Virus record (IMG/VR): IMGVR_UViG_3300023184_000027 | Coordinates: 143,953-207,952 of that record | Reading direction: 5' to 3' (one strand) | DNA: 64,000 nt | The notes under the pieces: generated by a model | What the model saw: only the letters and a program-made list of their open reading frames with translations | Database searches by the model: none | Told to the model about the DNA's origin: nothing | Made by a program: the position numbers and the translations under genes | Shown here: positions 1-64,000 of the stretch, in pieces | Layout of the letters: every line of letters begins with the position of its first letter | How positions within the stretch are numbered: the first letter of the stretch is position 1

Positions 1-463
1 TACGAATTGTCGCCGTAATAGACGCAAGAGCATCCGTTGAATATCCTAATGAATCAAAATTAACATCACTTAAAAACGAACCTTCTAAAATCCATTTTTC
101 AACAACAACACCTGTTGGGTCTAACATTTCTAAATCAATATTTTTCTTATATCCCGCAGCATACCCCATTCTACCTGTTACAGATTCTGCACATAATCTA
201 ACCCACTCCATAAGAGCTTGAGACGCTGAAGGTCCAATTGGGTCTCTAAACTTAACATTAATTACTCCCCAAGTAAATCTACCAGCAACATATGTTGAAG
301 TATTTAGAAAAGGAATTTCTGTTGCGTTAATTGTAATATGTGGTCTAGCCGCGGTTTCAACAAACCATTCATTAATTCCCAAAGAAGATGGAAAACGAAC
401 AATAAACCTATTCTGTCTTTTAGGTTCATACGGTATGGGCATTTTCATTAATAAATCAGCCAT
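1..463 (-). CDS. Tail tube protein (T4 gp19-like), 3' end runs off the window
   Basis: Not in the ORF track. Hand translation from ATG at 463: MADLLMKMPIPYEPKRQNRFIVRFPSSLGINEWFVETAARPHITINATEIPFLNTSTYVAGRFTWGVINVKFRDPIGPSASQALMEWVRL...YKKNIDLEMLDPTGVVVEKWILEG. This is a gp19-type pattern and lies downstream of the sheath. Confidence 0.85.
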   Translation of the reverse strand, partial: MADLLMKMPIPYEPKRQNRFIVRFPSSLGINEWFVETAARPHITINATEIPFLNTSTYVAGRFTWGVINVKFRDPIGPSASQALMEWVRLCAESVTGRMGYAAGYKKNIDLEMLDPTGVVVEKWILEGSFLSDVNFDSLGYSTDALASITATIR

Positions 464-504
464 TTTAAATTGTTTTTAATTTTATTTTATTTTATTGTTA
501 TTCT

Positions 505-514
505 TATAAATATC
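505..514 (-). promoter_or_regulatory. Putative late promoter motif GATATTTATA upstream of tail tube
   Basis: The same (A/C)TATTTAT(A/C) core recurs on the sense strand upstream of several structural genes. Confidence 0.45.
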
Positions 515-534
515 GTCAATTAAAATTTTTTCTA

Positions 535-563
535 TTTACTTTTAAAACTTTAAAAATTATAAT
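535..563 (+). promoter_or_regulatory. sigma70-type promoter TTTACT-17-TATAAT, antisense to the tail operon
   Basis: TTTACT 535-540, 17 nt spacer, TATAAT 558-563; no + strand gene follows. Confidence 0.4.
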
Positions 564-603
564 TAAGCATAACTAACTAGATTTTTATTACTAGTTTTTT
601 TAT

Positions 604-1425
604 TTAATATTCTTTTTTTATTCCTCCCGCTGTTGAATAAGTCTTAATTATGTTTTCTGGTTCTTTTTCAAAATGTTTTTTTACTACATCAACATTTTTT
701 ATATCATCATCTGAAAATCCTACTTTAGGTATAAAATAATTGCTTATCTTATTTTTTAAAAATGCTTTTTTCTGGATATGATTAGAAACTTTTTTAACAT
801 ATTCTACAAATTCTTTTAATGCCTTAATTTTACCTTCTTCTGGGTTGACAGCAGAACCCTCACCAAAAGTCACCGGGTAAAACTTACATAAATTTAAATA
901 TTCCCTAATCATCTCACTTTTAGAGATTTCTTCTTCATCAGCCAAGTCTCTATATTTTTCTAAATTTTTTATTAATTCTTCAGAATCAATTCCGTTAAAA
1001 TTAGAAACAATATAGTTATAACAACCCTCTTTAAGTACTGACGGAGTATGTCCCCTAGCAGTCACGATTGAAAAAATCGACCCATTGTTAATTGCTTCTG
1101 CAAAATCAGGCCAAGCTGGTCCTGGTTTAGCTAACATAGCATCGACAATAAATTGTTTATCACCTTTTATACCAAAATATCTAAATGGTTCATCAGCAAA
1201 CCCAACAATTTTATGTTCATCATAATCAAACGGTTCTTTACCAATTTGTTCTCTATATTCCGCAAAATCTTCAGTTGACATACCTACCTCATCACCGTCC
1301 TCATCTTTTAATATGATTTTAGTTGGCATAGATACAATATTGTCGTCCCAATCAAATGCGTAGTATTTTTCATCAGGGGCTCCTGTTTCATCAATACCTT
1401 CTATTAATTTTCTATTTTTTAACAT
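604..1425 (-). CDS. HAD-superfamily phosphatase-like protein
   Basis: Motif I YAFDWDDN, motif II IVTARGH, lysine in GKIKA, motif IV GFSDDD. Confidence 0.65.
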   Translation of the reverse strand: MLKNRKLIEGIDETGAPDEKYYAFDWDDNIVSMPTKIILKDEDGDEVGMSTEDFAEYREQIGKEPFDYDEHKIVGFADEPFRYFGIKGDKQFIVDAMLAKPGPAWPDFAEAINNGSIFSIVTARGHTPSVLKEGCYNYIVSNFNGIDSEELIKNLEKYRDLADEEEISKSEMIREYLNLCKFYPVTFGEGSAVNPEEGKIKALKEFVEYVKKVSNHIQKKAFLKNKISNYFIPKVGFSDDDIKNVDVVKKHFEKEPENIIKTYSTAGGIKKEY

Positions 1426-1448
1426 ATGTTTTTGTATGGCTATATTAC

Positions 1449-1474
1449 AACCGACCGGAATTCACCGGTCAGTC
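1449..1474 (-). terminator. GC-rich hairpin 3' of sheath gene (terminator or mRNA-stabilising/processing stem)
   Basis: GACCGG-TGAATT-CCGGTC core extendable with G-U pairs; no strong U-tract. Confidence 0.45.
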
Positions 1475-1487
1475 ATAACAATTTTAA

Positions 1488-4400
1488 TTATATATTCTCA
1501 AAAGAAGCTCCGGTTGGAGTAATATAGAATGTGATATCTATAAATTCTAATGATTTGGTTGGTTTGATATAAATCTTACCAGTCATTTGATTTCTGTCTA
1601 AATCAGCAGCATCTGATGATACTGTTACACGGAAATCATATAAACCTCTATCTCTTCTGATAGCATCCAAAATAGGGTTAACAGCGTCCAAGAAGTCTTG
1701 TCTTACTTTAGCGTCGTTTTGTTCAAACAATAATCTTACAGATACCGCAGAAATCAATTTACGAGCTTGAAGTAATAATCTTCTAACATTGATTCTATCT
1801 AAAGCCGATTGTCTTACTTGAAGAGTTTTATTACCCCAAATTACAGTACCAACATCAGAGAAAGTAGCAATTGGGTTAATACGACCTTGATAAAGTGTAT
1901 CTCTATCTTCTTGGGTTAGTTTACGTCTCGCTTTAACCGCATTTACAATACCTCTTGTGTAACCCGCCGCAGCGAACCAAGGGAAAGCAATGTTATCAGT
2001 TAATGCTAAATTTCTCGTAACCTCAGCCGTTGCCGGTAAGTAGATTTGAGTATTGTTAACACTATCTCTTGTTAATACCCAAGGGTAGTAAGTTGCCGTG
2101 TAATTAGAATCTACACCTATTTGGTCTAAATTATCCACAGCTTCTTGAGGGTAGATTAAATCTAATTGGTCTCCGGTAGAAGGTACAAACATATTGTAAT
2201 CAGGAGTTGTTGTAATATACAACGAATCCGCTCTATCATTCTCAATCATATCAATAGCACTTTCAACTAAATCTGAATTGTTAAGATAATCAATACCCGG
2301 TGTTACAAAAACATTGATGTTAACCGCCTCAGGATTAGAAAATGTCATTTGTCCTAATTTATATGCGTAATAATCAGTGTTACCATAATCTTGAGTATTG
2401 TCCCCAACTGTAATTTGTTTAAATGCTCCCCAACCTGTTGCTGTAGGATATTTAATCGAAGGACAAGAACCGTGTAAGTAACCATTTCTACCTAATACAA
2501 ACGTATCACCATTTGTTCTGTGTTCTCTGTAGATATCCCACCCGTCAAAACCTCCTTGAACAAGGAGACTGAATTTACGAGAATATAGTCTATAGTAAGG
2601 ACTTGATTCGTTATCAGGGTCTTTAGTGAATGTTGCATCTCCAACATAGAATGCTGGTGTACCACTTGTTGCAAAAGCATTAGGAATTAAGATACTATTA
2701 GCGTCTTTATCCATGTGGAAACCTTTAGTTCTTGTTGACCAATCATCACCTGTGATATCATTACAAACATCTAACGGAAGTTGTTTACCTTTATAACCAA
2801 AGAAATCAGCATCAATACCAATACTATCAGATATACCAAGATAAGTTCTTCTTACATTGTCACCACCACTTCTAGTTGCGTCATCCGCTCCTGAACCTAA
2901 TCCAAATGGGGGGTTATAAACAACCTCACCAGGATAATCGTATTTAGTTTTCATAATCGGGAATGGTGATTTAACACCTGCGTAATCTCTAGAATTAAAC
3001 CCTAAAAATCCACAAGGAAGAGCGTCCATTGGGGCATCTTCGTTAATCTCAATCATAACATATTTTGAATTTAATTCGTACTCACCATCCATAGTACCAA
3101 TTTTCTTAGCAATGAATGAATTGTCGTTTATATTCATATTACAATTTGTAAATTTCTCAAGAACAACAGGTGCACTATCTGAATCATAAAAATCTCTAAC
3201 TAACACATCAAAAGTTCCATTGTTAAATGAAATATTTGCGATAGATATTTTAACCTCTGTGTTAGCAGCTTCACCATCAGCGATTGTTGTAAATTTAAAT
3301 AAGTTGTAAACTTTATTACCTCTTAATTCAGATACAACCCAAGGAGATGTTGGTGATTGATATTTTTCTAAGTACCAAGCGATTGATGTTGGGTCATTTT
3401 GTTGTCTAGCATTAGGTAATGCTGTTAATTGACAATTTAAACCTCTAATATACCCTTTTCTATATCCGTATGTTAATAATGTTTGATATCTCTCTTCTAC
3501 ATACAATGGAACTGTTGTTCTTGGTTTTGCAAAATTGGACGAACCAAATACTTTACTAATATATTTAGAATCAGAATTTTGGAATGAGGTTTCAAAGAAA
3601 TATGACTCACCATCTTTATTAGTAACATTTAAACCAAAAGTAGAATATGGGTTTTTAGTAATTCCTGAATAAACTGAAGTACAATCTATGGAAACATCTG
3701 TTAAACCAGATACTTCATAAACAGCTCCGTCATCACTACCGTAAGTAGCTAATCCTCTTGAACGAAGTGTTGCAATAACTAAATCGTCAAAATCAGTATA
3801 AGCCATTCCTGAATAAACATAAATTTCACCTACAACTGAACCTGAATAACAAGATTTAGTTGTACCTGTGTTAGGTGTTCCAGTATTACCAGCAATATTA
3901 ACATTACAAGGTACTACAGTTTCAACACAAACAGTCCAAGTAGTTGTAACACTTTCATCTTCTGAAAGTAAATTATAAGATAAACATCCACTTGAAAAAT
4001 CGTTAGCCGTATGTCCACTAATTTGATTTGTCAAAATTGACACATTTCCTGCACAAGTATTGAACCCACAAACAATTTTTGATAAGTCTACACCTACCGG
4101 AACGACAACGTCTATTCTATTTGTGTTATAATTAATACTACCAATTGTTGTAGCACTTAAACTTGATATAACAATTTTTGCATCACTATGAATTCCTTGT
4201 ATTATAGTGATTGTGTCACCAACTTGATACCCCGTCCCTGGTGAATTAATCGTTACTCCGGTAATCACATTACTAACATTAACTGCAACATTAACCGTTA
4301 AACCAGTTCCGTAAGTACTACCTGATGTTGTACCACTTCCTGCGGAATATCCTGTTCCACCTGATAATGAACCAGTGTTAAAACCTGAAACATATCCGCC

Positions 4401-5288
4401 AACACTAAATCCAAAGAAAGTAGCACAAGTTGATGAGGTAAATGTTGGAACAATAGTGTCTATAACACCATAAAAAGACGAACCCGTATATGAACCACCA
4501 CCAATATTGTCAAACAATGAATAATACCAAGGGTCGTTTTGTGGTGCTGTGTAATCAGCTAAATCTGAACTAACATTTTCAACACCAAAAACATTTGTTG
4601 ATGCTGTATATGATGTTAATCCTGAATAACTACTTGTTGGTATTGTACCAAAATATGAAATACCTGAATACGAATCGCCATAATTGGTAATTGAGTTAAA
4701 TATTAAATTATTAATATCTGAACGAAGAGTTGAGATGCTACCGTTAAATAATTCATAAGGTAAATCTATTCTATCTGTTATGAAATCTTGTAAATTATCT
4801 CCAGTATCAGTTATAGATGATAAACTATCATTACAACCTGAAAAGTCATAATGATACACATATGTTTCATAACTATCACAACCATCAACACAATCAACTA
4901 TTGTTGGAACATCACAATAAAAATCTATTGTGGTTGGGTCTACATTTGCTTTTGTTGTGATTGACCAAGATGGTCCCGCATCATATCCGGAAAGACCTAA
5001 AACTCTAGTTACAAATAATTGATTAGATTGTTGTAAATATGCTTTAGCGATATAGGACGCCTCATACTTTGGTATTTGTGTGTTTATAAATTTTTCAGGG
5101 GAAGTTCCTCCAAAATACGCCGAGAATTCATCAAAATTTCGTATAAAAATAGGTTCGAAGGCTGGACCTTTTAAGGTTTCACCAACAATACCTAATGTAG
5201 TTACACCCACACTTTGGGCTACGAAACTTAAATCAACTTCAGAAGTATATACTCCAGGAGATACGAATACTTTACTGTTTGATGCCAT
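1488..5288 (-). CDS. Contractile tail sheath protein with large inserted domains
   Basis: N-term FVSPGVYTSEVDLS...GPAFEP; C-term YYPWV, PWFAAAGYTRG, LYQGRINPI, IWGNKTL, LDRINVRRLL, IKPTKSLEFI. Confidence 0.95.
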   Translation of the reverse strand: MASNSKVFVSPGVYTSEVDLSFVAQSVGVTTLGIVGETLKGPAFEPIFIRNFDEFSAYFGGTSPEKFINTQIPKYEASYIAKAYLQQSNQLFVTRVLGLSGYDAGPSWSITTKANVDPTTIDFYCDVPTIVDCVDGCDSYETYVYHYDFSGCNDSLSSITDTGDNLQDFITDRIDLPYELFNGSISTLRSDINNLIFNSITNYGDSYSGISYFGTIPTSSYSGLTSYTASTNVFGVENVSSDLADYTAPQNDPWYYSLFDNIGGGSYTGSSFYGVIDTIVPTFTSSTCATFFGFSVGGYVSGFNTGSLSGGTGYSAGSGTTSGSTYGTGLTVNVAVNVSNVITGVTINSPGTGYQVGDTITIIQGIHSDAKIVISSLSATTIGSINYNTNRIDVVVPVGVDLSKIVCGFNTCAGNVSILTNQISGHTANDFSSGCLSYNLLSEDESVTTTWTVCVETVVPCNVNIAGNTGTPNTGTTKSCYSGSVVGEIYVYSGMAYTDFDDLVIATLRSRGLATYGSDDGAVYEVSGLTDVSIDCTSVYSGITKNPYSTFGLNVTNKDGESYFFETSFQNSDSKYISKVFGSSNFAKPRTTVPLYVEERYQTLLTYGYRKGYIRGLNCQLTALPNARQQNDPTSIAWYLEKYQSPTSPWVVSELRGNKVYNLFKFTTIADGEAANTEVKISIANISFNNGTFDVLVRDFYDSDSAPVVLEKFTNCNMNINDNSFIAKKIGTMDGEYELNSKYVMIEINEDAPMDALPCGFLGFNSRDYAGVKSPFPIMKTKYDYPGEVVYNPPFGLGSGADDATRSGGDNVRRTYLGISDSIGIDADFFGYKGKQLPLDVCNDITGDDWSTRTKGFHMDKDANSILIPNAFATSGTPAFYVGDATFTKDPDNESSPYYRLYSRKFSLLVQGGFDGWDIYREHRTNGDTFVLGRNGYLHGSCPSIKYPTATGWGAFKQITVGDNTQDYGNTDYYAYKLGQMTFSNPEAVNINVFVTPGIDYLNNSDLVESAIDMIENDRADSLYITTTPDYNMFVPSTGDQLDLIYPQEAVDNLDQIGVDSNYTATYYPWVLTRDSVNNTQIYLPATAEVTRNLALTDNIAFPWFAAAGYTRGIVNAVKARRKLTQEDRDTLYQGRINPIATFSDVGTVIWGNKTLQVRQSALDRINVRRLLLQARKLISAVSVRLLFEQNDAKVRQDFLDAVNPILDAIRRDRGLYDFRVTVSSDAADLDRNQMTGKIYIKPTKSLEFIDITFYITPTGASFENI

Positions 5289-5325
5289 TTTTTTTGTTGT
5301 TTTTATTTGTTAATTTATTTTTATT

Positions 5326-5334
5326 GATAAATAT
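5326..5334 (-). promoter_or_regulatory. Putative late promoter motif ATATTTATC upstream of sheath
   Basis: Recurrent motif ~40 nt before ATG, followed by an A-rich leader. Confidence 0.45.
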
Positions 5335-5381
5335 TCTGAAAAAAAACAAAAGACTTTACTTTGTGCTAACTATTTATATTT

Positions 5382-5414
5382 TAGGTAGACTTTTTTCTAC
5401 CTTTTTTCTACCTA
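5382..5414 (+). promoter_or_regulatory. Candidate operator: TAGGTAGA / TCTACCT / TCTACCTA inverted and direct repeats
   Basis: Three copies of an AGGTAGA/TCTACCT box immediately before the RHH gene start. Confidence 0.45.
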
Positions 5415-5578
5415 TGGATAAAGACATTAAAAAGATTAAAAATTTGAAGATTTCTGTGGAAACCCACGAAATTCTTAAAACTTATTGTGAAAAAAAGGGT
5501 ATTAAAATGTACCGGTTTTTGGAAAGATTAATTGTTGAGAAATGCTCACCTAAAAAGGATATCTATGGTGAGGACTAA
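5414..5578 (+). CDS. Small ribbon-helix-helix DNA-binding protein (54 aa)
   Basis: MDKDIKKIKNLKISVETHEILKTYCEKKGIKMYRFLERLIVEKC has the strand-helix-G-helix pattern of CopG/Arc-type proteins; start moved from 5279 to ATG 5414. Confidence 0.65.
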   Translation: MDKDIKKIKNLKISVETHEILKTYCEKKGIKMYRFLERLIVEKCSPKKDIYGED

Positions 5579-6612
5579 ATTAAGTGGTTTTCTAATGTAA
5601 TTGACCCCTCTTTAGTGTTGTCTTTTTTGACCACAACAATTTTTAAAACATCATTTGTATTGATTTGTATTTGAGGTAAATCAGACCCATAATATTCATT
5701 ATTAATGAACACATCAAACGACTCAATGTTAATTGATTTACCCAAATTTAAGTCTGCTGTATAATCAAAAATTTGTGAAATAATATTATTATTTTCAGTA
5801 AATAAAACATTTAAAGTTGTGCTACTTGGATTTGAATTTAATTTTTTTTGTTTTTTTGTTGTGTTTTTATCAAGTTCCACGACCTGTAATAATCTAGAAA
5901 TTGCAGGAGAAACTTCAAATTCATTTTCATCAATTAAAAAACCAAGTAAGGTAAATTCATAACTTTGAATGTAGTATTTTCTTTTTTCAAGTTCCATAAC
6001 AGATTCGTCCGATATGTTTCCCATAACGATTGGAATGTAATGTCCTTTGATTGATGTATAGGCTTGTTTTGACGCAAACTTCTCAAGTACATTTTTATTA
6101 AACTCGTTTAATTCCCTCATTCTATTACAAATTATTTTTACAACAAATGAAATATCAACAGGAACTGGTTGAGGTATTTTATATACATCCGACCCGTGTC
6201 TTTGTCCGTCCCAAGTTGGTACTTGAGCGTAAAAGAATTGTTTTCTGTTTGGTATGTTATAAACTATTGCAGGATTTGTACCATATTTAACTTCGGGTAC
6301 TCTAACCACGGTTATAAATGGGGTCTCAACATTTTTATCTATATTTTGTAAATTCCAAGTTTCTGTGAATTGTGACCAATTTTGTGTTGTTACCAAAATA
6401 TCAACCATTGATATAGTTTTACCCTCAACAACGGTTTTTAAATCATTTTTAACAAAATCTAAAAACCCCCTATCCAAATCCGCATGTAAAATTGATTTTG
6501 GTAGGAAAGTTCCGTCTTTATTAATTTTATCCAAAAGTTCTTCTCTTCTTGGTAGAAGAGTTTTTGAGGATGTTAACGGAATATGTTTTTTTATTTTGTT
6601 TGGTAATGGCAT
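5575..6612 (-). CDS. Tail terminator / sheath stabiliser (T4 gp15-like)
   Basis: PFITVVR...PQPVPVDISFVVKI...ELNEFNKNVLEKF pattern; adjacent to the sheath. Confidence 0.6.
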   Translation of the reverse strand: MPLPNKIKKHIPLTSSKTLLPRREELLDKINKDGTFLPKSILHADLDRGFLDFVKNDLKTVVEGKTISMVDILVTTQNWSQFTETWNLQNIDKNVETPFITVVRVPEVKYGTNPAIVYNIPNRKQFFYAQVPTWDGQRHGSDVYKIPQPVPVDISFVVKIICNRMRELNEFNKNVLEKFASKQAYTSIKGHYIPIVMGNISDESVMELEKRKYYIQSYEFTLLGFLIDENEFEVSPAISRLLQVVELDKNTTKKQKKLNSNPSSTTLNVLFTENNNIISQIFDYTADLNLGKSINIESFDVFINNEYYGSDLPQIQINTNDVLKIVVVKKDNTKEGSITLENHLI

Positions 6613-6614
6613 CT

Positions 6615-7049
6615 TTATTTTGTTATAAAAATTTTATTTTTTAAATTAATCATTTCCACTTCATTGGCGTGAAATATAGGTTCTTCGGTGTCTTTCATAA
6701 CATAAGAATTATACTTGTATGGGTTGTAGGTGACAATATTATTGTTAGGTTCTTCTGGTAAATTCTCACAAGGGAATATACAATAGTCCATTAAAGTTCC
6801 GATAACAAATGAATGTACGTTTTTTCTTTTTTCTTTTAAAACTTTTTCTCTACCACCGGGTCTAACTCTAAACTCAACATCTTTTAATTTAACATAATCG
6901 GCATGAAATATAACTAAACTTTTGTATATAATAGAAAATGTTTGTTTATGTAGGTTATAATAAAGCATAACTTTTTTACCGATATAATCGTTATCTGAAT
7001 AATTTTCAAATAATCTTTTTGATTGAGATTCTGTTATTAATATTTTCAT
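6615..7049 (-). CDS. Conserved phage hypothetical protein with MKILITE leader
   Basis: Body YYNLHK..FSI...GREKVLKEKRKNVHSFVIG...VTYNPYK resembles a widespread phage family of unknown function. Confidence 0.7.
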   Translation of the reverse strand: MKILITESQSKRLFENYSDNDYIGKKVMLYYNLHKQTFSIIYKSLVIFHADYVKLKDVEFRVRPGGREKVLKEKRKNVHSFVIGTLMDYCIFPCENLPEEPNNNIVTYNPYKYNSYVMKDTEEPIFHANEVEMINLKNKIFITK

Positions 7050-7453
7050 TATTCGTAATATGCTGATACCGATTTAACCGGTAAATTAAATTTATCTTCA
7101 ACCCATTTTTTCATAGGTTCTCTCCAACTACTTCCAAACATATTGTCTAAATGTTCACCATATTCACCCCATACCTCTACAATTGGTGCCCTGTCTTTAT
7201 GTGGTTTACTTGATGGTTCATCACTATAGTAATCAACATTAAGATAATTAAATACAATATCAGAATAATCTTCACCAGCCCAAGTACCACCTTTATAAAA
7301 ATGTAAAAGGTTTTCATCTTCAGGATTTTCCTGCCAATCGTCACCGTCGTAATTTGAACCATAGACCCAATCAATTTCATTTGAGTCTAAATAACCATCA
7401 ATATACTTATATATTGAATCAAATAATTTACTTTCTGTTATTAATATTTTCAT
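7049..7453 (-). CDS. Acidic hypothetical protein with MKILITE leader (paralog of 7453-7842)
   Basis: Shares YYSD..S.K, NMFG..W.EPMK.W..D.F.LPVK with its neighbour. Confidence 0.75.
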   Translation of the reverse strand: MKILITESKLFDSIYKYIDGYLDSNEIDWVYGSNYDGDDWQENPEDENLLHFYKGGTWAGEDYSDIVFNYLNVDYYSDEPSSKPHKDRAPIVEVWGEYGEHLDNMFGSSWREPMKKWVEDKFNLPVKSVSAYYE

Positions 7454-7842
7454 TAGTCGGCTACGATTGTTTTTACTGGTAAATCAAAGTTATCTTTAAA
7501 CCACTCTTTCATAGGTTCTACCCAATAATTTCCAAACATATTGGTTAATTTTTCATAATCAGTAACAATTAATATTGGTGTCTTTTCTCTAAAAGATTTA
7601 TTTGAATGTTTATCACTATAATATTCCTTTTGAATATATGCAAAAGCAACACCATCTTGGTCGTAATCACCTTCATATATATGATAAAAATACTCTCGTA
7701 TATATGGGTTTTCCTCATCATCATATTCATCATCATTCCATGTGGTTGGATGAAAATAATCTATGTTACTTACATCAAAAGTATCTTCAAGATAATTATA
7801 TATTGTTCTATATAATTTATTTTCTGTTATTAATATTTTCAT
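7453..7842 (-). CDS. Acidic hypothetical protein with MKILITE leader
   Basis: Paralog of 7049-7453; TAATG coupling on both sides. Confidence 0.75.
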   Translation of the reverse strand: MKILITENKLYRTIYNYLEDTFDVSNIDYFHPTTWNDDEYDDEENPYIREYFYHIYEGDYDQDGVAFAYIQKEYYSDKHSNKSFREKTPILIVTDYEKLTNMFGNYWVEPMKEWFKDNFDLPVKTIVAD

Positions 7843-8354
7843 TATAGACCTCTAAATTCATTATTCATTACCGGTGAAGCAATAATACTACGATAAAAAG
7901 GTTTATACCCCCCGATTGTGTGTTTATTATCTGAAGTCACCCTTCCATCATTATTTACCGTATAGTATCTTACTTTATCCTCCGTTTCGTAGTATCCGAT
8001 ATAATCACCATAATTAATATCCACATCTAATTCTTCCAAATCTCTTTGATAAACAGAAAGTTTCATATTACCCGGCTCCATTTGGTCTAATTTTGATGTC
8101 CCCAAATATTTGTTCTCGGGAGCCAAAATTTGGACATAACCTTTGAGTTCAACGGGAGGGTGAAACTTAATACTATCAACTGACGCCTCTCCGTAAATGT
8201 CGTCTGTCTTGGTTTTGTATCTATCAATACGATATAGAACCACGGTAAAATTCATGTCTCCGTGTAACCATTCTTGACCGAATGAAACCTCTAAATTAAA
8301 ATCTTCGGCTCCAAAGAACTTTCCAATTCTTGTGATGGGCACTTTATTATTCAT
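7842..8354 (-). CDS. Neck / head-closure protein (T4 gp14-like)
   Basis: VVLYRID...DDIYGE...F.PPVEL...GDYI pattern; morphogenesis context. Confidence 0.6.
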   Translation of the reverse strand: MNNKVPITRIGKFFGAEDFNLEVSFGQEWLHGDMNFTVVLYRIDRYKTKTDDIYGEASVDSIKFHPPVELKGYVQILAPENKYLGTSKLDQMEPGNMKLSVYQRDLEELDVDINYGDYIGYYETEDKVRYYTVNNDGRVTSDNKHTIGGYKPFYRSIIASPVMNNEFRGL

Positions 8355-8676
8355 ATTGTTTTCGTCTTTTGTATTCGGATTCCGAACGAGTACCTGAATT
8401 ATTAATTATAACATTAACACCAAAATAATTTTTTATGGTCTTTTGTATTTCATTATTCCACCCACTTCTGTAATTTACGGGAATTGCTCGAGTATTTGGA
8501 TTAACTTTCAGATATTTACTATCGTCAGGAACAACATATGTTACCCTCATATAATATTCGTCACCAGTATCATCAGTAGGTTCTAATGTATAAATAAGTT
8601 CAGACACACCATTAGGTTTAATGTGTTTTATCGTTTTATTTATTAATTTGTCTAATATCTCTTGTCTCATTCTCAT
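8347..8676 (-). CDS. Hypothetical protein
   Basis: 109 aa ORF overlapping the next gene, preceded by the TATTTAT motif. Confidence 0.6.
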   Translation of the reverse strand: MRMRQEILDKLINKTIKHIKPNGVSELIYTLEPTDDTGDEYYMRVTYVVPDDSKYLKVNPNTRAIPVNYRSGWNNEIQKTIKNYFGVNVIINNSGTRSESEYKRRKQYE

Positions 8677-8679
8677 ATC

Positions 8680-8708
8680 TTGATAAATATTATAAAATAT
8701 GTTATATT
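8680..8708 (+). promoter_or_regulatory. sigma70-type promoter for helicase (TTGATA-17-TATATT, extended -10 TG), overlapping a divergent TATTTAT motif at 8682-8690
   Basis: Spacing counted directly. Confidence 0.5.
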
Positions 8709-8726
8709 TCTACTAAAAGAATAAAA

Positions 8727-10502
8727 TTGGAAAACAATACATCTGAAAATTCTAATTTAACAGTAGAACAACGAGCAATATCCCTTCTTGAAACTTATCA
8801 GGGAGCGAATAACTATATCCTAAAATTAAAATTACAAAAGGAAACTAATAAGAGATTCTTCCCTACTCGGGCACAATCTGACTACATAATAAATTATCAC
8901 GAAGTAATACCAAAGGTGGCTAAAAGATGGGTTGATTTAGACCCCTACTTCGCCAAAAAAATTGCTGATGAAAAACTATTAACAAATATTCCCGAACAAG
9001 TATGGGTGGAAAAGTTATTAGTTGAGAAAGAAAAATCGTATCATATTTGGGGTAAAGTTTTATCCGGTGAAACTATTAACGAATTTTGGTTACCGAAGGG
9101 TGCCTTAATTAAAACTCACACAATTAAAGATGTTGTGGTTGATTATGAAAAATATTCTAATAGACCACCACTTGAACATCAAAAACTTGCAATTGAGAAA
9201 CTTGCCGGGTCTAAAAGATTTATTTTAGCCGACGATATGGGACTTGGTAAGACAACTTCCACCATTATCGCCGCATTAGAAACGGGAGCGAAGAAAATAT
9301 TAATTGTTTGTCCGGCATCCCTAAAGATTAACTGGCAAAGAGAGATTGAGAATTATACCGATAGAAGTGTTTATATTTCTGAAGGTAAGAATTTCTCAAT
9401 AGAACACGATTTTGTGATTGTAAATTACGATATTCTTAAAAACTTTTACGACCTTAAAGGTAAGACAGAATCTTTAATCACTCAAGGAAATTTTGATTTA
9501 ATTATTTTGGACGAAGCTCATTATGTGAGTAATGGACAAGCTGCGAGAACCAAACTTGTTAATAGTTTTTCTAAAAATTGTGAAAGAGTGTGGTTGTTAA
9601 CGGGGACACCTATGACAAATCGTCCGATGAATTACTTTAACCTATTATCTCTTATTGAGAGTCCGGTTTCCCAAAATTGGATGGCTTACGCAATACGATA
9701 TTGTCAAGGTTATCAATTTATGGCGGGAAAAAGAAAAATATGGAATGTTTCGGGAGCATCAAATTTAGAAGAATTAAGAGACAGAACATCAAGACAAGTA
9801 TTGAGAAGATTAAAAACTGAAGTTTTAGATTTACCTGAAAAAATTATTACCCCAATTTATTTAAGATTAAAATCAAAACTTTATGAAGGGTTGATGGGAG
9901 AATACTATGATTGGTATAATAAAAACCCCGATGAATCAACATCACTTACCGTTCAGTTCAGTAAGTTAATGAAAGTTCGTCAAGTGATTGCTGAAGAAAA
10001 AGTTAAAGACACAATAGAATTAGCTGAAAATATTTTGGAACAAGATAAAAAAGTTATTATTTTTACCAATTTTACGGACACATTAAATCAGATTGCCGAA
10101 CATTTTGGAAAAATTGCGGTTAAATTAGATGGTTCAACATCAAAACCTCAACGACAATACGCTGTTGACCAATTTCAAGATAATGAAAAGATTAAAGTGT
10201 TTGTTGGTAATGTGAAGGCAGCCGGAGTTGGTATAACTTTAACCGCCGCTGAAGCTGTAATCATCAATGACTTATCTTTTGTTCCTGGTGACTTAGCACA
10301 AGCTGAAGATAGAGCATATAGATATGGACAAAAAAATTCGGTATCAGTTTATTACCCAATATTCGATAATAGTATAGAAGGAATCATTTATGATATGGTG
10401 AATCATAAGAAACAAAATATTAATACCGTAATGGGTGATAATATAGAAGAGAAGGGTGATTTCATCGGAGAACTTATGAATAAAATTAACAACCGAGGTT
10501 AA
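8727..10502 (+). CDS. SNF2/SWI2-family helicase (HARP/SMARCAL1-like)
   Basis: ILADDMGLGKT, IVCPASL, LDEAH, LTGTP, GVGITLT, QAEDRAYRYGQ. Confidence 0.93.
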   Translation: MENNTSENSNLTVEQRAISLLETYQGANNYILKLKLQKETNKRFFPTRAQSDYIINYHEVIPKVAKRWVDLDPYFAKKIADEKLLTNIPEQVWVEKLLVEKEKSYHIWGKVLSGETINEFWLPKGALIKTHTIKDVVVDYEKYSNRPPLEHQKLAIEKLAGSKRFILADDMGLGKTTSTIIAALETGAKKILIVCPASLKINWQREIENYTDRSVYISEGKNFSIEHDFVIVNYDILKNFYDLKGKTESLITQGNFDLIILDEAHYVSNGQAARTKLVNSFSKNCERVWLLTGTPMTNRPMNYFNLLSLIESPVSQNWMAYAIRYCQGYQFMAGKRKIWNVSGASNLEELRDRTSRQVLRRLKTEVLDLPEKIITPIYLRLKSKLYEGLMGEYYDWYNKNPDESTSLTVQFSKLMKVRQVIAEEKVKDTIELAENILEQDKKVIIFTNFTDTLNQIAEHFGKIAVKLDGSTSKPQRQYAVDQFQDNEKIKVFVGNVKAAGVGITLTAAEAVIINDLSFVPGDLAQAEDRAYRYGQKNSVSVYYPIFDNSIEGIIYDMVNHKKQNINTVMGDNIEEKGDFIGELMNKINNRG

Positions 10503-10514
10503 TTCGGTTGTTAA
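10486..10514 (+). terminator. Hairpin at helicase 3' end
   Basis: 11-bp stem TTAACAACCGA / TCGGTTGTTAA, 7-nt loop; immediately followed by the GATATTTATA motif (10515-10524). Confidence 0.55.
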
Positions 10515-10543
10515 GATATTTATATGAATAACAAATAAGTCAA

Positions 10544-12082
10544 ATGAAAAAGATTGAAGAAAAAATCAATCTCATAACAGAAGAACTAAAAAAAGTTGAA
10601 ACCCTCGAAAATCAACAAATGTTCATTAATGAGATGAAAAAAATAGGGATAGAGAAATTACCCTACGCCTATTCAGCACTAAAACAATTTATTGATGCTG
10701 AAACAATGAATTACCATTATAATAAACACTATAAAGGATATGTTGATAAATTAAATTCAGCCCTTAAAAAGAAAGATTATGGTGATTTAGAATTAGAAGA
10801 AATTATTAAATCAATAAGTAGATTTGATAAGACAATTAGGAACAATGCCGGAGGAGCTTTTAACCACGCATTGTTTTGGAAAATGTTAACCCCAAAAAAA
10901 CAAACACCAAATGGTGAAATTATTAGGCAAATTAAAAAAGATTTTACTACCTTTGTCAAGTTTAAAAATAAGTTTGAGGAAATTGCTCAAGAAAAATTTG
11001 GTTCAGGTTGGGTTTGGTTAGTTTTAACAAAACGAAATACCTTAAAAATTGTAACCACAGAAAATCAAGACAACCCTCTTATGAATGTTATAGACGACGG
11101 AGGTTATCCAATATTAGGATTAGATTTATGGGAACACGCATATTATTTAAAATATAGAAATAAAAAAAATGACTATATTAAGAATTTTTGGAAATGTGTT
11201 AATTGGGAATTTGTTAATAAACTATATACAATGAGAATTGAGACTAAACTAAATGAATCATTAAATTTTAAATCTGTAATTTCTGAAGGTAAATCAGAAA
11301 GATGTAGTAGAGAAGAAAACGAGGCCATTCGTATGGTTTTTAATATCAACCCGAAAATTAAACAAATTTTTATGGAAGGTATTAATCACATCCTTAAAGA
11401 AGTTTTTCCGGATAACTATTATGGATATGGTGAATACGCTAAAGGTGAAATGTCGGGAGTGTATGATTTAGAAAGAGATGGTCGTTCTGTCTTAAATAAA
11501 TTAAACACAAACTATAGTTGTTTCTGTGTTCTTCTTAATGATACAAATCAAGTTTTAAGTTCTAAAAATTTACCAAACATTAAATTAATTGGTTTAAAAC
11601 CATTGGAACAAATTGAAGAAACTAAAAAATTACTTATTTTCTTACACGAATATAAATTTAGAATATTCACACAAACTTCAGCAACATTTCAAAACATTAT
11701 GAAAGTTTTAACCCAAACAGATACTTGGGGACAAGCTCGTGAAGACAAAACTGTTGAGATTTTAAAGAAAAAATTTGGAAAAGATAATGTTAACGCCATC
11801 GGTAAATTAGGTAGTAAAGCTGATATGATTGGTGGTATAGATTGTGAAGTTATTATTAATGGTAGAAAATTAAGTAGTCAAATTAAACCATTTGGAAGTA
11901 TTGAAACTACCGGTGAAGAAATTACCGTTATTGGTTCAGGTGCCGTTAAAAAATACTATACAGATTGGTTAATTTTCACTAGAAATAATAAAGATGTTTT
12001 AATTTTCAGAAATAAAAATTCAAAAATTGTTAATGGACAATATGTTTTTCCTAAAGGAGATTTAATTTATTCATTAAATTGA
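10544..12082 (+). CDS. sod: Fe/Mn superoxide dismutase fused to a C-terminal PD-(D/E)xK-like domain
   Basis: LPYAYSAL, HYNKHYKGYV, NAGGAFNHALFW, FGSGWVWL, NQDNP, DLWEHAYYLKY; C-term E..x..DMIGGIDC...QIKPF. Confidence 0.85.
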   Translation: MKKIEEKINLITEELKKVETLENQQMFINEMKKIGIEKLPYAYSALKQFIDAETMNYHYNKHYKGYVDKLNSALKKKDYGDLELEEIIKSISRFDKTIRNNAGGAFNHALFWKMLTPKKQTPNGEIIRQIKKDFTTFVKFKNKFEEIAQEKFGSGWVWLVLTKRNTLKIVTTENQDNPLMNVIDDGGYPILGLDLWEHAYYLKYRNKKNDYIKNFWKCVNWEFVNKLYTMRIETKLNESLNFKSVISEGKSERCSREENEAIRMVFNINPKIKQIFMEGINHILKEVFPDNYYGYGEYAKGEMSGVYDLERDGRSVLNKLNTNYSCFCVLLNDTNQVLSSKNLPNIKLIGLKPLEQIEETKKLLIFLHEYKFRIFTQTSATFQNIMKVLTQTDTWGQAREDKTVEILKKKFGKDNVNAIGKLGSKADMIGGIDCEVIINGRKLSSQIKPFGSIETTGEEITVIGSGAVKKYYTDWLIFTRNNKDVLIFRNKNSKIVNGQYVFPKGDLIYSLN

Positions 12083-12103
12083 TATTTATAAATAAAAAGA
12101 ACT

Positions 12104-13216
12104 ATGTCAATAATCCCAGAACCTCAAAGAACCGCATTATACACAAGAATTAAACATTTACTTGGAGCACCACTTCGTTCGATAGAAATTGAAGACGAAA
12201 TGATGGATAGTTTATTAGAATTATCTATCGGTGATTATTCTCAATATGTCCAAGATTGGTTAATCGAGTCTCAATGGACATCCTTATATAATCTTAATCT
12301 TGATACTCAATCATTATCAAAAGCTTTTATAACAAAAAGTTTAGATTTTGAAACGAGATACACCTATGCGTATTCTAAAATTGTTGGATTACAGGCTGGT
12401 GGTGATTGGGAACTTAAAAAAGATTATATACAACTTCAACGGAATCAACAAATATATGAAATTCCTGCAAATAGAGAAATTAATGAAGTTTTATGGTTTA
12501 CACCCGCAGAACTTAATAATTTATTATTTGACCCTTGGACTTTTGGAGCTTTAGGTGCCGGTGGTTTAGGAGGACCTGGTGGTTTTTCACAAATGGGCAT
12601 GACAGGTTCATTTTTTATGATGCCAGCGTTTGATATGTTATTGAGAATGCAAGAAATTAATATTCAAAGAAGAATAATTGCTGGTGAATTAACGTATAGA
12701 ATTACCGCACTTCCTGAAGGTAAAAAAGCGTTACACTTAATGAATACTCCAGGTGGTAAATTTGATTTCGGTAATTCAACATTAACAAGAGGTAAAGTAT
12801 GGTATTGGTACTACGATGTTGGTCCGGCAGATAGAGATAAATGTTTAAAAGCAAATCCGGATATTATTACACTTCCTTCTGATGTTCCATTTGAAGAAAT
12901 TTCTTGGGTTGATTTAAATAATCCCGCTCAACAATGGGTTAGAAGATGGTTTACCGCATATGTAAAACAAACATTGGCGAGAGTTAGAGGTAAATTTAGT
13001 GGAAATGTTAAAACACCCGATAGTGAATTAACAATGGATTACGCATCATTAGCAACAGAAGGTGCCGACGAAAAATCAAAACTTGAAGAGGAATTAAAAT
13101 TAAGATTGGAAAGATTACGACCTGATAAAATGATGGAAAGGGAAGCTTTATTGGCCGAGAATTTAAATAAATCTTTGAAATTTAGAGCAATGCCAAGACA
13201 AATTTATGTAATTTAA
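12104..13216 (+). CDS. Neck / head-tail adaptor protein (T4 gp13-like)
   Basis: IKHLLGAPLRSIEI N-term; WVRRWFTAYVKQTLARVRGKF...G..EKSKLEEEL C-term; GATATTTATA at 12081-12090. Confidence 0.75.
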   Translation: MSIIPEPQRTALYTRIKHLLGAPLRSIEIEDEMMDSLLELSIGDYSQYVQDWLIESQWTSLYNLNLDTQSLSKAFITKSLDFETRYTYAYSKIVGLQAGGDWELKKDYIQLQRNQQIYEIPANREINEVLWFTPAELNNLLFDPWTFGALGAGGLGGPGGFSQMGMTGSFFMMPAFDMLLRMQEINIQRRIIAGELTYRITALPEGKKALHLMNTPGGKFDFGNSTLTRGKVWYWYYDVGPADRDKCLKANPDIITLPSDVPFEEISWVDLNNPAQQWVRRWFTAYVKQTLARVRGKFSGNVKTPDSELTMDYASLATEGADEKSKLEEELKLRLERLRPDKMMEREALLAENLNKSLKFRAMPRQIYVI

Positions 13217-13221
13217 AAAAT

Positions 13222-13581
13222 ATGTTAAATTTAAACAGACAAACAGAAAAAAAAGTGGTTGGAGATAAAAGATTTTATAATGAAGTTTATGAACCTAATG
13301 TTGAACACATTAAAAAAGTTATTATAGATGAGGTTTATAATACTAAAGGAGAAGTTTTAATATTGGCTAAAGGTGTTAGTGAATGTAGGATAATTTTAGA
13401 TTCAGAAACCACAGAACATATAATAATTAAAGCTTTAACAAAAGTTTATATAACCGCTAGTTTAAACAAAATTGATGAACATTATGATGAGATTTTTATT
13501 GATAAAGGGGCTTGTGTAGAATTTTATTTAATAGAGAATCATTGGTATATAGTCTCAAGTGATGGGTTAAAATTAGATTAA
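13222..13581 (+). CDS. Hypothetical, possibly small virion beta-domain protein
   Basis: IIIK...KIDE...I..G.CVEF....WYIVS resembles fibre/baseplate attachment domains. Confidence 0.5.
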   Translation: MLNLNRQTEKKVVGDKRFYNEVYEPNVEHIKKVIIDEVYNTKGEVLILAKGVSECRIILDSETTEHIIIKALTKVYITASLNKIDEHYDEIFIDKGACVEFYLIENHWYIVSSDGLKLD

Positions 13582-13585
13582 ATAA

Positions 13586-13611
13586 AAAAGGTGTCGAATA
13601 CGACACCTTTT
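13586..13611. terminator. Bidirectional intrinsic terminator
   Basis: AAAAGGTGTCG-AATA-CGACACCTTTT between convergent genes. Confidence 0.9.
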
Positions 13612-13617
13612 CTGTTT

Positions 13618-16407
13618 TTAACTAATATGTTCTTCCCATCCTGGTTCAGCCAATTCATAAATATATTCAGAACTAACACCAACTCTATCCCAAAATTTTA
13701 ATTCCAAATCGGTGATAGTTAATAAATCCTCAATCGTATCTTGGTCACCCTCTTTATTTGGAACCCCACCTATCAACTCACATTGTGTTTTAGTAAAAAA
13801 TCCTCTGTCTTCCGGGTTAGCAATTAATAAACTTTCTCTTAATTCTTTATTAAAGACAATCAATAACGGCTCAACTTTTTTATTAAATGTTGAGATTGCT
13901 CTCGGAACATTATAATCACCTGTTAAATTGGGGTTATTCTCAATTTCTGTTTGGTCTAACATATAACAATTAAGTTGTATTGTTGAGGTTGATTTATCTT
14001 CAGGTTCTGTACCATTTACTGATGTAAACAAATCCAATTCTTTTTTAGTGTAATTGTTTTTAGTTATTTTCTGAACATCTCCGTGTGATGCCCTTACACC
14101 ATTATTAACATAACTTATGACATCACCCAATGATACTTTCAAATCATGTTTGATTGCCAATTCCATATGTGCCATTCTACTCATAAGTGAACCCGCCTTT
14201 GTTTTTTGAGTACATCTTTTTTTATAATCATCAATAGATAGTTTAACTCTCGCTCTTTGGGCGATTTGTTTTAATGGAATTTGTTGGTCAAAGATTCTTT
14301 GGTGATATTCAAAATACCACTCAATAAATTCTTGGCCTTTTCCCTCCAACAATAATTTAACTCCTTTATCTAAAAACACCTCAATATATAGTGGTAATTT
14401 TTTAGATTTAATTGAGTTTCCGGTTAATTTAATTTTACCGTTGGATTCCATCGTAGCATAATTCTTTCTACTTAAATTAATACAAGAATCCCAAGTTCCA
14501 TCACAATCAAGACCCATTTCGCCTTTCATAAACAAATCGTTGTATTCTGCCGTGTCGGCGTAATATCCTCGGTATTCTTGACCCTCTTTAACCAACCAAT
14601 TTAATCCTTTTCCGATATACACTCTATCATCAACACCACCTTCAGGTAAACTAAAGTTAACACCATCGGTATCAAGTACAAGAGGTGTATAACCTCTTTT
14701 AACGAAGTATTTTACCATCTGACGAAGATATTGTCGTCCGGTACAAGTAATTCGTTCTCCGCTATTCATTTCACCCCATTCATAAACGTGGGGAGCGGAT
14801 AATCCGCCGAACATTGAGTTGATAAAGATTTTTAACGGTAATTGTTTTCTATCGTATGAAAGAGATTTTTTAGAATCGATTGATTTATACTCGGACGCTA
14901 AGTTTTTATACATAATACGAGCATTACGGAAATAAGTTAACATACCTTTCATTCCACCCATTACATCACATTCAGGAAACACATCGTGTACCAACTGAAT
15001 TGATGGGTATAAGGAAGAGTAGTCAAGTTTTAATACATTGGTAGAGTACCCCACTTTAAGTAGTCTTGAAAGTCCCCCTACAAAGTCCGTCTTCTCTTCT
15101 TTAGCGGGGATGGCTAATTTATTCTTATAAGACCAAGCCAACATAATCATTCTCCATAGAGTTGCGGTTCCCATTGTGGAAACTCTTTCATATGTTGTTG
15201 GTACCATCGATGCGAGTAGAAACGTTCCTTGGTTAAATTCATCATCCACCGTTAACGTCTCCTCTAAATCGTCGTCAAGATATCTCTCCACAATGTTATC
15301 ACCTGTAACCTTTAGGTATTTCCCGGGGAATCTTGTGTCTAAATTATTGAAGTCCGGATTATCGGCTCTCTTATATTTCCCATTCTCAACATTTAACCAA
15401 TATTCTTCTTTTTTGGCGTACATCGGACCAATCTCTAAATGGTCAATATAAACTCGGTCGGGAGCTTCAGCTTTAATATATTGAGTTATGTATTTAAGTC
15501 CCGCTGATTTAATACTTGAGTTAATTGCTTGAGCTCTACGAACAGAGTGAATAATGTCAATAATGTTATAACCCCACAATTGAGTTTGAGAGAATCTCTC
15601 TACCTCATTAGCAAGTTTTAACATACCATCTTTTTGAGAGATAGGTCTTGCAGGATTTAAAGATTTAGCTATCTTTTTAATATCTAAATGAAGAGCTTTA
15701 CATCTCTCAAATATCCAAAACCAGTCAAAGTTTGCTGAATTATACCCGCCGATGATTGATGGTTTAAGTTCGTCTATAATATTGAAAAATTCTACTAAAC
15801 CTTTTCTCTCTTGGTCTTCATCGGCACACTCAATAACTTTTTGATAACCTTTATTGGTTTTAATTCCAATCATAAATATACGACCATCTTTAGGTTCTAA
15901 AGCGGTCGTCTCCAAGTCAAATCCGAGTCGGGTGATGTCGTTGTATTCCTCATACCCTTTGAATAATCTTTTCTCTCTTGAAATTAGGAATTGTTCTACC
16001 GGTGGAAGTACCGTTAATTTTCCTTTTGTTTTTTCACCCCACGGGTCAACACCACCATCTCTAAAGAATTGGATAAGTGAACGATAACCCTTCATTGATT
16101 TAACCATATATTTGAGACCTTTTTCTAATCTCTCATTACCTTTGGTTTCTAACTTATCAATGATTATTCCGTGTTTTTTCATTGCTTCTCGTTGTTGGTC
16201 TTTGGATTTTGAATAAAAATTCAAATCTCTCAAATCACCAACCCAAGCAAATGCCGTAAATGTATCTTTTTTGATTATTTTTCCCTGACCAGGGATTTCT
16301 TTAATTTTGTAGATTGAGTCTGACCCATAATCATACTCAATAGCGACGATGTGTTCTTCAGGGTCATTCCCTTCTAGGAACGCCTTAATCTCTTCTTGTG
16401 TAACCAT
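13618..16407 (-). CDS. polB: Family B DNA polymerase with 3'-5' exonuclease
   Basis: ExoI FDLETT, ExoII GYNSANFDW, motif A DYSSLYPS, motif B KIFINSMFG, motif C DTDG, KNYA. Confidence 0.95.
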   Translation of the reverse strand: MVTQEEIKAFLEGNDPEEHIVAIEYDYGSDSIYKIKEIPGQGKIIKKDTFTAFAWVGDLRDLNFYSKSKDQQREAMKKHGIIIDKLETKGNERLEKGLKYMVKSMKGYRSLIQFFRDGGVDPWGEKTKGKLTVLPPVEQFLISREKRLFKGYEEYNDITRLGFDLETTALEPKDGRIFMIGIKTNKGYQKVIECADEDQERKGLVEFFNIIDELKPSIIGGYNSANFDWFWIFERCKALHLDIKKIAKSLNPARPISQKDGMLKLANEVERFSQTQLWGYNIIDIIHSVRRAQAINSSIKSAGLKYITQYIKAEAPDRVYIDHLEIGPMYAKKEEYWLNVENGKYKRADNPDFNNLDTRFPGKYLKVTGDNIVERYLDDDLEETLTVDDEFNQGTFLLASMVPTTYERVSTMGTATLWRMIMLAWSYKNKLAIPAKEEKTDFVGGLSRLLKVGYSTNVLKLDYSSLYPSIQLVHDVFPECDVMGGMKGMLTYFRNARIMYKNLASEYKSIDSKKSLSYDRKQLPLKIFINSMFGGLSAPHVYEWGEMNSGERITCTGRQYLRQMVKYFVKRGYTPLVLDTDGVNFSLPEGGVDDRVYIGKGLNWLVKEGQEYRGYYADTAEYNDLFMKGEMGLDCDGTWDSCINLSRKNYATMESNGKIKLTGNSIKSKKLPLYIEVFLDKGVKLLLEGKGQEFIEWYFEYHQRIFDQQIPLKQIAQRARVKLSIDDYKKRCTQKTKAGSLMSRMAHMELAIKHDLKVSLGDVISYVNNGVRASHGDVQKITKNNYTKKELDLFTSVNGTEPEDKSTSTIQLNCYMLDQTEIENNPNLTGDYNVPRAISTFNKKVEPLLIVFNKELRESLLIANPEDRGFFTKTQCELIGGVPNKEGDQDTIEDLLTITDLELKFWDRVGVSSEYIYELAEPGWEEHIS

Positions 16408-16469
16408 AAATATATTTTTTAGAATGACATATTGGCTCTGATTAATTTCAGGTTTGTCTTGTTTCTATA

Positions 16470-16498
16470 AATATAATTATTTAACAATTATAAATCAA
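16470..16498 (-). promoter_or_regulatory. sigma70-type promoter for DNA polymerase (TTGATT-17-TATATT)
   Basis: Spacing counted directly; same form as the helicase promoter. Confidence 0.5.
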
Positions 16499-16499
16499 A

Positions 16500-19400
16500 T
16501 TAAAATGACCCAATATCACCAACAATATTCCACTCACATATGTTTGTCAAAATATATCGTGCATTACTTGCGGATACTGATGTGTATAAAAACCCGGGTA
16601 CATCTAATCTAACACCAATTGCGACGTTATTGGTTAATCGTAATTGCGACCATTTAATTAACAAATTATTATAATTTGTTGAGCTCATCGGTGTAGTGTT
16701 GGTAAACATATATATCATTGATTGAACTTTACTAATATTCCAGTTGGATATGTCTTGACTAAAACTTGTATTGTAAGAAAACATTGACGACATATTATTC
16801 ACATTACTTACATTCCAAGAGTTAAGGGGTTGATTGAATGATGAAGTGTTAAACATTGAGCTCATACTGGTAACATTACTTACATCCCAATTATTGATTG
16901 ATTGATTGAATAAATTATTTTCCGTAAACATTCCAGTCATATTAGTGACTTTACTAACATCCCAATTACCGATTGGTTGGTTAAAAGATGACCTTCTAAA
17001 CATATATGACATATCAGTAACATTACTCACATTCCAATTACCGATTGGTTGATTGAATGGTGTGCCATGGAACATATACGACATATCGGTAACACCACTC
17101 ACATTCCAAGATGAAATATTTTGGTTAAATGATGAATTATAGAACATTTGAGACATAGACACAACATTACTAACATCCCAATTATTAATGTTTGGTTGAT
17201 TAAAAGATGTGTTATAACTAAACATACCACCCATATATCGGATACCACTAATATTCCAAGACGATATATCTTGATTGAATTGTGTACCATCAAACATAGA
17301 TGATAAACTAGTAATATATCTTAAATCCCAAGAAGTAATATTATTAATTGTTCTTATACTATGACATTTATAAAATAATCCAGAAATTGTTATATAACCA
17401 TAATTTTCCTCTTCATCATAATCGGTAAGGTTTAAAACCCCAATAACAGAATCTAACGTTAAATTAACACAATAGCTAAATTGTGCGTATGTTCCCCCTC
17501 TTAAAGAGAAATTTCCCCAATTTAATATAGAATATATTTTATAGTTATTTGGGTAAATACCACTATCCTCATAATCCAAAGCTTCGTCAGAATTAAATTC
17601 CCATCCACGCACTAAACCAGTTACCTTAATAATATAATAACCTATCGACGAGTAAGTGTGGGCTCTATTTGCATAACTATTCACAGAAGTTGTTCCATCA
17701 CCCCAATCTATCGTACCACCATAATTTCCATCAACAATATATGGGAGAGTTATTGTATCGTTTATAACTAATGTTCTCCACCTTGATGTAAAGTCATTTC
17801 CATACGGATTTGGTGTTCTTGTTGGTGTCCGAGTCATTGTAGGGGTTTGAGTTATTGTAGGTGTTGGACTCATTGTTATTGTAGGTGTTGGTGTTGGTGT
17901 AGGGGCAACAACTAATGTTGTTAAACCATTTTGATATAAATAAACATCTGAAAATACAGAACTTCCATCAACATATCTTTGAAATATTTTTACATATATA
18001 AAACTTACGTAAGTTGAGTAGGTTTGGAACGTAGTCGTTGTTGTACAAGTCATATTATTAGTGTTGGCCCATGTAACATTATCAAACGAATAATATATTG
18101 ACATAAATTGACAAGGTAATGTATTACCAATTACCATATAGACCTGATATACTGTTGTACTTCTTTGAATGATACTAGATATGGTTGGTACTAATTGAGG
18201 TCCACTCACTATTGGTGTTGTAGTTGGTGTTGGTGTAATTGTTGGTGTTGTGGTTTTTGTTGGTGTTGGTGTCGGAGTTACCGAGGGAAACGTGTATAGA
18301 ACAACATTTGAATAATCACTATTAGTACTATTACTTGAACAATATTGGATAAGTCTAACATATACATCTCCGGTTGTTTTAAACGAATTAAAACTAATTG
18401 GGGAAGAGCAATTTGTCTCCCCATAAGTTACACTAGCGTATCCCCAACTAATGTTATCGTAAGAATATTGTACTATCACACTATTACAGGAAACTGGAGG
18501 AGTAAAATCAACTAATAATGTGCTGGATGAGAGATTACTAACACTTATAATTGTTGGTGGAAGACACGATGTTTCCGATATCGGAGTAATTACCACCCCT
18601 CCCGAATATAGAGATATGTCAGAATAAATCACTGTTTGACTACCAACATAAGTTTGACCAATTTTAATATAGACAATCCCTGTATAACTAAATGAGCCAA
18701 AGGGAAATAATGAACCACAATTATATACTCCGTAATAAGACCAATCAACATTATTAAAAGAATAATATAGTATTATATTTAGACAAGCACTGGTATTCCC
18801 TGGTGTTACAAATATATTATATGTTGAACCACCTGTTCTAACAATGTTAGTTATTACAGGAAGATTTTGAGCTCCTAATCCCGGGGTTGGCGTTGGTGTA
18901 GGTGTTGGTGTGGGTGTTGGTGTGGGTAGAGAGGTTGTGAAAGCGTCATTTGTATATAACGCAATATTTGAATAACTCTCAACACCATAAATTGATATTT
19001 GTTTAATTTTCACATATATAGTACCTGAACTATCCAAAGAGGTACTTAGACCAACGGGTGAACTACAACTATTTGATGTACCACTAAACCATGTTATATT
19101 ATCTAACGAACCATACGATAAAACACTATTACAAGGGTAATTATTTGCTGTTGTAAAATAAATTAAATAATAATTTATGGATACTCTTTGTACATTATAG
19201 ATTATTGGTGTCTCATAAATTATACCACTTGTTTGTGTTGGTGTTTGTGTTGGTGTTTTAGTGTTTGTCGGTGTTGGAGTTGAAGTTTTAGTGTTTGTTG
19301 GTGTTTGTGTAGGTGTTTTAGTCGGAGTTCTTGTTGGTGTTGATGTTAATGTTGGTGTCGGGGTTAGAGTTGGTGTTTTTGTTAAAGTTTTAGTTGGTGT

Positions 19401-22400
19401 TGGTGTTTTAGTTGGGGTTTTAGTTGGGGTTGGAGTTTTAGTTGGGGTTGGAGATAATCCTGGTGTTGGTGTTAGTGTTGGTGTTGGAGTTGGATTTAAA
19501 CCTTTTGTTGGTGTTGGTGTTTGTGTTGGTGTTTTAGTTGGTGTTGGTGTTTGTGTTGGTGTTTTAGTTGGCGTTTTAGTTGGCGTTGGAGTTTTAGTGT
19601 TTGTAGGTGTTGGTGTTGGTGTAACTGATATAGCATCGCCGGTTATTATCCAACCAAAAGTATTTATAAGCACACCTCGTGGATTGTCCTCTATTATGGT
19701 ATATGTTAATCCGACAGCACCTAACGGAACATTATATTTTTTTATTGGTAACACCGACCATTTTAATAATAAATTATCATAATTTGTTAAGCTCATAGTA
19801 CTTCCGTTAAACATGTTCTCCATGTTAACGACTGATTTAATATCCCAATTTGATATATCTTGATTAAATAGTGTTGAATAGAACATACCTCCCATATGAG
19901 TCACATTACTAACATTCCAATTACCAATTGGTTGGTCAAATTGACAATCGTAGAACATACCACGCATTGTAGTTACCCCACTAACATTCCAATTTTCAAG
20001 ACTTTCATTATATTTTGAATTACGAAACATATAACTCATGTTAACAACACTATTGACATTCCAATCACCTATTGGTTGATTAAACGATGAGACGTAAAAC
20101 ATATAAGACATATCTTTAACGTTACTAACATTCCAGGAGTTAAGAGATTGATTAAATAATGATGTGTTAAACATATGTGACATATTGGTAACACCGCTAA
20201 CATTCCAACTAGAGATATCTTGATTAAATTTTGAAGACGCGAACATATATATCATATTACGAACATTACCAACGTTCCAATTTGAAATATTTTCATCAAA
20301 AATTGTTGCGTTAAACATATAACTCATATTAATAACTTTTGATGTGTCCCAATTATTTAAATCTTGATTAAATGGTGTTGAATAAAACATGTATGTCATA
20401 TTGGTAACATTACTAACATTCCAATTACCTATTGGTTGATTAAACGATGCGTTATAAAACATAAATGACATATCGGTAACATGACTAACAACCCAATTTG
20501 ATATATCTTCATTAAATATTGACCCTCTAAACATCCCTAACATAGTCGTAACACTACTAACATCCCAATTTGATATACCCTGATTAAACACAGACTCTCT
20601 AAACATACTTGTCATAGTCGTAACACTACTGACAACCCAATTACCGATTGGTTGATTAAATGATGAAGAGTAAAACATAGATGACATATCTTTAACATTA
20701 TTAACATTCCAATCACCGATTGGTTGGTTAAATCTTGATAAAGTAAACATATTTGACATATCAATAACGTTACTAACATCCCACATAGAAATATCTTGGT
20801 CAAATAACGATGAAGTAAACATACTTCTCATATCTGTTACATTACTAACATCCCAAGTCGATATGTCTTGGTTAAATAATGAATCATAAAACATGGTTGC
20901 CATATTGGTAACACTACTAACGACCCAATTACCGATTGGTTGATTAAATATTGATTTATAAAACATGTTTGACATATCGGTAACATTACTAACATCCCAA
21001 TTTGATATATCTTGATTAAACGATGTGTTATAAAACATTCCTGTCATATTTGTTATATTACTAACATCCCACAATTCTATATTATTAATTAAGGTTAAAT
21101 TGGTACAATTAAAGAATAACCGGTATAAACTAGTTGTGCCTGTTAATGTTAATGCGTCGTTAACATTGTCTAAAACTAAATTAGTACACCCATAAAAACA
21201 AGAAGTACTATTCCCTAAATTTAAACAACCCCAATTAACTATTGATAAGAGCTTAGTTTTGTCAATATTATTCCCAAAAGACCACTTTACTACCACACCA
21301 GTTATTGTAATTGTATAATCACCACCATCAGCATAAATGTGTTTTCTGTTTGCATAACTATTCACAGAAGTCGTTCCATCCCCCCAATCTATCGTACCAC
21401 TATATGTTCCTCCGACTACATAAGGTAATGTAACACTATTAAATGACGATTTTAACCTCCATGTTGATATAAAATCTAGATTATGTGATATTACTATTGG
21501 GGTGGGTGTAGGTGTTGGTGTTAGAGTTTCTGTTGGTGTATTAGTTGGGGTTGAAGTGTTAGTTGGGGTTAAAGTCAAGGATAATCCTGATGTTGGTGTA
21601 GGTGTAGGTGATAATCCTGGCGTTGGAGTTGGAGTTGATGTCTCTGTAGGAGTTGGAGTGGGTGTCTCTGTAGGAGTGACTTCAGGAGTGACTAATGTAT
21701 AGTCAATATATACAACCTCACCAAAAGTGAAATTGGTGTTTGTTTGATTTACTAATGTAATCCCCGCTTCCGAAACAGTGTCTATAAAATAACCACTTTC
21801 GTCGCTAAGTATCTGAACTGAATCTGACCCACCACTAAACACCGCAACAGATTCATTCTGACCAATTGTAAGTAAAAAATTATTACCAACCATATTACCA
21901 AAATAATCGGTTTGATTAACACCATTATTATCAATGTTATTAAAATATATTCCACCATTCTCTGATATATTATTAGGGTTATTATCTGCAATATGTAAAC
22001 TATAATTAGCCAATAATGTTTCACCTGATAATGGAATATCAATATTACTTATTAAAGAATACGGAATACCATCATTTATTGATGATATATCGAGAGAATT
22101 AATTAATAATATGGATTCGGAAAATTTATACTGTGTGTTCTCAATAAAATAACCATCAATTGTTATATCACCTACAATACAATCGATGGATGTTATTGGT
22201 AAATTTATAACTCCAGGTCCATAAACAAACCAACCAACCTTTATATCACATAAATTAGTGTTAGAAAATTTACCTATGTTTCCTGTTGGGTTTTGATTGG
22301 TATATGGCCCTAAAAATGATTGAGTTGGGGTTGCAGTTGGAGTTGGAGTTGGAGTATTCGTAGGTGTTTGGGTTGGTGTTTGGTCCGGTGTTTGGTTTGG

Positions 22401-22643
22401 AGTTACTCGTATTCTTTCATATTTTATATCTGAAGGTGGCCAACTAATACTCGTTAACACTCTTATACGACCTAAACTATTATTACTAGAAGAAAAAGTC
22501 CCATTAATGCACCAAATATTTTTTATTTGGTTTGGCATTAACTCCACCTGTCTTTTCCAAACAGAATCAGACAAATTTTGAAAAGTTATAGTTATTTTTT
22601 CATCACCATCATTTATTACCACTAGTCTTTGACCTATTGACAT
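16500..22643 (-). CDS. Giant surface/virion protein: two PKD-like + DUF285 (BspA-like) repeat blocks, four Fn3-like repeats, Pro/Thr stalks
   Basis: TIDWGDGT x2; many [20 protein letters not shown] repeats; long TPTPTKTP runs; no signal peptide. Confidence 0.85.
19230..19625 (-). repeat. Longest Pro/Thr (mucin-like) low-complexity tract
   Basis: About 130 codons of [10 protein letters not shown]; shorter tracts near 17810-17905, 18215-18285, 18880-18930, 21500-21690, 22320-22410. Confidence 0.9.
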
Positions 22644-22667
22644 ACTATTTTCTTTTTAATCACAATG

Positions 22668-23771
22668 TTATGTTGGTATCTCAACGGCAAAACAAATTTC
22701 ACCATGTTCTCTTATTAATCTTTCCATATCAGCAAATGAAATATAGGAGTGTCCTGATTGACCCCAAGATTTTCCCCAACTATTTTTAATTCTGAAAAGT
22801 CTCGTCACCGTATTAACACCATTAATAACATAAGCGTGTCCTCCAGCAATACGACCACTAATTCTAATTAAACCATTTCTATCTGGATAAAACATCCCAT
22901 TATACCAATTAGTTCCAACAACAACAGGACCTAAATTTAAAACAGAATTTATTAAACTTGTTAAATCAAAACCCCAATAATAGGAAGAAACTTTACGAAC
23001 ACTTTGTAAATATTTAACACCACCTCTAACTGATGTACCATCATAATTCTCACCAACCCATTCGTCAACTCTTTGAGCGTTTTCATAAATAACCCTAGGC
23101 GGTATTATCGGAGCAACCCCACTTTGAGGAACCGGACCATCTTCTAACCAATGAGCCCAAGCATATCCAACACATTGGGGTGTATTACCTTGGTTACCCC
23201 ACCATCCATTATCATCCCAGTATCTATTGGTAATTCTAACAGGTACGGCACTTAAAAGATTATTTATAGAATATTTATGGTCTCTTTCATCAGGTATATA
23301 TTGTCTACCTAATTGATATGTTTTATTAATACTTTCTATAAGAACAATTGGTTCGTTAACACAACAAGGAAATTCTGAAACATAACAACTATCATACACC
23401 AAATCATCGGCAATGAATGATTCCTGAACATTAATATTAAGTTTTTCTCTAATTGGTAAGATAAGTACACCATCAGAATTTCTTAACATAAACTCACCTT
23501 CATACCTACCAACACGATTGGTGTCTTTGGATGTGAATTGGTAATATATGTAATATTCTGGTTCGGCATTGGGGTCTATTGAGGTTTTCTCAACAAATCC
23601 ACCCGGTCTTGAAGTAATTTTTGGTATTCCCGTTTCTACATCTACCATTGAAAAGAAAATTGACGATAACTCTATGGTTTTCATAAAATTATTGTAATCA
23701 CTTCTTCCATCTTTTACGACTTGGAATTTTAAAACAGGTAAAGTCGAGTTTTTCTTAATAAAAAAATCCAT
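22668..23771 (-). CDS. BppU-like baseplate/fibre-attachment domain fused to papain-like (C1) cysteine peptidase
   Basis: N-term FFIKKNSTLP...YQFTSKDTNRVGRYEGEF; C-term NQGNTPQCVGYA, GGHAYVING, IKNSWGKSWG. Confidence 0.8.
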   Translation of the reverse strand: MDFFIKKNSTLPVLKFQVVKDGRSDYNNFMKTIELSSIFFSMVDVETGIPKITSRPGGFVEKTSIDPNAEPEYYIYYQFTSKDTNRVGRYEGEFMLRNSDGVLILPIREKLNINVQESFIADDLVYDSCYVSEFPCCVNEPIVLIESINKTYQLGRQYIPDERDHKYSINNLLSAVPVRITNRYWDDNGWWGNQGNTPQCVGYAWAHWLEDGPVPQSGVAPIIPPRVIYENAQRVDEWVGENYDGTSVRGGVKYLQSVRKVSSYYWGFDLTSLINSVLNLGPVVVGTNWYNGMFYPDRNGLIRISGRIAGGHAYVINGVNTVTRLFRIKNSWGKSWGQSGHSYISFADMERLIREHGEICFAVEIPT

Positions 23772-23817
23772 CTATTATTTTTTATTATAAATAGTTGGAT
23801 TTTTAAAAATAAATGAT

Positions 23818-25494
23818 TTAACTCTCTTTTCTTAATGAACCATCGTAATGTTCAAATCGGTCGTGTTCTGTTGGTGTTAACAATAATAATCCCGGATTGA
23901 TTTTTCCTTTGACGGTTTCTTGATAACTATATGACATAAGGGTCTGTTCAAATGGATGCGCCCACTTTGTTTCTAAATAACATTTGTAATTGCCCTCTCT
24001 TGATAACACAATTGGCCAATTTGAAAGGTAGACTTCTCCTGTAACATATGGTAACCCTTTGTGAATATGAATTTCTTTAAATTTTGTTTTTGGCGAATTG
24101 GGGTCTAAACCTTGAACAGGTAATTTAGGGTTGTTTGGCCAATGTTTTTGTCTAAAATCTTGGGGTACATTATACCAACTCCATTGTACACTATTATCAC
24201 CAAAAAACTCACTAAAATTAAGTTTAAGAAAATCAAAATTTTCTTTAGCAAGTATATCTAATGATTTTTGATATAAGTTATCAACAAAACGGGGGAATCC
24301 ATTTCTACAAACTTCACCTTTTTTAGGGTAAAACGCCATATCATCTTCAAACCACCAATAACAATCTAAATCAGTTTCGTCAAAATGTTCAGCAACAAAT
24401 ACTCTACCACCAACAATACCAATATTATCTTTTTTAATATGTTCAAAACCATATTGCTCACATAGTTCAATATATCTCGGTGTTGTGGATAAATCTGTTG
24501 AGTTGTCTAATAAAAATTTCTTTGGTTTCTCCACAAAATCTTTATCGTAGTCCAACATAGATTGGATAAGAACTTCTAATTGTTTTGGTGAATTAAATGT
24601 AATGACATAAAGACCAACTTTTGATGTGTCTAAATTATTCACAATAACATCTTTAGATACTTCCGATTTAACCTCAACCGTCATATCTTTTAAATCTTCA
24701 AAAAACTTACCCATTAACCCATTACCATCTATTTCTGAATAAGTAATTAAGTTTGGGTACTTATATGTCATAATAGTAAATAATGATTCTTCAGTACCCA
24801 TTAAACCATTTGAAAGGGTTTCATTCATTAATCCGTAATAAATGTTATTAATTTCGGATATAACATCTTTTTTTCCACCAAAGAAACCTGCTCGAGCAAC
24901 CATATTAACAGGTTTACCTGCTAAATCACATAACTCTTGATACTTGAATCCGTGAATTTCACTATTAGTTTCATAAGGAAAACAAACAAAGTGGAAATTC
25001 TTAACTAATTTAGGTAATTTATCTAAAACTTTGTCATGAGTAAAGTATCCAGGGTGGATTGTATTGGTTAATCCGGCATCAATCCAAAACATATATTCCG
25101 AATCAAACTTATCTAATATTTTCGCATCATGTAAAAGATAAACTTTTGACATAACCAAAGGGTTATACATTTCTAATTTGGCTTGTGTTGAATCAGTTAA
25201 CCAACCGACCTGATTATACCAATCAGGGTTTGTTCTTATCTTTTTAATTTTATCGTAAAATTCGTTATTTTTAAACCAAGATAAATCTCTACGAACAAAT
25301 TGAGTGTTTTCACTTCGTCGATTATTTAATACAAAATTCTCTAATTCTTCATCTCCAAAAATTATCATATTAACATCAACTTGTAATAATTGTTGAAACT
25401 TATCTAAATAATGTTGGAATGAACGGGACCACCCTTCTTGAAGGTCTCCTCTACCTATGTCCCATAATCCTGTAACTAATGTTATTTTACTCAT
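23818..25494 (-). CDS. HtrL/YibB-like glycosyltransferase fused to a GT-A domain
   Basis: ITLVTGLWDIGR, FWIDAG, GFFGGKK, GTEE; second domain LYVITFNSP...LLDNS...FEDD. Confidence 0.7.
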   Translation of the reverse strand: MSKITLVTGLWDIGRGDLQEGWSRSFQHYLDKFQQLLQVDVNMIIFGDEELENFVLNNRRSENTQFVRRDLSWFKNNEFYDKIKKIRTNPDWYNQVGWLTDSTQAKLEMYNPLVMSKVYLLHDAKILDKFDSEYMFWIDAGLTNTIHPGYFTHDKVLDKLPKLVKNFHFVCFPYETNSEIHGFKYQELCDLAGKPVNMVARAGFFGGKKDVISEINNIYYGLMNETLSNGLMGTEESLFTIMTYKYPNLITYSEIDGNGLMGKFFEDLKDMTVEVKSEVSKDVIVNNLDTSKVGLYVITFNSPKQLEVLIQSMLDYDKDFVEKPKKFLLDNSTDLSTTPRYIELCEQYGFEHIKKDNIGIVGGRVFVAEHFDETDLDCYWWFEDDMAFYPKKGEVCRNGFPRFVDNLYQKSLDILAKENFDFLKLNFSEFFGDNSVQWSWYNVPQDFRQKHWPNNPKLPVQGLDPNSPKTKFKEIHIHKGLPYVTGEVYLSNWPIVLSREGNYKCYLETKWAHPFEQTLMSYSYQETVKGKINPGLLLLTPTEHDRFEHYDGSLRKES

Positions 25495-25495
25495 A

Positions 25496-26254
25496 TTATC
25501 TTTCTAAATATTGTAATTTATAAAACTTATCGGCGTTATCAGATGCACTTTCTGAGCGGTACCACCAACAACCACCTCTTTCATTTGGTAAATGTCCGAT
25601 AATTGGAAATGATTCTACTCTTGGGGAGAAATCGGTATCTTTATCATAACTAACTACCCATTTTTCAATATTGTGTTTACCCATATATGCTGATAAAATT
25701 ATATCGTCACTCCAAGATTCACCAACAAATTCAGTAAAAAAATCGGATTTAAAAAAACTTCTCTTATATGATGCTGTTTTGTAACCCTCAATAATCTTAA
25801 CTCTAACATCTTGTGTAACTGTTGTACAAAAATGACAAGTACCATTCAAAGCCGACATACCAGCAAACCCAATTACAGCATTTGGGTATTGTTTTCTTTT
25901 TTCTAAATGATATTCTATAAAACCATCTTCGTAAGATAAATCATCATCAACAATAATAATAATAATATCTTCATTTTCGTCTGTTCGTAAAATTGTTGGT
26001 AAAATTTTAGTCATAGACCCATAATCATCAGTTCTAAATATTTTTAATTTTGAATCGGTAATTTCCGACAACCAAGAAGGTATTGAATACTCTTCGTTTG
26101 TTTTTTTAACAATATATGGTATGTTAAGATGAATTTCATAATTAGTATATGAAAGGGTTAATAATCTATTTATAACTGGTTGTAAACCCCCATTTGGGTC
26201 GTGGTAATTTAGTCTTGAAGGAATAGTTGTTAAACTAATAATTATTTTTTCCAT
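25496..26254 (-). CDS. GT-A fold glycosyltransferase
   Basis: IIISLTTIPSRL, DYGSMTKILP, IVDDD, SDDIILS. Confidence 0.75.
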   Translation of the reverse strand: MEKIIISLTTIPSRLNYHDPNGGLQPVINRLLTLSYTNYEIHLNIPYIVKKTNEEYSIPSWLSEITDSKLKIFRTDDYGSMTKILPTILRTDENEDIIIIIVDDDLSYEDGFIEYHLEKRKQYPNAVIGFAGMSALNGTCHFCTTVTQDVRVKIIEGYKTASYKRSFFKSDFFTEFVGESWSDDIILSAYMGKHNIEKWVVSYDKDTDFSPRVESFPIIGHLPNERGGCWWYRSESASDNADKFYKLQYLER

Positions 26255-26263
26255 TATTGTAAT

Positions 26264-26959
26264 TTATTTATTTTTATTAATATCGTATTTTAAAAACAAA
26301 GTTTGTCTCCCATTAAATAATGGGATATACCCTTCTTCTAATAAAACAGGAGATAGTAAAGCATCTTTACCACCATCATTTGTTATGTAATCAGTATCAT
26401 CAATTAAAATTAAATTTGTGTCTGATAGTTTATCTTTTGATGCGTAATACGCCTCTAAATGTTTTTCAGCATACATTGGAGTACCTTTATCCCAACCATC
26501 TAAAAATAAGACATCAATTTTAGATGGAAATTCTTTTAAAAATTCTATACCGTCTTTTGGTATTACAATATTTAAATTATTAGGTACCTCTCGACCTAAA
26601 TTAGAATAAGACCATTTAACACCATTAATACAATTTATATCAATATCTACGGTATGTACATCAAACCCTGCTTCTACCCAAAAAAAACCTCCGTGACCAT
26701 CACAACAACAAGGGGGTGATAAATAAGAATTGTTTTCACTATTATAATAATCAACACATCCTTGTGTAACAGATAATCTTGTTGACCCAATTTCAACAAC
26801 GGTTTTCATTTGCAAATAGTTAGCGATTTCTATAGCTTTTTTTAAATAATATGCGGGTTTAGAACGTTTAAAATCATAATCTTCTCCGGTTAAATTATCG
26901 TATGTCCAAAATTTCTTATCAATTTTGAAATTATGAACCATTTCATATATTTTTTTCAT
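26264..26959 (-). CDS. Class I SAM-dependent methyltransferase-like
   Basis: VVEIGS, HTVDID, DGIEFL, IDVLFLDG, ILIDD. Confidence 0.7.
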   Translation of the reverse strand: MKKIYEMVHNFKIDKKFWTYDNLTGEDYDFKRSKPAYYLKKAIEIANYLQMKTVVEIGSTRLSVTQGCVDYYNSENNSYLSPPCCCDGHGGFFWVEAGFDVHTVDIDINCINGVKWSYSNLGREVPNNLNIVIPKDGIEFLKEFPSKIDVLFLDGWDKGTPMYAEKHLEAYYASKDKLSDTNLILIDDTDYITNDGGKDALLSPVLLEEGYIPLFNGRQTLFLKYDINKNK

Positions 26960-26964
26960 TTTTT

Positions 26965-27648
26965 TTACATTATAGGGTTTAGATATGAATCTCCATTTAT
27001 TGTTAAATCAACGGAATGATATCCACATTTTTCCGAAAAATCATTAACTATTTTTTGAGCATCATCTAAAGTTAAATCATTATGAAAATTATTTTCAAAT
27101 AAAATAAATGGTTTGATATTATTTTTAATCAAATATCCCATCATATCTTTTATAATTGGTAAATCTCTATTTTCAGTATCTATTTTAATAAATGTAATTT
27201 CATTTGGTAAAATAGTATTTATTTTTTCTAAAAAATAATCCATTTTATAAAATTTAGTTTCACCATAAGATTTTGAAACTTTAGATAACCCTAAGTTAAT
27301 ACTATCATCTAAATCTTTATTTGACCAATAATCAATTCCCGAATCGTCAAAAAGAAAATCCCCCTCAACATCTGACAACCCAAAATTATGTACGGTCACC
27401 TCAAGATTATTTTTAAATTTTTCAACCATATATTCACTAAGTCTTTTAGATGCCTCAACAATTATACATTTATCTACTTTATATTTTTTAGACACTTCAT
27501 CATAAAATTTACCAACATTCCCCCCAATATCAATAAATGAAACATTCTTAATATCTTTAGAATCAAGATAATCAAATAACCATTTTAATTCTATTCCTAT
27601 GTGTCTTAAAACAATTGTTTCATCCCAATATTTTATTGCATTATTCAT
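26965..27648 (-). CDS. FkbM-family methyltransferase
   Basis: FIDIGGNVG, VEAS, HNFGLSD, FIKIDTE. Confidence 0.8.
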   Translation of the reverse strand: MNNAIKYWDETIVLRHIGIELKWLFDYLDSKDIKNVSFIDIGGNVGKFYDEVSKKYKVDKCIIVEASKRLSEYMVEKFKNNLEVTVHNFGLSDVEGDFLFDDSGIDYWSNKDLDDSINLGLSKVSKSYGETKFYKMDYFLEKINTILPNEITFIKIDTENRDLPIIKDMMGYLIKNNIKPFILFENNFHNDLTLDDAQKIVNDFSEKCGYHSVDLTINGDSYLNPIM

Positions 27649-27667
27649 TATATTTTAATTTATTTTT

Positions 27668-28438
27668 TTATTTTAAATGTGGGTTTATTTTTAATTTATC
27701 TATATTCACATAAGCATCAATACAACCTCTAACCCAAATTGAATAATCAACATCTCTATCAATTATATTAGAAAATGAGGCTCCTTGATTAAAAATTAAA
27801 GGAGATGACATATAAACTTTTAAATCATTTTTTAGTATATTTTCACCATTTTCGAATGAATTAATTTGCCAACAATTTTTTTCAGTTAGTTGAGAAATGA
27901 AATAATCTATCGGAAGCCTAGAACTAAAATGTTTGTTATCGGCATAACGTAAATTTTCGATTAAAAATTTTGCATATTTTAATGAACCAAGATATGCGTG
28001 GGACATTAAAGTTTTCTTAGTTTTTACCAAATTATTGGAAATATAATCTGTGTCTTCTTCAGGTCTAACACCTAACCATAAAACATCGGGTTTATATTTT
28101 TCTAAATCTTCAATTATTGATTTAGAAACTTTTTTTCTATCAACCGTTTCTAACGGTATTGTTTGAGAATAATAATATTCTGTTTTTATATCATCCTCCA
28201 AATAAAGAACATATCCCCAATTATTTTCTACCTGTTTTTTAGCGATTTCAATATGGCTTTGAGTACACCCATATTTATTAAAATTTGGGTCAGATATGGA
28301 TACGGCCTCAAATATTTGAACACCCTCAATCCCACTATCAATAAGTTCTTTTTCAGCGATTAATAATCTATCAGTTCTTTCTTTTAAATTTATTAAAAAC
28401 CCGGTATCACAAAGATACTCCCCAAACCATTTAATCAT
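27668..28438 (-). CDS. GT25-like glycosyltransferase
   Basis: LINLKERTDR, GCTQSH, LEDD, SHAY, PIDYF. Confidence 0.75.
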   Translation of the reverse strand: MIKWFGEYLCDTGFLINLKERTDRLLIAEKELIDSGIEGVQIFEAVSISDPNFNKYGCTQSHIEIAKKQVENNWGYVLYLEDDIKTEYYYSQTIPLETVDRKKVSKSIIEDLEKYKPDVLWLGVRPEEDTDYISNNLVKTKKTLMSHAYLGSLKYAKFLIENLRYADNKHFSSRLPIDYFISQLTEKNCWQINSFENGENILKNDLKVYMSSPLIFNQGASFSNIIDRDVDYSIWVRGCIDAYVNIDKLKINPHLK

Positions 28439-29331
28439 ATAAAATTTTTTTCTTTTAATATGTCATACAAATTATCTTCACTATTTAATTTGTCAAGAGT
28501 GTATTCGTAATTCTGTTTAATTGAGTTATTGTGAGAATAATAATCATCATTTTTTAATATTAATTGAATAATCATATCAAGGTTTGAAAATGATTCATCA
28601 AAATTAAAATCTACTTTATCGATATTTGGTGAAAAATAAAACACTGACTCTTCATTATAATTTTTATCAATTAATCTTGACCCCCAATATATCGGTATTG
28701 ACCCAGTTAAAAAACAATCATTAAGTTTTTCAGAATTAAACCCTTTTTGTAATGAGTTCTCACAACAAATTGTGTATTTGTAATCCACCATAGCATTTCT
28801 AAATTCTCCCGAAAAATTCTCAACACCACTACCATAAAAATCTATAATATTTTCATTTTTATATTTTTCATAAATTAAATGTCTAATTCTATGCCCTTCT
28901 GAAAAATTTTTATATGAAAATGACATTGAAATATTTTTTGTTTTTTTATGTAATCCAATATGTTCTTCTGATAACCAAGAAGTTGTTAAACATTTTGTGG
29001 AATAATGAAATTTATCAGGACGAGATTCTATTAAATCTCCCAATAATTGTAAATTGTGTGTGATTATTAAATCAAATTTTTCAAAATCCGTTCTAATATA
29101 ATCGTACACATCAGTCCATGGTGGGTTGGTATATGGTTCTAATAAAATGCAAATATTGTAATTACCATCGTTTGGTATGTCAATATGTGTTTTTTTAATT
29201 AAATTATCGGTATACACATTTAATTTTCTTCTAACACCATCTCTTTTCCATATTATTTTTTTAGAATTTAAATAAGGTGTTAAATATGTTTGATGTCCAA
29301 AACTATTATCGTTTAATGTGATTTCTATCAT
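28435..29331 (-). CDS. GT10-like (fucosyltransferase-type) glycosyltransferase
   Basis: YKYTICCENS...SEKLNDCFLTGSIPIYWG matches the alpha-1,3-FucT motif. Confidence 0.75.
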   Translation of the reverse strand: MIEITLNDNSFGHQTYLTPYLNSKKIIWKRDGVRRKLNVYTDNLIKKTHIDIPNDGNYNICILLEPYTNPPWTDVYDYIRTDFEKFDLIITHNLQLLGDLIESRPDKFHYSTKCLTTSWLSEEHIGLHKKTKNISMSFSYKNFSEGHRIRHLIYEKYKNENIIDFYGSGVENFSGEFRNAMVDYKYTICCENSLQKGFNSEKLNDCFLTGSIPIYWGSRLIDKNYNEESVFYFSPNIDKVDFNFDESFSNLDMIIQLILKNDDYYSHNNSIKQNYEYTLDKLNSEDNLYDILKEKNFI

Positions 29332-29335
29332 TTTT

Positions 29336-30583
29336 TTACAAATTACCTGTTATTCTTTCACACCAACCTTTTGACGTACTAAACGGCCAAACAACCCAAT
29401 ACTTTGGTTTATGTGCTGTTTGAAATTCTCTCCAAACTTTACAATACCCATCAGGGTCTCTCATCATATTATTAATCTCATTAATATCGGCGTCTCGTCT
29501 ATTTAATGTTTCGTCGTTTTCATCGTGAAAAGCAACAACCCAAAATTCATAATCTTTTTCCGGAACTTGAGTAAATCCAATATCAATACAATGTTTAAAA
29601 ATACTGGCATAACTCGCCAACCATTCTTCTTCAGTTTCATAAATTGTTGGATTCGGAGCGTAATGTTTGTCTAATGTGTATTGTTGAACAGCCCTATTTG
29701 AAAATTTAAGACCTGAATAAATTTCATAATCTTTTAATGTTCTTTCAGTTCCAAAACCATAGTAACTAAAATCCATAGTAACCTCCTCACCATCCATACC
29801 AAATAGTTGACGGTTTTTTAAATGAGATAATTCGTTTTTCTTACCCCATTCTTTATCGTCATCCCATTGTTTGGTTCTACCCTTACGAGTATATTCGTGC
29901 CAAATAACGGTTTTATGTGGGTGGAATAAATCATATCCGTGAGTATATGCTCTAACGGCAATTGAGATTTCTTCACCGTGGAAATAGAACTCTGGGTCGT
30001 GTTGAACCTCAACACTAAATTGACCTAATGTGAAGGCCATGTGTGCAGAATAAAATCTTGAAGTAACTGGTTCTTTAAGGTTTTCCCATCCCGGAATTGT
30101 TTCAGGTAAGAAGAAGACAGCTCCTTCAGGTATGAATCTATCAAACGACATTCTCCATGGGTCTGTGACTCTTCCTGCCGGGTCATTGTCAGGGTCAAAT
30201 GAAGAAACATATCCTGTTAATAAAGGTTTCTTAAATCCTTTCTTTTGAAGTTGTTTAATCATTTTGATTAAGGTGTCGTCCCAATCTTTCTCAAATCTCA
30301 TATGAGAGTCAATTTGTAGGGTATATTCCTCACCTTTATATAATTGTTGTACTTGGTTTCTTGCCCAACAAACACCTTTAGATTCGGTGTATAAAACGTC
30401 AACAACTCTAAATCTTTTATCTTTTGCGTATTCAGATAAATCATCAAACCCATCTTCCGGGTGATATTGACGACAGATTCCAATTACCAAATTTTTAGGT
30501 TTTTTTGCATTCTCCAACATTGACTTAATTGTTGGAATAAGTTGGGGGTCACGATAGGACGCGATTTGTACAAAAATTTTCAT
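29336..30583 (-). CDS. GT60-family polypeptide/hydroxyproline O-alpha-GlcNAc transferase (Gnt1/OGNT-like)
   Basis: IFVQIASYRDP, GVCWARN..Q.LY.GE.Y.LQIDSHMRF...WD, FHGEE, RAYTHGYDLFHP. Confidence 0.85.
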   Translation of the reverse strand: MKIFVQIASYRDPQLIPTIKSMLENAKKPKNLVIGICRQYHPEDGFDDLSEYAKDKRFRVVDVLYTESKGVCWARNQVQQLYKGEEYTLQIDSHMRFEKDWDDTLIKMIKQLQKKGFKKPLLTGYVSSFDPDNDPAGRVTDPWRMSFDRFIPEGAVFFLPETIPGWENLKEPVTSRFYSAHMAFTLGQFSVEVQHDPEFYFHGEEISIAVRAYTHGYDLFHPHKTVIWHEYTRKGRTKQWDDDKEWGKKNELSHLKNRQLFGMDGEEVTMDFSYYGFGTERTLKDYEIYSGLKFSNRAVQQYTLDKHYAPNPTIYETEEEWLASYASIFKHCIDIGFTQVPEKDYEFWVVAFHDENDETLNRRDADINEINNMMRDPDGYCKVWREFQTAHKPKYWVVWPFSTSKGWCERITGNL

Positions 30584-30637
30584 ATTTATTTTAATTTAAA
30601 TAAAAAATAATGTTTAAAAAAAAAAGATAAATATAAA

Positions 30638-30680
30638 AAAAAATAACTTTAACATTGTTAATCTGTTAAAGTTATTTTTT
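30638..30680 (-). terminator. AT-rich 17-bp hairpin terminator after fibre gene
   Basis: aaaaaataactttaaca-9nt-tgttaaagttatttttt; TATTTAT motif follows at 30626-30634. Confidence 0.65.
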
Positions 30681-30683
30681 GTG

Positions 30684-33600
30684 TTAAATTTCATCACAAT
30701 AATCGAGAATTGGTGATGTGTTTGGATAACAATTAATTGTTAGGAGAGTATTTACTGGAACAAAAACCGATATAAATAATCCCTCGCAATTACGATAATT
30801 ATAATAACATCCGGTGTATTTTGTAGTTTCAATTCCCATATCTTTATTAGAATTAAGTACGTACTGAATACATTTTGAAACACTTTCTATTGTCGTTGGT
30901 ATTTGGATTGGTGGTAAAAGACTTTCATCAATTTTGACACAACGAACAGATAATCCATTTTGGTTATTCGGTTCAATTACATTCCCTGATTTTTTGACAT
31001 AAGTATCTAATTCAATAGTGTTTTTAAAAGAACTGATTGTTATTGTTCTATTATAATTCAACAACCCTTTTGATGCCCAAAATGATGCGGAATAGCGAAA
31101 AGAATCCTCATATTCAAAAAAACCGGTAGTTTGATTATCACCTCTAACTCCGGCTGGTAAAATACATAACCCGAACTTATCTGATGTTTTAAAATTTTTA
31201 TTAGTAATCCAATGTCTTGTTCCTATTTCACACATTTTAGCACCTGATGTGGGTCCACCCAATGACTCAATTAGATTCTCCCACTCAACACTTGTTGGTA
31301 TACGATACCCAATTGGAGCTAAACCACCTGAATCTGTATTATTCACAGCATAGGAGTTATAAAGAAGACCATAACCTGGTTCACTGTTGACTGTTATTTT
31401 AATATTCCAAATATTAGATACTCTAAGACCATCGATTAAACATGTAGCACCAATACCCTGATTAAAACTAATGATATTTGGTGTGATACCACTTTTAGTC
31501 CCGATTAACGGGCCTATTGTTGGTGATGGTTCTAATCCAAACTCATCACCCTCTTTGAATACATAAAGACTTACACTTGGTGATGTTTTACTATATTTAA
31601 CAACTACAAGATATTTTTCGTTAAAATTATATGTGGTGGTACTAACCGATTGAGGGGTTGTTTGGGTATCATCAAATGATAAACCAAATTTAAATGTTGA
31701 TGTGTTTATTTGTATTATAAATATTCTACCTCTTTCACCACCATCTTTACTTTCTCTAAAACTAAAAAACTTTCCACTAACAGTTGTTAATATTGATACC
31801 TTAATAAGAAATGAACAATAAATATTGTTTGACTCTGCCCCGTTAAATGTGTTATAAACGCTTTCTCCAATAGCATTTAAAGAAATTGAGTTTTTACTCC
31901 AAGTTTCATTATAATAGGTAAAAGTTAATCCTGTTGGTACTACTTTAATCGGGTTAACCCCTGAATTTGTTGTGTGAGATAACCATTGATGTTTGTTCCC
32001 TAAATAATCAATGGTTGATTGATATGTTAAGTTAGTTGTTGCCAAATAATCAAAATTATCGTCTAAAAGTATGTTTTGATATGTGTCTATATAATCGTAG
32101 TTTGGTCTAGTATTAGGGTAACACCAAGCACCTTCTGTTTGTATCATCCAATCACTATCGCTCAAATCATTACCATTACTAATTTTGGTGGTCCCATTCG
32201 CATAAACTTTCACATCCAAATTGGATGTTCTCCAAAAATTACCACCCACGTATACATCACCACTTTTTACAGTTCCAATACGAGGTGTCAAAGGTGGGAA
32301 ATTATGTGAAGAATTTTCTATACTAACGGTAATGGTCACAGGCCCTTCGGGTGTGATAATTGTAAATTTGTTCCTCGATGGGTCCGTACTTATATATTCT
32401 ACACCAGCACTCCATGACCCATCCCATGTAGAGATAGTCACATAGTTTTGTTTTTGATAATATTTGTCACGTGCCGGAGCTACGATTGCTACATTCGGTG
32501 TTTTTGTCATTTTTAAATTAAACTCAATAGAGTTATTTAACCCTATTTCGTCTACACCTTCGTTAACAGTTAGGTGTCCAATTTGTGTCTCACCATAAAC
32601 ACCCCAATTAAATATTTTAATAGAACCGTTTATTGGGTTCGATAAAGTCCAGTTACCGGATGGGTTTTTGTAATCATAATCAACAAAGGTTAATGTTGAC
32701 GTAGACAAATAAATTGGTTTTGGTGTTGGTGTTGGTGTCTTAGTGTTTGTTGGTGTTGGTGTTGGGGTTGGATTAGGGGTTCTTGTTTGTGTTGGTGTTT
32801 TTGTTTGCGTTGGTGTTGGCGTCGGAGTTTGGGTTAATCCTGGTGTTTGTGTTGGTGTTGGCGTCGGAGTTGGTGTTACATTACATATTTCACACTCCTC
32901 ACTAAATTCATAACCATTCCAATATCTAACATGAAGACCACTAAAATAATATCCCTCTGGTGCATCATCATAACATTTAACACCATCGGAATATTGGATA
33001 TTTGTTGCTTCACAAAAATAAGGACTATCCAAACAAAAACTCTCCGTTGTTCCACGGTCAGTACACGCTTGTTCAAAAGTACCGTGTTGAAGTGGTAGAA
33101 TTTTTCTACCAAGTGTTGGTGTCGGTGTTGAAGTTGATGTTCTAGTTGGTGTAGGTTGTAGCTTTTGGGTTTTAGTTGGTGTTGGTGTTTTAGTCGGGGT
33201 TTTAGTTGGTGTTGGTGTTGCACGAGGGGTTTTTGTAACTGTTGGGGTTGGGGTTGGGGTGGCCAACCAAGACTCATCTGATTGGCATGGATTATATTTA
33301 ATACTTGAGGTTAAAGTTGATGTTGAGCCTGTTGCGTAGTATATAGTGTTATTTTTATTTTTGTAATTATCTTTGTTAGCCTCGTATTTTACTGTTCTAA
33401 ATTCTAAACTACAATTAAATTTAAAATTGGCGGTTGATGAAATTTTAAAAGTATAAACATCTCTATTGTTAACATTCGCACTGTCCTTAGTGAGTATATT
33501 AAGATTATTATTAATTAAATCATGTCCTGGGATTCTTTGGGGTAGATAGCTCGTGTTCCAAGTAGTTGCAGAATACCAAGGTGTTTGAGTGATATTTGAA

Positions 33601-34214
33601 GTTGATTTAACTTCTTTATATGGATTAGTCTGTAGAAACCAATGTGTGAAAGAGGTGTTAGGAAATGTTGTTTTATTGATGATGGGATACGTAGTACCAG
33701 AAGGGTATACTAATGGTTCAGTGGAGCTAGATTTTGATTTAACAACGTTAACCGTCTTAGATGATTTTTTAATTTCAACACCATTTTTAAATAAATGTGT
33801 TTTAAATATGAATGTTTGGTTTGTCAATACTTGAATTTCTAACGCAACTTCTCTAAGATAAAAATCTCCCGCATCAAAAGAAAAACTACTAGTGTTAGCG
33901 GAGTATAAAAATCCTGAGGTATTTCCTGAACATACTTCGTTCTTAATATAAATTGGGAATGTTAATAGTTTTTTATCGGAAAAATTAGTTTTTTTTGCAA
34001 AAATAGATGTTGCATTAATAGGTACTTCAACTCTAACTCCAGGGTCGGTAATTAATCTATCTTGAGTTATACCTGAAGCAATAACAGTGCTAGTACCTAA
34101 CGGATTGTATATTTTGGCGGGGTACGATGTTTTCCCTACAATGTAGTAATTAATATCGTAAATACCATCGATGTCTCCTTGACTTACTTTTATATCAAAT
34201 TGTTTATATTCCAT
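30684..34214 (-). CDS. Pro/Thr-stalk virion protein with FISUMP (Fib_succ_major) domain split by a lectin-like insert
   Basis: FWRTSNLDV, GAWCY, YGLLYNSYAV, LAPIGYRIPT..EW, GLSVRCVK; TPTPT tracts. Confidence 0.8.
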   Translation of the reverse strand: MEYKQFDIKVSQGDIDGIYDINYYIVGKTSYPAKIYNPLGTSTVIASGITQDRLITDPGVRVEVPINATSIFAKKTNFSDKKLLTFPIYIKNEVCSGNTSGFLYSANTSSFSFDAGDFYLREVALEIQVLTNQTFIFKTHLFKNGVEIKKSSKTVNVVKSKSSSTEPLVYPSGTTYPIINKTTFPNTSFTHWFLQTNPYKEVKSTSNITQTPWYSATTWNTSYLPQRIPGHDLINNNLNILTKDSANVNNRDVYTFKISSTANFKFNCSLEFRTVKYEANKDNYKNKNNTIYYATGSTSTLTSSIKYNPCQSDESWLATPTPTPTVTKTPRATPTPTKTPTKTPTPTKTQKLQPTPTRTSTSTPTPTLGRKILPLQHGTFEQACTDRGTTESFCLDSPYFCEATNIQYSDGVKCYDDAPEGYYFSGLHVRYWNGYEFSEECEICNVTPTPTPTPTQTPGLTQTPTPTPTQTKTPTQTRTPNPTPTPTPTNTKTPTPTPKPIYLSTSTLTFVDYDYKNPSGNWTLSNPINGSIKIFNWGVYGETQIGHLTVNEGVDEIGLNNSIEFNLKMTKTPNVAIVAPARDKYYQKQNYVTISTWDGSWSAGVEYISTDPSRNKFTIITPEGPVTITVSIENSSHNFPPLTPRIGTVKSGDVYVGGNFWRTSNLDVKVYANGTTKISNGNDLSDSDWMIQTEGAWCYPNTRPNYDYIDTYQNILLDDNFDYLATTNLTYQSTIDYLGNKHQWLSHTTNSGVNPIKVVPTGLTFTYYNETWSKNSISLNAIGESVYNTFNGAESNNIYCSFLIKVSILTTVSGKFFSFRESKDGGERGRIFIIQINTSTFKFGLSFDDTQTTPQSVSTTTYNFNEKYLVVVKYSKTSPSVSLYVFKEGDEFGLEPSPTIGPLIGTKSGITPNIISFNQGIGATCLIDGLRVSNIWNIKITVNSEPGYGLLYNSYAVNNTDSGGLAPIGYRIPTSVEWENLIESLGGPTSGAKMCEIGTRHWITNKNFKTSDKFGLCILPAGVRGDNQTTGFFEYEDSFRYSASFWASKGLLNYNRTITISSFKNTIELDTYVKKSGNVIEPNNQNGLSVRCVKIDESLLPPIQIPTTIESVSKCIQYVLNSNKDMGIETTKYTGCYYNYRNCEGLFISVFVPVNTLLTINCYPNTSPILDYCDEI

Positions 34215-34253
34215 TTTAATTCTTAATTTATTTATTTTTGTGTTAGTTTAATT

Positions 34254-37200
34254 TTATGATAAACAGTTAAAGTCAACGGAAAATTCACCGGTTAAGATGT
34301 TATATGTGTATAATCCAACACAAGAAAGGTTTGAACAACCCTTACCATAAACATCAAACGAATCAAAAGGGTATTCACATAATAGCGAACCTTTTTCTAT
34401 TGTATTTTTAAAACCATAATTACCATTACTAATCATTTCACCACCTGAATAGACTGACATTTTTATTCCGACTACACCATCTTTAAGTTGTCCGTACCAA
34501 TCTGCTTTACAGTTAAGTTGAATTGATGTTACACTACCATTAAGTTTTAATTTTTTAATATCAACGTATACACTTTCTAAACCAGTCGATGATGTATTAT
34601 CTCCTCCCCACCATAAATAAGGTCCACCATATTTACCACTCTTTCTTATGCTCCCTTGTTTACAATATCCAACCGGAATAGACTCCATATAAGGGGTTGT
34701 TTCACCATTTACGTATAGTGTGGTCAAAGTATCTAAATCCTGTCCAGATGTTTGTGAAAAACTATATGTAAATACAACATAATCAGCATTAAGTATTATT
34801 GGTATTTTTGTTGGTGTTGGTGTAAGTGTTGGTGTAATTGTTGGTTTTGGTGTCCTAGTTGGTGTGTGGGTTGGTGTTTGAGTTGGTGTTGGTGTTGGTA
34901 CACCAATTTCTTGTGCGATGAAATTATATACAGGGTTAAGAACGCCTAAATTTTTTCCATCTATGTAAAAGGTGATATGCTTAGTTGATATTAATACTCT
35001 AGCAACATATGTCATTGGTTGTGTGTAATCCACATTAAATGTGTAGTAATCGGTAACATTTTCACAGTTTGATAAACTGGATAATAAAGTACCCCCTTTA
35101 GACCATTCATTCTCAATTGTGGTTGATGTTACACTAGAAAAGAATATATCGTTTTTATATATTGTTAATGTAATAGGAACGCCACCTGTTGATGATTTTA
35201 TTTCTAAAGACGCAGTTCTTTCTGTGTATGGACTTAATAATTTAAACTCATCACATTTTGAAAATGATATGGAATCTCTTGTATCGTTAAAAACAAACCC
35301 AAATCTATTATCAGGTGATAATGTACTATCACTTTTAAGTCGATATTTAAATGGTATTATATTAGGTGGTGTGAAACAACGTAATTTATCTATTGACCAA
35401 TTAGACCCTCCAATTGGTGAAATCGCAACAATTCTAATTGTTGTTACACCAGAAGTTGTTTTATTAAATTTTAATCTAATATTTCCATCGGCAATATTTA
35501 TGCCATAATACTTATCGACACCTATTTGAGGTGATGGTGTTGAGGTTCCATAAAATCTGTCCCCGTCACTCGCAATGTCTCTTAAATCAAAAGATACGTT
35601 AATTATTGGTGTAATATGTGGTCTCCATCCATTATTTTCGTATATATATCTATTTAATGATTTTACTTTAATAATCTCGTCAATATAATATTGGCGTTCA
35701 TCACTAAACAATTTATTCCCAATAAATAAAGAATCACAAACCAATTTGTTATCCCAATAAATTTGGAATCTATCGGGAAGTTCTGCAGAATCAAAATCTA
35801 ACGATGTTATTCCGGTTAATGTTCCAATATTTGTTGTCATCTCATAATAACCTTTACCAAAATTTGAGATTTGATTAAAACCTTCACCACAAGGTATAAC
35901 TATGACGTTATTATTTTTACATAAATATGTCGACCCAATTGTGTACGTAATGTTATTTAATGGTGATTTTGTGATTATACTATTTATAGTAATTTCAGAT
36001 ATAATATCGGATGAACTAAAATATGTACCATAAGGTATTAATGTTTTTGATAATGTAGGTGATGTTGTTGCGGTATATGTTTTAGTTTTATTACCACTTT
36101 TAACATCAACAGATAAACTAACCTCATTGTGTGTTGGTGTGTTAGCATTTGTTGTTTTACTAACACCAACAATATAAAAACCTTTAGATGTTTTATCATC
36201 ACAATTTTCAGAAATGTTTAATATAATTTCATCCGGTTTACTATAATAAAAAGGTGTATAATTAATCCAATCAATTAAAGGTAAATAAAACCCTTCAGGT
36301 GCTGAAACATATGAACCACCTGAAAATATTAATAAGTCATTAATTGATGAATAATCAGAAGATGTTTTTTTTACCAAACCTTGATAACATTTATCATTAC
36401 TTTCTAATGTTGTTGGGTCAAAAGTTCGGGAATCATCCATTAATAATTTAGTTTGTGTTAATGAAGTGATAGAGGTATCCGTTAAAAACCAATTACTAAT
36501 ATATGATGGGTAAAAAGAATTGGTTTGGGTTTCATTATTAATTCTTATTATTTTCCCAGATTCAACCTGATATGTTTTAATAGGTTGGGTTGGGAGTATT
36601 CTTGAAGGGCTCCCATCAATAGTCCCTCCGTATGGCGCACCTGTGTAGAACCCTTTTAAGGCTTTATTACAACCTGATGGGTCTAAATAAACGTTTCTAC
36701 CAACAGTCAAACCAAATGTGTCTCTGTTATCAAAAAATAATCTAACGGATTCTGAAACAACTGGTGATTTGGTTGTCCCAAACTCAACCCATGATATATT
36801 TGTATATTTTGAATCTAAAATCCCCATATATATGTCGGGGATTGATTCAGAATAGTTCCCATGTGTTATAGCAAATTCATACGATGAATCCAATAATGCT
36901 TTTGCTTTGTTATTAGCATCTAATTGACTGATACAACTAAACACTTGTCCCGCAGGAATTGTGATTTTTGATGATGTAAAAATTTCTAAATCACAAGAAT
37001 TGTCGGGGATTTCTTGTTCTAACAGTGTGTTAAAATAAGTAAAGTTAATACCGTTTTTACATAATGGTTCAGGTTTACCTGATATGTAAGGTAATATTAT
37101 TAGGCGTTCCCAAGATGTGACTAATGTGGGGTCATCGGGCATTATTGAGGATTGACTAGATTGTGTTATCGTTTTTGCACCTTCTTGGAAATAATCATAA

Positions 37201-38723
37201 AAAATACCCGAACATTGAGTCTTACTTGTTATCTTTCCTTCGTTGTTTGGAGTGTAATAATAAATCCCATCACAATAAATCCCTGGTAATGCCGCAGAAT
37301 TTGTTTTGTCTGACAATGTGTCGTTAATTTCTATATATGGTGAAGGTGTATATCTATGTAAAAATATCTTACAATCTTCTTTTGTGGTTATTGTTGTTTT
37401 TTTGAAAAGTTTAATAACCACCGTAAAAACTAAAATCACTAAACCAACAATTGCTAATATTGTACCAATACCGGGGGCTACATTCATACCCAAAATACTT
37501 GCAACCGCAGTCTGACAACCACAAGCAGCCATAAGATGCCAACCAGCACCTATGTTAATTATGTCAACAACTAACACTCCAATTCCAAGAGCTGCCCCTG
37601 TTGCTGCGAAATTAGCCCCACTTTTCCAAGTCATAATTCCTGACATTCCTTTAATACTTAATATTTTACGCCAATCAGTTTCACTAGAATCATAACCATT
37701 TACTAATCCCGACCCTAATTTAATTAACGCGTGTAAAGAACCTATGATGGGATAATGTGACTTATTAGAATAACTATATAAAGTAAAAGTATTTTTACTT
37801 GAATCGTCGATAACATTATCATCATACCCAAGGTAATAACGATAACTCTCCGGATTAACTAAATCTGTTTGTGAAATAATTTCTTTAATTTTACCAATAT
37901 CGCTCATTTTTGGAATAACACAAGCCGATGATGTGTCGGTATCACTACTATAATATGACCTAGGTCCATCAGTTATTGTTGTTGTTTTTGTTTTAGAGAA
38001 AGCATTTTTTTTAACTGTTCTATAATATGTTGTCGAACCAAAAGCTCTATCAAGTTCCCCACCAACTTTATATACATTACGACCGTACCCATAATAATAG
38101 GGTAAAGCCGGATTACTAAAAAATGGTGAAGAATAAACCAATGTGTTAGTGGTCCAACCAGTTATGTTAGTAAAAGAATATAGTTTTGTTCTTAATTTAG
38201 GGGTATTGAATGAGTCGTAAGGTGAATAAACGTGCATTCCAACATCATATGAATAAACATCATCAGGACATCCATATTTTATATATACTGACGATGGTTC
38301 GTCTTTAACTTTATATTGTCCTAACCCAATATTAATTAATAATGTCTCTGAAGTATTAGTTTGGTCTGAATTTACAATAATATGGTATGTTATTTCACCT
38401 ATAACTCCGTCTTTCTTAAACACGTTCACATTCATTAAATCTGAATCTGCGGGAATATATAACCCATTTTTATTTGTCGAGACAGACGCTGGTGCCCCAT
38501 TAGGGTGTACAAAAGACACACATCCGTAATCAACATTATCGGATGGGCGAATCTCAATTGTTATTACACCATGATTTGTGTTATCATGACTTAATTTTAA
38601 AGGGATTATTTTGGTTGCGAATCGTAAATCTCTAGGAAAATCAGAACTCTTTATGAATTTTGGTGATGACGAATCATAATCGGATTCGGTAAAAATGTAT
38701 ATTGGTGATGTATTTTGTAACAT
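34254..38723 (-). CDS. Large multidomain virion protein with internal hydrophobic hairpin and DUF5977-like motif
   Basis: 1489 aa; IPAGQVFSCISQLDANNKA; GQDLDT...WGGDN..GLESV C-domain; PT tract. Confidence 0.7.
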   Translation of the reverse strand: MLQNTSPIYIFTESDYDSSSPKFIKSSDFPRDLRFATKIIPLKLSHDNTNHGVITIEIRPSDNVDYGCVSFVHPNGAPASVSTNKNGLYIPADSDLMNVNVFKKDGVIGEITYHIIVNSDQTNTSETLLINIGLGQYKVKDEPSSVYIKYGCPDDVYSYDVGMHVYSPYDSFNTPKLRTKLYSFTNITGWTTNTLVYSSPFFSNPALPYYYGYGRNVYKVGGELDRAFGSTTYYRTVKKNAFSKTKTTTITDGPRSYYSSDTDTSSACVIPKMSDIGKIKEIISQTDLVNPESYRYYLGYDDNVIDDSSKNTFTLYSYSNKSHYPIIGSLHALIKLGSGLVNGYDSSETDWRKILSIKGMSGIMTWKSGANFAATGAALGIGVLVVDIINIGAGWHLMAACGCQTAVASILGMNVAPGIGTILAIVGLVILVFTVVIKLFKKTTITTKEDCKIFLHRYTPSPYIEINDTLSDKTNSAALPGIYCDGIYYYTPNNEGKITSKTQCSGIFYDYFQEGAKTITQSSQSSIMPDDPTLVTSWERLIILPYISGKPEPLCKNGINFTYFNTLLEQEIPDNSCDLEIFTSSKITIPAGQVFSCISQLDANNKAKALLDSSYEFAITHGNYSESIPDIYMGILDSKYTNISWVEFGTTKSPVVSESVRLFFDNRDTFGLTVGRNVYLDPSGCNKALKGFYTGAPYGGTIDGSPSRILPTQPIKTYQVESGKIIRINNETQTNSFYPSYISNWFLTDTSITSLTQTKLLMDDSRTFDPTTLESNDKCYQGLVKKTSSDYSSINDLLIFSGGSYVSAPEGFYLPLIDWINYTPFYYSKPDEIILNISENCDDKTSKGFYIVGVSKTTNANTPTHNEVSLSVDVKSGNKTKTYTATTSPTLSKTLIPYGTYFSSSDIISEITINSIITKSPLNNITYTIGSTYLCKNNNVIVIPCGEGFNQISNFGKGYYEMTTNIGTLTGITSLDFDSAELPDRFQIYWDNKLVCDSLFIGNKLFSDERQYYIDEIIKVKSLNRYIYENNGWRPHITPIINVSFDLRDIASDGDRFYGTSTPSPQIGVDKYYGINIADGNIRLKFNKTTSGVTTIRIVAISPIGGSNWSIDKLRCFTPPNIIPFKYRLKSDSTLSPDNRFGFVFNDTRDSISFSKCDEFKLLSPYTERTASLEIKSSTGGVPITLTIYKNDIFFSSVTSTTIENEWSKGGTLLSSLSNCENVTDYYTFNVDYTQPMTYVARVLISTKHITFYIDGKNLGVLNPVYNFIAQEIGVPTPTPTQTPTHTPTRTPKPTITPTLTPTPTKIPIILNADYVVFTYSFSQTSGQDLDTLTTLYVNGETTPYMESIPVGYCKQGSIRKSGKYGGPYLWWGGDNTSSTGLESVYVDIKKLKLNGSVTSIQLNCKADWYGQLKDGVVGIKMSVYSGGEMISNGNYGFKNTIEKGSLLCEYPFDSFDVYGKGCSNLSCVGLYTYNILTGEFSVDFNCLS

Positions 38724-38736
38724 ATGTATTTATTTA

Positions 38737-40779
38737 TTAATCTCTTATTAATCTTATTGATAACCCAGCCTTTTTATTCCAACCATCATTACTCGATACT
38801 TGTCTAACAGTAAGGGATGGTGAATCATAACTTATTTCAATTATACCGCCATGAGGACCAAAAGGTCCGACATCACTACCGTTTGATGACCACCAATAAC
38901 CTATCCGATTTAAGTTGGTGAATGCGTTCTGACCATAGTTAAAACCTTTATAAGTCCACGCAACATTTCTGAAACCACCTGGTAAAGCCGTGAAACCAGT
39001 ATCATTAGTAGCACCTGAATTAGGTGATAACCAGTGAGTTGTTCCTGTTTCTTTTAGTTTACCACCGGCGGTTCCACCTAAAGCATTTTTTAACATAGAC
39101 CAGTCGTAGTCTGTGGGTATTTTCCAACCTGTTGGTGCTAACCCTCTTTTGTCGTTCACAGCGTACCAATTATATAAATATCCGTATGTATTACGATTGG
39201 ACGGGTCATTGTTATAATAACAATAAGCACCTGTAGTTAATTTTGCCCAATCTGTTGCACTCGTTACAAGTGGGATTGGGTCTCCATTAATATAATGGTC
39301 AACCTCTAAATTTTTAGAAGACCAAATTTTGTTGTAATTTGTTCCTTTAATAATTGTAGTATCTGGAATACCGCTTGATTCTGAACCATTACATTCAAGA
39401 ATATTAGAACTACAATATGATTTATCTATAATCAAACCGTTGAGTACTTCATATATAACAGAATACTGTGAATAATTACCATTAATTATTTGTGAATAAT
39501 AACCATTTGGGGATATAGGTGGTGATAATTTTGTTTTAGTTTTTATGGTTGAATAATAATAGTCATAACCACCATTACAAATCAGTCCACTCGTGGATTT
39601 TTCAAATAGTGTCTCGGTGGATACTGTAAATGAAATGGTTTGCAAACCTTCGGATATATATTTTAATTGATAAACATCATCAAAATTATTAGAGTTTTTT
39701 GCAACCCTTAATATCTCAATATTGTAATTTCCAGTAATATTGTTAAATGATTTGATTTTTTCACCGTTTTTATATAAATAAAAAGAATAACTCATGGTTG
39801 AAACTGATGGTTCACACTTAAGACTTATAATTTTTGTACCAAGCCACCTGTCACATCCGATACTACTACTATAATTGGAGACATATACTTCTTTAAAAGT
39901 TCCGCCGCCAGATGATACCATTGTGGATGTACTGAACTCCCAACCAACTCGGATTGCCTTGTCTGGCGGTAAAAATATCATTATTGATTGTAATTTTGGG
40001 CTACCATACCAAAATGAATTAACTGTGAGACCATTATTAATATACAGATTATCCCTATTATCAAAATACACTGTTTTTTGTTCGTCGCACGATGAACATA
40101 ATTTATCCTTGTCAATATTAAAACAAAACTCAGAAGTTTGATATGAACAATCCTTATAAAATAACGCATACAAAGTTGTTCCATCCTTTATCTGAGCATT
40201 AATTGACTCATCGCTTTCACTTCCCCGACGACCTGGTTCATTTACTCTCCATTTTTCATTTGTCCACCCATAAAACGACGAACCAAATGCGGGTATAGCA
40301 GTTATGTTAACCTTAGTATTTTCTTTACTAATTTTAGTTATTGTGGTTGCGGTAATTGTTCCATCGGTAACTAAACCGGAAGAACAAGGAGTTTGGGGTG
40401 AAGCAACGAAAACCGTTGTGGCGGTATATGGATTAACCTGAGTTATAACAATTCCAACATCGCACGGAATTTCAACAGGTGCGGATATAGATGTAGTAGG
40501 ACAAACCTTATCAAATAATGCATACAAAGTAACACCATCGTATATTTGTAACCTAAATGATTTATCCTGTTCCGCACCACGAATACCTGAATACCCACCT
40601 CTCCATTGTTCAGGTGTCCACCCATTAAAGTTTGAACCATTTTTAGTTATTGCCGTTATCTGAACCCTTTGACCCTGTTTACCTGATATATATATTGTGG
40701 TACCAGTATTTCCTTGGGCAGCAATTTCACCATAAGCACAAGAAGATTGGAATAAAGCTTTGAGAACCATTGTTGCCAT
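38737..40779 (-). CDS. Protein with two divergent InlB-B-like repeats and a C-terminal FISUMP domain
   Basis: V.ITA...GS.F.GWT...TLYALF x2; WSSKNLEV, GAYCYYNND, YGYLYNWYAV, APTGWKIPT, GFTALPGG, GLSIRLIRD. Confidence 0.85.
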   Translation of the reverse strand: MATMVLKALFQSSCAYGEIAAQGNTGTTIYISGKQGQRVQITAITKNGSNFNGWTPEQWRGGYSGIRGAEQDKSFRLQIYDGVTLYALFDKVCPTTSISAPVEIPCDVGIVITQVNPYTATTVFVASPQTPCSSGLVTDGTITATTITKISKENTKVNITAIPAFGSSFYGWTNEKWRVNEPGRRGSESDESINAQIKDGTTLYALFYKDCSYQTSEFCFNIDKDKLCSSCDEQKTVYFDNRDNLYINNGLTVNSFWYGSPKLQSIMIFLPPDKAIRVGWEFSTSTMVSSGGGTFKEVYVSNYSSSIGCDRWLGTKIISLKCEPSVSTMSYSFYLYKNGEKIKSFNNITGNYNIEILRVAKNSNNFDDVYQLKYISEGLQTISFTVSTETLFEKSTSGLICNGGYDYYYSTIKTKTKLSPPISPNGYYSQIINGNYSQYSVIYEVLNGLIIDKSYCSSNILECNGSESSGIPDTTIIKGTNYNKIWSSKNLEVDHYINGDPIPLVTSATDWAKLTTGAYCYYNNDPSNRNTYGYLYNWYAVNDKRGLAPTGWKIPTDYDWSMLKNALGGTAGGKLKETGTTHWLSPNSGATNDTGFTALPGGFRNVAWTYKGFNYGQNAFTNLNRIGYWWSSNGSDVGPFGPHGGIIEISYDSPSLTVRQVSSNDGWNKKAGLSIRLIRD

Positions 40780-40850
40780 TTGTAATCTTTTTATTAATTT
40801 TTATTGTTAATCTTATCTTATTATATATATCCATAAATTACACATATTCT

Positions 40851-41969
40851 TTAACATTGTACCGCAATATGAGTTCTAGTAAAAAGATAAGAATCTAAAA
40901 CACTATTATCTGTTGCGTCTTTAATATCAAGACGTATATTACTTGTATATGTGTTAGTTCCCGTTCCCATATATCTAAATGCCGCAATTCCAAAATTATA
41001 TTTTTTACTATTTCCAGCAGATATTGAATTATTTGAAAGATTACTAAACACTTTAGTAACTCCTGTCCCACCAGGAAGGGTGGTAGTATATGCTGCTCCT
41101 CCCGTAAATATAGATGTAATATCCACTTTTATATTTATTGACGTATTAACCGTAACGGTAACACTATTCCAACATTCCGGGAAATTTTCAAAATCGTTAA
41201 CAACTGTTAAAGATGTTAAAAGATGTGTTGGTGTAGGTGTTTTTGTCGGTGTAGGTGTTTTTGTAGGAGTTAATGACTGTGTGGGGGTTATTGTTGGGGT
41301 TAATGTTGGAGTATTTGTTGGGGTTTCCATCGGAGACGCCCCTGGCGTTCCAGTAACAGTTGATGTTACAGTCGTTGTTGGTGTTTGAGTTGGAGTTGTC
41401 GTTGGTGTTTGAGTTAATGTCATCGTAGGTGTTATTGTTGGTGTAGATGTGTTAGTGATTGTTGGTGTTTGAGTATTTGTTGGTGTTGGAGATATTTCGA
41501 TTGTTTGACAACTATTATTAACACAAACATCTGTAATTGAAATGTTCACATTTTCATCCGCAAATGGCAATCTACCACAAACATAAAATGTTGTTGATTG
41601 AGGGATTATACCAGTAAACATAGTTCCATTACATTGAGTATATCCAAAATTTAAATTACCTATCCCAACATTAATAAACGCAATACAATTACATGAAATG
41701 TTTGTTGGAGTTATTGTTGGTGTTTGTGTTAATGTTGGTGTTGGTGTAGGGGTAAAACAATTAATATAATTCATTGTTTCACATCCTTTACTATCAGTTA
41801 TAACTACTAATAATTGGTTAACTCCATTTAGTTGTGTTGGAGGTGTTATTGTTATAGGTGCTGAAGTCACACCACTAATTACAAAATAACAATAAGTGTA
41901 TGTCATATCACATACTGTGATAATAAAGGGTGGATGCCCCACTAAACTAGTGATTTCTATTGACTGCAT
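40851..41969 (-). CDS. Pro/Thr-rich, Cys-containing putative virion protein
   Basis: ~90-residue TPT tract between small beta domains; ATATTTATC at 41973-41981 just upstream. Confidence 0.7.
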   Translation of the reverse strand: MQSIEITSLVGHPPFIITVCDMTYTYCYFVISGVTSAPITITPPTQLNGVNQLLVVITDSKGCETMNYINCFTPTPTPTLTQTPTITPTNISCNCIAFINVGIGNLNFGYTQCNGTMFTGIIPQSTTFYVCGRLPFADENVNISITDVCVNNSCQTIEISPTPTNTQTPTITNTSTPTITPTMTLTQTPTTTPTQTPTTTVTSTVTGTPGASPMETPTNTPTLTPTITPTQSLTPTKTPTPTKTPTPTHLLTSLTVVNDFENFPECWNSVTVTVNTSINIKVDITSIFTGGAAYTTTLPGGTGVTKVFSNLSNNSISAGNSKKYNFGIAAFRYMGTGTNTYTSNIRLDIKDATDNSVLDSYLFTRTHIAVQC

Positions 41970-42042
41970 ATTGATAAATATAATTACAACTCATTTTAAT
42001 TAAATTGTTTTTCTTGACAAACATATTCGTTTTATTATTTTT

Positions 42043-44793
42043 ATGTCTATGAAAAAAGTTTTAATTATAACACCCCATTTAAGTACAGGTGGTGCACCTC
42101 AAGTCACCCTTAATAAAATAAAGTTATTAAAAGACGATTACATTATTAAATGTGTCGAATATTCTTTGGTTGCTTGGAACTATGTAGTCCAACGAAATCA
42201 AATTGAAAATATGTTATTAGATAATTTCCACCCATTAGGAGATAATAAATCTGAACTTATTAATATTTTAAAAGATTTTAATCCTGATGTTGTTAGTATG
42301 GAAGAATTTCCTGAATTCTTTATGGATGATGAAATAACAAAAGAAATATATAAGGAAGACCGTAGATACACTATTTTTGAAACTACCCACGATTCTAGCT
42401 TTCCTGTAACATCAAAGAGATACTTTCCAGATAAGTTTATATTTGTAAGCGCGTTTAACGCGTTCAGATATTCTATCTTTGATATTCCATATGAAATAAT
42501 TGAATATCCTGTGGATGTTAAAATAAAAAATCAAAAAGAGAATCAGGAGAAATTAGATTTAAGTTCTGATTGGAAACATGTTGTTAATGTTGGTTTATTC
42601 ACCTCAAGAAAAAATCAAAAATATCTTTTTGAGATTGCCGAATACTTAAAGAATTATAAAATTAAATTTCATTTTATTGGGAATCAAGCGGACAACTTTA
42701 AAGATTATTGGGAACCTTTAATAACTAACAAACCTAAAAACGCCATTATTTGGGGTGAGAGAAATGATGTGGATAGTTTTATTCAAGCATCCGATGTATT
42801 TTTCTTTTCATCAAAAGGTGACCGAAATAATAAGGAGTTAAACCCTATCGCAATTAAAGAAGCTTTAGAGTATAGAATACCTATGATGATGTATAATTTG
42901 GAAGTTTATTGTGATAAGTATAGTAACGAAGAATTTATAACATTTTTAACAGGTGATTTAAAAATAGATTCGGAAAATTTATTAAATATTTTGGGTGTTG
43001 AGATTGATAAAGAATTAACATCTCATATTAATGATGATGAAGTCATTATCATTAGTACTTATCCCGACACTATTAAACGCAAAAATCTAACGATTGAATG
43101 TATAGAAAGTTTTAAAAAATTAGGTAGAAAAATTATATTAGTTTCTCATTATCCGGTACCAAATGAGATACAAGAAATGGCAGACTATTATATTTTTGAT
43201 TCAAATAATTTATTGATTCCTCATTCATATTACACCCATTTTTATCATAATACGGACCAATATAATGCTCAAATAAATATCAATGGGTTGTCAAAATCAA
43301 ATCAATCATTAGCTGCTCATATTAATTTTATGAATGGTGCAAAATTCGCTAAAGTTATTGGAGCGACAAAATTTATGATAATAACTTATGATGTTACCTT
43401 AAACGAATTAGACATTCCTTTAATTGAAGAATATTTTAATAAATTAACAAATTGGAATTGTTGTTTATCTTACATGGATAATGGTGTTGAAACAACCTCT
43501 ATGGTGTTTAAAACTAGTTATTTTCTAAATACTTTTTTAGATATTAATGATGAAGAAACATTTAATAATCATTGTTCTGAATTAAAGTGTCATAATTTTT
43601 TAGAAAATTACTATATGAAAATTTTAGAAGGTAAAGAAAACCTTTGGATTGAACATAATAATAAAAAAACAATTTTACCAAATTCAGGTTTGGGGGTATC
43701 ATCTAATTCTGAATATTATTCAATTTTACCTGTTAATGACACCAAAAATAGGTGGGTGTTTTATTTTTACACATATAATATTGACAATCGCAGATTGGAA
43801 TTATCAATTAATAAATCGGGTAAAAACATCTTTAACGATTCAATCATTATCTCTGAACATACATTAATTGCTGGTTCAAATAGGGCAAAGTATTTTAAGT
43901 ACATTGATTATAATGGAAACCCTATGGAGATTACCATTTCATTTTATGATGAAGATAATTTACATAAAACAGAAACTTATGAATTAAACAATACAACAAT
44001 TCACCAATATTATGACAATGGGTTCTTTAATGAAATAAATAAAACAGACAATTTACTTTTAACATCTAAAATTGAATCACCAACCTATAAAATTAAAGTT
44101 TTACATTTACAAACAACGATAGATGATAGTCGAGAACATTTATCCAGAGAATCTATTCAAAAATTAAGCGATTATGGATTTAATTATATTTTACATAAAA
44201 ATGTTCCTTACACATCATTACCACCATCACACAATTGTTTAAGACCTCATAATGTAAGATTAAAGAAGTATGATGATAGTAATGACCCCGAGTTTGGAAA
44301 TGCCTTAACACCATCTCATTATGGGTGTTTTGAATCCTTTAAATTAGGGATTATGTCTGAGTTTGATAATGATTTAGATTTTTTAATTGTTTGTGAAGGT
44401 GATTGTATTATTGAGACAACTATTGAAGAATTTATTAATAAAGTTAATCAATCATGTGAGATTATTAATAATGAAGATATTTCTTATTTTTCGTTTGGAG
44501 ATACTAAAACATTAGATTTCGGGTGGCATCAATCTAATGTTGTTAAAGAAATTCCTAACCAAGATTTATTATTCATCACAGATAAAATAATTGGGTTACA
44601 ATGTATAATGTTTCCTATAAAAACTAAAGAATATCTCATCAACCAATTCAGAAATGAAAAATGGGATTGTATGGACACTTTTTTTAATATTATTTTCTCA
44701 AATAAAAATATGGGAATTTTAAAAAATAGAATAACAACTCAAGCGGACGGATATTCTTTAATAGATAAAGAATTAAAAACATTTATAAAATAA
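42043..44793 (+). CDS. Multidomain glycosyltransferase (GT4-like + uncharacterised GT-like + GT25-like)
   Basis: PHLSTGGAPQ, VGLFTSRKNQ, ELNPIAIKEAL; IILVSHYP; HYGCFES...CEGDC. Confidence 0.8.
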   Translation: MSMKKVLIITPHLSTGGAPQVTLNKIKLLKDDYIIKCVEYSLVAWNYVVQRNQIENMLLDNFHPLGDNKSELINILKDFNPDVVSMEEFPEFFMDDEITKEIYKEDRRYTIFETTHDSSFPVTSKRYFPDKFIFVSAFNAFRYSIFDIPYEIIEYPVDVKIKNQKENQEKLDLSSDWKHVVNVGLFTSRKNQKYLFEIAEYLKNYKIKFHFIGNQADNFKDYWEPLITNKPKNAIIWGERNDVDSFIQASDVFFFSSKGDRNNKELNPIAIKEALEYRIPMMMYNLEVYCDKYSNEEFITFLTGDLKIDSENLLNILGVEIDKELTSHINDDEVIIISTYPDTIKRKNLTIECIESFKKLGRKIILVSHYPVPNEIQEMADYYIFDSNNLLIPHSYYTHFYHNTDQYNAQININGLSKSNQSLAAHINFMNGAKFAKVIGATKFMIITYDVTLNELDIPLIEEYFNKLTNWNCCLSYMDNGVETTSMVFKTSYFLNTFLDINDEETFNNHCSELKCHNFLENYYMKILEGKENLWIEHNNKKTILPNSGLGVSSNSEYYSILPVNDTKNRWVFYFYTYNIDNRRLELSINKSGKNIFNDSIIISEHTLIAGSNRAKYFKYIDYNGNPMEITISFYDEDNLHKTETYELNNTTIHQYYDNGFFNEINKTDNLLLTSKIESPTYKIKVLHLQTTIDDSREHLSRESIQKLSDYGFNYILHKNVPYTSLPPSHNCLRPHNVRLKKYDDSNDPEFGNALTPSHYGCFESFKLGIMSEFDNDLDFLIVCEGDCIIETTIEEFINKVNQSCEIINNEDISYFSFGDTKTLDFGWHQSNVVKEIPNQDLLFITDKIIGLQCIMFPIKTKEYLINQFRNEKWDCMDTFFNIIFSNKNMGILKNRITTQADGYSLIDKELKTFIK

Positions 44794-45806
44794 TGAAAAA
44801 ATTATTTGTAATTGGGGCATACCCCAACACTAAAAAAAAGGAAGAAATTTTAAAACAAGAAATTTTATCATTAAAACATTTAGATTACGATATTATGATT
44901 GTTAGTCATTACCCGGTTTCCGAAGAAATCCAATCAATGGTTAATTTTTATTTTTACGATAAAAATCAAAAACTAACACCTCAACAAAACACAAACGGGG
45001 ACATGTTATCACCATATTTTTGGGCTGCTCAAGAATCCTTTTATGTTAAAGTATTTAATCAAAGACATGGATTACCAATTTGTCAAAACATGTATAATTC
45101 TTTTAAATTTTCCGAAATACAAAAATACGATTTTGTATTTTTTTTAGAAAACGATAATATTTTTAGTAAAGAAGATACCTTAAAGTTTGATGAGCTACTG
45201 GAAAATATGATATCAAACAATAAAAAATGTATTTTTTTCAAAACACCTATTCACACACAGGGGGATTTTAGATTTAGAGAAGGTGTAAACGCCTTTTATG
45301 AAACACAATTATTTGGTGTGACACCTCAATATTTTAATGAAATTTTCAAATTACCAATTAATGAAAAAGAATGGTTTGAATTTGGGATGGGATACACATT
45401 AGAAGAGTCTTTCTATTTAAAATTAAACATATATGAAGATAACTTTTTAATTATACCAGACTACTCTTTTAACTTTTTTAAAGAAAGTGAAATTAATCTT
45501 ATTAGGTCAGAATCATTTATATTAGAAGTTTTATATAACGAAAGTAATCCTTCTTCACCAATATTATATTGTGAGAATAATACCAAAAATAATGAAATAA
45601 AAAAAATATCTATAGAAATTAATAATATTGTAGAAAATAATGAAATACGCCCTTCACAATGGTTTTATAAAAAATTATCTTTAGACGGTAATGAATTAAC
45701 TATCACTGTTTTTGATGAAGATGGTAGCATTGATTTCATTAAAAAAGTTCATTTAATAGATGATAATTTAGAACAAATAAAAGAAAAAGGAATAATAATT
45801 TTTTAA
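44793..45806 (+). CDS. Uncharacterised GT-like protein (full-length copy)
   Basis: AYPNT..K, IMIVSHYPV, FLENDNIF; paralogous to the middle domain of 42043-44793. Confidence 0.6.
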   Translation: MKKLFVIGAYPNTKKKEEILKQEILSLKHLDYDIMIVSHYPVSEEIQSMVNFYFYDKNQKLTPQQNTNGDMLSPYFWAAQESFYVKVFNQRHGLPICQNMYNSFKFSEIQKYDFVFFLENDNIFSKEDTLKFDELLENMISNNKKCIFFKTPIHTQGDFRFREGVNAFYETQLFGVTPQYFNEIFKLPINEKEWFEFGMGYTLEESFYLKLNIYEDNFLIIPDYSFNFFKESEINLIRSESFILEVLYNESNPSSPILYCENNTKNNEIKKISIEINNIVENNEIRPSQWFYKKLSLDGNELTITVFDEDGSIDFIKKVHLIDDNLEQIKEKGIIIF

Positions 45807-45815
45807 TTAATTATG
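45083..45815 (+). repeat. Direct repeat copy 1 (~730 bp)
   Basis: Colinear with 48474-49205 up to and including the next ATG. Confidence 0.95.
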
Positions 45816-46718
45816 ATACAATATAAAAAAATGTTTATTGCGGGTGCCAATGGGATGTTAGGTACCACTTTACAAAGTTTAACAGATACTTCTCAATATC
45901 TTCTAACAGATAAAGATATAGATGGTGATGTACGTTATTGCGACATTAGAGATTTAAATCAAACTTCTAATATTGTGAAAGAATATAACCCTGATATTAT
46001 TTTAAATTTCGCAGCGTTAGTTGATTTAGAGTATTGTGAACAAGAAAAAGACGATTGTTACTTAACAAATACTATCGCATCTATTAATTTATTTAATTTA
46101 GCTAAAGACCTTAATATACCATATGTGTTTATTAGTACCGCAGGGATATTCGGTAATGATAAAGAATTTTATACTGAAGAAGATATTCCACATCCATTAA
46201 GTGCCTACGGAAAAAGTAAGTATTATACAGAACAGTTATTACAAAATCAATCCTACGAAAAATATTGGATATTTAGAGCAGGATGGATGATGGGTGGAGG
46301 ACCGTCCAAAGATAAAAAATTCGTAAATAAAATTATGAATCAAGTTAAATCCGGTGTTAAAGAACTTAATGTTGTTGATGATAAGCTAGGTGTACCTACT
46401 TATACAAAAGATTTTGCAAATTCAATATTGAGACATTTATCAGAAGAACTTCCTTATGGGTTATATAATATGGTAAGTTCCGGTGAGGCGAGTCGATATC
46501 AAACGGCGGTTGAAATAAATGAATTTTTACAATTAGGGTTAAAAATTAATAAAGTAGGAAGTGATTTTTTTTCAAAAGAATATTCAGCGCCTAGACCTTA
46601 TTCAGAGAAATTAATTAATAAATCATTAAACAATTTACATAAAAATTATATGAGAAATTGGAAAGATTGTTTACATGAATATTTATCTGAATTCTATAAA
46701 AATAAAAAAATCACATAA
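45813..46718 (+). CDS. rmlD: NDP-4-keto-6-deoxyhexose reductase (RmlD-like)
   Basis: GANGMLG, NFAA.VD...CE, ISTA.IF, PLSAYGKSK, GVPTYT.D, APRP. Confidence 0.75.
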   Translation: MIQYKKMFIAGANGMLGTTLQSLTDTSQYLLTDKDIDGDVRYCDIRDLNQTSNIVKEYNPDIILNFAALVDLEYCEQEKDDCYLTNTIASINLFNLAKDLNIPYVFISTAGIFGNDKEFYTEEDIPHPLSAYGKSKYYTEQLLQNQSYEKYWIFRAGWMMGGGPSKDKKFVNKIMNQVKSGVKELNVVDDKLGVPTYTKDFANSILRHLSEELPYGLYNMVSSGEASRYQTAVEINEFLQLGLKINKVGSDFFSKEYSAPRPYSEKLINKSLNNLHKNYMRNWKDCLHEYLSEFYKNKKIT

Positions 46719-46722
46719 TATT

Positions 46723-47385
46723 ATGAAAATAAAATTTACGATAAGTTCACGTAAATTAGGGTTTGAACAAACTTATCCTATTATAATTAAAAGTTTAATT
46801 GAAAATAATGTCCCACCACAAGACATATATTTTTTTGTTGGTGGGTACGATTCCATAACTCAAAGTATTACCGATGAAGGTGTTAATCTTATACAAGTTA
46901 ATCAAAATTCCATAGATTATACAGGTCTTATAGGTGTATTAGATTTAGATATTGTGTCAGATTATTGGGTTTTATTACATGACACATGTTATGTTGGACC
47001 TAACTTTTATAATCATATTATGTCTTACAATTATAATTATACCCCCGCCGTTGGATTAATTTTTGAGGAATGTTGTATGAATATTGGTGCTTATAGTTGG
47101 GAATATTTACAAAAAATAAAATCAAATTTATTAGAATACCGTAATACTGATTTTTCAGAAGAATCAATTCAGAAATGGAAAACAATTGGAATAGTTGATG
47201 AAGATAAGTTTTTATCTGAATATAATGTTGAAAATCATTATTGTGTATCATCACGAATACATAGTGGTCCTGTCGATATCTATAATACAGGTACACCTAG
47301 ACTAGTCGAATATTTTCCGGGTATAGATTTATACAAATTAAAGGCCAATTGGTACCGAAGAGAGATTTACGAATTAAGTGTATGA
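46723..47385 (+). CDS. Putative glycosyltransferase
   Basis: NSIDYTGLI, YWVLLHDTCYVG; operon context; start moved to ATG 46723. Confidence 0.55.
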   Translation: MKIKFTISSRKLGFEQTYPIIIKSLIENNVPPQDIYFFVGGYDSITQSITDEGVNLIQVNQNSIDYTGLIGVLDLDIVSDYWVLLHDTCYVGPNFYNHIMSYNYNYTPAVGLIFEECCMNIGAYSWEYLQKIKSNLLEYRNTDFSEESIQKWKTIGIVDEDKFLSEYNVENHYCVSSRIHSGPVDIYNTGTPRLVEYFPGIDLYKLKANWYRREIYELSV

Positions 47386-48497
47386 TAAAATACGATTTTT
47401 TAATAGTGGGTGCGGGTCTTTTTGGTAGTGTTTGCGCTAGAGAATTAACAGATAACGGATATAAATGTTTAGTTATTGATAAAAGAGAACATATTGGTGG
47501 GAACTGTTACACTGAAAATAGAGATGGTATAAACATACATATGTATGGACCACATATATTTCACACTTCAAATGAACGAGTTTGGGAATACGTAAATAAA
47601 TATATTTCATTTAATAATTACATATGTTCCCCTGTGGCAAATTATAAGGGAGAAATTTATTCTCTACCCTTTAGTATGTGGACATTTTCTAAAATGTGGG
47701 GAATCTCTTCACCAAAAGAAGCGATGGATATTATTGAAAAACAAAGTATCCATATTCAAAAAACCCCATCTAATTTAGAAGAACAAGCAATCAAAACTGT
47801 AGGTATTGATGTATATAATAAATTAATCAAAGAATATGTTGAGAAACAGTGGAAAAAATCACCTACAGAACTTCCATCTCAAATTATAAAAAGATTACCC
47901 GTAAGATTTACATACGATAATAATTATTTTTTAGACAAATATCAGGGAGTTCCAATTGGGGGGTACACTAATTTTTTTAATAAATTACTTGTAAATATTG
48001 ATGTCAATCTTGGTGTTGACTATTTAAAAGATTCTTTACCTTCCCATAATTTCACTATTTATACCGGACCTATAGATAAATTTTATAATTATGAATTTGG
48101 GGAATTAGAATATAAATCCACAAATTTTGTTCATAAAAAAATGAACACAACAAATTACCAAGGAACGGCTATTATGTCATTCACCGACAAAGAAACAATT
48201 TATACCAGAATTATTGAACACAAACATTTTGAAAATTCTATATCAAATATTTCTTGGATTACTTACGAGTACCCAATAGAATATAACGTACATGAGGTAG
48301 AACCACATTATCCCGTTAATGATGATAAAAACACATTGATTTATCAAAATTATAAAAAAATGGCAGATAAAGAAAAATCGGTTTTATTCGGAGGGAGATT
48401 AGCGGAATATAAATATTACGATATGCACCAAGTAATAGAATCAGCCTTAAACACTGTTGATAAAATATTAAAATCAAAATATGGTAAATTCGTTTAA
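47382..48497 (+). CDS. glf: UDP-galactopyranose mutase
   Basis: IVGAGLFG, HIGGNCY, YGPHIFHT, RLPVR, YQGVPIGGY, GRLAEYKYYDMHQ; start moved to ATG 47382. Confidence 0.93.
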   Translation: MIKYDFLIVGAGLFGSVCARELTDNGYKCLVIDKREHIGGNCYTENRDGINIHMYGPHIFHTSNERVWEYVNKYISFNNYICSPVANYKGEIYSLPFSMWTFSKMWGISSPKEAMDIIEKQSIHIQKTPSNLEEQAIKTVGIDVYNKLIKEYVEKQWKKSPTELPSQIIKRLPVRFTYDNNYFLDKYQGVPIGGYTNFFNKLLVNIDVNLGVDYLKDSLPSHNFTIYTGPIDKFYNYEFGELEYKSTNFVHKKMNTTNYQGTAIMSFTDKETIYTRIIEHKHFENSISNISWITYEYPIEYNVHEVEPHYPVNDDKNTLIYQNYKKMADKEKSVLFGGRLAEYKYYDMHQVIESALNTVDKILKSKYGKFV

Positions 48498-49205
48498 TTT
48501 TTCTGAAATACTAAATTATGATTTTGTCTTTTTTTTAGAAAACGATAATATCTTTAGTAAAGAAGATTCCTTAAAGTTTGACGTACTATTGGACGATATG
48601 ATTTTAAACAATAAAAAATGTATTTTTTTTAAAACACCTATCCATACACAGGGAGATTTTAGATTTAGAGAAGGTGTGGACTCCTTTTATGAAACACAAT
48701 TATTTGGCGTAACACCTAAATATTTTAACGAAATTTTTAAATTACCAACAAATGAAAAAGAATGGGTTAATTTTAACATGGGATACACATTAGAAGAGTC
48801 TTTTTATTTAAAATTAAACAGATATGAAGACAACTTTCTAATTATACCAGACTACTCTTTTAACTTTTTTAAAGAAAGTGAAATTAATCTTATTAGGTCC
48901 GAATCATTTATATTAGAAGTTTTATATAATGAAAGTAACCCTTATTCACCAATATTATATTGTGAAAATAATTCAAAATATAATGAAATTAAAAAAATAT
49001 CAATTAACATTAACAATGTTATTGAAAATAATGAAATACTTCCTTCACAATGGTTCTACAAAGCACTATCTTTAGATGGTGATAAATTAACTATAACCGT
49101 TTTTGATGAAGAAGGTAATACAGATTTTATTAAAAAGGTTCATTTAATTGATAATAATTTAGAACAAATAAAAGAAAAAGGAGTAATAATATTTAATTAA
49201 TTATG
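48474..49205 (+). repeat. Direct repeat copy 2 (~730 bp)
   Basis: Encoded peptide differs from copy 1 at about 32 of 238 residues (hand count). Confidence 0.95.
48481..49200 (+). CDS. N-terminally truncated duplicate of 44793-45806 (lacks first 99 aa); possibly non-functional
   Basis: Starts at the equivalent of Met100; frame still open. Confidence 0.7.
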   Translation: MVNSFNFSEILNYDFVFFLENDNIFSKEDSLKFDVLLDDMILNNKKCIFFKTPIHTQGDFRFREGVDSFYETQLFGVTPKYFNEIFKLPTNEKEWVNFNMGYTLEESFYLKLNRYEDNFLIIPDYSFNFFKESEINLIRSESFILEVLYNESNPYSPILYCENNSKYNEIKKISININNVIENNEILPSQWFYKALSLDGDKLTITVFDEEGNTDFIKKVHLIDNNLEQIKEKGVIIFN

Positions 49206-49748
49206 GCACACAAAAAACAACAAGAATTTTACGAAAGAGTAAAACAACATTTACCTCAATATTTTAGCGACGTAAAAGTACTAGATATAGGTTCGTTAGA
49301 TATTAACGGAAATAATAAACATTTTTTTAACCACCCATTTTATTATGTTGGGGTTGATTTAGCGGAGGGGCAAAATGTTGATGTTATTTGTCCGGGTCAT
49401 TTATACAATTCAGGGTTTTTATTTGATGTCGTTACATCATCTGAATGTTTTGAACATGATATGTATTATGCGAGAACACTACAAAATATGGTTAAACTAC
49501 TTAGACCAGGAGGATTAATGTTATTCACTTGCGCTTCAACAGGAAGACCTGAACATGGTACATTAAACGCAAATCCATTTGACGCACCATTTTTAGAGGG
49601 TATTGATGAAAAATGGTCTAACTATTATAAAAATTTAACAGAAGACGATGTTCGTTCAGCTATAGAAATTAATAATACTTTTGTAACATTTAACTTTGAA
49701 TATGAGCCAGAATCTTGTGATTTGTATTTTTGGGGTGTAAAAAAATAA
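49203..49748 (+). CDS. Class I SAM-dependent methyltransferase
   Basis: VLDIGSLDING, YVGVDL..G.NVD, FDVV.S.ECFEHD, LLRPGG. Confidence 0.85.
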   Translation: MAHKKQQEFYERVKQHLPQYFSDVKVLDIGSLDINGNNKHFFNHPFYYVGVDLAEGQNVDVICPGHLYNSGFLFDVVTSSECFEHDMYYARTLQNMVKLLRPGGLMLFTCASTGRPEHGTLNANPFDAPFLEGIDEKWSNYYKNLTEDDVRSAIEINNTFVTFNFEYEPESCDLYFWGVKK

Positions 49749-49756
49749 ATAATTAT

Positions 49757-51901
49757 ATGAGAATAACACAAGTAACTCCGGGTGTAATCCCAATACCCCC
49801 TAATGGATGGGGTGCCGTCGAAAAAATATTATGGTGTTACCATAACGAATTTAATTCTTTGGGACACGAATGCACAATAAAATATTTAAATGAGGCTTCT
49901 ACCGATAATTCGGATATAATACATATCCACATAGCTAATTTAGCTTTAGATGCTGCGGAAAGAGGGATTCCTTACATTTTTTCCTTACACGACCATCATG
50001 TTGTTCATTACGGGAAAGATTCGTTTAACTATCGCCAAAATTTAGAGGCAATACAAAAATCGGTAATTTCATTTTGTCATGCTGAATATTTAATTGACTA
50101 CTTTGACGGAACTGATAAATTATTTTATCTATCTCATGGGGTGGAAGTTGATTATTTTAAAGTTGCTGATTTATATAGGAAAGAACATAAATTGCTTTGT
50201 ATTGCAAATAATGGTATTGGTGGTGACGCATCGTTTGATAGAAAAGGGTTTAGGTATGCTATTGAGGCGGCTAAAAAATTAAATCTTCCAATAACAATCG
50301 CCGGACCAGAAAATAATAAATTATTTTTCCAACATCACCCTGATTTGTTAGAATATGAAAATTTAACATTATTATTAACCAACTTAAGTGAAGATGAAAT
50401 TTTAGAGTTATATAAATCACATTCAATATTTTTACATCCGTCAATATTAGAAGCTGGTCACCCAAATTTAACATTATTGGAAGCGGTCTCTTGTGGGTTA
50501 CCGGTTGTTGGAACTTATGAAGGGTCTCAAAAAATAGATGGGATGATTGTATCTGAAAGAAATTCTGATAGAGTTGCCGAATCAATATCTAAAATAATAA
50601 ATGAATATAAGAATTATGTTGATTTAACACAAAATAATAGAACCAAATTTGATTGGACAACTATCTGTAAAAGAATGGTTGATATGTATAAAGTTGTTAA
50701 TCTAATTAAAAAAGAATATTCTTCCGAAGAAACCAAAAATTTATTTATTGATAATTTTAATAATATTGTTAGGTCACCTATAATTACTCAAACAAAAACA
50801 GAAAGTGTTACACCAATTGTGGAAAAAATTAAACCAAATGTAAAATATAATTTTCATTTTGTTAATCAACCTTTTTTTGAAATATTAGGAGATAGCGATA
50901 AAAAATTTAATGTTGAATTTTACGATGAAGGTAATTTACATCATCACTCAGAATTATCGTCAAATATGTGGACTAAAGTAGGTAGAGAATACTTTACAAA
51001 TTGGTATATCAAAGTTTCTTGTGATAATGACATTGTTTTTGAATATAACCTTGATTTAACAAATAGGAGAGTTTTTATTTCTTTTGAATCTAGTTCATTA
51101 GGCGATAGTATTGCTTGGATTCCATATGTGTTAGAATTTAAAAACCAACATAATTGTGTTGTAATTGTATCAACATTTTGGAATAAATTATTTAAAAAGT
51201 CTTATCCCGAATTGGAATTTGTTGAGCCAGGTGCAACCATCCATAATTTATTTGGTTTATATAGAATTGGTTGGTTTGAAAACGAAACAAAAGAACCTTT
51301 TTATCCTAACACAATACCATTACAAAAAACGATAACAAATCTCTTAAAATTAGAACACACAGAAATTAAACCAACTCTTGACTTCGTACCTAAATCAAGA
51401 CCTATAGTTGAGAAGTATATTACGATAGCGGATGAATCAACCGCCGGATTAAAACTATGGAATAACTTAAATGGGTGGAAAGAACTTATTGAGTATTTAA
51501 CTAAATTAGGATATAAAATTATTAACATATCTAAACATGGTGGGAATTATAAAAATGTCGCAAAATTAAAAGACACATCAATAGAGAATACGATGAACTA
51601 TATTCACCATAGTGAATTTTTCATAGGATTATCAAGTGGGTTATCTTGGCTATCATGGGCGTTAGGTAAACATGTTGTTATGATTTCTAACTTTACCGAA
51701 TCTGACCATGAATTTACATCAAACTGTACTAGAATTACAAATGATTCTGTGTGTAATGGATGTTGGAATAAATCTGAATATCGGTTTGACCGTGGTGATT
51801 GGAACTGGTGTCCCGAAAATAAAGGAACTCCTCGTCAATTTGAGTGTCATAAATCAATAACCTCTGAAATGGTAATAAAACAAATACAACATTTATTATA
51901 A
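49757..51901 (+). CDS. GT4-like domain fused to TibC/Aah-type (BAHT) protein O-heptosyltransferase
   Basis: PPNGWGAVE, EAGHPNLTLLEA; SSSLGDSIAW.PY, FIGLSSGLSWLSW, VVMISNF, CNGCWN...WCP...FEC (4-Cys motif); start moved to ATG 49757. Confidence 0.8.
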   Translation: MRITQVTPGVIPIPPNGWGAVEKILWCYHNEFNSLGHECTIKYLNEASTDNSDIIHIHIANLALDAAERGIPYIFSLHDHHVVHYGKDSFNYRQNLEAIQKSVISFCHAEYLIDYFDGTDKLFYLSHGVEVDYFKVADLYRKEHKLLCIANNGIGGDASFDRKGFRYAIEAAKKLNLPITIAGPENNKLFFQHHPDLLEYENLTLLLTNLSEDEILELYKSHSIFLHPSILEAGHPNLTLLEAVSCGLPVVGTYEGSQKIDGMIVSERNSDRVAESISKIINEYKNYVDLTQNNRTKFDWTTICKRMVDMYKVVNLIKKEYSSEETKNLFIDNFNNIVRSPIITQTKTESVTPIVEKIKPNVKYNFHFVNQPFFEILGDSDKKFNVEFYDEGNLHHHSELSSNMWTKVGREYFTNWYIKVSCDNDIVFEYNLDLTNRRVFISFESSSLGDSIAWIPYVLEFKNQHNCVVIVSTFWNKLFKKSYPELEFVEPGATIHNLFGLYRIGWFENETKEPFYPNTIPLQKTITNLLKLEHTEIKPTLDFVPKSRPIVEKYITIADESTAGLKLWNNLNGWKELIEYLTKLGYKIINISKHGGNYKNVAKLKDTSIENTMNYIHHSEFFIGLSSGLSWLSWALGKHVVMISNFTESDHEFTSNCTRITNDSVCNGCWNKSEYRFDRGDWNWCPENKGTPRQFECHKSITSEMVIKQIQHLL

Positions 51902-51902
51902 C

Positions 51903-51928
51903 AAAAAACCCCAATTAAGGGGTTTTTT
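51903..51928. terminator. Bidirectional intrinsic terminator
   Basis: AAAAAACCCC-AATTAA-GGGGTTTTTT between convergent genes. Confidence 0.85.
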
Positions 51929-52803
51929 TATTGTTTTCTAATTGAGTCTATAATTTGATTTACATCAAAAATTTCATTTAAATCATTATACGGAATACTT
52001 GTCATATCTTGGAATAATAAATATTTTGAATAATGACTATGGTCTAACATAACCTCTTTTGTTGGAGTATTTGCCGTTATATTTGTATTGCTATGGTATC
52101 CAAAAACATTGGGGTTAGTTCCAACCCAAGTAACAACAGATGGAAGATTTAATGATGCTGCTATGTGCATAACGCTTGAATCAATTAACAATCGTTTTTT
52201 AGATAAACTCAATAAAATAGCAATACTTCTAAAATCATCTAACGCTTGTAAAGTGTCTTCATAAACAAATTGGTCTTCTCTTTTAATATGAAGAATCGCG
52301 TAATCATTTTTAAAATATCTAATCACTTCCTCTATTGTTGGTTGAGGTATATCACGAGTCCAACTATATTTTAAAGGTTGTCCGGCGGCACCACCATTTG
52401 GTTGGATAACCATAATTGGTTTATCTACTTTATAGAATTGTGTGAAGTATTGTTTTTCGGCTTCAGATATAAAAATTTCAGGTAATTCTCCTCTATAATC
52501 AACACCGAACATTTCACACCAAATCTGAATTAAGTGTTTGGATTCTGTAATATAATCTGATGTTTGATACGGTTCTCCAACAAACACTTTAGATTCTTGG
52601 TCCATAATGTATTTAGCGTAAATACCCGATAATTGACCGTGGTTTAATACCTTGTTCATATTTGGATTGTTAATAAAAACATCCGGATAACCTGACACGA
52701 CAATTATATAAGAGTCAGGATATTGTCGTCTAATTGCTTTTAATACTGCGGTTCCCATTACACTTTTTCCGAGACCACCTTCTATTGAAAATATTATATT
52801 CAT
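51928..52803 (-). CDS. GT9-like (heptosyltransferase-fold) glycosyltransferase
   Basis: GGLGKSVMGTAVLKAIRRQYP, VFINNP, IDSSVMHIAASLNLPSVV. Confidence 0.75.
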   Translation of the reverse strand: MNIIFSIEGGLGKSVMGTAVLKAIRRQYPDSYIIVVSGYPDVFINNPNMNKVLNHGQLSGIYAKYIMDQESKVFVGEPYQTSDYITESKHLIQIWCEMFGVDYRGELPEIFISEAEKQYFTQFYKVDKPIMVIQPNGGAAGQPLKYSWTRDIPQPTIEEVIRYFKNDYAILHIKREDQFVYEDTLQALDDFRSIAILLSLSKKRLLIDSSVMHIAASLNLPSVVTWVGTNPNVFGYHSNTNITANTPTKEVMLDHSHYSKYLLFQDMTSIPYNDLNEIFDVNQIIDSIRKQ

Positions 52804-52815
52804 ATTTGTTTTTTT

Positions 52816-53262
52816 TTAATTGTTTAATATTTTTTTTATACATTCATTAACACCAATGTTTGTGGTGTCAATATTAATAAAGTTTTCCGTAGGTGATTCA
52901 TAGTCATCAACAAATAAATTTTCCCTACCTCTAATTTCGGATGTGTGAACATAAATCTCTGTAATTTTTCTACCCATCTTTTTCTTAAATTCTTCTCTTT
53001 GGTCTTTATAAGGAGATACTAATGAAACAACAACATGAACACTTTGAGAACTGAGATATTGAGACATTTGTTGAGCGAGTTGGATATTTTTTCTTCTACC
53101 CTCTTCAGAATAATCTTTATTATCAAATAAATCTCTAATATCATCACCGTCAATGTGGAAACATAATTCTCTTTTAAAATCAATTAGTGATGAACATAAT
53201 TCTTTTCCCAATGTTGTTTTACCGGCACCCGGTTGACCTGTTATCCAATATATGTTAGACAT
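52816..53262 (-). CDS. cysC: Adenylyl-sulfate (APS) kinase, compact
   Basis: WITGQPGAGKTT, IDGDDIR, YSEEGRRKNI, VVVSLVSPY, YESP; start moved to ATG 53262. Confidence 0.8.
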   Translation of the reverse strand: MSNIYWITGQPGAGKTTLGKELCSSLIDFKRELCFHIDGDDIRDLFDNKDYSEEGRRKNIQLAQQMSQYLSSQSVHVVVSLVSPYKDQREEFKKKMGRKITEIYVHTSEIRGRENLFVDDYESPTENFINIDTTNIGVNECIKKILNN

Positions 53263-54076
53263 ACCCAAAATAATCGTAAAACCATTTATAATGATTCTTA
53301 ATATTGGTGGATAATTCATAACCCAATATATCAAGATAATCATCTGGCATTTTTTTAAATTCTTTTCTCAATACATGGTCACCAAATATACCGTGAACAA
53401 CATCATTTTCGTTTGTTACCTGTTCAATAGATTCAAAATTGTGTCCTTGATACATAGGTTGTCCAATGTAGTCGTAAAATCGTTTTATTTCCCTTTCAGG
53501 GTTATCCATTAAATCCTCGTATCTAATGAATAATATTTTAGAGTGAAGGTTTTGTTGGAAGATATCTTGTAATCTATCTACCGTCACACCAACCGGTGGA
53601 CCACTAGCCCAAATATCAACTCGTTTGTTTACAGTAGTTCCAACTAATTCGTTTGGGTTCTGTATATGACTTTCTTTGTGGGGATTTTTTCTAAAGTTCT
53701 TCTCCATAGAGGAGTAGACACATCTTAAGTCTCTAATCATACAAACAATCTTTGGGTCTTCTTTGAATAAACTCAATAGATTGTAGTTAATACCCCACCC
53801 TCGACTCTTGTCTAACACATAGGGTTTATCTGTTAATTCCTCAAAGAATCCTTGAATCCCTTTTCTACAAAAATTAATGAATGCCTTCTCCATTAATTTG
53901 GGGTCTTGAGCTCTAATTTCTTGAGAACCATTATAATGATTTTTTGCTCCGGATACCAACTCAATTAATCCTGATGTTGGGGTTACGTAAAATTGGGGAT
54001 TTTGTCCGATTAAATTTTGAAATAGGGTTGAACCTGCTCTAGGTAGAGAAGAGTTAAAAAAGATTATCTTATCCAT
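53255..54076 (-). CDS. PAPS-dependent sulfotransferase
   Basis: 5'-PSB SLPRAGSTL, DKSRGW, 3'-PB IRDLRCVYSS, IRYEDL..PE. Confidence 0.88.
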   Translation of the reverse strand: MDKIIFFNSSLPRAGSTLFQNLIGQNPQFYVTPTSGLIELVSGAKNHYNGSQEIRAQDPKLMEKAFINFCRKGIQGFFEELTDKPYVLDKSRGWGINYNLLSLFKEDPKIVCMIRDLRCVYSSMEKNFRKNPHKESHIQNPNELVGTTVNKRVDIWASGPPVGVTVDRLQDIFQQNLHSKILFIRYEDLMDNPEREIKRFYDYIGQPMYQGHNFESIEQVTNENDVVHGIFGDHVLRKEFKKMPDDYLDILGYELSTNIKNHYKWFYDYFGYV

Positions 54077-54100
54077 AAATTATAACATATATTTGTGTTA

Positions 54101-54129
54101 ATAATAAATGGATATTGAATTGTAGTAAA
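54101..54129 (-). promoter_or_regulatory. sigma70-type promoter (TTTACT-17-TATTAT) for sulfotransferase-cysC-GT9
   Basis: Spacing counted directly. Confidence 0.45.
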
Positions 54130-54160
54130 CCCTATTAGGGCAAATAATAATGGGGTTTGT

Positions 54161-55102
54161 TTAAAAGGCAATTATCATAACTATACCGTCACCACCGTCA
54201 CCACCTTTTCCGCTAGTTCCGTTATTGGCGTTTCCTCCGGCTCCACCACCACTTCCTATTCCACCTTTTCCTCCGTTACCAGCCACACCACCGGATGTAT
54301 AGGCGTTTCCACCTCCTGCGCCTCCTACTGAGAAAAATGGTTTCCAAGATGTTATACCATCGGCACCGTTTCCACCTGTAGTGCTTCCACCAACACCACC
54401 TATAATAGATGGAGTTAATGACGTAATTGATGAAGTAGAGATAAGACTTCCACCGTTAAAAGCGGTTGCTGTTCCATTATAAGGCCCTCCACCACTCCCT
54501 GAATGTAATAAGAATGAATTTCCAAAAATATTAACATCAGGGACGGCTGTTGAAATCCCTCCGGTTTGAGAATTAGTTCCTTGTGTAGATATAAAATTAG
54601 TGAGACCAATTAAATAATTATTGGATAAACTAGATGCAGGTGTACCGGCACCTGACACGTTTGTTCCTCCATTCGTGGAACCAAGACCACCAAAAAAACT
54701 AACGGTACGAGCCGAAGTATTTTGAGAATCAAGTTGGGATGCTAAAAACACACCTGAAGATTCTCCCGCATTTCCGGCATTGAACCCTGTCGTCGGGGTT
54801 GAAACACCAACACCACCGATACCACCTTTACCTACTTTTATGTATAAAGTATTAGGGATTAAATTTGAATTAATTAATGCTCTATTAATTGAGCCAGTCC
54901 CACCGCCAAAATTATTTATTGTATTTACATTTAAAACCGCATTATTTCCTGAAGCTCCACCACCACCACCATCAATACTAATTATATAGATAAAACTGCA
55001 GTTTCTTGGTTTTTGCCAAGTTTGATAACTAGTAGAACCTGCGTCAGCATAAAATATTTTTATGTCTTCTTGTGAGTTTGGTATATGAAATAAATCTATC
55101 AT
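54161..55102 (-). CDS. Glycine-rich tail-fibre-type protein, paralog 3
   Basis: TWQKPRN...GGGGG N-term; GGDGGDGIVMI C-term. Confidence 0.75.
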   Translation of the reverse strand: MIDLFHIPNSQEDIKIFYADAGSTSYQTWQKPRNCSFIYIISIDGGGGGASGNNAVLNVNTINNFGGGTGSINRALINSNLIPNTLYIKVGKGGIGGVGVSTPTTGFNAGNAGESSGVFLASQLDSQNTSARTVSFFGGLGSTNGGTNVSGAGTPASSLSNNYLIGLTNFISTQGTNSQTGGISTAVPDVNIFGNSFLLHSGSGGGPYNGTATAFNGGSLISTSSITSLTPSIIGGVGGSTTGGNGADGITSWKPFFSVGGAGGGNAYTSGGVAGNGGKGGIGSGGGAGGNANNGTSGKGGDGGDGIVMIIAF

Positions 55103-55105
55103 AAA

Positions 55106-55975
55106 TTAAAAGTTTGTTGTTATCATAATTAGTCCGTTACCTCCTTTTCCACCATTTCCTGCAGTTGTAGTTCCTGCCCCACCACCGCCACCACCGCATC
55201 CTGGTGCTCCGTTTCCTCCATTTCCTCCTGTAGTACCACCACCTCCACCTCGTCCTCCAAATAGGAAAAGTGTTGGCGTATATAATATAGCACCGTCAGA
55301 ACCTCTTGTATTTACTGGTGTGGCAACTATGGATGGAAATAGTGGTGCCGAACCGGCGTTAAATCCAGACCCAGTAGATGTTCCACCACCACCACCAGCG
55401 GCAATTGTAAAAGATGCATAAGATGTACTAGTTGCCGCCGCTGTTGAGCTAGCAGTACCTGCCAACCCAACACTCGCAATAAAGGTTCCTAAATTTAAAA
55501 ACACACCATTTGATGTGGTCGCAACAGTTTCTGCAAGTCCCCCAACAACTGATACGGTTGAACCGGCAGAACCTCCTGTTGCGGCAACGGCACCTGAAGT
55601 ACAAACTATGTTGGAAATGTTTGAGATATCCGGTATTAGACACACATATGATTTTGTTGCGGAACTTCCTGCTGTGACTACACCTGAAGCACCACCTATA
55701 CCACCAGCACCACCAGTTCCTGGTAGGATATATAGAATATTGGGAAGTAAAGACGCTTGTACAACTAATTTTACGTAACCACCTGTTCCACCACCCGCAC
55801 CACCACTTCTAGCTGCGGCTGCTTGAAATCCTCCTCCTCCTCCGGCACCAGCACCGAGAACAAAGAAAGATACTATTTTAGCGTTTCTTGGTTTTACCCA
55901 AGTTTGCCAAGAACCAGGGTTTTGGAATATCTGCGTATCACTACTACTATTTTGAAAATATGATAAATCTAACAT
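55106..55975 (-). CDS. Glycine-rich tail-fibre-type protein, paralog 2
   Basis: TWVKPRNAK...LGAGAGGGGG; GGKGGNGLIMI. Confidence 0.75.
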   Translation of the reverse strand: MLDLSYFQNSSSDTQIFQNPGSWQTWVKPRNAKIVSFFVLGAGAGGGGGFQAAAARSGGAGGGTGGYVKLVVQASLLPNILYILPGTGGAGGIGGASGVVTAGSSATKSYVCLIPDISNISNIVCTSGAVAATGGSAGSTVSVVGGLAETVATTSNGVFLNLGTFIASVGLAGTASSTAAATSTSYASFTIAAGGGGGTSTGSGFNAGSAPLFPSIVATPVNTRGSDGAILYTPTLFLFGGRGGGGGTTGGNGGNGAPGCGGGGGGAGTTTAGNGGKGGNGLIMITTNF

Positions 55976-55976
55976 A

Positions 55977-56849
55977 TTATGAAATTACTGTTATTATGAC
56001 TAATCCGTCACCTCCGTCACCTCCGTTACCGGCAACAACAGAACCGGCACCTCCACCACCGCCTCCACAGCCGTACCATCCATTACCTCCTGTTCCACCT
56101 GTTCCTGTAGTAATTCCGGCACCGCCTGCTCCTCCTGTCCCACACAATGTAGAAAGATTTCCGTAACCAGAATCACCATTTTGTCCCGCAGTCACACCAC
56201 CATTCACTTGAGAAGTTAGTATAGATGTTGCTGATGTTATATTTCCTCCTGTTCCAAAGACAGAAGCTGTCTTTCCTCCACCACCAGCACCACCCATAAC
56301 AATGTTTGTTCCTAAAGCGGCTTGAGATGTTCCGTTAGTACCTGTGTTGGCACCACCAGCTGACCCAGCAACTCCAGCAACTGAAGTAAATAACCCTAAA
56401 CCTGTAAATGTAGGACTTACAGCGATAGTAGGGGCGGTTCCACCAACTCCTGCTGAGGTTCCTCCATTTCCACTACTTTGAGACGACTTACATAACGTTA
56501 ATGTTGAACCATTATCAACAGACACGTAAGATATGCTACCAGAACCTCCGGTACCATTTGATACTATTCCACCTTTCCCACCTTTCCCAACAAATATATA
56601 TAGAATATCTGGTAATAAAAAGGCTGGTACAATCATTCTCACCATTCCCGCCGAAGCACCACCACCCGCACCAGTTACTCCCGCAGCACCAATAGTACAG
56701 TGTCCACCACCTGCTGCACCACCTAAACAAAATATCTCTAAAAATTTTGCATTACGAGGTTTTTGAAATGGTTGATATTCACCTGTCGCATAAAATGTAT
56801 AGGTAGATTGTGTATTTGTATTGGTTGTTATGTTAAAAACATCTATCAT
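55977..56849 (-). CDS. Glycine-rich tail-fibre-type protein, paralog 1
   Basis: FQKPRNAK...LGGAAGGG; GGDGGDGLVII. Confidence 0.75.
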   Translation of the reverse strand: MIDVFNITTNTNTQSTYTFYATGEYQPFQKPRNAKFLEIFCLGGAAGGGHCTIGAAGVTGAGGGASAGMVRMIVPAFLLPDILYIFVGKGGKGGIVSNGTGGSGSISYVSVDNGSTLTLCKSSQSSGNGGTSAGVGGTAPTIAVSPTFTGLGLFTSVAGVAGSAGGANTGTNGTSQAALGTNIVMGGAGGGGKTASVFGTGGNITSATSILTSQVNGGVTAGQNGDSGYGNLSTLCGTGGAGGAGITTGTGGTGGNGWYGCGGGGGGAGSVVAGNGGDGGDGLVIITVIS

Positions 56850-57028
56850 TATTCAGCCCAAGTTGGTTTAGGTGGATTAGAGTCCACAACATATCCCTCA
56901 ATAGGAAAATCGGGAGATATAAGAGTATTTCCGTTTAAATCAGTTAACCTAACTAAATTCCCATTACTTATTTCTTGATACGCTTGAAAATCCCATCCAA
57001 GAGTATATTGTATTAAAATATATTCCAT
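56849..57028 (-). CDS. Small 59-aa protein missed by the ORF track (possible fibre assembly factor)
   Basis: MEYILIQYTLGWDFQAYQEISNGNLVRLTDLNGNTLISPDFPIEGYVVDSNPPKPTWAE; TAATG coupling at both ends. Confidence 0.75.
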   Translation of the reverse strand: MEYILIQYTLGWDFQAYQEISNGNLVRLTDLNGNTLISPDFPIEGYVVDSNPPKPTWAE

Positions 57029-57444
57029 TAGTATTTTCCTCCAATAACACTTACAAAGTAACCCGCAGCAACTGTTGTACCAAGAGTCACATTTAGTTTA
57101 TATCCCGCGGGTAAGGCAAAGTTAAGAGGTAATTCATACACGGCTAATGCTGCCACCTCGGATAATGTTGTCGCTGCTAAAGTAATCTCATCAAATAATA
57201 TGTTATTTCCTGCCGTACTATTTGCTGACCCATTATTAATGAATACCCTTGCCACGGTGGCGATATTAGTCCCCGCTGCTCTGAATCTTATTCTTTGAAC
57301 AAACCCTCCGTTTGTGGCGTCTGCTGTGAAGCAAGTAAGAACAGTACCTGTTCCGTCTTTTGCGGTGTTAAGTGTTGTTATTGCTGTTGTTCCCCATTGA
57401 ACATCTCCAGCTAATGAGAAGATAGGTGCGGTATTTGCTGCCAT
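57028..57444 (-). CDS. Small Ala/Thr-rich beta-sandwich virion protein
   Basis: MAANTAPIF...TVARVFINNG...LFDEITL...LPAGYKL; fibre operon context. Confidence 0.65.
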   Translation of the reverse strand: MAANTAPIFSLAGDVQWGTTAITTLNTAKDGTGTVLTCFTADATNGGFVQRIRFRAAGTNIATVARVFINNGSANSTAGNNILFDEITLAATTLSEVAALAVYELPLNFALPAGYKLNVTLGTTVAAGYFVSVIGGKY

Positions 57445-57488
57445 TTTGTATTGTTTTTATTTTAAATTTAGTGTTATTTTTATAATTG

Positions 57489-60400
57489 TCAAAACATATT
57501 TTGAAATCCTGTTGAAAATACTTGTAATAATCCTAATGTAAGAATAGTTGGAGCTGGACTTGTTCCGCTTGTTCCCGCAATTCCTGATGTTCCTGATGAA
57601 CCACTACTACCAATACCACTAGTTCCTGATGAACCACTATTACCAATACCACTAGTTCCTGAAGAACCACTACTACCAGGTGTTGTTGTAACTAATAAAC
57701 CGTTTGAACCAACACAGATTGAACATCCTGATGAACCTGTGAAACTACAAACAGATAAATCATTAACAAATGTAGTACAACTTCTGTTTGCTGTGATACA
57801 ACTACCTATAACATTAGCGTGTTGAAATGATGCCGATATTGTGTTATTTCTACCACCAAGTATTGATGAATAAACTGAACAAGCGCTATTACATAAACCA
57901 CCGGCAATCGTTGATGAACATCCACAAGTTATATTACAAGCACCACCACCAATAAACATAAAACAAGCTCCTGAACTGGCTGAAGTACAGTTTTTATAAC
58001 CACCTGATATTGTCGAACAACCATTGTTACCAACATTACTATTACATTTTCCACCGCCAATTGTTGAATTAGAACCAGAAGCAGTATTTGAACTACCACC
58101 GCCAATTGTTGAACTACTACCACCAGCAGTATTTCCAAGACCTCCACCAATTGTTGAACAAGCTCCCGTTGCACAGTTTCTATATCCACCACCGATGGTT
58201 GATAATCTACCAGCATCACAACAAGTGGTTGTTCCTGTTAAGTCCCCTGTTATTGCGTTAAATGTTCCACCTGATGTATTGTGTCCAATACCTCCACTGA
58301 TTGTGGCACCTAAAGAACAACATTCGTTTGTTGGTGATTGAATAACATTTCTTTGTCCACCACCAATAAATGAGAATCTAGCGGTTATTGTATTACAACC
58401 TCCACCAACAATTGTTGATGTACATCCAGTTGTGACATTACAACATCCACCTCCAATAACTGAATAATTCGATGATGTAGTATTACAAAATCCTCCACCA
58501 ATAACTGAGTTGCCTCCAGATACTTTATTACCACATCCACCCCCGATTGCAGAACCACTTGAATTTATGCAAATACAATTAGTACATCCTCCAGCGATAG
58601 TTGTAAAGGAACTAGTGTCAATAGAATTAGATTTACCACCACCAATAAACATACCAACTCCACCCGAACCCCCACAAGCTATATTACAACAACCACCACC
58701 AATAGTTGACGAACAATTATTACCTGTTATAATGTTACAATAACCACCACCAATTGTTAATAAAGCGGCTCCACACGATTTATTACAATAACCACCACCA
58801 ATAACAGAGTTACTGGTGCTAATTAAATTTTTTTGACCACCGGCGATAACTGAACAAGCTCCTGTCACACAGTTTCTATATCCACCACCAATGGTTGATA
58901 ATTTACCAGCATTACAACAAACAATTGTCCCTGATAAAATACCTGTTGATGAGGTAAATGTTCCTCCTGAAGTATTATGTCCAATACCTCCACCGATTGT
59001 TACACCTAATGAACAACATTCGTTTGTTGGTGATTGAATTATATTTCTATGACCACCGTTTATATTTGAGAATTTTGAGTTTGTTATATTACAATAACCA
59101 CCAAGAATTGATGAGCTATTACCTGAAATGCTATTTCTATATCCACCACCAATAAATGACCTATCGGAAAATGTATTATTTGATTCACCACCACCAATAG
59201 TTGAAACATTACCTATTGTGCAATTATTACAACCACCTCCAATAAATGAGAAATTACAACAACTAACGTTACTCTTACCACCAACAACTGATGACAAACA
59301 ACCTTTTGAGCAGTTTCCATAACCACCACTAATTGTTGAACAATTTCCGCAACTAACATTACATTGACCACCACCAATAAATGAACTTTCACCAATAACA
59401 GTATTAGACTGCCCACCAGCTATGGTACCTAAACCATATGGTACACATATTTTATTATTGTATCCTCCACCAATGGTATTACTACCAACTGGGTTAAAAG
59501 TACCTGTATTTGAGAAAATAACATTACAGCAACCACCACCAATAGTATTGGGTCTAATTGCGTAGCTAGAATTATCAACAGTAAAATTACAAATAATATT
59601 TCTATTACCACCAACAATTGTTGAGTATTTGGCAACTACAGTGTTATTTTCACCACCACCAATAAATGATGTCTGCCCTGATGCTATATTACCTTGACCA
59701 CCAACAACCACAGATGCGTATCCAAATGATGTGTTACGACGATATCCAATATTAGAATTGGGTTTTCCACCACCAACAAATGAAAATGTTCCAGATGCTA
59801 AATTTTGAGAACCTCCGACAACTGTTGAAAAACATGCTGATGCGGTATTTCCGCTACCGGCTAATGCGGCTGAAAAACATGATGTTGCGGTATTACCAAC
59901 ACCACATCTAATGGTTGAGTTAACACCTGTTCCGGTAATGATTATACTATCACCACCTCCACCTGAGCTTGTTCCGCTAGACCCAGATATACCTGATGTT
60001 CCAGCCACTCCATTTGCCCCTGATGTTCCTGAAGAACCAACACCACTTGTTCCACTAGAACCTGCAATACCTGATGTTCCTGATGAACCACTTACGCCAA
60101 TACCACTTGTTCCACTAGAACCTGCAATACCTGATGTTCCTGAAGAACCACTTACGCCAATACCACTTGTTCCACTAGAACCTGCGGCTCCTGATGTTCC
60201 GCTTGTTCCTCTAGTACCAGACGCTCCTGACGTTCCTGAAGAACCACTATTACCAGTACCACCTGATGTTGTTACCAATAAACCATTTGCTCCAACACAG
60301 ATTGAACATCCTGATGAACCTGTGAAACTACAAACAGATAAGTCATTTACAAATGTTGTACAAGCTCTGTTTGCTGTTATATTACTACCAATAATATTAG

Positions 60401-63400
60401 AATTTGTAAATCCTGACGATATTAAATTACTTTTACCACCAAGTATGGATGAATAAGTTGCGTAAGCACTATTACAATAACCACCACCTATCATTGAATA
60501 ATTACCGTAAGATTTATTCACACGACCACCACTAATTGTTGAAACCCGTCCTTTTGCAATATTACCGACACTGACATATATATCAGTATACTCTGGGTAA
60601 CCTGAATTTCCGGTACATACACATCCACCACCACCACCTATTGTTGAGTAATGACCACAAGAAACATTATTACTACCACCACCTATTGTTGAATAACTGC
60701 AGTTGGTGATATTTGAATCACCACCGCCAATTGTTGAAAAACTACAACAAGCTCTATTTAAAACACCACCACCAATTGTTGAATTAGTACCAGATGCGGT
60801 ATTTGAACTACCACCGCCAATTGTTGAACTACTACCACAAGCAGTATTTCCAAGACCTCCTCCGACTGTTGAGGCTAAATAAGATGAGGTGTTATCTGCA
60901 CCCCCAGCAACTGTTGAGAATATGACTCCGGAAGCGGTGTTACCTCTACCACCACCAATTGTTCCCCCATAACCAGATACAGAGTTACCTTTACCACCGA
61001 CTATTGTTGTATAATAACCACAAGAAACATTATTACGACCACCACCAATAAATGAAAAATTACATGACGCAGTGTTTCCACTACCGGCTAATGCTGCAGA
61101 ACAATTTCCTGATGCAGTATTTCCAACACCACATCTCATAGTTGAGTTAACACCTGTTCCGGTAATGATAATACTATCACCACCTCCACCAGAACTTGTT
61201 CCGCTTGTTCCGGCAATACCAGCTGCTCCTGAAGTTCCTGAAGAACCTGTTGCTCCTGAAGAACCTGTTGCTCCTGAAGAACCCGATGTTCCACTTGCTC
61301 CGGTACCACTTGTTCCGCTAGAACCTGTTGCTCCTGAAGAACCTGTTGCTCCTGAAGAACCAGATGTTCCACTTGCTCCTGATGAACCTGTTGCTCCTGA
61401 AGAACCTGAAGTTCCGCTTGCTCCTGATGAACCTGTTGCTCCTGAAGAACCATCGGCACCACTAGAACCTGAAGTTCCGCTTGCTCCTGATGAACCTGTT
61501 GCTCCTGAAGAACCACTTGTTCCACTAGAACCATTCGCACCTGATGTTCCCGAAGAACCGCTAGTTCCTGATGTTCCGCTAGTTCCCGAATTTGTTGGTG
61601 ATAATGTTGTTGTTACTTGTCCAATAGTACTATCATTGAAGTACATTGTAAGCACTTTAGTGTAAGGTGAGTCGATAGCGATACCATATAATTCTATAAG
61701 AATTCTATCTGACGGCACGACATTAGTTGCCGAAATAGGTATTGAAAATAAATATAAGGTAGGGACAAGGTGACTATCTATTGGAACAGGAACGGGAGTA
61801 ACAGTAGATAACAACGTAGTTGTCCCTCCAGTATGATATGCGTATATTCTCGCATATATTCCGTGGTCGGCATTTGTTGCGGTAGTATTAGCGTATAATT
61901 CAAAATTCCAATTCCCACCCACAATATTACTAATATTGGGGTCATTATTAGGTGTTATGAATGTCCCAAATAATTGTGCTGTTGCCCCTGATAATGTTTG
62001 AGATAAAGATGTTTGTCCGCTAATACTAATTACCCGGTCTAAATCATAATATGATACACTTCCAGCACCTTGATTAGGTATATTTCTATTGAAGTAATAA
62101 ACTAATCCTGTTGAAAATCCGTTAATACCGCTAGACCCTGAAGAACCATCGGCACCACTAGAACCAGATGTTCCGCTTGCTCCTGATGAACCTGTTGCTC
62201 CTGAAGAACCATCGGCACCACTAGAACCAGATGTTCCACTTGCTCCGCTAGAACCTGTTGCGCCTGAAGAACCTGTTGCACCTGAAGAACCTGATGTTCC
62301 ACTTGCTCCCGATGTACCTGAACTACCACTTATTCCAGAAGAACCTGAAGTTCCGCTAGAACCACTTGTCCCAGAAGAACCATAAGTCGCTCCAAGAGTT
62401 GTAATAACATAAGAATAATAGGTAGTACCTTCCGTATACCAAGTAACGTCACGATTACTTGTACCTTGGTAAACCACATATATTTTAACAATCATTCTGT
62501 CTGATGGTAGAATGTAGTATGATGACGGTATCACTAAATCTACATACACTTCAACAGGGATTGATACTCCTACCCATCCAATAATCGTTTGATTGGTTGA
62601 TATTACTGTTCCGTAACTTGTCCCCCCACTATTAGCTAACTCTATTGTACAAAAAACATCAGTATTATCATTCACATTATTTTTTAACATATGTAAATGG
62701 AATCGTTGACTTCCTGGTGGAATAACGTTAACACCTAATCCTGATGCGTCGGTGATAAATTCTTGAACTAACACAGGAGTTAAACCATTTGTTGTTTTCA
62801 GAATAGTTTGAGTTGATGCAGTTGTTGGTAATGTACCGATTTGTTTGTAAGATAATGGTGTTTGTGTTACGGATTGATTAAAATAAAATATTTGTCCTGA
62901 CGCAACACCACTTATACCGCTAGTTCCTGAAGTACCGGCGGTACCATCTGAAGAACCTGATGTTCCGCTGGTACCACTTGAACCTGAAGTTCCGCTTGTT
63001 CCACTTTCACCTGAAGTTCCGCTTGTTCCATATGTTTGACCACTTGAACCTGCTGAACCGCTTTCACCTGATGAACCACTTGTTCCACTTTCACCTGATG
63101 AACCACTTGTCCCACTTTCACCTGATGTTCCACTTGTACCACTTTCTCCTGACGAACCACTTTCTCCTGACGAACCACTTTCACCTGAAGAACCGCTTGT
63201 TCCACTTTCACCTGAAGAACCGCTTGTTCCACTTTCGCCTGATGTTCCAGAAGTTCCTTTAGTCCCTGATGAACCAGAAGTTCCGCTAGACCCTGAAGAA
63301 CCTGCTGCTCCTGACGCTCCATCAAGATTTGTTGTCCAAGATAAAAAAGTTCCAGTACCATTTATAACGGTTACGGTAACTTGTAAATCACCTGTTGATG

Positions 63401-64000
63401 CGGAGTAAGATATAACATCACAAAGAAATTTATTTGTGTTAGAATTGGCAATAATTAAATGTTGTCCTATTGTGTAAGATAATCCTGTTGATGTAGTTAA
63501 TGATAATGTCTGGCCACTAACTAAAGTTGATAAGTTTATATTATCGGTTGAATATCCAATAACCCCTAAACTAGTTCCTGAAGAACCTGAAGTCCCACTT
63601 GTTCCTGACGACCCACTTGTTCCTGATGAACCTGATGTTCCGCTAGAACCTGAAGTCCCGCTAAAACCTGAAGTTCCGCTAGAACCTGAAGTCCCGCTAG
63701 AACCGCTAGAACCTGAAGTTCCTTTAGTTCCTGAAGAACCACTAGTTCCTGAAGAGCCACTTGTTCCTGATGTTCCACTAGAACCTGAAGTTCCTTTAGT
63801 CCCATCTGTCTCACCACTTGTTCCTGAAGTCCCTGAAGTCCCTGAAGTACCTTTAGTACCATCTGTCATACCGCTTGTTCCTGAAGTTCCGCTTGTTCCT
63901 GAAGTTCCGCTTGTTCCTGAAGTTCCGCTAGAACCGCTAGACCCAGAAGTCCCTCTAGTCCCTGAAGTTCCTGAAGAACCGCTAGTTCCGGATGTACCAC
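57489..64000 (-). CDS. Giant fibre protein: Gly-Ser/Thr collagen-like tracts plus Cys-rich STIGGG beta-helix repeats; 5' end outside the window
   Basis: Frame stays open from 63869 to the window edge (GTSGTSGSSG...), so the track's start is internal; internal module duplications. Confidence 0.85.
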   Translation of the reverse strand, partial: GTSGTSGSSGTSGTRGTSGSSGSSGTSGTSGTSGTSGTSGTSGMTDGTKGTSGTSGTSGTSGETDGTKGTSGSSGTSGTSGSSGTSGSSGTKGTSGSSGSSGTSGSSGTSGFSGTSGSSGTSGSSGTSGSSGTSGTSGSSGTSLGVIGYSTDNINLSTLVSGQTLSLTTSTGLSYTIGQHLIIANSNTNKFLCDVISYSASTGDLQVTVTVINGTGTFLSWTTNLDGASGAAGSSGSSGTSGSSGTKGTSGTSGESGTSGSSGESGTSGSSGESGSSGESGSSGESGTSGTSGESGTSGSSGESGTSGSSGESGSAGSSGQTYGTSGTSGESGTSGTSGSSGTSGTSGSSDGTAGTSGTSGISGVASGQIFYFNQSVTQTPLSYKQIGTLPTTASTQTILKTTNGLTPVLVQEFITDASGLGVNVIPPGSQRFHLHMLKNNVNDNTDVFCTIELANSGGTSYGTVISTNQTIIGWVGVSIPVEVYVDLVIPSSYYILPSDRMIVKIYVVYQGTSNRDVTWYTEGTTYYSYVITTLGATYGSSGTSGSSGTSGSSGISGSSGTSGASGTSGSSGATGSSGATGSSGASGTSGSSGADGSSGATGSSGASGTSGSSGADGSSGSSGINGFSTGLVYYFNRNIPNQGAGSVSYYDLDRVISISGQTSLSQTLSGATAQLFGTFITPNNDPNISNIVGGNWNFELYANTTATNADHGIYARIYAYHTGGTTTLLSTVTPVPVPIDSHLVPTLYLFSIPISATNVVPSDRILIELYGIAIDSPYTKVLTMYFNDSTIGQVTTTLSPTNSGTSGTSGTSGSSGTSGANGSSGTSGSSGATGSSGASGTSGSSGADGSSGATGSSGASGTSGSSGATGSSGASGTSGSSGATGSSGATGSSGTSGTGASGTSGSSGATGSSGATGSSGTSGAAGIAGTSGTSSGGGGDSIIITGTGVNSTMRCGVGNTASGNCSAALAGSGNTASCNFSFIGGGRNNVSCGYYTTIVGGKGNSVSGYGGTIGGGRGNTASGVIFSTVAGGADNTSSYLASTVGGGLGNTACGSSSTIGGGSSNTASGTNSTIGGGVLNRACCSFSTIGGGDSNITNCSYSTIGGGSNNVSCGHYSTIGGGGGCVCTGNSGYPEYTDIYVSVGNIAKGRVSTISGGRVNKSYGNYSMIGGGYCNSAYATYSSILGGKSNLISSGFTNSNIIGSNITANRACTTFVNDLSVCSFTGSSGCSICVGANGLLVTTSGGTGNSGSSGTSGASGTRGTSGTSGAAGSSGTSGIGVSGSSGTSGIAGSSGTSGIGVSGSSGTSGIAGSSGTSGVGSSGTSGANGVAGTSGISGSSGTSSGGGGDSIIITGTGVNSTIRCGVGNTATSCFSAALAGSGNTASACFSTVVGGSQNLASGTFSFVGGGKPNSNIGYRRNTSFGYASVVVGGQGNIASGQTSFIGGGENNTVVAKYSTIVGGNRNIICNFTVDNSSYAIRPNTIGGGCCNVIFSNTGTFNPVGSNTIGGGYNNKICVPYGLGTIAGGQSNTVIGESSFIGGGQCNVSCGNCSTISGGYGNCSKGCLSSVVGGKSNVSCCNFSFIGGGCNNCTIGNVSTIGGGESNNTFSDRSFIGGGYRNSISGNSSSILGGYCNITNSKFSNINGGHRNIIQSPTNECCSLGVTIGGGIGHNTSGGTFTSSTGILSGTIVCCNAGKLSTIGGGYRNCVTGACSVIAGGQKNLISTSNSVIGGGYCNKSCGAALLTIGGGYCNIITGNNCSSTIGGGCCNIACGGSGGVGMFIGGGKSNSIDTSSFTTIAGGCTNCICINSSGSAIGGGCGNKVSGGNSVIGGGFCNTTSSNYSVIGGGCCNVTTGCTSTIVGGGCNTITARFSFIGGGQRNVIQSPTNECCSLGATISGGIGHNTSGGTFNAITGDLTGTTTCCDAGRLSTIGGGYRNCATGACSTIGGGLGNTAGGSSSTIGGGSSNTASGSNSTIGGGKCNSNVGNNGCSTISGGYKNCTSASSGACFMFIGGGACNITCGCSSTIAGGLCNSACSVYSSILGGRNNTISASFQHANVIGSCITANRSCTTFVNDLSVCSFTGSSGCSICVGSNGLLVTTTPGSSGSSGTSGIGNSGSSGTSGIGSSGSSGTSGIAGTSGTSPAPTILTLGLLQVFSTGFQNMF

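What the first reader, a model, noticed from the sequence alone, without database searches (positions are those of the whole stretch)
10544..12082. Superoxide dismutase fused to a nuclease-like domain, with (I/L)xE sites bracketing the SOD
Seen: an intact Fe/Mn SOD (all metal-ligand motifs), then ~270 aa ending in E...DMIGGID...QIK, a PD-(D/E)xK-type signature with a QxK variant. The 30-aa N-extension contains LITE and FINE, the interdomain linker contains KLNE and VISE, and a GATATTTATA motif precedes the gene. Inference: a late, capsid-packaged polyprotein cut by the prohead protease into an SOD (protecting packaged DNA or countering ROS at infection) and a DNA-binding or nuclease module.
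Basis: partly seen in the sequence, partly recalled or inferred. Interest (0 to 1): 0.65.

Follow-up and report, generated by a model that had tools for sequence, protein, structure and literature searches.

The report
Phage superoxide dismutase inserted into a nuclease-like protein
A large freshwater phage carries an intact manganese-type superoxide dismutase spliced in-frame between the short leader and the body of a conserved, restriction-nuclease-like phage protein; the layout suggests, but does not prove, that the enzyme is loaded into the virus head and cut free there.

Summary
Window 10544..12082 (+) is a real 512-aa gene. It has a 30-aa leader helix, a complete Mn-type Fe/Mn SOD (ligands H58, H108, D194, H198), a disordered 20-aa linker, a helical domain, and a C-terminal domain with a PD-(D/E)xK nuclease fold. 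That last domain carries E400, D427, D433 and Q446-x-K448, which are near-invariant across 103 diverse relatives.

New here: the leader and the C-terminal 260 aa form a widespread phage family ('X', 303 clusters at 50% identity). The SOD is an accessory insertion between X's leader and body. It is present in 55 of the 80 nearest loci and cleanly lost in two lineages, whose complete genomes have no SOD at all.

The polyprotein idea is plausible but unproven. Complete close relatives encode a T4 gp21-type prohead protease and a gp23-like capsid protein with INE|A at the T4 cleavage-equivalent position. Four of the five conserved non-catalytic (I/L)xE sites lie in the leader and linker. The upstream ATATTTATA motif is a real promoter-like element shared with the protease, scaffold, sheath and neck genes.

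No virion or cleavage data exist. I rate packaging plus processing at about 0.45. Overall this is a new variant of known kinds.

The parts
10486..10514 (+). 12-bp-stem hairpin overlapping the stop codon of the upstream SNF2 helicase gene; terminator-like boundary between the helicase and the SOD gene
   Evidence: terminator-like scan; sequence
10515..10524 (+). GATATTTATA promoter-like motif, 20 nt upstream of the ATG
   Evidence: genome-wide upstream, orientation-specific enrichment; shared with morphogenesis genes
10544..12082 (+). Whole gene: 512 aa, leader - SOD - linker - helical domain - nuclease-like domain
10544..10633 (+). Leader, aa 1-30: a lone amphipathic helix carrying conserved ITE (11-13) and INE (28-30). 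It is also present in SOD-less members of the family.
10634..11233 (+). Mn-type Fe/Mn superoxide dismutase, aa 31-230. M31 looks like the SOD's own ancestral start. Ligands are H58, H108, D194, H198; Q175 is of the Mn type.
11234..11293 (+). Linker, aa 231-250: predicted disordered (pLDDT 30-43), with conserved LNE (236-238) and ISE (246-248)
11294..11719 (+). Helical domain of family X, aa 251-392, with the conserved GRSxxNKLNTNY loop; no known fold match
11720..12079 (+). PD-(D/E)xK nuclease-fold domain, aa 393-512. E400 lies in helix 1, D427 follows strand 1, D433 starts strand 2, and Q446-x-K448 lies in strand 3.
12081..12090 (+). Second copy of GATATTTATA, 13 nt before the downstream T4 gp13-like neck-protein gene (12104..13216)

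Best explanation
Shown: the gene encodes a modular protein of a freshwater jumbo myovirus. A conserved phage protein family ('X') has an N-terminal leader helix, a helical domain and a PD-(D/E)xK nuclease-fold domain. In this gene, X has an intact Mn-type superoxide dismutase inserted in-frame exactly between the leader and the body. The SOD is accessory: present in most close relatives, deleted in two lineages. X is the constant part.

Inferred: the gene is transcribed late from its own ATATTTATA-type promoter, together with head, neck and tail genes. The leader directs the precursor into the assembling prohead core. The T4 gp21-type prohead protease then cuts after Glu at the conserved (I/L)xE sites. 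Cuts after E13 and/or E30 remove the leader. Cuts after E238 and/or E248 separate the domains. This leaves a free SOD and a free nuclease-like protein inside the capsid, to be ejected with the DNA. On this reading the SOD has no targeting signal of its own and hitch-hikes on X's leader, which would explain why it sits precisely behind the leader and is never a separate gene.

The SOD would dismutate superoxide at the start of infection or in the particle. The X body would bind or cut DNA using E400/D433/Q446/K448 and a divalent metal.
For: Architecture:
- Pfam finds both SOD domains, and all ligand motifs align to solved SODs.
- The AlphaFold model of aa 232-512 has pLDDT 83.9 and pTM 0.78.
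- Its aa 393-512 match Hjc (Z 7.7), NhoI (7.5), I-Ssp6803I (6.8), HhaI, DpnI and PvuII. Foldseek's top hits are I-Ssp6803I, Hjc and SPARDA. An ESM Atlas PDDEXK_5 cluster matches at TM 0.62.
- In 103 diverse relatives, E400 is kept in 98, D427 in 102, D433 in 102, Q446 in 101 and K448 in all 103.

Insertion and loss of the SOD:
- SOD-less members keep the leader.
- Of the 80 nearest IMG/VR loci with complete ORFs, 55 are fusions. Nine are a 309-aa form that retains the SOD's first residues, and 16 are a 294-aa form.
- Complete genomes carrying the SOD-less forms have no SOD anywhere.

Protease and capsid:
- Complete relatives, one with a 97%-identical SOD-X, encode Peptidase_S77 (E 8e-25; 35% identical to T4 gp21). 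It sits in a T4-ordered module of portal, protease, acidic scaffold-like protein and gp23-like capsid protein.
- The capsid protein has ...SFLINE|A... aligned to T4's ...SFLTE|A....

Sites:
- Four of the five conserved non-catalytic (I/L)xE positions lie in the leader and linker.
- An (I/L)xE lies 6 residues before the conserved Cys in four separate X lineages.
- The leader is a lone low-confidence helix and the linker is disordered, so both are accessible.

Timing: the promoter-like motif is shared with the protease, scaffold, sheath and neck genes and is absent before NrdAB, DnaB, UvsX, SbcC and the SNF2 helicase.

Precedents:
- T4 Alt is cut at ITE-6 and LTE-619, and T4-type and giant-phage prohead proteases cut after Glu (PMC5694885).
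- The T4 capsid-targeting sequence carries foreign proteins, including a nuclease, into heads (PMC3012670).
- The PBCV-1 Cu/Zn SOD is late and packaged in virions (PMC7019647).
Against: - There is no proteomic, transcript-timing or biochemical evidence for this protein or any relative.
- The total (I/L)xE count is what the K/E/I/L-rich composition predicts. Helical, charged leaders and linkers generate such tripeptides easily.
- The head module and protease were found in 91%-identical complete relatives, not in this record, which is only 71% complete.
- The promoter-like motif also precedes a DNA methyltransferase gene and lies distally before PolB, so 'late' is not established.
- The neighbours include an SNF2 helicase and PolB, which also fits a cytoplasmic DNA-metabolism role.
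- Packaging an active nuclease next to the genome needs some explanation, such as metal dependence or DNA modification.
- Fold-search scores are middling (Z below 8), and the acidic residue of (D/E)xK is replaced by Gln, so catalysis is not assured.
Confidence: 0.45

Rival explanations
1. It is an unprocessed, cytoplasmic, bifunctional late enzyme. The X nuclease works on DNA during replication, recombination or packaging, for example as a debranching, Hjc-like resolvase feeding the packaging motor. The SOD is a tolerated domain insertion at a flexible joint that protects the infected, aerobic cell and the phage's oxygen-dependent enzymes. The leader is an oligomerisation helix.
For: - The best structural match is a Holliday-junction resolvase.
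- The gene lies between an SNF2 helicase and a neck gene, near PolB.
- The phage encodes class Ia NrdAB, DnaB, UvsX and SbcC.
- The SOD part is much better conserved than X (300-334 bits in all fusion representatives, against 130-277 for X), as expected for a working enzyme.
- Flexible linkers are the usual place for domain insertions.
- The (I/L)xE count is not above chance.
Against: - It does not explain why the SOD always sits exactly behind the leader and is never a separate gene in 80 loci.
- It does not explain why the few conserved (I/L)xE sites cluster at both SOD borders.
- It does not explain why the gene shares its upstream motif with head and tail genes rather than with replication genes.
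- Distant X members are not next to neck or helicase genes.
Confidence: 0.3
2. One mRNA gives several proteins by internal initiation. M31 (MKKIGIEKLPY..., a perfect SOD N-terminus) and M231 are retained start codons of the formerly separate SOD and X genes. Free SOD-X or X would then be made without any protease.
For: - M31 is nearly invariant and M231 is common in the fusions.
- Gene callers start truncated copies at M231.
- T4 gene 21 itself has an annotated internal start.
Against: - M231 is replaced by K, S, G or L in several fusions.
- Internal starts cannot release the SOD from X, because there is no stop codon between them.
- No ribosome-binding evidence could be obtained.
- The SOD-less 294-aa forms show that X normally starts with the leader.
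Confidence: 0.07
3. The C-terminal domain is a non-catalytic DNA-binding or structural (neck- or head-associated) module that only keeps the nuclease fold.
For: - Gln replaces the second acidic residue of the motif.
- There is no sequence-level match to any curated nuclease family.
- The gene is adjacent to the gp13-like neck gene in this clade.
Against: - Near-total conservation of E400, D427, D433, Q446, K448 and Y471 across 103 divergent members is the pattern of an active site.
- QxK variants of the motif occur in active enzymes such as HinP1I (from memory; that chain is in the hit list at Z 4.1).
- The adjacency to the neck gene is not kept in distant clades.
Confidence: 0.12

Closest known systems
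Bacterial Mn superoxide dismutase (SodA type; solved examples 3tjt, 1y67)
   Same: Both Pfam domains are present. All four metal ligands, the gateway His/Tyr, the Mn-type Gln in NQD and the GG pair are kept. Identity is about 45-48% to bacterial SODs, and the nearest cellular ones found are mostly Flavobacterium.
   Different: Here it is an internal domain of a 512-aa phage protein, preceded by a 30-aa leader and followed by 280 aa. It scores below the NCBIfam equivalog cut-offs (197 bits against 363).
Minimal PD-(D/E)xK nucleases: archaeal Hjc resolvase, homing endonuclease I-Ssp6803I (Pfam PDDEXK_5), R.PvuII
   Same: Same core fold and order of elements. The Glu sits on the first helix, the Asp at the start of strand 2 and x-K on strand 3, with D-x12-QxK spacing. 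These three known enzymes are each other's nearest structural neighbours (PMC3384342), and all three are in the top hits here.
   Different: There is no detectable sequence similarity. Gln stands in place of the second acid. The domain has an extra conserved Asp (D427) and Tyr (Y471), and it is fused to a 140-aa helical domain of unknown fold.
T4 internal proteins and Alt: capsid-targeted, cut by prohead protease gp21 after (L/I)xE
   Same: A short N-terminal leader with (I/L)xE (Alt is cut at ITE-6). The lineage has a gp21-type protease, a T4-ordered head module, and a capsid protein with INE at the T4 cleavage-equivalent site (PMC5694885, PMC3012670).
   Different: No sequence similarity to the T4 proteins. 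Neither packaging nor cleavage has been shown. A two-cargo polyprotein has not been described for T4, as far as my searches went.
Chlorovirus PBCV-1 Cu/Zn SOD (A245R)
   Same: A virus-encoded SOD, expressed late, packaged in the virion, and thought to lower superoxide early in infection (PMC7019647).
   Different: An unrelated SOD family (Cu/Zn), a eukaryotic virus, a stand-alone protein, and no protease processing.
Stand-alone SodB-like genes of jumbo phages (e.g. the Pseudomonas phage PA5oct group)
   Same: Fe/Mn SOD genes in large phage genomes.
   Different: Only about 27% identical and about 196 aa, without the leader or the nuclease-like half. No homologue of the C-terminal half exists in the 50,697 deposited phage records.

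Membership tests
Fe/Mn superoxide dismutase (PF00081 + PF02777) | Both domains score above Pfam gathering thresholds | tested here: met
   83.4 bits (cut-off 27) and 133.8 bits (cut-off 20.9)
Fe/Mn superoxide dismutase (PF00081 + PF02777) | Four metal ligands (His, His, Asp, His) and second-sphere Tyr/Gln | tested here: met
   H58, H108, D194 and H198 align to solved SODs, along with Y66 and Q175. All are invariant in 25 fusions.
Fe/Mn superoxide dismutase (PF00081 + PF02777) | Superoxide dismutation activity and metal specificity | not testable with these tools
   The Mn type is inferred from the NQD Gln and the GG pair, and from a higher SodA than SodB score.
PD-(D/E)xK nuclease superfamily | alpha-beta-beta-beta-alpha-beta core fold | tested here: met
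   The model region 162-281 has pLDDT about 85-96. Most of the top 20 VIA hits are PD-(D/E)xK enzymes or tRNA-splicing endonucleases (Z 5.1-7.7). Foldseek probability is 0.99 to 2ost. Scores are middling.
PD-(D/E)xK nuclease superfamily | Catalytic constellation: Glu on helix 1, Asp at strand 2, (D/E)xK on strand 3 | tested here: inconclusive
   E400, D433 and K448 are in the right elements and near-invariant, but the (D/E) is Gln446 in 101 of 103 members.
PD-(D/E)xK nuclease superfamily | Sequence-profile match to a curated family of the clan | tested here: not met
   No Pfam, NCBIfam or PHROG hit for the query. Among 46 members there are only single sub-threshold hits to Mrr_cat_2, RE_EcoO109I and Card1_endonuc.
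PD-(D/E)xK nuclease superfamily | Metal-dependent nucleic-acid cleavage | not testable with these tools
Archaeal Hjc resolvase / PDDEXK_5 (I-Ssp6803I) families | Family-level sequence homology | tested here: not met
   Structural similarity only; no profile or PDB sequence match.
T4-type capsid-targeted, prohead-protease-processed proteins | The phage encodes a gp21-type (S77) prohead protease and a T4-like head module | tested here: met
   Met in three complete relatives, including one with a 97%-identical SOD-X. Not found in this 71%-complete record.
T4-type capsid-targeted, prohead-protease-processed proteins | N-terminal leader and accessible (L/I)xE cleavage motifs | tested here: met
   Conserved sites at positions 11, 28, 236 and 246, in a low-confidence helix and a disordered linker. 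The raw motif count is not above chance.
T4-type capsid-targeted, prohead-protease-processed proteins | Late expression | tested here: inconclusive
   The gene shares the ATATTTATA upstream motif with the protease, scaffold, sheath and neck genes. RNA-library contigs cover the gene but cannot show timing or even transcription.
T4-type capsid-targeted, prohead-protease-processed proteins | Presence in virions with processed termini | not testable with these tools
   No proteomic data are available.

The most novel reading that the evidence does not exclude
A natural cargo-loading device. The SOD has been captured behind the capsid-targeting leader of an ejected nuclease-like protein, flanked by prohead-protease sites. 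One precursor would then deliver two separate enzymes into the head. If so, the proteome-wide N-terminal tag MK(I/L)(I/L)ITE, carried by about 7% of this lineage's proteins, would mark a large set of protease-processed head cargo proteins in a T4-like jumbo phage of freshwater Flavobacteriia.
Probability: 0.35. Interest if true: 0.8.

Novelty: new variant of a known kind. Interest (0 to 1): 0.6.

Why it matters
Phage-borne SODs are usually filed as simple auxiliary metabolic genes. Here the enzyme is built into a conserved, uncharacterised nuclease-fold family at a position, and with flanking motifs, that make a concrete prediction: two enzymes released from one precursor inside the capsid.

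If that is true, it would be a natural counterpart of the engineered T4 capsid-targeting system. It would also be the first SOD shown to be delivered by a bacteriophage particle, and a handle on what jumbo phages of abundant lake bacteria inject with their DNA.

Even if it is not true, the work defines a new phage nuclease-like family of 303 clusters with a D...QxK signature. It also shows a clear case of gain and repeated clean loss of an accessory domain.

Tried and rejected
- Sequence searches for the C-terminal half found nothing usable: Pfam, NCBIfam and PHROGs, a PDB profile search, tblastn against deposited phages, and the ESM Atlas feature search of the helical domain.
- Stand-alone 283-aa relatives looked at first like separate X genes. 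They all sit at contig starts and are truncated gene calls beginning at M231, so I discarded them as evidence. The tree's count of gains and losses (quick tree only) is inflated by them. I rely instead on the 80 complete ORFs.
- I rejected treating the raw count of (I/L)xE as evidence.
- Searches for the S77 protease, Gp23 and the T4 portal in the window's own record were negative. Two PHROG scans of 20 of its large ORFs found no head genes. The record is incomplete, so this says nothing. Loci from the look-up of encoding contigs could not be used as genome handles.
- Conserved adjacency to the neck gene as a functional clue failed, because distant members lack it.
- The leader profile against all N-termini of a complete relative gave only a weak next-best hit, to the scaffold-like protein (E 0.075). 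This is not significant.
- Read laying (4.6 kb, within the operators' limit) used assembled contigs only. It cannot show transcription, starts or levels.
- Literature searches found no description of this fusion.

Full report
WHAT IS THERE

The ORF at 10544..12082 (+) encodes 512 aa. The window is the last 64 kb of a 207,952-bp IMG/VR virus record that is estimated 71% complete. The record is about 30% G+C. It carries a tail sheath gene, a family-B DNA polymerase, an SNF2 helicase, class Ia ribonucleotide reductase, DnaB, UvsX, SbcC and a sigma factor.

Near-identical sequence occurs in lake and freshwater metagenomes from 19 studies. The nearest cellular SODs found, at 43-48% identity, are mostly from Flavobacterium and other Flavobacteriales. 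Together with Fib_succ_major domains in neighbouring genes, this points by inference to a Bacteroidota host.

THE SOD

Pfam finds both Fe/Mn SOD domains well above threshold, at aa 36-115 and 122-226. The best solved relatives are bacterial Mn/Fe SODs (E 1e-57), and every ligand motif aligns. The ligands are H58, H108, D194 and H198. Y66, Q175 in NQD and the G103-G104 pair indicate the Mn type, and the SodA model scores above the SodB model. These residues are invariant in 25 fusion proteins. Across divergent fusions the SOD part keeps 300-334 bits while the C-terminal part drops to 130 bits. The SOD is therefore under the stronger constraint.

THE C-TERMINAL HALF

No curated family matches it, and no deposited phage genome encodes it. 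It is nevertheless a large family. The word search returned 296 hits. An exhaustive profile search found 303 clusters at 50% identity, 61 of them below E 1e-30.

An AlphaFold model of aa 232-512 is confident (pLDDT 83.9, pTM 0.78). It shows a helical domain (aa 251-392) and an alpha/beta domain (aa 393-512). The latter matches Hjc (Z 7.7), NhoI (7.5), I-Ssp6803I (6.8), HhaI (6.8), DpnI, PvuII and tRNA-splicing endonucleases. Foldseek ranks I-Ssp6803I, Hjc and the SPARDA nuclease first. In the ESM Atlas it matches PDDEXK_5 clusters. I-Ssp6803I, Hjc and PvuII are known to be one another's closest structural neighbours (PMC3384342).

The Z scores are middling, but the residues agree with the fold assignment. 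In 103 divergent members, G396, E400, D427, G431, D433, Q446, K448 and Y471 are kept in 98-103. They fall on the expected elements: E400 on the first helix, D433 at the start of strand 2, and Q446-x-K448 on strand 3. Whether the Gln variant is catalytic cannot be decided here.

THE NEW POINT: THE SOD IS AN INSERTION INTO THIS FAMILY

SOD-less members begin with the same leader helix (MKxxExKxxLIxEE...) and run straight into the ...SE(G/S)K(S/A)E(K/R)C... start of the body.

The 80 nearest IMG/VR loci all have complete ORFs. Fifty-five are 510-512-aa fusions. Nine are a 309-aa form that still carries the SOD's first residues (...INEMKKIEIEKL) joined to ...KSIISEGK, which is a clean deletion of the SOD. 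Sixteen are a 294-aa form with the leader only. Complete genomes carrying the 309-aa and 294-aa forms have no Fe/Mn SOD anywhere.

M31 begins a sequence that reads like an ordinary SOD N-terminus. The apparent 283-aa stand-alone relatives are truncated gene calls at contig starts.

In the tree (quick version), fusions are confined to one clade of the family and absent from the three outer clades. Synteny in this clade runs sheath ... SNF2 helicase > [SOD-]X > T4 gp13-like neck protein > small ORF, with PolB convergent. Distant members lie elsewhere.

TESTING THE POLYPROTEIN IDEA

The raw (I/L)xE count is not above chance. Conserved sites give a different picture. Among 25 fusions down to 43% identity, only six such positions are kept in at least 60% of sequences. 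One is the SOD's buried DLWEH. Four of the other five (positions 11, 28, 236, 246) lie in the leader and linker, which are otherwise the least conserved parts.

In the full-length model the leader is a lone helix of low confidence and aa 234-250 are disordered. The sites would therefore be accessible.

The own record lacks a head module. Three complete relatives, however, all encode a Peptidase_S77 protease (E about 1e-24). One of them has a 97%-identical SOD-X and aligns to 136 kb of this genome at 91% identity. Its protease is 35% identical to T4 gp21. It sits in a T4-ordered module: terminase ... portal, two small proteins, protease, an acidic 484-aa scaffold-like protein, and a gp23-like capsid protein.

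That capsid protein has ...SFLINE|A... aligned to T4's ...SFLTE|A.... This is where gp21 cuts gp23 (the cut position is from my own knowledge; the T4 record notes only that gp21 cleaves gp23). The same INE precedes M31 in SOD-X. T4-type and giant-phage prohead proteases all cut after Glu, and T4 Alt is cut at ITE-6 and LTE-619 (PMC5694885).

THE UPSTREAM MOTIF

ATATTTAT[AC] occurs 53 times in the genome. Twenty-eight of these lie within 60 nt upstream of an ORF in the same orientation, and only three in the opposite orientation. It ranks first among all 56 permutations of its letters. It precedes SOD-X, the neck gene, the sheath gene and the first gene of the tail operon, and in the complete relative also the prohead protease and the scaffold-capsid pair. 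It is absent before NrdA, NrdB, DnaB, UvsX, SbcC, the sigma factor and the SNF2 helicase. It also precedes a methyltransferase gene and lies distally before PolB.

A hairpin separates the helicase from the motif. I read the motif as a late-promoter candidate, perhaps read with the phage's own sigma factor. That reading is inference.

A metatranscriptomic library holds contigs of relatives across the gene. This cannot prove transcription.

A RELATED ODDITY

In this genome, 13 of the 16 occurrences of [ILV]ITE lie in the first 20 or so residues of ORFs, against 1.0 expected. In the complete relative the figure is 24 of 32, against 2.4 expected. Most read MK(I/L)(I/L)ITE, often in proteins that share nothing else. 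Thr codons vary freely, but the Ile before it is mostly ATA. SOD-X's LITE at 10-13 is one of these occurrences. This could be a protease or targeting tag like Alt's ITE-6, a shared first strand, or a translation-start effect. I could not decide between these.

VERDICT

The architecture is secure: leader, then inserted Mn-SOD, then linker, then helical domain, then PD-(D/E)xK-fold domain. Packaging and processing by a T4-type protease is the most economical reading of the position of the insertion, the conserved flanking sites, the promoter class and the head module. Precedents exist in T4 capsid-targeted cargo (PMC3012670) and in the virion-packaged PBCV-1 SOD (PMC7019647). It still rests on inference, and I put it at about 0.45. 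An unprocessed cytoplasmic bifunctional enzyme stands at about 0.3.

I found no paper describing this fusion. Databases label it simply as superoxide dismutase.

Noticed in passing
window 6615..7049 (-), 7049..7453 (-), 7453..7842 (-); genome-wide in G000 and in relative G001: Proteome-wide N-terminal signature MK(I/L)(I/L)ITE. In this genome, 13 of 16 [ILV]ITE occurrences lie in the first 20 or so residues of ORFs (1.0 expected). In a complete relative the figure is 24 of 32. Many of the proteins share nothing else. It could be a processing or targeting tag (T4 Alt is cut at ITE-6), a common first strand, or a translation-start effect.
   Followed up: partly
window 505-514 (-), 10515-10524 (+), 12081-12090 (+), 39173-39182 (-); about 53 sites in the genome: ATATTTAT[AC] is an orientation-specific upstream element found before about 28-35 genes. 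It is enriched before morphogenesis genes and absent before replication genes, which makes it a late-promoter candidate. The phage also encodes a sigma factor (L012:17434-18231, - strand).
   Followed up: partly
L005:5293-5982 (+): In the lineage with the 294-aa SOD-less form, a 230-aa HNH-type endonuclease gene (it ends ...HIDHIIP...NLQPLW...N) is inserted between the SNF2 helicase and the X gene. This is a mobile element at the same intergenic spot.
   Followed up: no
window 54161..63998 (-): The jump in G+C to about 41% at the end of the window is explained by a collagen-repeat ORF of at least 2126 aa (eight Collagen stretches) and three paralogous glycine-rich proteins. These are presumably fibres.
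   Followed up: partly
window 16500..22643 (-): A 2047-aa protein made of DUF285 repeats (744 bits), lying directly beside PolB.
   Followed up: no
window 23818..30583 (-), 42043..51901 (+), 30684..34214 (-), 38737..40779 (-): A dense set of glycosyltransferase genes (GlcNAc transferase, GT1, GT9, HtrL_YibB) together with two proteins carrying Fib_succ_major domains. This suggests glycan modification of the virion, the host surface or DNA.
   Followed up: no
window 22668..23771 (-): A papain-family (Peptidase_C1) cysteine protease gene with the ATATTTATA-type motif upstream.
   Followed up: no
window 13584-13613: A 13-bp-stem bidirectional terminator-like hairpin between the convergent 119-aa ORF and the PolB gene.
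   Followed up: no
L014:6001-9330 (+): A 1109-aa protein from another phage contig carries the X module at its C-terminus (aa 851-1102), behind 850 aa with no known domain. It lies next to a Peptidase_M16 gene and a peptidoglycan-binding gene.
   Followed up: no
G001:243519-244268 (-) and G001:240171-241625 (-), in the complete relative: The 249-aa protein between the portal and the protease has the second-highest (I/L)xE density in that genome (12 sites, many of them LNE, LSE or ISE). The 484-aa acidic protein before the capsid gene looks like a scaffold. Both are as expected for T4-style core proteins that are degraded by the protease.
   Followed up: partly

What the first reader, a model, noticed from the sequence alone, without database searches (positions are those of the whole stretch)
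16500..64000. Candidate phage-encoded virion 'glycocalyx' system: glycan enzymes interleaved with Thr- and Ser-rich giant surface proteins
Seen: about 47 kb alternates signal-peptide-less giant proteins bearing long TPTPT or GTS/GSS tracts (16.5-22.6, 30.7-42.0, 57.5-64 kb) with three enzyme blocks (23.8-30.6, 42.0-51.9, 51.9-54.1 kb). These hold roughly a dozen GT domains, Glf, an RmlD-like reductase, three methyltransferases, a sulfotransferase and APS kinase. No flippase, polymerase, undecaprenyl-P transferase or membrane GT is recognisable. Known: virion glycosylation occurs in chloroviruses, mimiviruses and some mycobacteriophages; GT60 and TibC/Aah are protein-acting families. Inference: a complete cytoplasmic pathway (initiate, elongate, methylate, sulfate) coats the virion with mucin-like glycans, rather than converting host LPS or modifying DNA.
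Basis: partly seen in the sequence, partly recalled or inferred. Interest (0 to 1): 0.9.

Follow-up and report, generated by a model that had tools for sequence, protein, structure and literature searches.

The report
Phage-encoded protein O-glycosylation system for fibre proteins
A large uncultured freshwater phage carries about 18 soluble sugar-handling enzyme genes packed between its own threonine/proline-rich and serine-rich collagen-like fibre proteins, and comparison with hundreds of relatives suggests the phage sugar-coats its own proteins, which is known in only a few phages and never at this scale.

Summary
Window 16.5-64 kb holds five proteins with TPTPT tracts, one Pro-free collagen-like giant (183 G-[T/S/A]-S triplets) and 18 enzyme ORFs without membrane segments.

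Two enzymes belong to families that act on proteins:
- a GT60 polypeptide GlcNAc-transferase homologue (PF11397, 238 bits);
- a TibC/Aah O-heptosyltransferase domain (TIGR04414, 276 bits against a cutoff of 200).

Comparative genomics supports enzyme-substrate coupling in two modules.
- **Module 1.** In 47 of 47 distinct related phage loci the gene just upstream of GT60 is co-directional, and in 38-42 of them it carries a PT tract, against 8.5% of other ORFs. The same PT-protein -> GT60 -> HtrL-like order recurs in 68%-GC contigs of Gemmatimonadaceae bins. GT60 also sits beside (TP)n-tailed VgrG spikes in two Burkholderiales T6SS loci.
- **Module 2.** TibC-like genes lie within about 3.5 kb of GSS/GTS collagen-like giants in four further phage lineages.

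Between conserved GT60 and HtrL-like genes sits a swap-prone tailoring cassette (57 families).

XacN1, a cultured distant relative, has Schiff-positive virion proteins.

Glycosylation itself, the sites, the sugars and virion location are inferred, not shown. Verdict: a new variant of phage virion glycosylation.

The parts
16500..22643 (-). Giant PT-tract protein, 2047 aa, with 8 DUF285 (BspA-type LRR) stretches. Candidate glycan acceptor and a lineage-specific insertion.
   Evidence: Pfam DUF285 3.4e-228. Five TPTPT tracts. Homologues in only 12 of 80 related loci. No signal peptide or TM segment.
22668..23771 (-). Backbone gene. Conserved 140-aa Ig-like N-terminal domain plus a variable C-terminus, here a papain-like peptidase.
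   Evidence: N-terminus conserved in 72 loci. phrog_16701 peptidase 2.6e-55. BppU_N E = 0.078, below threshold. The AF2 model is an Ig-like sandwich; best TM 0.51 to the phage NF5 baseplate chain 9m8o_P.
23818..25494 (-). HtrL_YibB-like protein, 558 aa. Conserved partner of GT60 and a putative second (core) transferase.
   Evidence: PF09612 3.2e-20. Found in 71 of 80 phage loci, in XacN1 and in 26 of 47 genome-bin loci with GT60.
25496..29331 (-). Variable tailoring cassette of five ORFs: unknown/weak GT (25496-26254), methyltransferase-fold (26264-26959), FkbM O-methyltransferase (26965-27648), GT25 (27668-28438), GT10 (28435-29331).
   Evidence: Pfam and NCBIfam hits. The slot holds 1-8 ORFs from 57 families in relatives.
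29336..30583 (-). GT60-family polypeptide alpha-GlcNAc-transferase homologue. Proposed initiator on Thr of PT tracts.
   Evidence: PF11397 3.5e-70, 237.6 bits. phrog_24687 2.8e-168. Invariant IDSH motif. 432 IMG/VR relatives. No TM segment.
30684..34214 (-). PT-tract protein, 1176 aa, with a Fib_succ_major domain, directly upstream of GT60.
   Evidence: Separate ORF also in L004/L005.
34254..38723 (-). PT-tract protein, 1489 aa, with two strongly hydrophobic helices (aa 370-446).
   Evidence: A 33%-identical homologue sits upstream of GT60 on a Saprospiraceae contig, L116.
38737..40779 (-). Adhesin-like protein, 680 aa (Flg_new_2 plus Fib_succ_major), without a PT tract.
40851..41969 (-). Conserved candidate substrate: two small Cys-rich beta-sandwich domains joined by a conserved TPTPTPTxTPTPT tract, then a long PT linker and a variable C-terminal domain.
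   Evidence: N-terminal 154 aa conserved in 54 loci. Alignment A1 has invariant T77/T79/T81/T83. AF2 pLDDT about 90 for residues 1-73 and 88-155, linker disordered.
42043..44793 (+). Multidomain transferase, 916 aa: GT4 domain plus two GT-A-like (GT25-like) regions.
   Evidence: PF00534 2.1e-10. Atlas leads. 88-91% identical in close relatives.
44793..49748 (+). Variable slot of block 2: GT-A-like lead (44793-45806), RmlD (45813-46718), unknown (46675-47385), Glf/UDP-galactopyranose mutase (47349-48497), 86%-identical partial duplicate of 44793-45806 (48481-49200), methyltransferase (49203-49748).
   Evidence: RmlD and Glf are absent from the related loci fetched.
49730..51901 (+). GT4 domain fused to a TibC/Aah-type protein O-heptosyltransferase domain (aa 395-721). 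Proposed initiator on Ser of the collagen-like repeats.
   Evidence: TIGR04414 3.7e-82, 276.3 bits, cutoff 200. TibC 4RAP 1.1e-46. CxxC...C...C retained.
51903..51928 (.). Bidirectional terminator-like hairpin between the convergent blocks.
   Evidence: 10-bp stem with a T-run.
51928..54076 (-). GT9-like protein (51928-52803), APS kinase (52816-53343) and sulfotransferase (53255-54076).
   Evidence: 92-98% identical in close relatives. The same trio lies between the TibC-like gene and a collagen-like giant in the distinct lineage L090.
54161..57444 (-). Three Gly_rich_2 paralogues (313, 289, 290 aa) and a 138-aa ORF: minor-tail-like proteins, variable among relatives.
   Evidence: PF21722. Minor tail protein phrog_2683 (2.1e-05) and, weakly, phrog_416 (0.0022). 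Replaced by a 725-aa ORF in L083-L085.
57489..64000 (-). Pro-free collagen-like giant (at least 2169 aa, cut by the contig end) with G-[T/S/A]-S repeats. Tail-fibre-like candidate acceptor.
   Evidence: Collagen 2e-59. Triplet statistics. Tail-fibre PHROGs, e.g. phrog_5073 1.2e-56. Frame open to the window end.

Best explanation
The region is a two-module, phage-encoded, cytoplasmic protein O-glycosylation system. It acts on the phage's own fibre and adhesin-like proteins before or during virion assembly.

**Module 1 (16.5-42 kb).** A soluble GT60 enzyme puts a first sugar, most likely GlcNAc, on Thr of TPTPT tracts. The conserved HtrL-like protein extends it. A swap-prone cassette (here GT10, GT25, FkbM methyltransferase and others) finishes the glycan.

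**Module 2 (42-64 kb).** A GT4-TibC/Aah fusion decorates Ser in the Pro-free G-T/S-S collagen-like tail-fibre protein. Other enzymes elongate and tailor the glycan: a GT4-(GT-A)2 protein, a GT9-like protein, Glf (galactofuranose), RmlD (rhamnose), a methyltransferase and an APS-kinase/sulfotransferase pair (sulfation).

**Shown:** family membership, solubility, gene order, and the conservation and variability patterns.

**Inferred:** that glycans are attached, the acceptor residues, the sugars, virion location of the PT proteins, and the benefit. Possible benefits are stiff, protease-resistant, hydrated linkers and rapidly changeable surface chemistry.
For: 1. **Protein-acting families.** GT60 PF11397 scores 237.6 bits. 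GT60 enzymes start mucin-type O-glycans with GlcNAc on Ser/Thr-rich domains (PMC8724618). The TibC/Aah equivalog scores 276.3 against a cutoff of 200, with the Cys4 motif kept.
2. **Packing.** Enzymes and candidate acceptors are interleaved in tight co-directional arrays with gaps of 1-100 nt.
3. **GT60 with PT tracts in phages.** The ORF just upstream of GT60 is on the same strand in 47 of 47 distinct loci. It carries a PT tract in 38 (regex) to 42 (window measure) of them, against 46 of 542 other ORFs. The apparent exceptions hold PT proteins elsewhere in the locus.
4. **GT60 with PT tracts far from this lineage.** PT-protein -> GT60 -> HtrL occurs in 68%-GC contigs of Gemmatimonadaceae bins. 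Two PT proteins precede GT60 on a 3-Mb Saprospiraceae contig, and one precedes it on a Desulfobacterales chromosome. GT60 also lies 2.5-3.7 kb from VgrG spikes with (TP)n tails in T6SS loci of Achromobacter and Paraherbaspirillum.
5. **TibC-like with collagen-like.** The TibC-like gene lies within 0-3.5 kb of GSS/GTS collagen-like giants in L089, L090, L092, L093 and the cultured Microcystis phage Mel-JY01. That is 5 of 10 lineages, counting the window's own, against 1 of 80 GT60-centred loci.
6. **Conservation pattern.** GT60 is as conserved as PolB (78-100% against 68-98%). The cassette next to it has 57 families, dominated by sugar O-methyltransferases, GT25, GT10, GT34, GT2, PLOD-GT, carbamoyl- and aminotransferases. 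This is the pattern of a fixed initiator with a diversifying glycan.
7. **Experimental hint.** XacN1 has GT60, HtrL-like, GT9, a PT-rich ORF350 next to structural genes and a PT-bearing 3313-aa ORF325 after baseplate wedge genes. Its virions show at least two Schiff-positive bands (PMC5852040).
8. **No export machinery.** No TM segment in any enzyme and no flippase, polymerase or phosphoglycosyl transferase in the window.
Against: - There is no biochemical evidence for this phage.
- PT tracts are also common as plain flexible linkers.
- Most synteny counts within the lineage are inherited, so they are not independent events and the Fisher p-values overstate support.
- GT25, GT10, GT4 and GT9 are typical LPS or polysaccharide families. 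Soluble-looking GTs also serve lipid-linked pathways, so lack of TM segments is weak evidence.
- One bacterial-bin locus (L114) has a WbaP-type sugar transferase 4 kb from the GT60 trio.
- Five of ten TibC-like lineages show no collagen-like gene within 10-15 kb.
- Virion location of the PT giants is unproven. Fold searches of the conserved N-terminal domains gave only generic beta-sandwich or weak baseplate matches.
- The GT60 member Gnt1 acts on hydroxyproline (background knowledge; PMC11570480 describes the Skp1 glycan as attached to hydroxyproline). No prolyl hydroxylase was found here.
- The probable Bacteroidota host may not make ADP-heptose, so the TibC-like donor is uncertain.
Confidence: 0.62

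Rival explanations
1. The enzymes remodel the host cell envelope (LPS, capsule or S-layer glycan) during infection. Possible purposes are blocking superinfection or stopping progeny from sticking to debris. On this reading the PT and collagen-like proteins are ordinary unglycosylated fibres that share a variable accessory island.
For: GT25, GT10, GT4, GT9, RmlD, Glf and FkbM are classic O-antigen or capsule families. The cassette variability resembles O-antigen loci. L114 has a WbaP-like transferase near the GT60 trio.
Against: - GT60 and TibC/Aah are known only as protein-modifying families (PMC8724618; TIGR04414 equivalog).
- No initiating phosphoglycosyl transferase, flippase or polymerase is present.
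- GT60 is glued to a PT-protein gene across phages, bacterial-bin loci and T6SS loci, which envelope remodelling does not explain.
- XacN1 virions contain glycoproteins.
Confidence: 0.17
2. Mixed use. Only the two initiators and a few partners glycosylate phage proteins. Part of the enzyme set (for example the sulfation pair, RmlD/Glf and some GTs) serves another target such as host glycans, small molecules or DNA hypermodification.
For: RmlD, Glf, the 44793-45806 ORF and its partial duplicate 48481-49200 are absent from the related loci fetched, and the methyltransferase is absent from the closest relatives. The sulfotransferase acceptor could not be assigned. Phage GTs that build DNA glycans are known (cited in PMC12619734).
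Against: - The APS kinase, sulfotransferase and GT9-like trio tracks the TibC-collagen module in an unrelated lineage, L090.
- No T4-type DNA glucosyltransferase family was hit by Pfam in the window.
- The variable genes sit inside the same co-directional arrays.
Confidence: 0.15
3. The association is non-functional. PT tracts and collagen-like repeats are just linkers of hypervariable receptor-binding proteins. GT genes accumulate beside them because both sit in recombination hot spots next to the tail module.
For: Both gene classes are highly variable and the islands differ between phages with 98%-identical PolB. Within-lineage synteny is inherited.
Against: - GT60 and HtrL-like are not variable. 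They are as conserved as PolB.
- The PT-GT60 adjacency recurs at 41-54% GT60 identity in genomes of 29-70% GC, including T6SS loci with no phage tail module.
- The short PT tract inside the conserved N-terminal region has invariant Thr positions.
Confidence: 0.06

Closest known systems
Mycobacteriophage virion glycosylation (Freeman et al. 2023, as summarised in PMC12619734)
   Same: Phage-encoded glycosyltransferases are proposed to glycosylate the phage's own structural proteins in the cytoplasm of the infected cell.
   Different: There, a few GTs modify C-terminal extensions of capsid and tail-tube subunits. Here there are about 18 enzyme ORFs, two different initiator families (GT60 and TibC/Aah), PT-tract and collagen-like fibre proteins as candidate acceptors, methylation and sulfation, and a hypervariable tailoring cassette. 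The original paper was not available to read.
Xanthomonas jumbo phage XacN1 glycoproteins (PMC5852040)
   Same: It shares GT60 (48% identity), HtrL-like, GT9, PolB proximity and PT-bearing proteins. Its virions have Schiff-positive bands, and the authors suggested the phage GTs make them.
   Different: In XacN1 only two GTs were recognised, the glycoproteins were not identified, and no link to PT tracts, GT60 or a modular system was drawn. It has no TibC-collagen module or sulfation genes in the region examined.
GT60 pp-alpha-GlcNAc-transferases of protists (Dictyostelium, Trypanosoma cruzi) and cytoplasmic Gnt1
   Same: Clear family match. It lacks a membrane anchor, like Gnt1. The candidate acceptors are Thr/Pro-rich mucin-like tracts, as for the protist enzymes (PMC8724618).
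   Different: Viral and bacterial rather than eukaryotic, and acting in a bacterial cytoplasm. Activity, donor and acceptor residue are untested.
TibC/Aah bacterial autotransporter heptosyltransferases (BAHT)
   Same: Scores above the equivalog cutoff, the Cys4 iron-finger is retained, and it is a soluble cytoplasmic enzyme that hyperglycosylates Ser in repetitive passenger domains.
   Different: There is no autotransporter partner. The enzyme is fused to a GT4 domain, and its recurrent neighbour is a Pro-free G-S/T-S collagen-like phage fibre. The donor sugar is unknown.
Giant-virus fibril and capsid glycosylation (mimiviruses, chloroviruses; reviewed in PMC9614988, PMC7019647)
   Same: Virus-encoded, host-independent glycosylation machinery with sugar-nucleotide enzymes, methyltransferases and many GTs. 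Collagen-like proteins are present. GT25+HtrL fusions occur in Nucleocytoviricota (Atlas lead).
   Different: Those are eukaryotic viruses with different acceptors (major capsid protein, fibrils). Here it is a tailed phage with PT and collagen-like fibres and different initiators.
BclA-type collagen-like exosporium glycoproteins of Bacillus (from memory, not tested here)
   Same: Collagen-like G-X-T repeats are O-glycosylated with rhamnose-containing, methylated oligosaccharides, encoded next to rml genes.
   Different: That is a bacterial spore surface with Pro-containing triplets. No homology was tested.

Membership tests
CAZy GT60 / Pfam PF11397 polypeptide alpha-GlcNAc-transferase | Sequence match to the family HMM above the curated threshold. 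| tested here: met
   PF11397 3.5e-70, 237.6 bits against a cutoff of 21.
CAZy GT60 / Pfam PF11397 polypeptide alpha-GlcNAc-transferase | GT-A type metal-binding DxH/DxD motif. | tested here: met
   'QIDSH' is invariant in the window protein, four diverged phage homologues and XacN1. Assigning it as the catalytic motif rests on knowledge of GT27/GT60.
CAZy GT60 / Pfam PF11397 polypeptide alpha-GlcNAc-transferase | Transfers GlcNAc from UDP-GlcNAc to Thr/Ser (or Hyp) of a polypeptide. | not testable with these tools
   Only gene-neighbourhood support: PT-tract proteins sit adjacent.
TibC/Aah autotransporter O-heptosyltransferase (TIGR04414) | Score at or above the equivalog cutoff of the NCBIfam model. 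| tested here: met
   276.3 bits against a cutoff of 200, residues 395-721. TibC 4RAP 1.1e-46. LPS heptosyltransferase models reach only E of about 1e-3.
TibC/Aah autotransporter O-heptosyltransferase (TIGR04414) | Four-cysteine iron-finger motif. | tested here: met
   CxxC...C...C aligns with TibC. That these Cys bind iron is from memory of the TibC structure paper.
TibC/Aah autotransporter O-heptosyltransferase (TIGR04414) | Adjacent autotransporter substrate with strand-loop-strand repeats. | tested here: not met
   No autotransporter in the window. The neighbours are collagen-like giants instead. It therefore works like a BAHT but is not a canonical autotransporter system.
TibC/Aah autotransporter O-heptosyltransferase (TIGR04414) | ADP-heptose donor and dodecameric assembly. 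| not testable with these tools
   Not addressed. No heptose synthesis genes in the window.
Wzx/Wzy- or ABC-dependent polysaccharide (O-antigen/capsule) locus | Initiating phosphoglycosyl transferase, flippase or ABC exporter, and polymerase, all integral membrane proteins. | tested here: not met
   No such Pfam or NCBIfam hit and no TM segment in any enzyme ORF. The rest of the phage genome was not examined.
Phage DNA glycosylation (T4 alpha/beta-glucosyltransferase type) | A DNA glucosyltransferase family and hydroxymethyl-pyrimidine synthesis genes. | tested here: not met
   None among the Pfam or PHROG hits of window ORFs. Only this 64-kb window was searched.
Phage virion glycosylation (mycobacteriophage type) | Glycans covalently attached to virion structural proteins by phage GTs. 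| not testable with these tools
   Indirect only: Schiff-positive virion bands in XacN1, and tail-fibre or minor-tail family hits for the collagen-like and Gly-rich proteins.

The most novel reading that the evidence does not exclude
PT tracts plus a GT60/HtrL pair may form a general, previously unrecognised cytoplasmic mucin-type O-glycosylation code for contractile-injection machines. It would be core to a globally abundant lineage of freshwater jumbo phages of Bacteroidota and shared with T6SS VgrG spikes of Burkholderiales. A second, independent TibC-like pathway would put sulfated glycans on Pro-free collagen-like fibres. Both would carry O-antigen-like swappable cassettes that diversify the glycan on the virion surface.
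Probability: 0.3. Interest if true: 0.9.

Novelty: new variant of a known kind. Interest (0 to 1): 0.78.

Why it matters
Glycosylation of phage particles is documented for only a few phages, and its rules are unknown.

- **A testable enzyme-acceptor grammar.** If this system works as proposed, GT60 pairs with TPTPT tracts and TibC-like enzymes pair with G-S/T-S repeats.
- **Scale.** The GT60 gene alone has more than 7,400 sequence clusters at 90% identity in metagenomes and 432 relatives in IMG/VR, so the phage lineage is very widespread.
- **Surface diversification.** It would show that phage surface glycans diversify by cassette exchange, as bacterial O-antigens do.
- **A possible first.** It would add sulfated glycans to phage biology.
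- **Reach beyond phages.** The same logic may extend to T6SS spikes.
- **Practical use.** It offers soluble bacterial-cytoplasm O-glycosylation enzymes for glyco-engineering. Glycan shields also affect phage adsorption, stability and immune recognition.

Tried and rejected
- **Megablast of 25 kb against INPHARED phages:** no match. The phage is uncultured and not in that collection.
- **PDB sequence search with GT60:** only chance-level hits to T7 RNA polymerase, E about 0.01. No solved relative.
- **AF2 model of the 372-aa protein with Foldseek against PDB and BFVD:** confident small beta-sandwiches, but only uncharacterised viral matches. Virion location could not be settled this way.
- **Model of the 22668-23771 N-terminal domain:** Ig-like, with only weak baseplate and connector matches.
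- **Sulfotransferase acceptor class:** not resolved, E about 5e-3 to aryl sulfotransferases.
- **Reading 30.7-42.0 kb as one read-through giant:** rejected without any read-through. The four ORFs each have their own ATG, and they occur separately or are absent in relatives.
- **Stop-codon recoding:** ORFs of 2000 aa and more are intact under code 11, so there is no sign of it.
- **tRNA genes:** none in the window.
- **Sigma-70-like promoter counts:** not above shuffles, so no operon claims beyond gene packing and one terminator.
- **'Moraphage' identity:** a published lineage of large aquatic phages with four core GT groups and Flavobacteriia hosts (PMC12619734) may be the same or a related lineage. 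This could not be verified without its sequences.
- **Freeman et al. 2023:** could not be read.
- **Literature searches:** none found a description of GT60 or TibC-like enzymes linked to PT or collagen-like phage proteins.

Full report
**What the window is.** The 64-kb window is about 30% GC and comes from a tailed phage with a contractile tail.
- Phage genes outside the finding:
  - a 1266-aa tail sheath (1488-5288; phrog_23 3.7e-54);
  - an SNF2 helicase;
  - a superoxide-dismutase fusion;
  - a family B DNA polymerase (13618-16407).
- It has no near-identical relative among deposited phage genomes.
- It is identical to the last 64 kb of a 207,952-bp IMG/VR contig (L038 and L082). Relatives reach 322 kb, so this is a jumbo-phage lineage.
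- The closest GT60 homologues in genome bins (61-84% identity) sit mostly in Bacteroidota bins: Saprospiraceae, Lewinellaceae and Chitinophagia. This points to that phylum as host. The evidence is indirect, because it rests on co-binning.

**The observation.** It is real, with corrections.
- Five ORFs carry PT tracts. Four carry long ones, and one giant is collagen-like.
- The collagen-like protein has 183 G-X-Y triplets with X = T/S/A and Y = S in 80%, and no proline. Its frame runs off the contig end.
- The PT tracts are encoded by degenerate 6-nt repeats with 63-68% matches. This suggests selection on the peptide rather than recent slippage. They also explain the local GC-skew reversals at 18-20 and 32-34 kb.

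**The enzymes.** Eighteen ORFs in three blocks are enzymes or enzyme-like.
- Block 1: HtrL_YibB-like, a weak GT, a methyltransferase-fold protein, FkbM methyltransferase, GT25, GT10 and GT60.
- Block 2:
  - a 916-aa GT4 protein with two further GT-A-like regions (a language-model lead only);
  - a GT-A-like lead;
  - RmlD;
  - an unknown ORF;
  - Glf;
  - an 86%-identical partial duplicate of the GT-A-like lead;
  - a methyltransferase;
  - a GT4 domain fused to a TibC/Aah domain.
- Block 3: a weak GT9-like protein, APS kinase and sulfotransferase.
- Two assignments carry most of the weight.
  - GT60 scores 237.6 bits on PF11397 and keeps an invariant IDSH motif.
  - The TibC/Aah domain scores 276.3 bits against an equivalog cutoff of 200. 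It matches TibC itself at 1e-46, while LPS heptosyltransferases reach only about 1e-3. It keeps the four cysteines.
- None of the enzymes has a membrane segment. The hydrophobic start of the APS kinase ORF lies upstream of the Pfam match and overlaps the sulfotransferase gene, so it is probably a start-codon artefact.

**Gene order.**
- From 41969 down to 13618, fourteen genes run on the minus strand with gaps of 1-100 nt, alternating candidate acceptors and enzymes.
- Block 2 diverges from this array across a 73-bp gap. It ends at a clean bidirectional terminator (51903-51928).
- That terminator faces a second minus-strand array: collagen-like giant, 138-aa ORF, three Gly-rich proteins, sulfotransferase, APS kinase and GT9-like protein.

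**Module 1 in relatives.** GT60 has 432 relatives in IMG/VR; 80 loci were fetched.
- The conserved backbone is: a PT protein with a conserved 154-aa N-terminal region (the family of 40851-41969), GT60, a variable cassette, HtrL-like, a protein with a conserved 140-aa Ig-like N-terminus and variable C-terminus (the family of 22668-23771), then PolB.
- The giants at 16.5-22.6 and 30.7-40.8 kb are insertions found in few relatives.
- Among 47 non-duplicate loci, the ORF directly upstream of GT60 is always co-directional. It has a PT tract in 38 by a strict pattern, against 46 of 542 other ORFs. Four of the nine misses have TP-rich tracts by a window measure. The remaining loci that are long enough hold a PT protein elsewhere, and L059's upstream ORF is collagen-like.
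- These counts are largely inherited synteny, so the p-value is descriptive.
- In the conserved N-terminal region, two Cys-rich beta-sandwich domains (pLDDT about 90) are joined by a short PT tract whose Thr positions are invariant across homologues that are 36-57% identical elsewhere.

**The cassette.**
- Between GT60 (78-100% identity) and HtrL-like (54-100%) lie 1-8 ORFs from 57 families.
- Phages with 98%-identical GT60 and PolB carry different cassettes.
- The families are glycan-tailoring ones: Methyltransf_24, FkbM and rhamnosyl O-methyltransferases, GT25, GT10, GT34, GT2, PLOD-type GT, GT7, GT11, carbamoyltransferase, DegT aminotransferase, acetyltransferases, epimerases and a nucleotidyltransferase.
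- A fixed initiator next to a swap-prone tailoring set is what a diversifying surface glycan would produce.

**Module 1 outside the lineage.** A profile scan of species-representative genomes found 47 loci.
- HtrL-like accompanies GT60 in 26 of them.
- The order PT protein -> GT60 -> HtrL-like, with no cassette, occurs in 68%-GC contigs of Gemmatimonadaceae bins (L110, L114).
- Two PT proteins precede GT60 on a 3-Mb Saprospiraceae contig (L116). One of them is 33% identical to the window's 1489-aa protein.
- A PT protein precedes a GT60 fusion on a Desulfobacterales chromosome (L133).
- In Achromobacter (L127) and Paraherbaspirillum soli (L120), GT60 lies in a T6SS cluster (TssF 5.8e-221). It is 2.5-3.7 kb from a VgrG spike (Phage_GPD 2e-90) that ends in a (TP)n tail of about 110 aa in L127; in L120 the tail is partly masked.
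- VgrG is a cytoplasmically assembled homologue of a phage tail spike. This is an independent case of the same pairing.
- One locus (L114) also has a WbaP-type transferase nearby. That is a caution in favour of a polysaccharide role.

**Module 2.**
- TibC-like genes are rarer in IMG/VR, with 13 loci.
- In the more distant lineages, a Pro-free GSS/GTS collagen-like giant lies within 0-3.5 kb of the TibC-like gene:
  - L089, 1882 aa;
  - L090, 2190 aa, with the APS kinase, sulfotransferase and GT9-like trio in between;
  - L092, 2112 aa;
  - L093, at least 548 aa.
- The cultured Microcystis phage Mel-JY01 shows the same pairing. There the collagen-like frame is followed by an annotated structural protein and then the TibC fusion.
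- Five other lineages show no such gene within 10-15 kb. Three of those have the TibC-like gene beside the tail sheath.
- Collagen-like ORFs occur in only 1 of 80 GT60-centred loci.
- Close relatives of the window keep the GT4-916 protein, the GT4-TibC fusion, GT9-like, APS kinase, sulfotransferase and the collagen-like giant. They lack RmlD, Glf, the methyltransferase and the Gly-rich trio, and some carry other ORFs in those positions.

**Virion location.**
- The collagen-like giant matches tail-fibre PHROGs, largely through its repeats. Two of the three Gly-rich paralogues match minor-tail families, one only weakly.
- The Ig-like N-terminal domain of 22668-23771 is weakly similar to baseplate and connector chains.
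- In XacN1 the PT-bearing 3313-aa ORF325 follows baseplate wedge genes, and the PT-rich ORF350 sits beside structural and head-completion genes.
- For the window's PT giants there is no direct evidence.

**Experimental hint.** XacN1 carries the GT60, HtrL-like and GT9 genes. Its purified virions show at least two Schiff-positive bands of unidentified protein, and the authors proposed that the phage GTs make them (PMC5852040).

**Most likely mechanism.**
- Late in infection, soluble GT60 starts O-glycans on Thr of PT tracts. HtrL-like adds a core sugar and the cassette enzymes finish the glycan.
- Separately, the GT4-TibC fusion glycosylates Ser of the collagen-like repeats. Elongation, Galf and Rha addition, methylation and sulfation follow.
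- The products would be stiff, hydrated, protease-resistant fibres whose surface chemistry can change by cassette exchange.
- Shown: family membership, solubility, gene order, and the conservation and variability patterns.
- Inferred: every chemical step, the acceptor residues, virion location of the PT giants, and the benefit.
- I put 0.62 on this and 0.17 on host-envelope remodelling. I put 0.15 on mixed use and 0.06 on a non-functional association.

**Comparison and novelty.**
- Phage-made virion glycans are known in mycobacteriophages (summarised in PMC12619734) and in giant viruses (PMC9614988). XacN1 hinted at the same.
- I found no description of the following:
  - the pairing of GT60 with PT tracts and of TibC-like enzymes with Ser/Thr collagen-like repeats;
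  - the two-module architecture with O-antigen-like cassettes;
  - the sulfation genes;
  - the abundance of the lineage;
  - the T6SS parallel.
- I rate it a new variant of a known kind.

**Limits.**
- Only 64 kb of the genome was seen.
- Locus flanks were at most 10-15 kb.
- Within-lineage statistics are not corrected for phylogeny.
- High-GC ORF calls in genome bins may include wrong-strand frames. L101, L104 and L105 were not counted for this reason.
- Several domain calls rest on language-model leads.

Noticed in passing
L127:7986-15520 (Achromobacter MAG) and L120:6526-14386 (Paraherbaspirillum soli): GT60 homologues (42-45% identity) sit inside T6SS clusters (TssF, Rhs), 2.5-3.7 kb from a VgrG spike whose C-terminus is a (TP)n tail, about 110 aa long in L127 and partly masked in L120. 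This suggests cytoplasmic O-glycosylation of a T6SS spike.
   Followed up: partly
window 34254-38723 (-), residues 370-446: The 1489-aa PT-tract protein has two very hydrophobic helices (Kyte-Doolittle 19-mer up to 3.0) in an otherwise soluble, signal-less giant. This is reminiscent of membrane-inserting ejection or tape-measure-type proteins. A 33%-identical homologue lies upstream of GT60 on a Saprospiraceae contig (L116).
   Followed up: partly
window 44793-45806 and 48481-49200 (+): Residues 100-337 of the first ORF are 86% identical to the second ORF. The duplicates flank the RmlD-unknown-Glf cassette, which is absent from the related loci fetched. This looks like the scar of a recent cassette insertion.
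   Followed up: partly
window 10544-12082 (+): A phage Fe/Mn superoxide dismutase (both Pfam domains within residues 36-226) is fused to about 285 further residues of unknown function. It is conserved at 65-72% identity in relatives.
   Followed up: no
window 1488-5288 (-): The tail sheath is 1266 aa. Only its last 300 or so residues match sheath families, so about 950 residues are extra domains. The best relatives are Microcystis phage Mel-JY01 and a 484-kb uncultured phage.
   Followed up: no
window 6615-7842 (-): Three consecutive small ORFs all start with MKILITE. Two of them (7049-7453 and 7453-7842) are 40%-identical paralogues. The first (6615-7049) matches mycobacteriophage L5 gp82 (PF25735, 7.7e-29).
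   Followed up: no
window 54000-64000: GC rises from about 30% to 41-42% over the Gly-rich and collagen-like genes. This is probably codon composition (Gly, Ser, Thr, Ala) rather than foreign origin, but it was not tested.
   Followed up: no
window 52816-53343 / 53255-54076 (-): The APS kinase ORF overlaps the sulfotransferase ORF by 89 nt. Its first 29 or so residues are hydrophobic and lie outside the Pfam match, so the true start is probably downstream. The same overlap is kept in L083-L085.
   Followed up: partly
L110:7215-10972 and L114:7314-10972: A minimal trio, small PT protein (213-241 aa) -> GT60 -> HtrL-like, occurs in 68%-GC contigs binned as Gemmatimonadaceae. In L114 a WbaP-type sugar transferase lies 4 kb away. 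It is unclear whether these are prophage remnants or bacterial loci.
   Followed up: partly
L096 (LR756501.1, 735-kb uncultured phage) 10197-15984, and LR756504.1: The largest known phage genomes carry the same pair, a homologue of the 916-aa GT4 protein followed by a GT4-TibC fusion. No collagen-like gene lies within 15 kb.
   Followed up: partly
L095 (Microcystis phage Mel-JY01, PP395634.1) 2-3052: A long + strand frame with 606 residues of GSS/GTS repeats runs into the record start. The deposited annotation instead calls minus-strand ORFs there, so the collagen-like gene may be mis-annotated.
   Followed up: no

What the first reader, a model, noticed from the sequence alone, without database searches (positions are those of the whole stretch)
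29336..30583. GT60 polypeptide GlcNAc-transferase heads an operon sandwiched between Pro/Thr mucin-like proteins
Seen: ASYRD, DSH and FHGEE motifs. It is the first gene of a 7-gene block (GT10, GT25, two methyltransferases, GT-A, HtrL-like), with a TATTTAT motif upstream and PT-stalk genes on both sides. Known: GT60 enzymes put alpha-GlcNAc on Skp1 hydroxyproline in Dictyostelium/Toxoplasma and on Thr of Trypanosoma cruzi mucins; they are related to ppGalNAc-transferases. Inference: it initiates mucin-type O-glycans on TPTPTKTP stalks. No prolyl hydroxylase is in the window, which favours Thr as acceptor.
Basis: partly seen in the sequence, partly recalled or inferred. Interest (0 to 1): 0.85.

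Follow-up and report, generated by a model that had tools for sequence, protein, structure and literature searches.

The report
Phage GT60 glycosyltransferase beside PT-linker fibres
A freshwater jumbo phage carries a protein-type (GT60) sugar transferase at the head of a swappable glycan operon set among fibre-like proteins with Pro/Thr linkers, and the same enzyme-plus-PT-repeat pairing recurs across bacteria, which points to an unrecognised mucin-like O-glycosylation system in phages and bacteria.

Summary
The ORF at 29336-30583 (-) is intact and a confident member of Pfam PF11397 / CAZy GT60 (E 3.5e-70). ASYRD, DSH and FHGEE lie at residues 8-12, 92-94 and 201-205. D92, H94, E204, E205 and H229 are invariant in 42 homologues. 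An AlphaFold model (pLDDT 95.6) has only polypeptide GalNAc-transferases as its top PDB matches.

The window is the last 64 kb of a 208-kb freshwater jumbo myophage contig. The gene follows a terminator hairpin and a conserved TATTTAT element. It heads a tight 7-gene block that ends in an HtrL-like double glycosyltransferase.

In 80 related phage contigs GT60 and HtrL stay fixed while the 1-9 genes between them are exchanged (43 cassettes). The gene just upstream carries PT linkers in 43 of 51 architectures.

In bacteria of many phyla, GT60 homologues sit beside PT-repeat proteins: 19/403 ORFs within 3 kb against 1/381 beyond 5 kb. These include T6SS VgrG spikes with (PT)n tails. Phage XacN1 has the same GT60-HtrL pair near a PT-linker giant protein, and its virions contain PAS-positive proteins.

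It remains biochemically untested; sugar and acceptor are inferred.

The parts
30638..30680 (-). Terminator-like hairpin (17-bp stem) followed by a T run, between the upstream PT-protein gene and GT60
   Evidence: RNA fold dG -15.3 kcal/mol, z -6.46, 0 of 200 shuffles as stable; sequence read. It is A/T-rich, so the G+C-based terminator scan missed it.
30627..30633 (-). TATTTAT element 44-50 nt upstream of the GT60 start; candidate phage promoter element (function inferred)
   Evidence: Present at -55 to -40 in 29 of 50 distinct orthologous upstream regions against 10.1 +/- 2.9 (maximum 19) in shuffles. Not enriched window-wide.
29336..30583 (-). GT60 (PF11397) soluble GT-A glycosyltransferase: catalytic domain about 1-295 with the DxH motif (D92, H94) and H229, plus a C-terminal beta-sandwich domain about 296-415
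   Evidence: No hydrophobic segment.
28435..29331 (-). GT10-like (fucosyltransferase family) glycosyltransferase
   Evidence: PF00852, E 3.3e-7, 30.6 bits against cutoff 23.9.
27668..28438 (-). GT25-like glycosyltransferase
   Evidence: PF01755, E 2.3e-8, 34.6 bits against cutoff 24.
26965..27648 (-). FkbM-family methyltransferase
   Evidence: PF05050, E 4.8e-9; TIGR01444, E 6.6e-9.
26264..26959 (-). Probable class I SAM-dependent methyltransferase
   Evidence: Only weak spermine-synthase-fold hits. ESM Atlas nearest named clusters are Methyltransf_24 / class I SAM MTases, scores 0.93-0.96. A lead, not a test.
25496..26254 (-). Probable GT2-like GT-A glycosyltransferase
   Evidence: No Pfam hit. 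Weak HpsN glycosyltransferase hit, E 0.0016. Atlas nearest clusters carry Glycos_transf_2, scores 0.95-0.99. DDD motif in the sequence.
23818..25494 (-). HtrL_YibB-like domain (3-252) plus a second domain that reads GT-A-like by eye (no family hit); conserved last gene of the operon and conserved partner of GT60 in phages and bacteria
   Evidence: PF09612, E 3.2e-20. 41-44% identical full-length homologues in the same four cultured phages that hold GT60. Present downstream of GT60 in most related loci.
22668..23771 (-). Papain-like cysteine peptidase, a conserved neighbour; many orthologues carry PT linkers
   Evidence: phrog_16701 peptidase, E 2.6e-55; PF00112, E 1.6e-5; PT flags on orthologues.
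16500..22643 (-). 2047-aa protein: eight DUF285 (BspA-type LRR) modules separated by PT linkers (8 PT/PS-rich segments; the longest, 134 aa, at residues 1003-1136); candidate acceptor
   Evidence: PF03382, E 3.4e-228, 8 stretches; PT segments.
30684..34214 (-). 1176-aa protein with three PT linkers and a C-terminal Fib_succ_major domain, directly upstream of GT60; candidate acceptor
34254..38723 (-). 1489-aa protein with one PT linker (residues 1273-1309) and three hydrophobic segments (371-444); candidate acceptor
40851..41969 (-). 372-aa Thr/Pro-rich protein (T 23%, P 9%) with five PT segments between small Cys-containing modules; candidate acceptor
42043..54076 (.). Second sugar island: GT4 fusions, RmlD-like reductase, UDP-galactopyranose mutase, methyltransferase, GT9-like proteins, APS kinase and sulfotransferase; probably supplies or extends the same glycans (inferred)

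Best explanation
The gene encodes a soluble, cytoplasmic, DxH-type GT-A glycosyltransferase of family GT60, carried by a freshwater jumbo myophage that probably infects Bacteroidota.

Proposed mechanism: during infection it transfers the first sugar onto Thr (and perhaps Ser) in the (T-P-T-x)n linkers of the phage's own giant fibre/adhesin-like proteins, before or during virion assembly. By homology that sugar is an alpha-linked HexNAc, probably GlcNAc from UDP-GlcNAc.

The downstream enzymes would then extend and methylate the glycan: GT10-like, GT25-like, a GT2-like protein, two methyltransferases, and the conserved HtrL-like double transferase.

GT60 (initiator) and HtrL are fixed while the genes between them are swapped among related phages, so related phages would display different glycans on the same kind of PT stalk. 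Stiffened, protease-resistant, antigenically variable stalks are the likely benefit.

Shown: family membership, fold, catalytic motifs, lack of membrane segments, operon structure, the conserved-ends/variable-middle architecture, and genomic linkage to PT-repeat genes in phages and bacteria.

Inferred: polypeptide acceptor, Thr as the residue, the sugar, the order of steps, and the biological benefit.
For: Family and chemistry:
- PF11397 at E 3.5e-70.
- Invariant D92/H94/H229/E204/E205.
- Model pLDDT 95.6; its best ~42 PDB matches are all polypeptide GalNAc-transferases, the mucin-type initiators (E 6e-11 to 8e-9).
- Characterised GT60 enzymes are polypeptide alpha-GlcNAc-transferases (PMC8724618).

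Soluble machinery:
- No TM segment in any GT or MT of the window, and no Wzx/Wzy/polyprenyl-phosphate transferase family found.

Operon head:
- Terminator hairpin upstream.
- Positionally conserved TATTTAT.
- Gaps of 19 nt or less through HtrL.

Phage comparative evidence (80 IMG/VR loci):
- GT60 is 78-100% identical; 43 distinct cassettes of 1-9 genes lie between GT60 and HtrL.
- The ORF immediately upstream, on the same strand, bears PT linkers in 43 of 51 non-redundant architectures, although it belongs to different protein families. The rate for other ORFs is 95/953.

Second phage lineage:
- XacN1, Xoo-sp13 and RAS14 share only the GT60 and HtrL genes with this phage. In each, the single PT/PS-linker protein in 40 kb is a 3100-3300-aa protein beside the baseplate wedge, 3-8 kb from the module.
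- XacN1 virions show at least two PAS-stained glycoproteins (PMC5852040).

Bacteria:
- PT-repeat ORFs number 19/403 within 3 kb of GT60 homologues against 1/381 at 5 kb or more (Fisher p 3.7e-5).
- They occur in Gemmatimonadota, Acidobacteriota, Myxococcota, Verrucomicrobiota, Planctomycetota, Actinomycetota, Bacteroidota and Pseudomonadota.
- The label needs at least 16 changes on the GT60 tree, so it is not one inherited cluster.
- Some neighbours consist of little more than a Tat-like signal plus PT repeats.
- VgrG spikes next to T6SS-embedded GT60 genes end in (PT)n.
- In 20 further bacterial loci the neighbours include no polysaccharide export or polymerase families.
Against: - No biochemical datum for any prokaryotic or phage GT60. 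Donor sugar, anomeric outcome and acceptor all rest on homology at 12-14% structural-alignment identity to GT27 and on a Pfam match to eukaryotic GT60.
- PT linkers are common flexible spacers, and they could sit near glycan genes only because both lie in a hypervariable host-interaction region.
- Only 18 of 76 bacterial loci show a PT-repeat gene within 3 kb.
- Several partner families in the window (GT25, GT9, HtrL) are best known from LPS core synthesis.
- At least one PT-linker protein of a near-identical relative lies about 50 kb from GT60.
- The XacN1 glycoprotein bands were not identified.
- The C-terminal beta-sandwich gave no informative structural match.
Confidence: 0.55

Rival explanations
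1. The operon builds or remodels a non-protein glycan: host LPS core/O-antigen, capsule, or a free or lipid-linked oligosaccharide. This would change the infected cell's surface, for example to block superinfection. GT60 would act on a sugar or lipid acceptor, and the PT proteins would be unrelated neighbours.
For: - This is the published reading of polymorphic glycosyltransferase clusters in jumbo (cyano)phages (PMC7824862).
- GT25, GT9 and HtrL_YibB families are known from LPS core loci (Pfam descriptions).
- Glf and an RmlD-like enzyme are typical of O-antigen pathways.
- The conserved-ends/variable-middle layout also resembles O-antigen loci.
Against: - No flippase, polymerase, ABC exporter or polyprenyl-phosphate priming transferase in the window, and no membrane segment in any enzyme.
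- None among 41 neighbours of GT60 homologues in 20 bacterial loci.
- Every characterised GT60, and all top structural matches, use polypeptide acceptors.
- Bacterial contexts are protein or peptide centred: T6SS clusters, PqqD-like domains, a C39 peptidase ABC transporter, PT-repeat proteins.
Confidence: 0.2
2. It is a protein glycosyltransferase, but the acceptors are other virion proteins rather than the PT linkers: capsid, sheath, the (G-T/S-S)n collagen-like fibre at 57489-63869, or the glycine-rich proteins.
For: - Mycobacteriophage glycans sit on capsid and tail-tube C-termini (as summarised in PMC12619734).
- The window encodes a 2126-aa collagen-like protein with 549 residues of G-(T/S)-S repeats. 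Bacterial collagen-like spore proteins are O-glycosylated on Thr (BclA3/SgtA, PMC7157674 abstract).
- The XacN1 glycoprotein bands are unidentified.
Against: - The recurrent partner of GT60 across phages and bacteria is a PT-repeat segment, not collagen repeats or capsid genes.
- Some bacterial partners have nothing but a signal and PT repeats.
Confidence: 0.15
3. The enzyme is Skp1-Gnt1-like in its acceptor and needs hydroxyproline, made by a prolyl 4-hydroxylase encoded elsewhere in the phage or by the host. The glycans would sit on Hyp, not Thr, of the PT linkers.
For: - The best-studied cytoplasmic GT60 (Gnt1) uses Hyp (established knowledge; PMC8724618 context).
- Green-algal GT60 proteins are fused to 2OG-Fe(II) oxygenase domains (Atlas cluster).
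- The linkers are about 40-50% Pro.
Against: - No 2OG-Fe(II) oxygenase hit in the window, nor in the further ~46 kb of the contig and a close relative read through precomputed Pfam hits.
- None among the conserved bacterial neighbours that were scanned.
Confidence: 0.06
4. The enzyme glycosylates phage DNA (hypermodified bases) to evade restriction.
For: Phage glycosyltransferases are classically DNA-modifying (cited in PMC12619734, and PMC5852040).
Against: - No relation to known DNA glucosyltransferase families in Pfam or PHROGs.
- Bacterial homologues sit in T6SS, peptide and PT-protein contexts.
- A 7-gene oligosaccharide-building operon with methyltransferases is not what base glycosylation needs.
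Confidence: 0.02

Closest known systems
Trypanosoma cruzi / Dictyostelium polypeptide alpha-GlcNAc-transferases (CAZy GT60, mucin-type initiators of protists)
   Same: Same Pfam/CAZy family (PF11397). DxH GT-A catalytic domain. No ricin-type lectin domain (PMC8724618). The known acceptors are Thr in Thr/Pro/Lys-rich mucin repeats, like the TPTPTKTP linkers here.
   Different: Those enzymes are Golgi membrane proteins of eukaryotes. This one has no membrane segment, is phage-encoded, and carries an extra C-terminal beta-sandwich (residues ~296-415) that the Pfam model does not cover. Activity here is untested.
Gnt1, the cytoplasmic Skp1-hydroxyproline GlcNAc-transferase of Dictyostelium/Toxoplasma (GT60)
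   Same: Same family; soluble and cytoplasmic; first enzyme of a multi-step glycan built by further soluble transferases.
   Different: Gnt1 modifies a single Hyp on one protein (Skp1) after prolyl hydroxylation. No Skp1 and no prolyl hydroxylase were found here, and the candidate acceptors are long repeats.
Animal polypeptide GalNAc-transferases (GT27)
   Same: Best structural matches (top ~42 PDB hits, TM 0.45-0.54, E down to 6e-11). DxH plus a downstream His. They initiate dense O-glycans on Thr/Ser next to Pro.
   Different: Only 11-19% identity in the structural alignments. No Glycos_transf_2 / Glyco_transf_7C / Ricin_B Pfam hits. Different C-terminal domain. Donor probably differs.
Xanthomonas phage XacN1 ORF334 + ORF330 (also Xoo-sp13, Stenotrophomonas phages CM1 and RAS14)
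   Same: Full-length homologues of GT60 (45-48% identity) and of the HtrL-like protein (39-44%), about 5 kb apart and close to a giant PT-linker protein. XacN1 virions contain PAS-positive proteins, and its authors proposed phage-encoded glycosylation.
   Different: A different phage lineage: the PolB of this window finds no XacN1-type polymerase. The intervening genes differ (a carbamoyltransferase there). In the tree their GT60 is sister to T6SS-linked bacterial enzymes, whereas the window's clade sits among Bacteroidota-labelled sequences.
Mycobacteriophage virion glycosylation (Freeman et al. 2023, as cited in PMC12619734)
   Same: Phage-encoded transferases decorate the phage's own structural proteins in the host cytoplasm.
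   Different: Other glycosyltransferase families. Acceptors are C-terminal tails of capsid and tail-tube subunits. No PT linkers, and no GT60/HtrL module reported.
Serine-rich-repeat adhesin glycosylation (GtfA/GtfB plus variable transferases) of Gram-positive bacteria; self-encoded fibril glycosylation of giant viruses
   Same: Works alike in outline (from general knowledge): a conserved cytoplasmic initiator puts HexNAc on Ser/Thr repeats, and strain-variable transferases extend it. In giant viruses and chloroviruses, virus-encoded clusters glycosylate virion proteins (PBCV-1 is mentioned in PMC5852040).
   Different: Unrelated initiator families (GT4). Export through an accessory Sec system. 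Eukaryotic hosts in the virus case.

Membership tests
CAZy GT60 / Pfam PF11397 (polypeptide alpha-GlcNAc-transferases) | Significant sequence match to the family profile over the catalytic domain | tested here: met
   PF11397 at E 3.5e-70, 237.6 bits against cutoff 21; two stretches, the best covering profile positions 95-350 of 352.
CAZy GT60 / Pfam PF11397 (polypeptide alpha-GlcNAc-transferases) | GT-A fold with a DxH metal-binding motif and a downstream His | tested here: met
   D92-S-H94 and H229 are invariant in 42 homologues. Confident GT-A model that superposes on DxH-type GT27 enzymes. Metal binding itself was not tested.
CAZy GT60 / Pfam PF11397 (polypeptide alpha-GlcNAc-transferases) | No C-terminal ricin-type lectin domain (the stated difference from GT27, PMC8724618) | tested here: met
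   The C-terminal 120 residues model as a beta-sandwich (pLDDT 95.3) with no significant PDB match and no beta-trefoil hits. No Ricin_B Pfam hit.
CAZy GT60 / Pfam PF11397 (polypeptide alpha-GlcNAc-transferases) | UDP-GlcNAc donor, retaining transfer giving alpha-GlcNAc | not testable with these tools
   Needs an enzyme assay or a ligand-bound structure.
CAZy GT60 / Pfam PF11397 (polypeptide alpha-GlcNAc-transferases) | Polypeptide acceptor (Thr or Hyp) | not testable with these tools
   Only indirect support: linkage to PT-repeat genes in phages and bacteria and glycoproteins in XacN1 virions.
Skp1 hydroxyproline glycosylation pathway (PhyA + Gnt1 + extenders) | Partner prolyl 4-hydroxylase (2OG-Fe(II) oxygenase) supplying Hyp | tested here: not met
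   No such Pfam family in any window ORF, nor in a further ~46 kb read through precomputed hits. About 98 kb of the contig remains unread.
GT27 polypeptide GalNAc-transferases | Sequence membership (Glycos_transf_2 + Glyco_transf_7C catalytic unit, ricin B lectin domain) | tested here: not met
   No such Pfam hits. 11-19% identity in structural alignments. Fold-level kinship only.
Phage virion-protein glycosylation systems | Phage-encoded transferases next to structural or fibre genes | tested here: met
   Tail sheath, baseplate and fibre-like genes surround the two sugar islands.
Phage virion-protein glycosylation systems | Glycans demonstrably attached to virion proteins | not testable with these tools
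   Only the PAS staining of XacN1 virions by others. This phage is uncultured.
Lipid-linked polysaccharide (O-antigen/capsule) loci | Priming polyprenyl-phosphate transferase plus flippase/polymerase or ABC exporter | tested here: not met
   None found by Pfam in the window. No multi-pass membrane protein among the enzymes.

The most novel reading that the evidence does not exclude
GT60 plus the HtrL-like double transferase would be an ancient, mobile prokaryotic and phage module for mucin-type O-glycosylation of Pro/Thr repeats. Its proposed targets are the exposed stalks of contractile-injection machines (jumbo-phage fibres, T6SS VgrG spikes with (PT)n tails) and Tat-signal PT-repeat proteins. 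The exchangeable genes between GT60 and HtrL would give each phage strain its own fibre 'glycotype'. On this reading the eukaryotic GT60/GT27 mucin initiators, currently traced only to the last eukaryotic common ancestor, would descend from this prokaryotic system.
Probability: 0.3. Interest if true: 0.85.

Novelty: new variant of a known kind. Interest (0 to 1): 0.7.

Why it matters
- Phage virion glycosylation is known experimentally from very few systems, and its enzymes and acceptor rules are largely unknown. This one is abundant: 432 IMG/VR relatives, more than 7000 90%-identity clusters, and 4686 50%-identity representatives of the family.
- It has a clear candidate initiator and a clear candidate acceptor motif, and a cultured relative (XacN1) is available for direct testing.
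- If confirmed, it explains why jumbo phages carry large, fast-changing sugar gene islands next to fibre genes.
- It would give a prokaryotic counterpart, and possibly the ancestor, of mucin-type O-glycosylation.
- It flags an unstudied glycosyltransferase inside T6SS clusters of Burkholderiales.
- It would supply soluble enzymes for glyco-engineering PT linkers in bacteria.

Tried and rejected
- PDB by sequence (single protein and 42-sequence profile) finds no solved GT60; the only hits are chance-level.
- The C-terminal domain, modelled alone and searched against the PDB, gives a generic beta-sandwich with best E 0.09, so no function could be assigned.
- Megablast of the 10.5-kb region against 50,697 phage records finds no match.
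- The sigma-70 promoter scan is at shuffle level (114 found, 114 expected). The G+C-based terminator scan missed the A/T-rich hairpin.
- TATTTAT is not enriched window-wide; only its fixed position upstream of orthologues is informative.
- NCBIfam has no model for this family.
- I considered that the phage belongs to the XacN1 group. Rejected: the PolB of this window finds Salinibacter and Nostoc phage polymerases at 23-30% identity and no XacN1-type polymerase.
- I considered the recently named freshwater 'moraphages' (PMC12619734) as the lineage. This could not be tested because no sequences were at hand.
- The walk along the source contig to look for a prolyl hydroxylase covered record positions ~98-208 kb only, and the last step landed on a near-identical ENA contig. 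It was stopped because the remaining look-ups could not finish the contig.
- No paper in the library links GT60/PF11397 to phages beyond a list entry, or to VgrG/PT repeats.
Full report
**What is at the coordinates.** 29336-30583 (-) is an intact 415-aa ORF.
- It matches Pfam PF11397 'Glycosyltransferase (GlcNAc)', the Pfam model of CAZy GT60, at E 3.5e-70. It matches a full-length PHROG family called only 'glycosyltransferase' at E 2.8e-168.
- In an alignment with 41 homologues of 35-88% identity, D92, H94, E204, E205, H229, R75 and R211 are invariant. D92-x-H94 plus H229 is the metal-binding pattern of DxH-type GT-A enzymes.
- The protein starts directly with the first beta-strand and has no hydrophobic segment, so it is a soluble cytoplasmic enzyme.

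**Structure.**
- AlphaFold2 with this alignment gives pLDDT 95.6 and pTM 0.90.
- Against the PDB, the first ~42 Foldseek matches are all polypeptide GalNAc-transferases (GT27: T1, T2, T4, T7, T10, T12, PGANT9, Toxoplasma T3), with E 6e-11 to 8e-9 and 11-19% identity. Polysaccharide and teichoic-acid GT-A enzymes follow.
- No GT60 structure is found by sequence.
- Residues ~296-415, which the Pfam model does not cover, fold as a confident beta-sandwich with no significant PDB match. It is not the ricin-type lectin domain of GT27.

**What the window is.**
- It encodes a 1266-aa tail sheath, a family B DNA polymerase, an SNF2 helicase and a collagen-like tail-fibre protein. Baseplate genes lie just outside it.
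- It is the last 64 kb of a 207,952-bp JGI metagenome contig (3300023184, Ga0214919_10000030). Related contigs reach 318-322 kb.
- It is therefore a jumbo myophage. Close relatives are very common in metagenomes.
- The nearest non-viral-collection GT60 sequences come from Bacteroidota bins (Saprospiraceae, Lewinellaceae, Chitinophagia), and the window's clade sits among Bacteroidota-labelled sequences in the tree. This is a weak pointer to the host.

**The operon.**
- Upstream of GT60 lies a 100-nt A/T-rich spacer with a 17-bp hairpin followed by a T run (dG -15.3, z -6.5), then TATTTAT at -50 to -44.
- The motif is not enriched in the window as a whole. It does occupy -55 to -40 in 29 of 50 distinct upstream regions of orthologues, against 10.1 +/- 2.9 in shuffles, so it is probably a conserved regulatory element.
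- Downstream, six genes follow with gaps of 19 nt or less:
  - GT10-like, GT25-like and FkbM methyltransferase (all above Pfam cutoffs);
  - a probable class I SAM methyltransferase and a probable GT2-like GT-A (leads only);
  - a 558-aa protein with an HtrL_YibB domain and a second domain that reads GT-A-like by eye.
- A second sugar island at 42043-54076 adds GT4 and GT9-like proteins, an RmlD-like reductase, UDP-galactopyranose mutase, a methyltransferase, APS kinase and a sulfotransferase.
- No flippase, polymerase, exporter or polyprenyl-phosphate transferase is present, and none of the enzymes has a membrane segment.

**The PT proteins.** A composition scan finds PT linkers in exactly four of the 42 listed ORFs of 100 aa or more, all flanking the operon:
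- 30684-34214 (three linkers; Fib_succ_major domain);
- 34254-38723 (one linker);
- 40851-41969 (five segments; 23% Thr);
- 16500-22643 (eight DUF285/BspA-type modules separated by PT linkers; 8 PT/PS-rich segments, the longest 134 residues).

In a further ~46 kb of the contig and a near-identical relative, four giant structural proteins lack such linkers, and one 1036-aa protein has one.

**Comparative evidence in phages.**
- In 80 related IMG/VR loci, GT60 is 78-100% identical and almost always followed, after 1-9 genes, by the HtrL-like gene, the peptidase and PolB.
- The genes in between form 43 distinct cassettes among 57 non-redundant architectures. The layout is conserved first enzyme, conserved last enzyme, variable middle.
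- The ORF immediately upstream on the same strand carries PT linkers in 43 of 51 non-redundant architectures, although it belongs to several unrelated protein families. The rate for all other ORFs in these loci is 95/953.
- These loci are kin, so this is not 43 independent events. It does show that the PT feature persists while the rest of the protein is replaced.

**A second phage lineage.**
- Among 50,697 phage records only XacN1, Xoo-sp13, CM1 and RAS14 hold a GT60 homologue (45-48% identity). The same four hold the HtrL-like protein (39-44%).
- The PolB of this window does not find their polymerase, so the two genes travel as a module.
- In each of XacN1, Xoo-sp13 and RAS14, the only PT/PS-linker protein in ~40 kb is a 3100-3300-aa protein next to the baseplate wedge, 3-8 kb from the module.
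- The XacN1 paper reports at least two PAS-stained glycoproteins in virions and suggests that ORF328 and ORF334 make them. ORF334 is the GT60 homologue (PMC5852040).

**Comparative evidence in bacteria.** The family has 4686 representatives at 50% identity and occurs in many phyla. Several independent contexts point to protein or peptide acceptors.
- Beside GT60 (often with HtrL) lie genes for proteins that are little more than a Tat-like signal or a PqqD-like domain plus long PT/PS repeats. This is seen in Gemmatimonadota, Myxococcota, Acidobacteriota, Halieaceae, Alphaproteobacteria, Acidimicrobiaceae, Verrucomicrobiota and Planctomycetota.
- In 10 Burkholderiales/Neisseriaceae loci, GT60 sits inside a T6SS cluster: TssF-TssG-TssA-fimbrial-like-GT60, then Rhs and VgrG. 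The neighbouring VgrG ends in (PT)n in Ralstonia, Achromobacter and Paraburkholderia, and in PPPTE repeats in Trinickia.
- In Sphingobacterium-type loci a C39-peptidase ABC transporter is a neighbour.
- Counting strict PT repeats, 19 of 403 ORFs within 3 kb carry one against 1 of 381 at 5 kb or more (Fisher p 3.7e-5).
- On a tree of 94 GT60 sequences this label needs 19 changes, at least 16 of them forced by well-supported branches. It is therefore spread through the family and not inherited once.
- In 20 other bacterial loci the neighbours are heterogeneous and include no polysaccharide export or polymerase families.

**Interpretation.**
- Thr is favoured over Hyp because no 2OG-Fe(II) oxygenase is found in the window, in ~46 kb more of the contig and a close relative, or among the conserved bacterial neighbours that were scanned. 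Some green-algal GT60 proteins, by contrast, are fused to such oxygenases.
- The donor (GlcNAc) rests only on family precedent (PMC8724618).
- The main rival is the published view that jumbo-phage transferase clusters remodel host surface polysaccharide (PMC7824862). It is weakened by the missing membrane steps and by the protein-centred contexts, but it is not excluded, since LPS-core enzymes are also soluble or peripheral.
- Other protein acceptors remain possible, for example the (G-T/S-S)n collagen-like fibre.

**Novelty.**
- GT60 is described in the literature as a protist family traced to the last eukaryotic common ancestor.
- In the searched library, phage GT60 appears only as an item in a CAZy list. 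Nothing links PF11397 to PT repeats, T6SS or phage fibres.
- The gene itself is annotated generically in databases.
- What is new is the system-level picture and a directly testable acceptor hypothesis, with a cultured model phage available.
- I rate it a new variant of known kinds (virion glycosylation; mucin-type or SRRP-type initiation), interest 0.7.

Noticed in passing
L142:9986-11347 and 12267-15131; L151:15049-17520; L158:15075-17564; L137:15066-17351; also L111, L125, L132, L157, L160, L163, L166: In Burkholderiales/Neisseriaceae genomes a GT60 homologue is embedded in a type VI secretion cluster (TssF, TssG, TssA, a fimbrial-like protein, GT60, sometimes HtrL and DotU, then Rhs and VgrG). 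The adjacent VgrG spike ends in a 58-136-residue (PT)n or PPPTE repeat. No paper in the library mentions this.
   Followed up: partly
L099:7533-10564; L102:8743-12972; L104:8391-13000; L105:8610-11269: Gemmatimonadota loci share a four-gene module: a P-loop protein whose motif resembles HPr-kinase (by eye; no Pfam hit), a protein with a PqqD-like N-terminal region followed by a hydrophobic stretch and (in L099, L102, L104) a long PT/PS repeat, then GT60 and HtrL-like. This looks like a peptide-modification cluster whose substrate is a PT repeat.
   Followed up: partly
L115:4189-5064; L122:4503-5015; L118:8209-8829; L133:11608-12243; L140:6828-7457: Short proteins made of a twin-arginine-like signal (RRxLLQ/RRQFV) followed almost only by PT repeats lie next to GT60 in five distant bacterial lineages. 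This suggests glycosylation in the cytoplasm before Tat export.
   Followed up: no
window 57489-63869 (-) and 54161-56849 (-): A 2126-aa collagen-like tail-fibre protein has 549 residues of G-(T/S)-S triplets in 12 runs, with almost no proline. Next to it are three paralogous glycine-rich (PF21722) proteins. These genes coincide with the rise in G+C from ~30% to ~41% after 54 kb. The Ser/Thr-rich triplets are another possible O-glycan acceptor.
   Followed up: partly
window 42043-54076: A second sugar island holds UDP-galactopyranose mutase, an RmlD-like reductase without RmlA-C, GT4 and GT9-like fusions, and an APS kinase next to a sulfotransferase. This implies galactofuranose-containing and sulfated glycans made by a phage.
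   Followed up: no
window 1488-5288 (-) and 10544-12082 (+): The tail sheath protein is unusually long (1266 aa; the sheath domains occupy only residues ~970-1257). A 512-aa protein carries a complete Fe/Mn superoxide dismutase in its first half.
   Followed up: no
Tree (L006, L167, L168 versus L111-L166): The GT60 of the Xanthomonas/Stenotrophomonas jumbo phages is sister (SH-aLRT 100) to the T6SS-linked GT60 of Burkholderiales/Neisseriaceae, whereas the window's clade groups with Bacteroidota-labelled sequences. The module seems to have moved between phages and bacteria more than once.
   Followed up: partly
P0122 (2461 aa), P0123, P0124, P0127, P0134, P0141; Atlas clusters: Some proteins hold up to four tandem GT60 domains. 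Viral clusters fuse GT60 to Glyco_transf_7N/7C or to an O-fucosyltransferase domain. Chlorophyte clusters fuse it to 2OG-Fe(II) oxygenase domains.
   Followed up: no
window 34254-38723 (-), residues 371-444: The 1489-aa PT-linker protein has three adjacent hydrophobic segments, the only clear membrane-like stretch among the large proteins of the window.
   Followed up: no
L113, L123, L127, L129 (e.g. L113:7354-9489): In Sphingobacterium/Chitinophagaceae-type loci the GT60 homologue lies near a C39-peptidase ABC transporter and an outer-membrane beta-barrel, a bacteriocin-like export context. This suggests a glycosylated secreted peptide.
   Followed up: no
L088-L091, L093, L096, L097, L100 (MAG bins named Saprospiraceae, Lewinellaceae, Cytophagaceae, Ginsengibacter): Several 'bacterial' MAG contigs holding 57-84% identical GT60 plus HtrL may be jumbo-phage contigs binned with their hosts (most have low G+C, 0.34-0.43, though L090 is 0.50 and L093 0.62). 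If so, they hint at Bacteroidota hosts.
   Followed up: no
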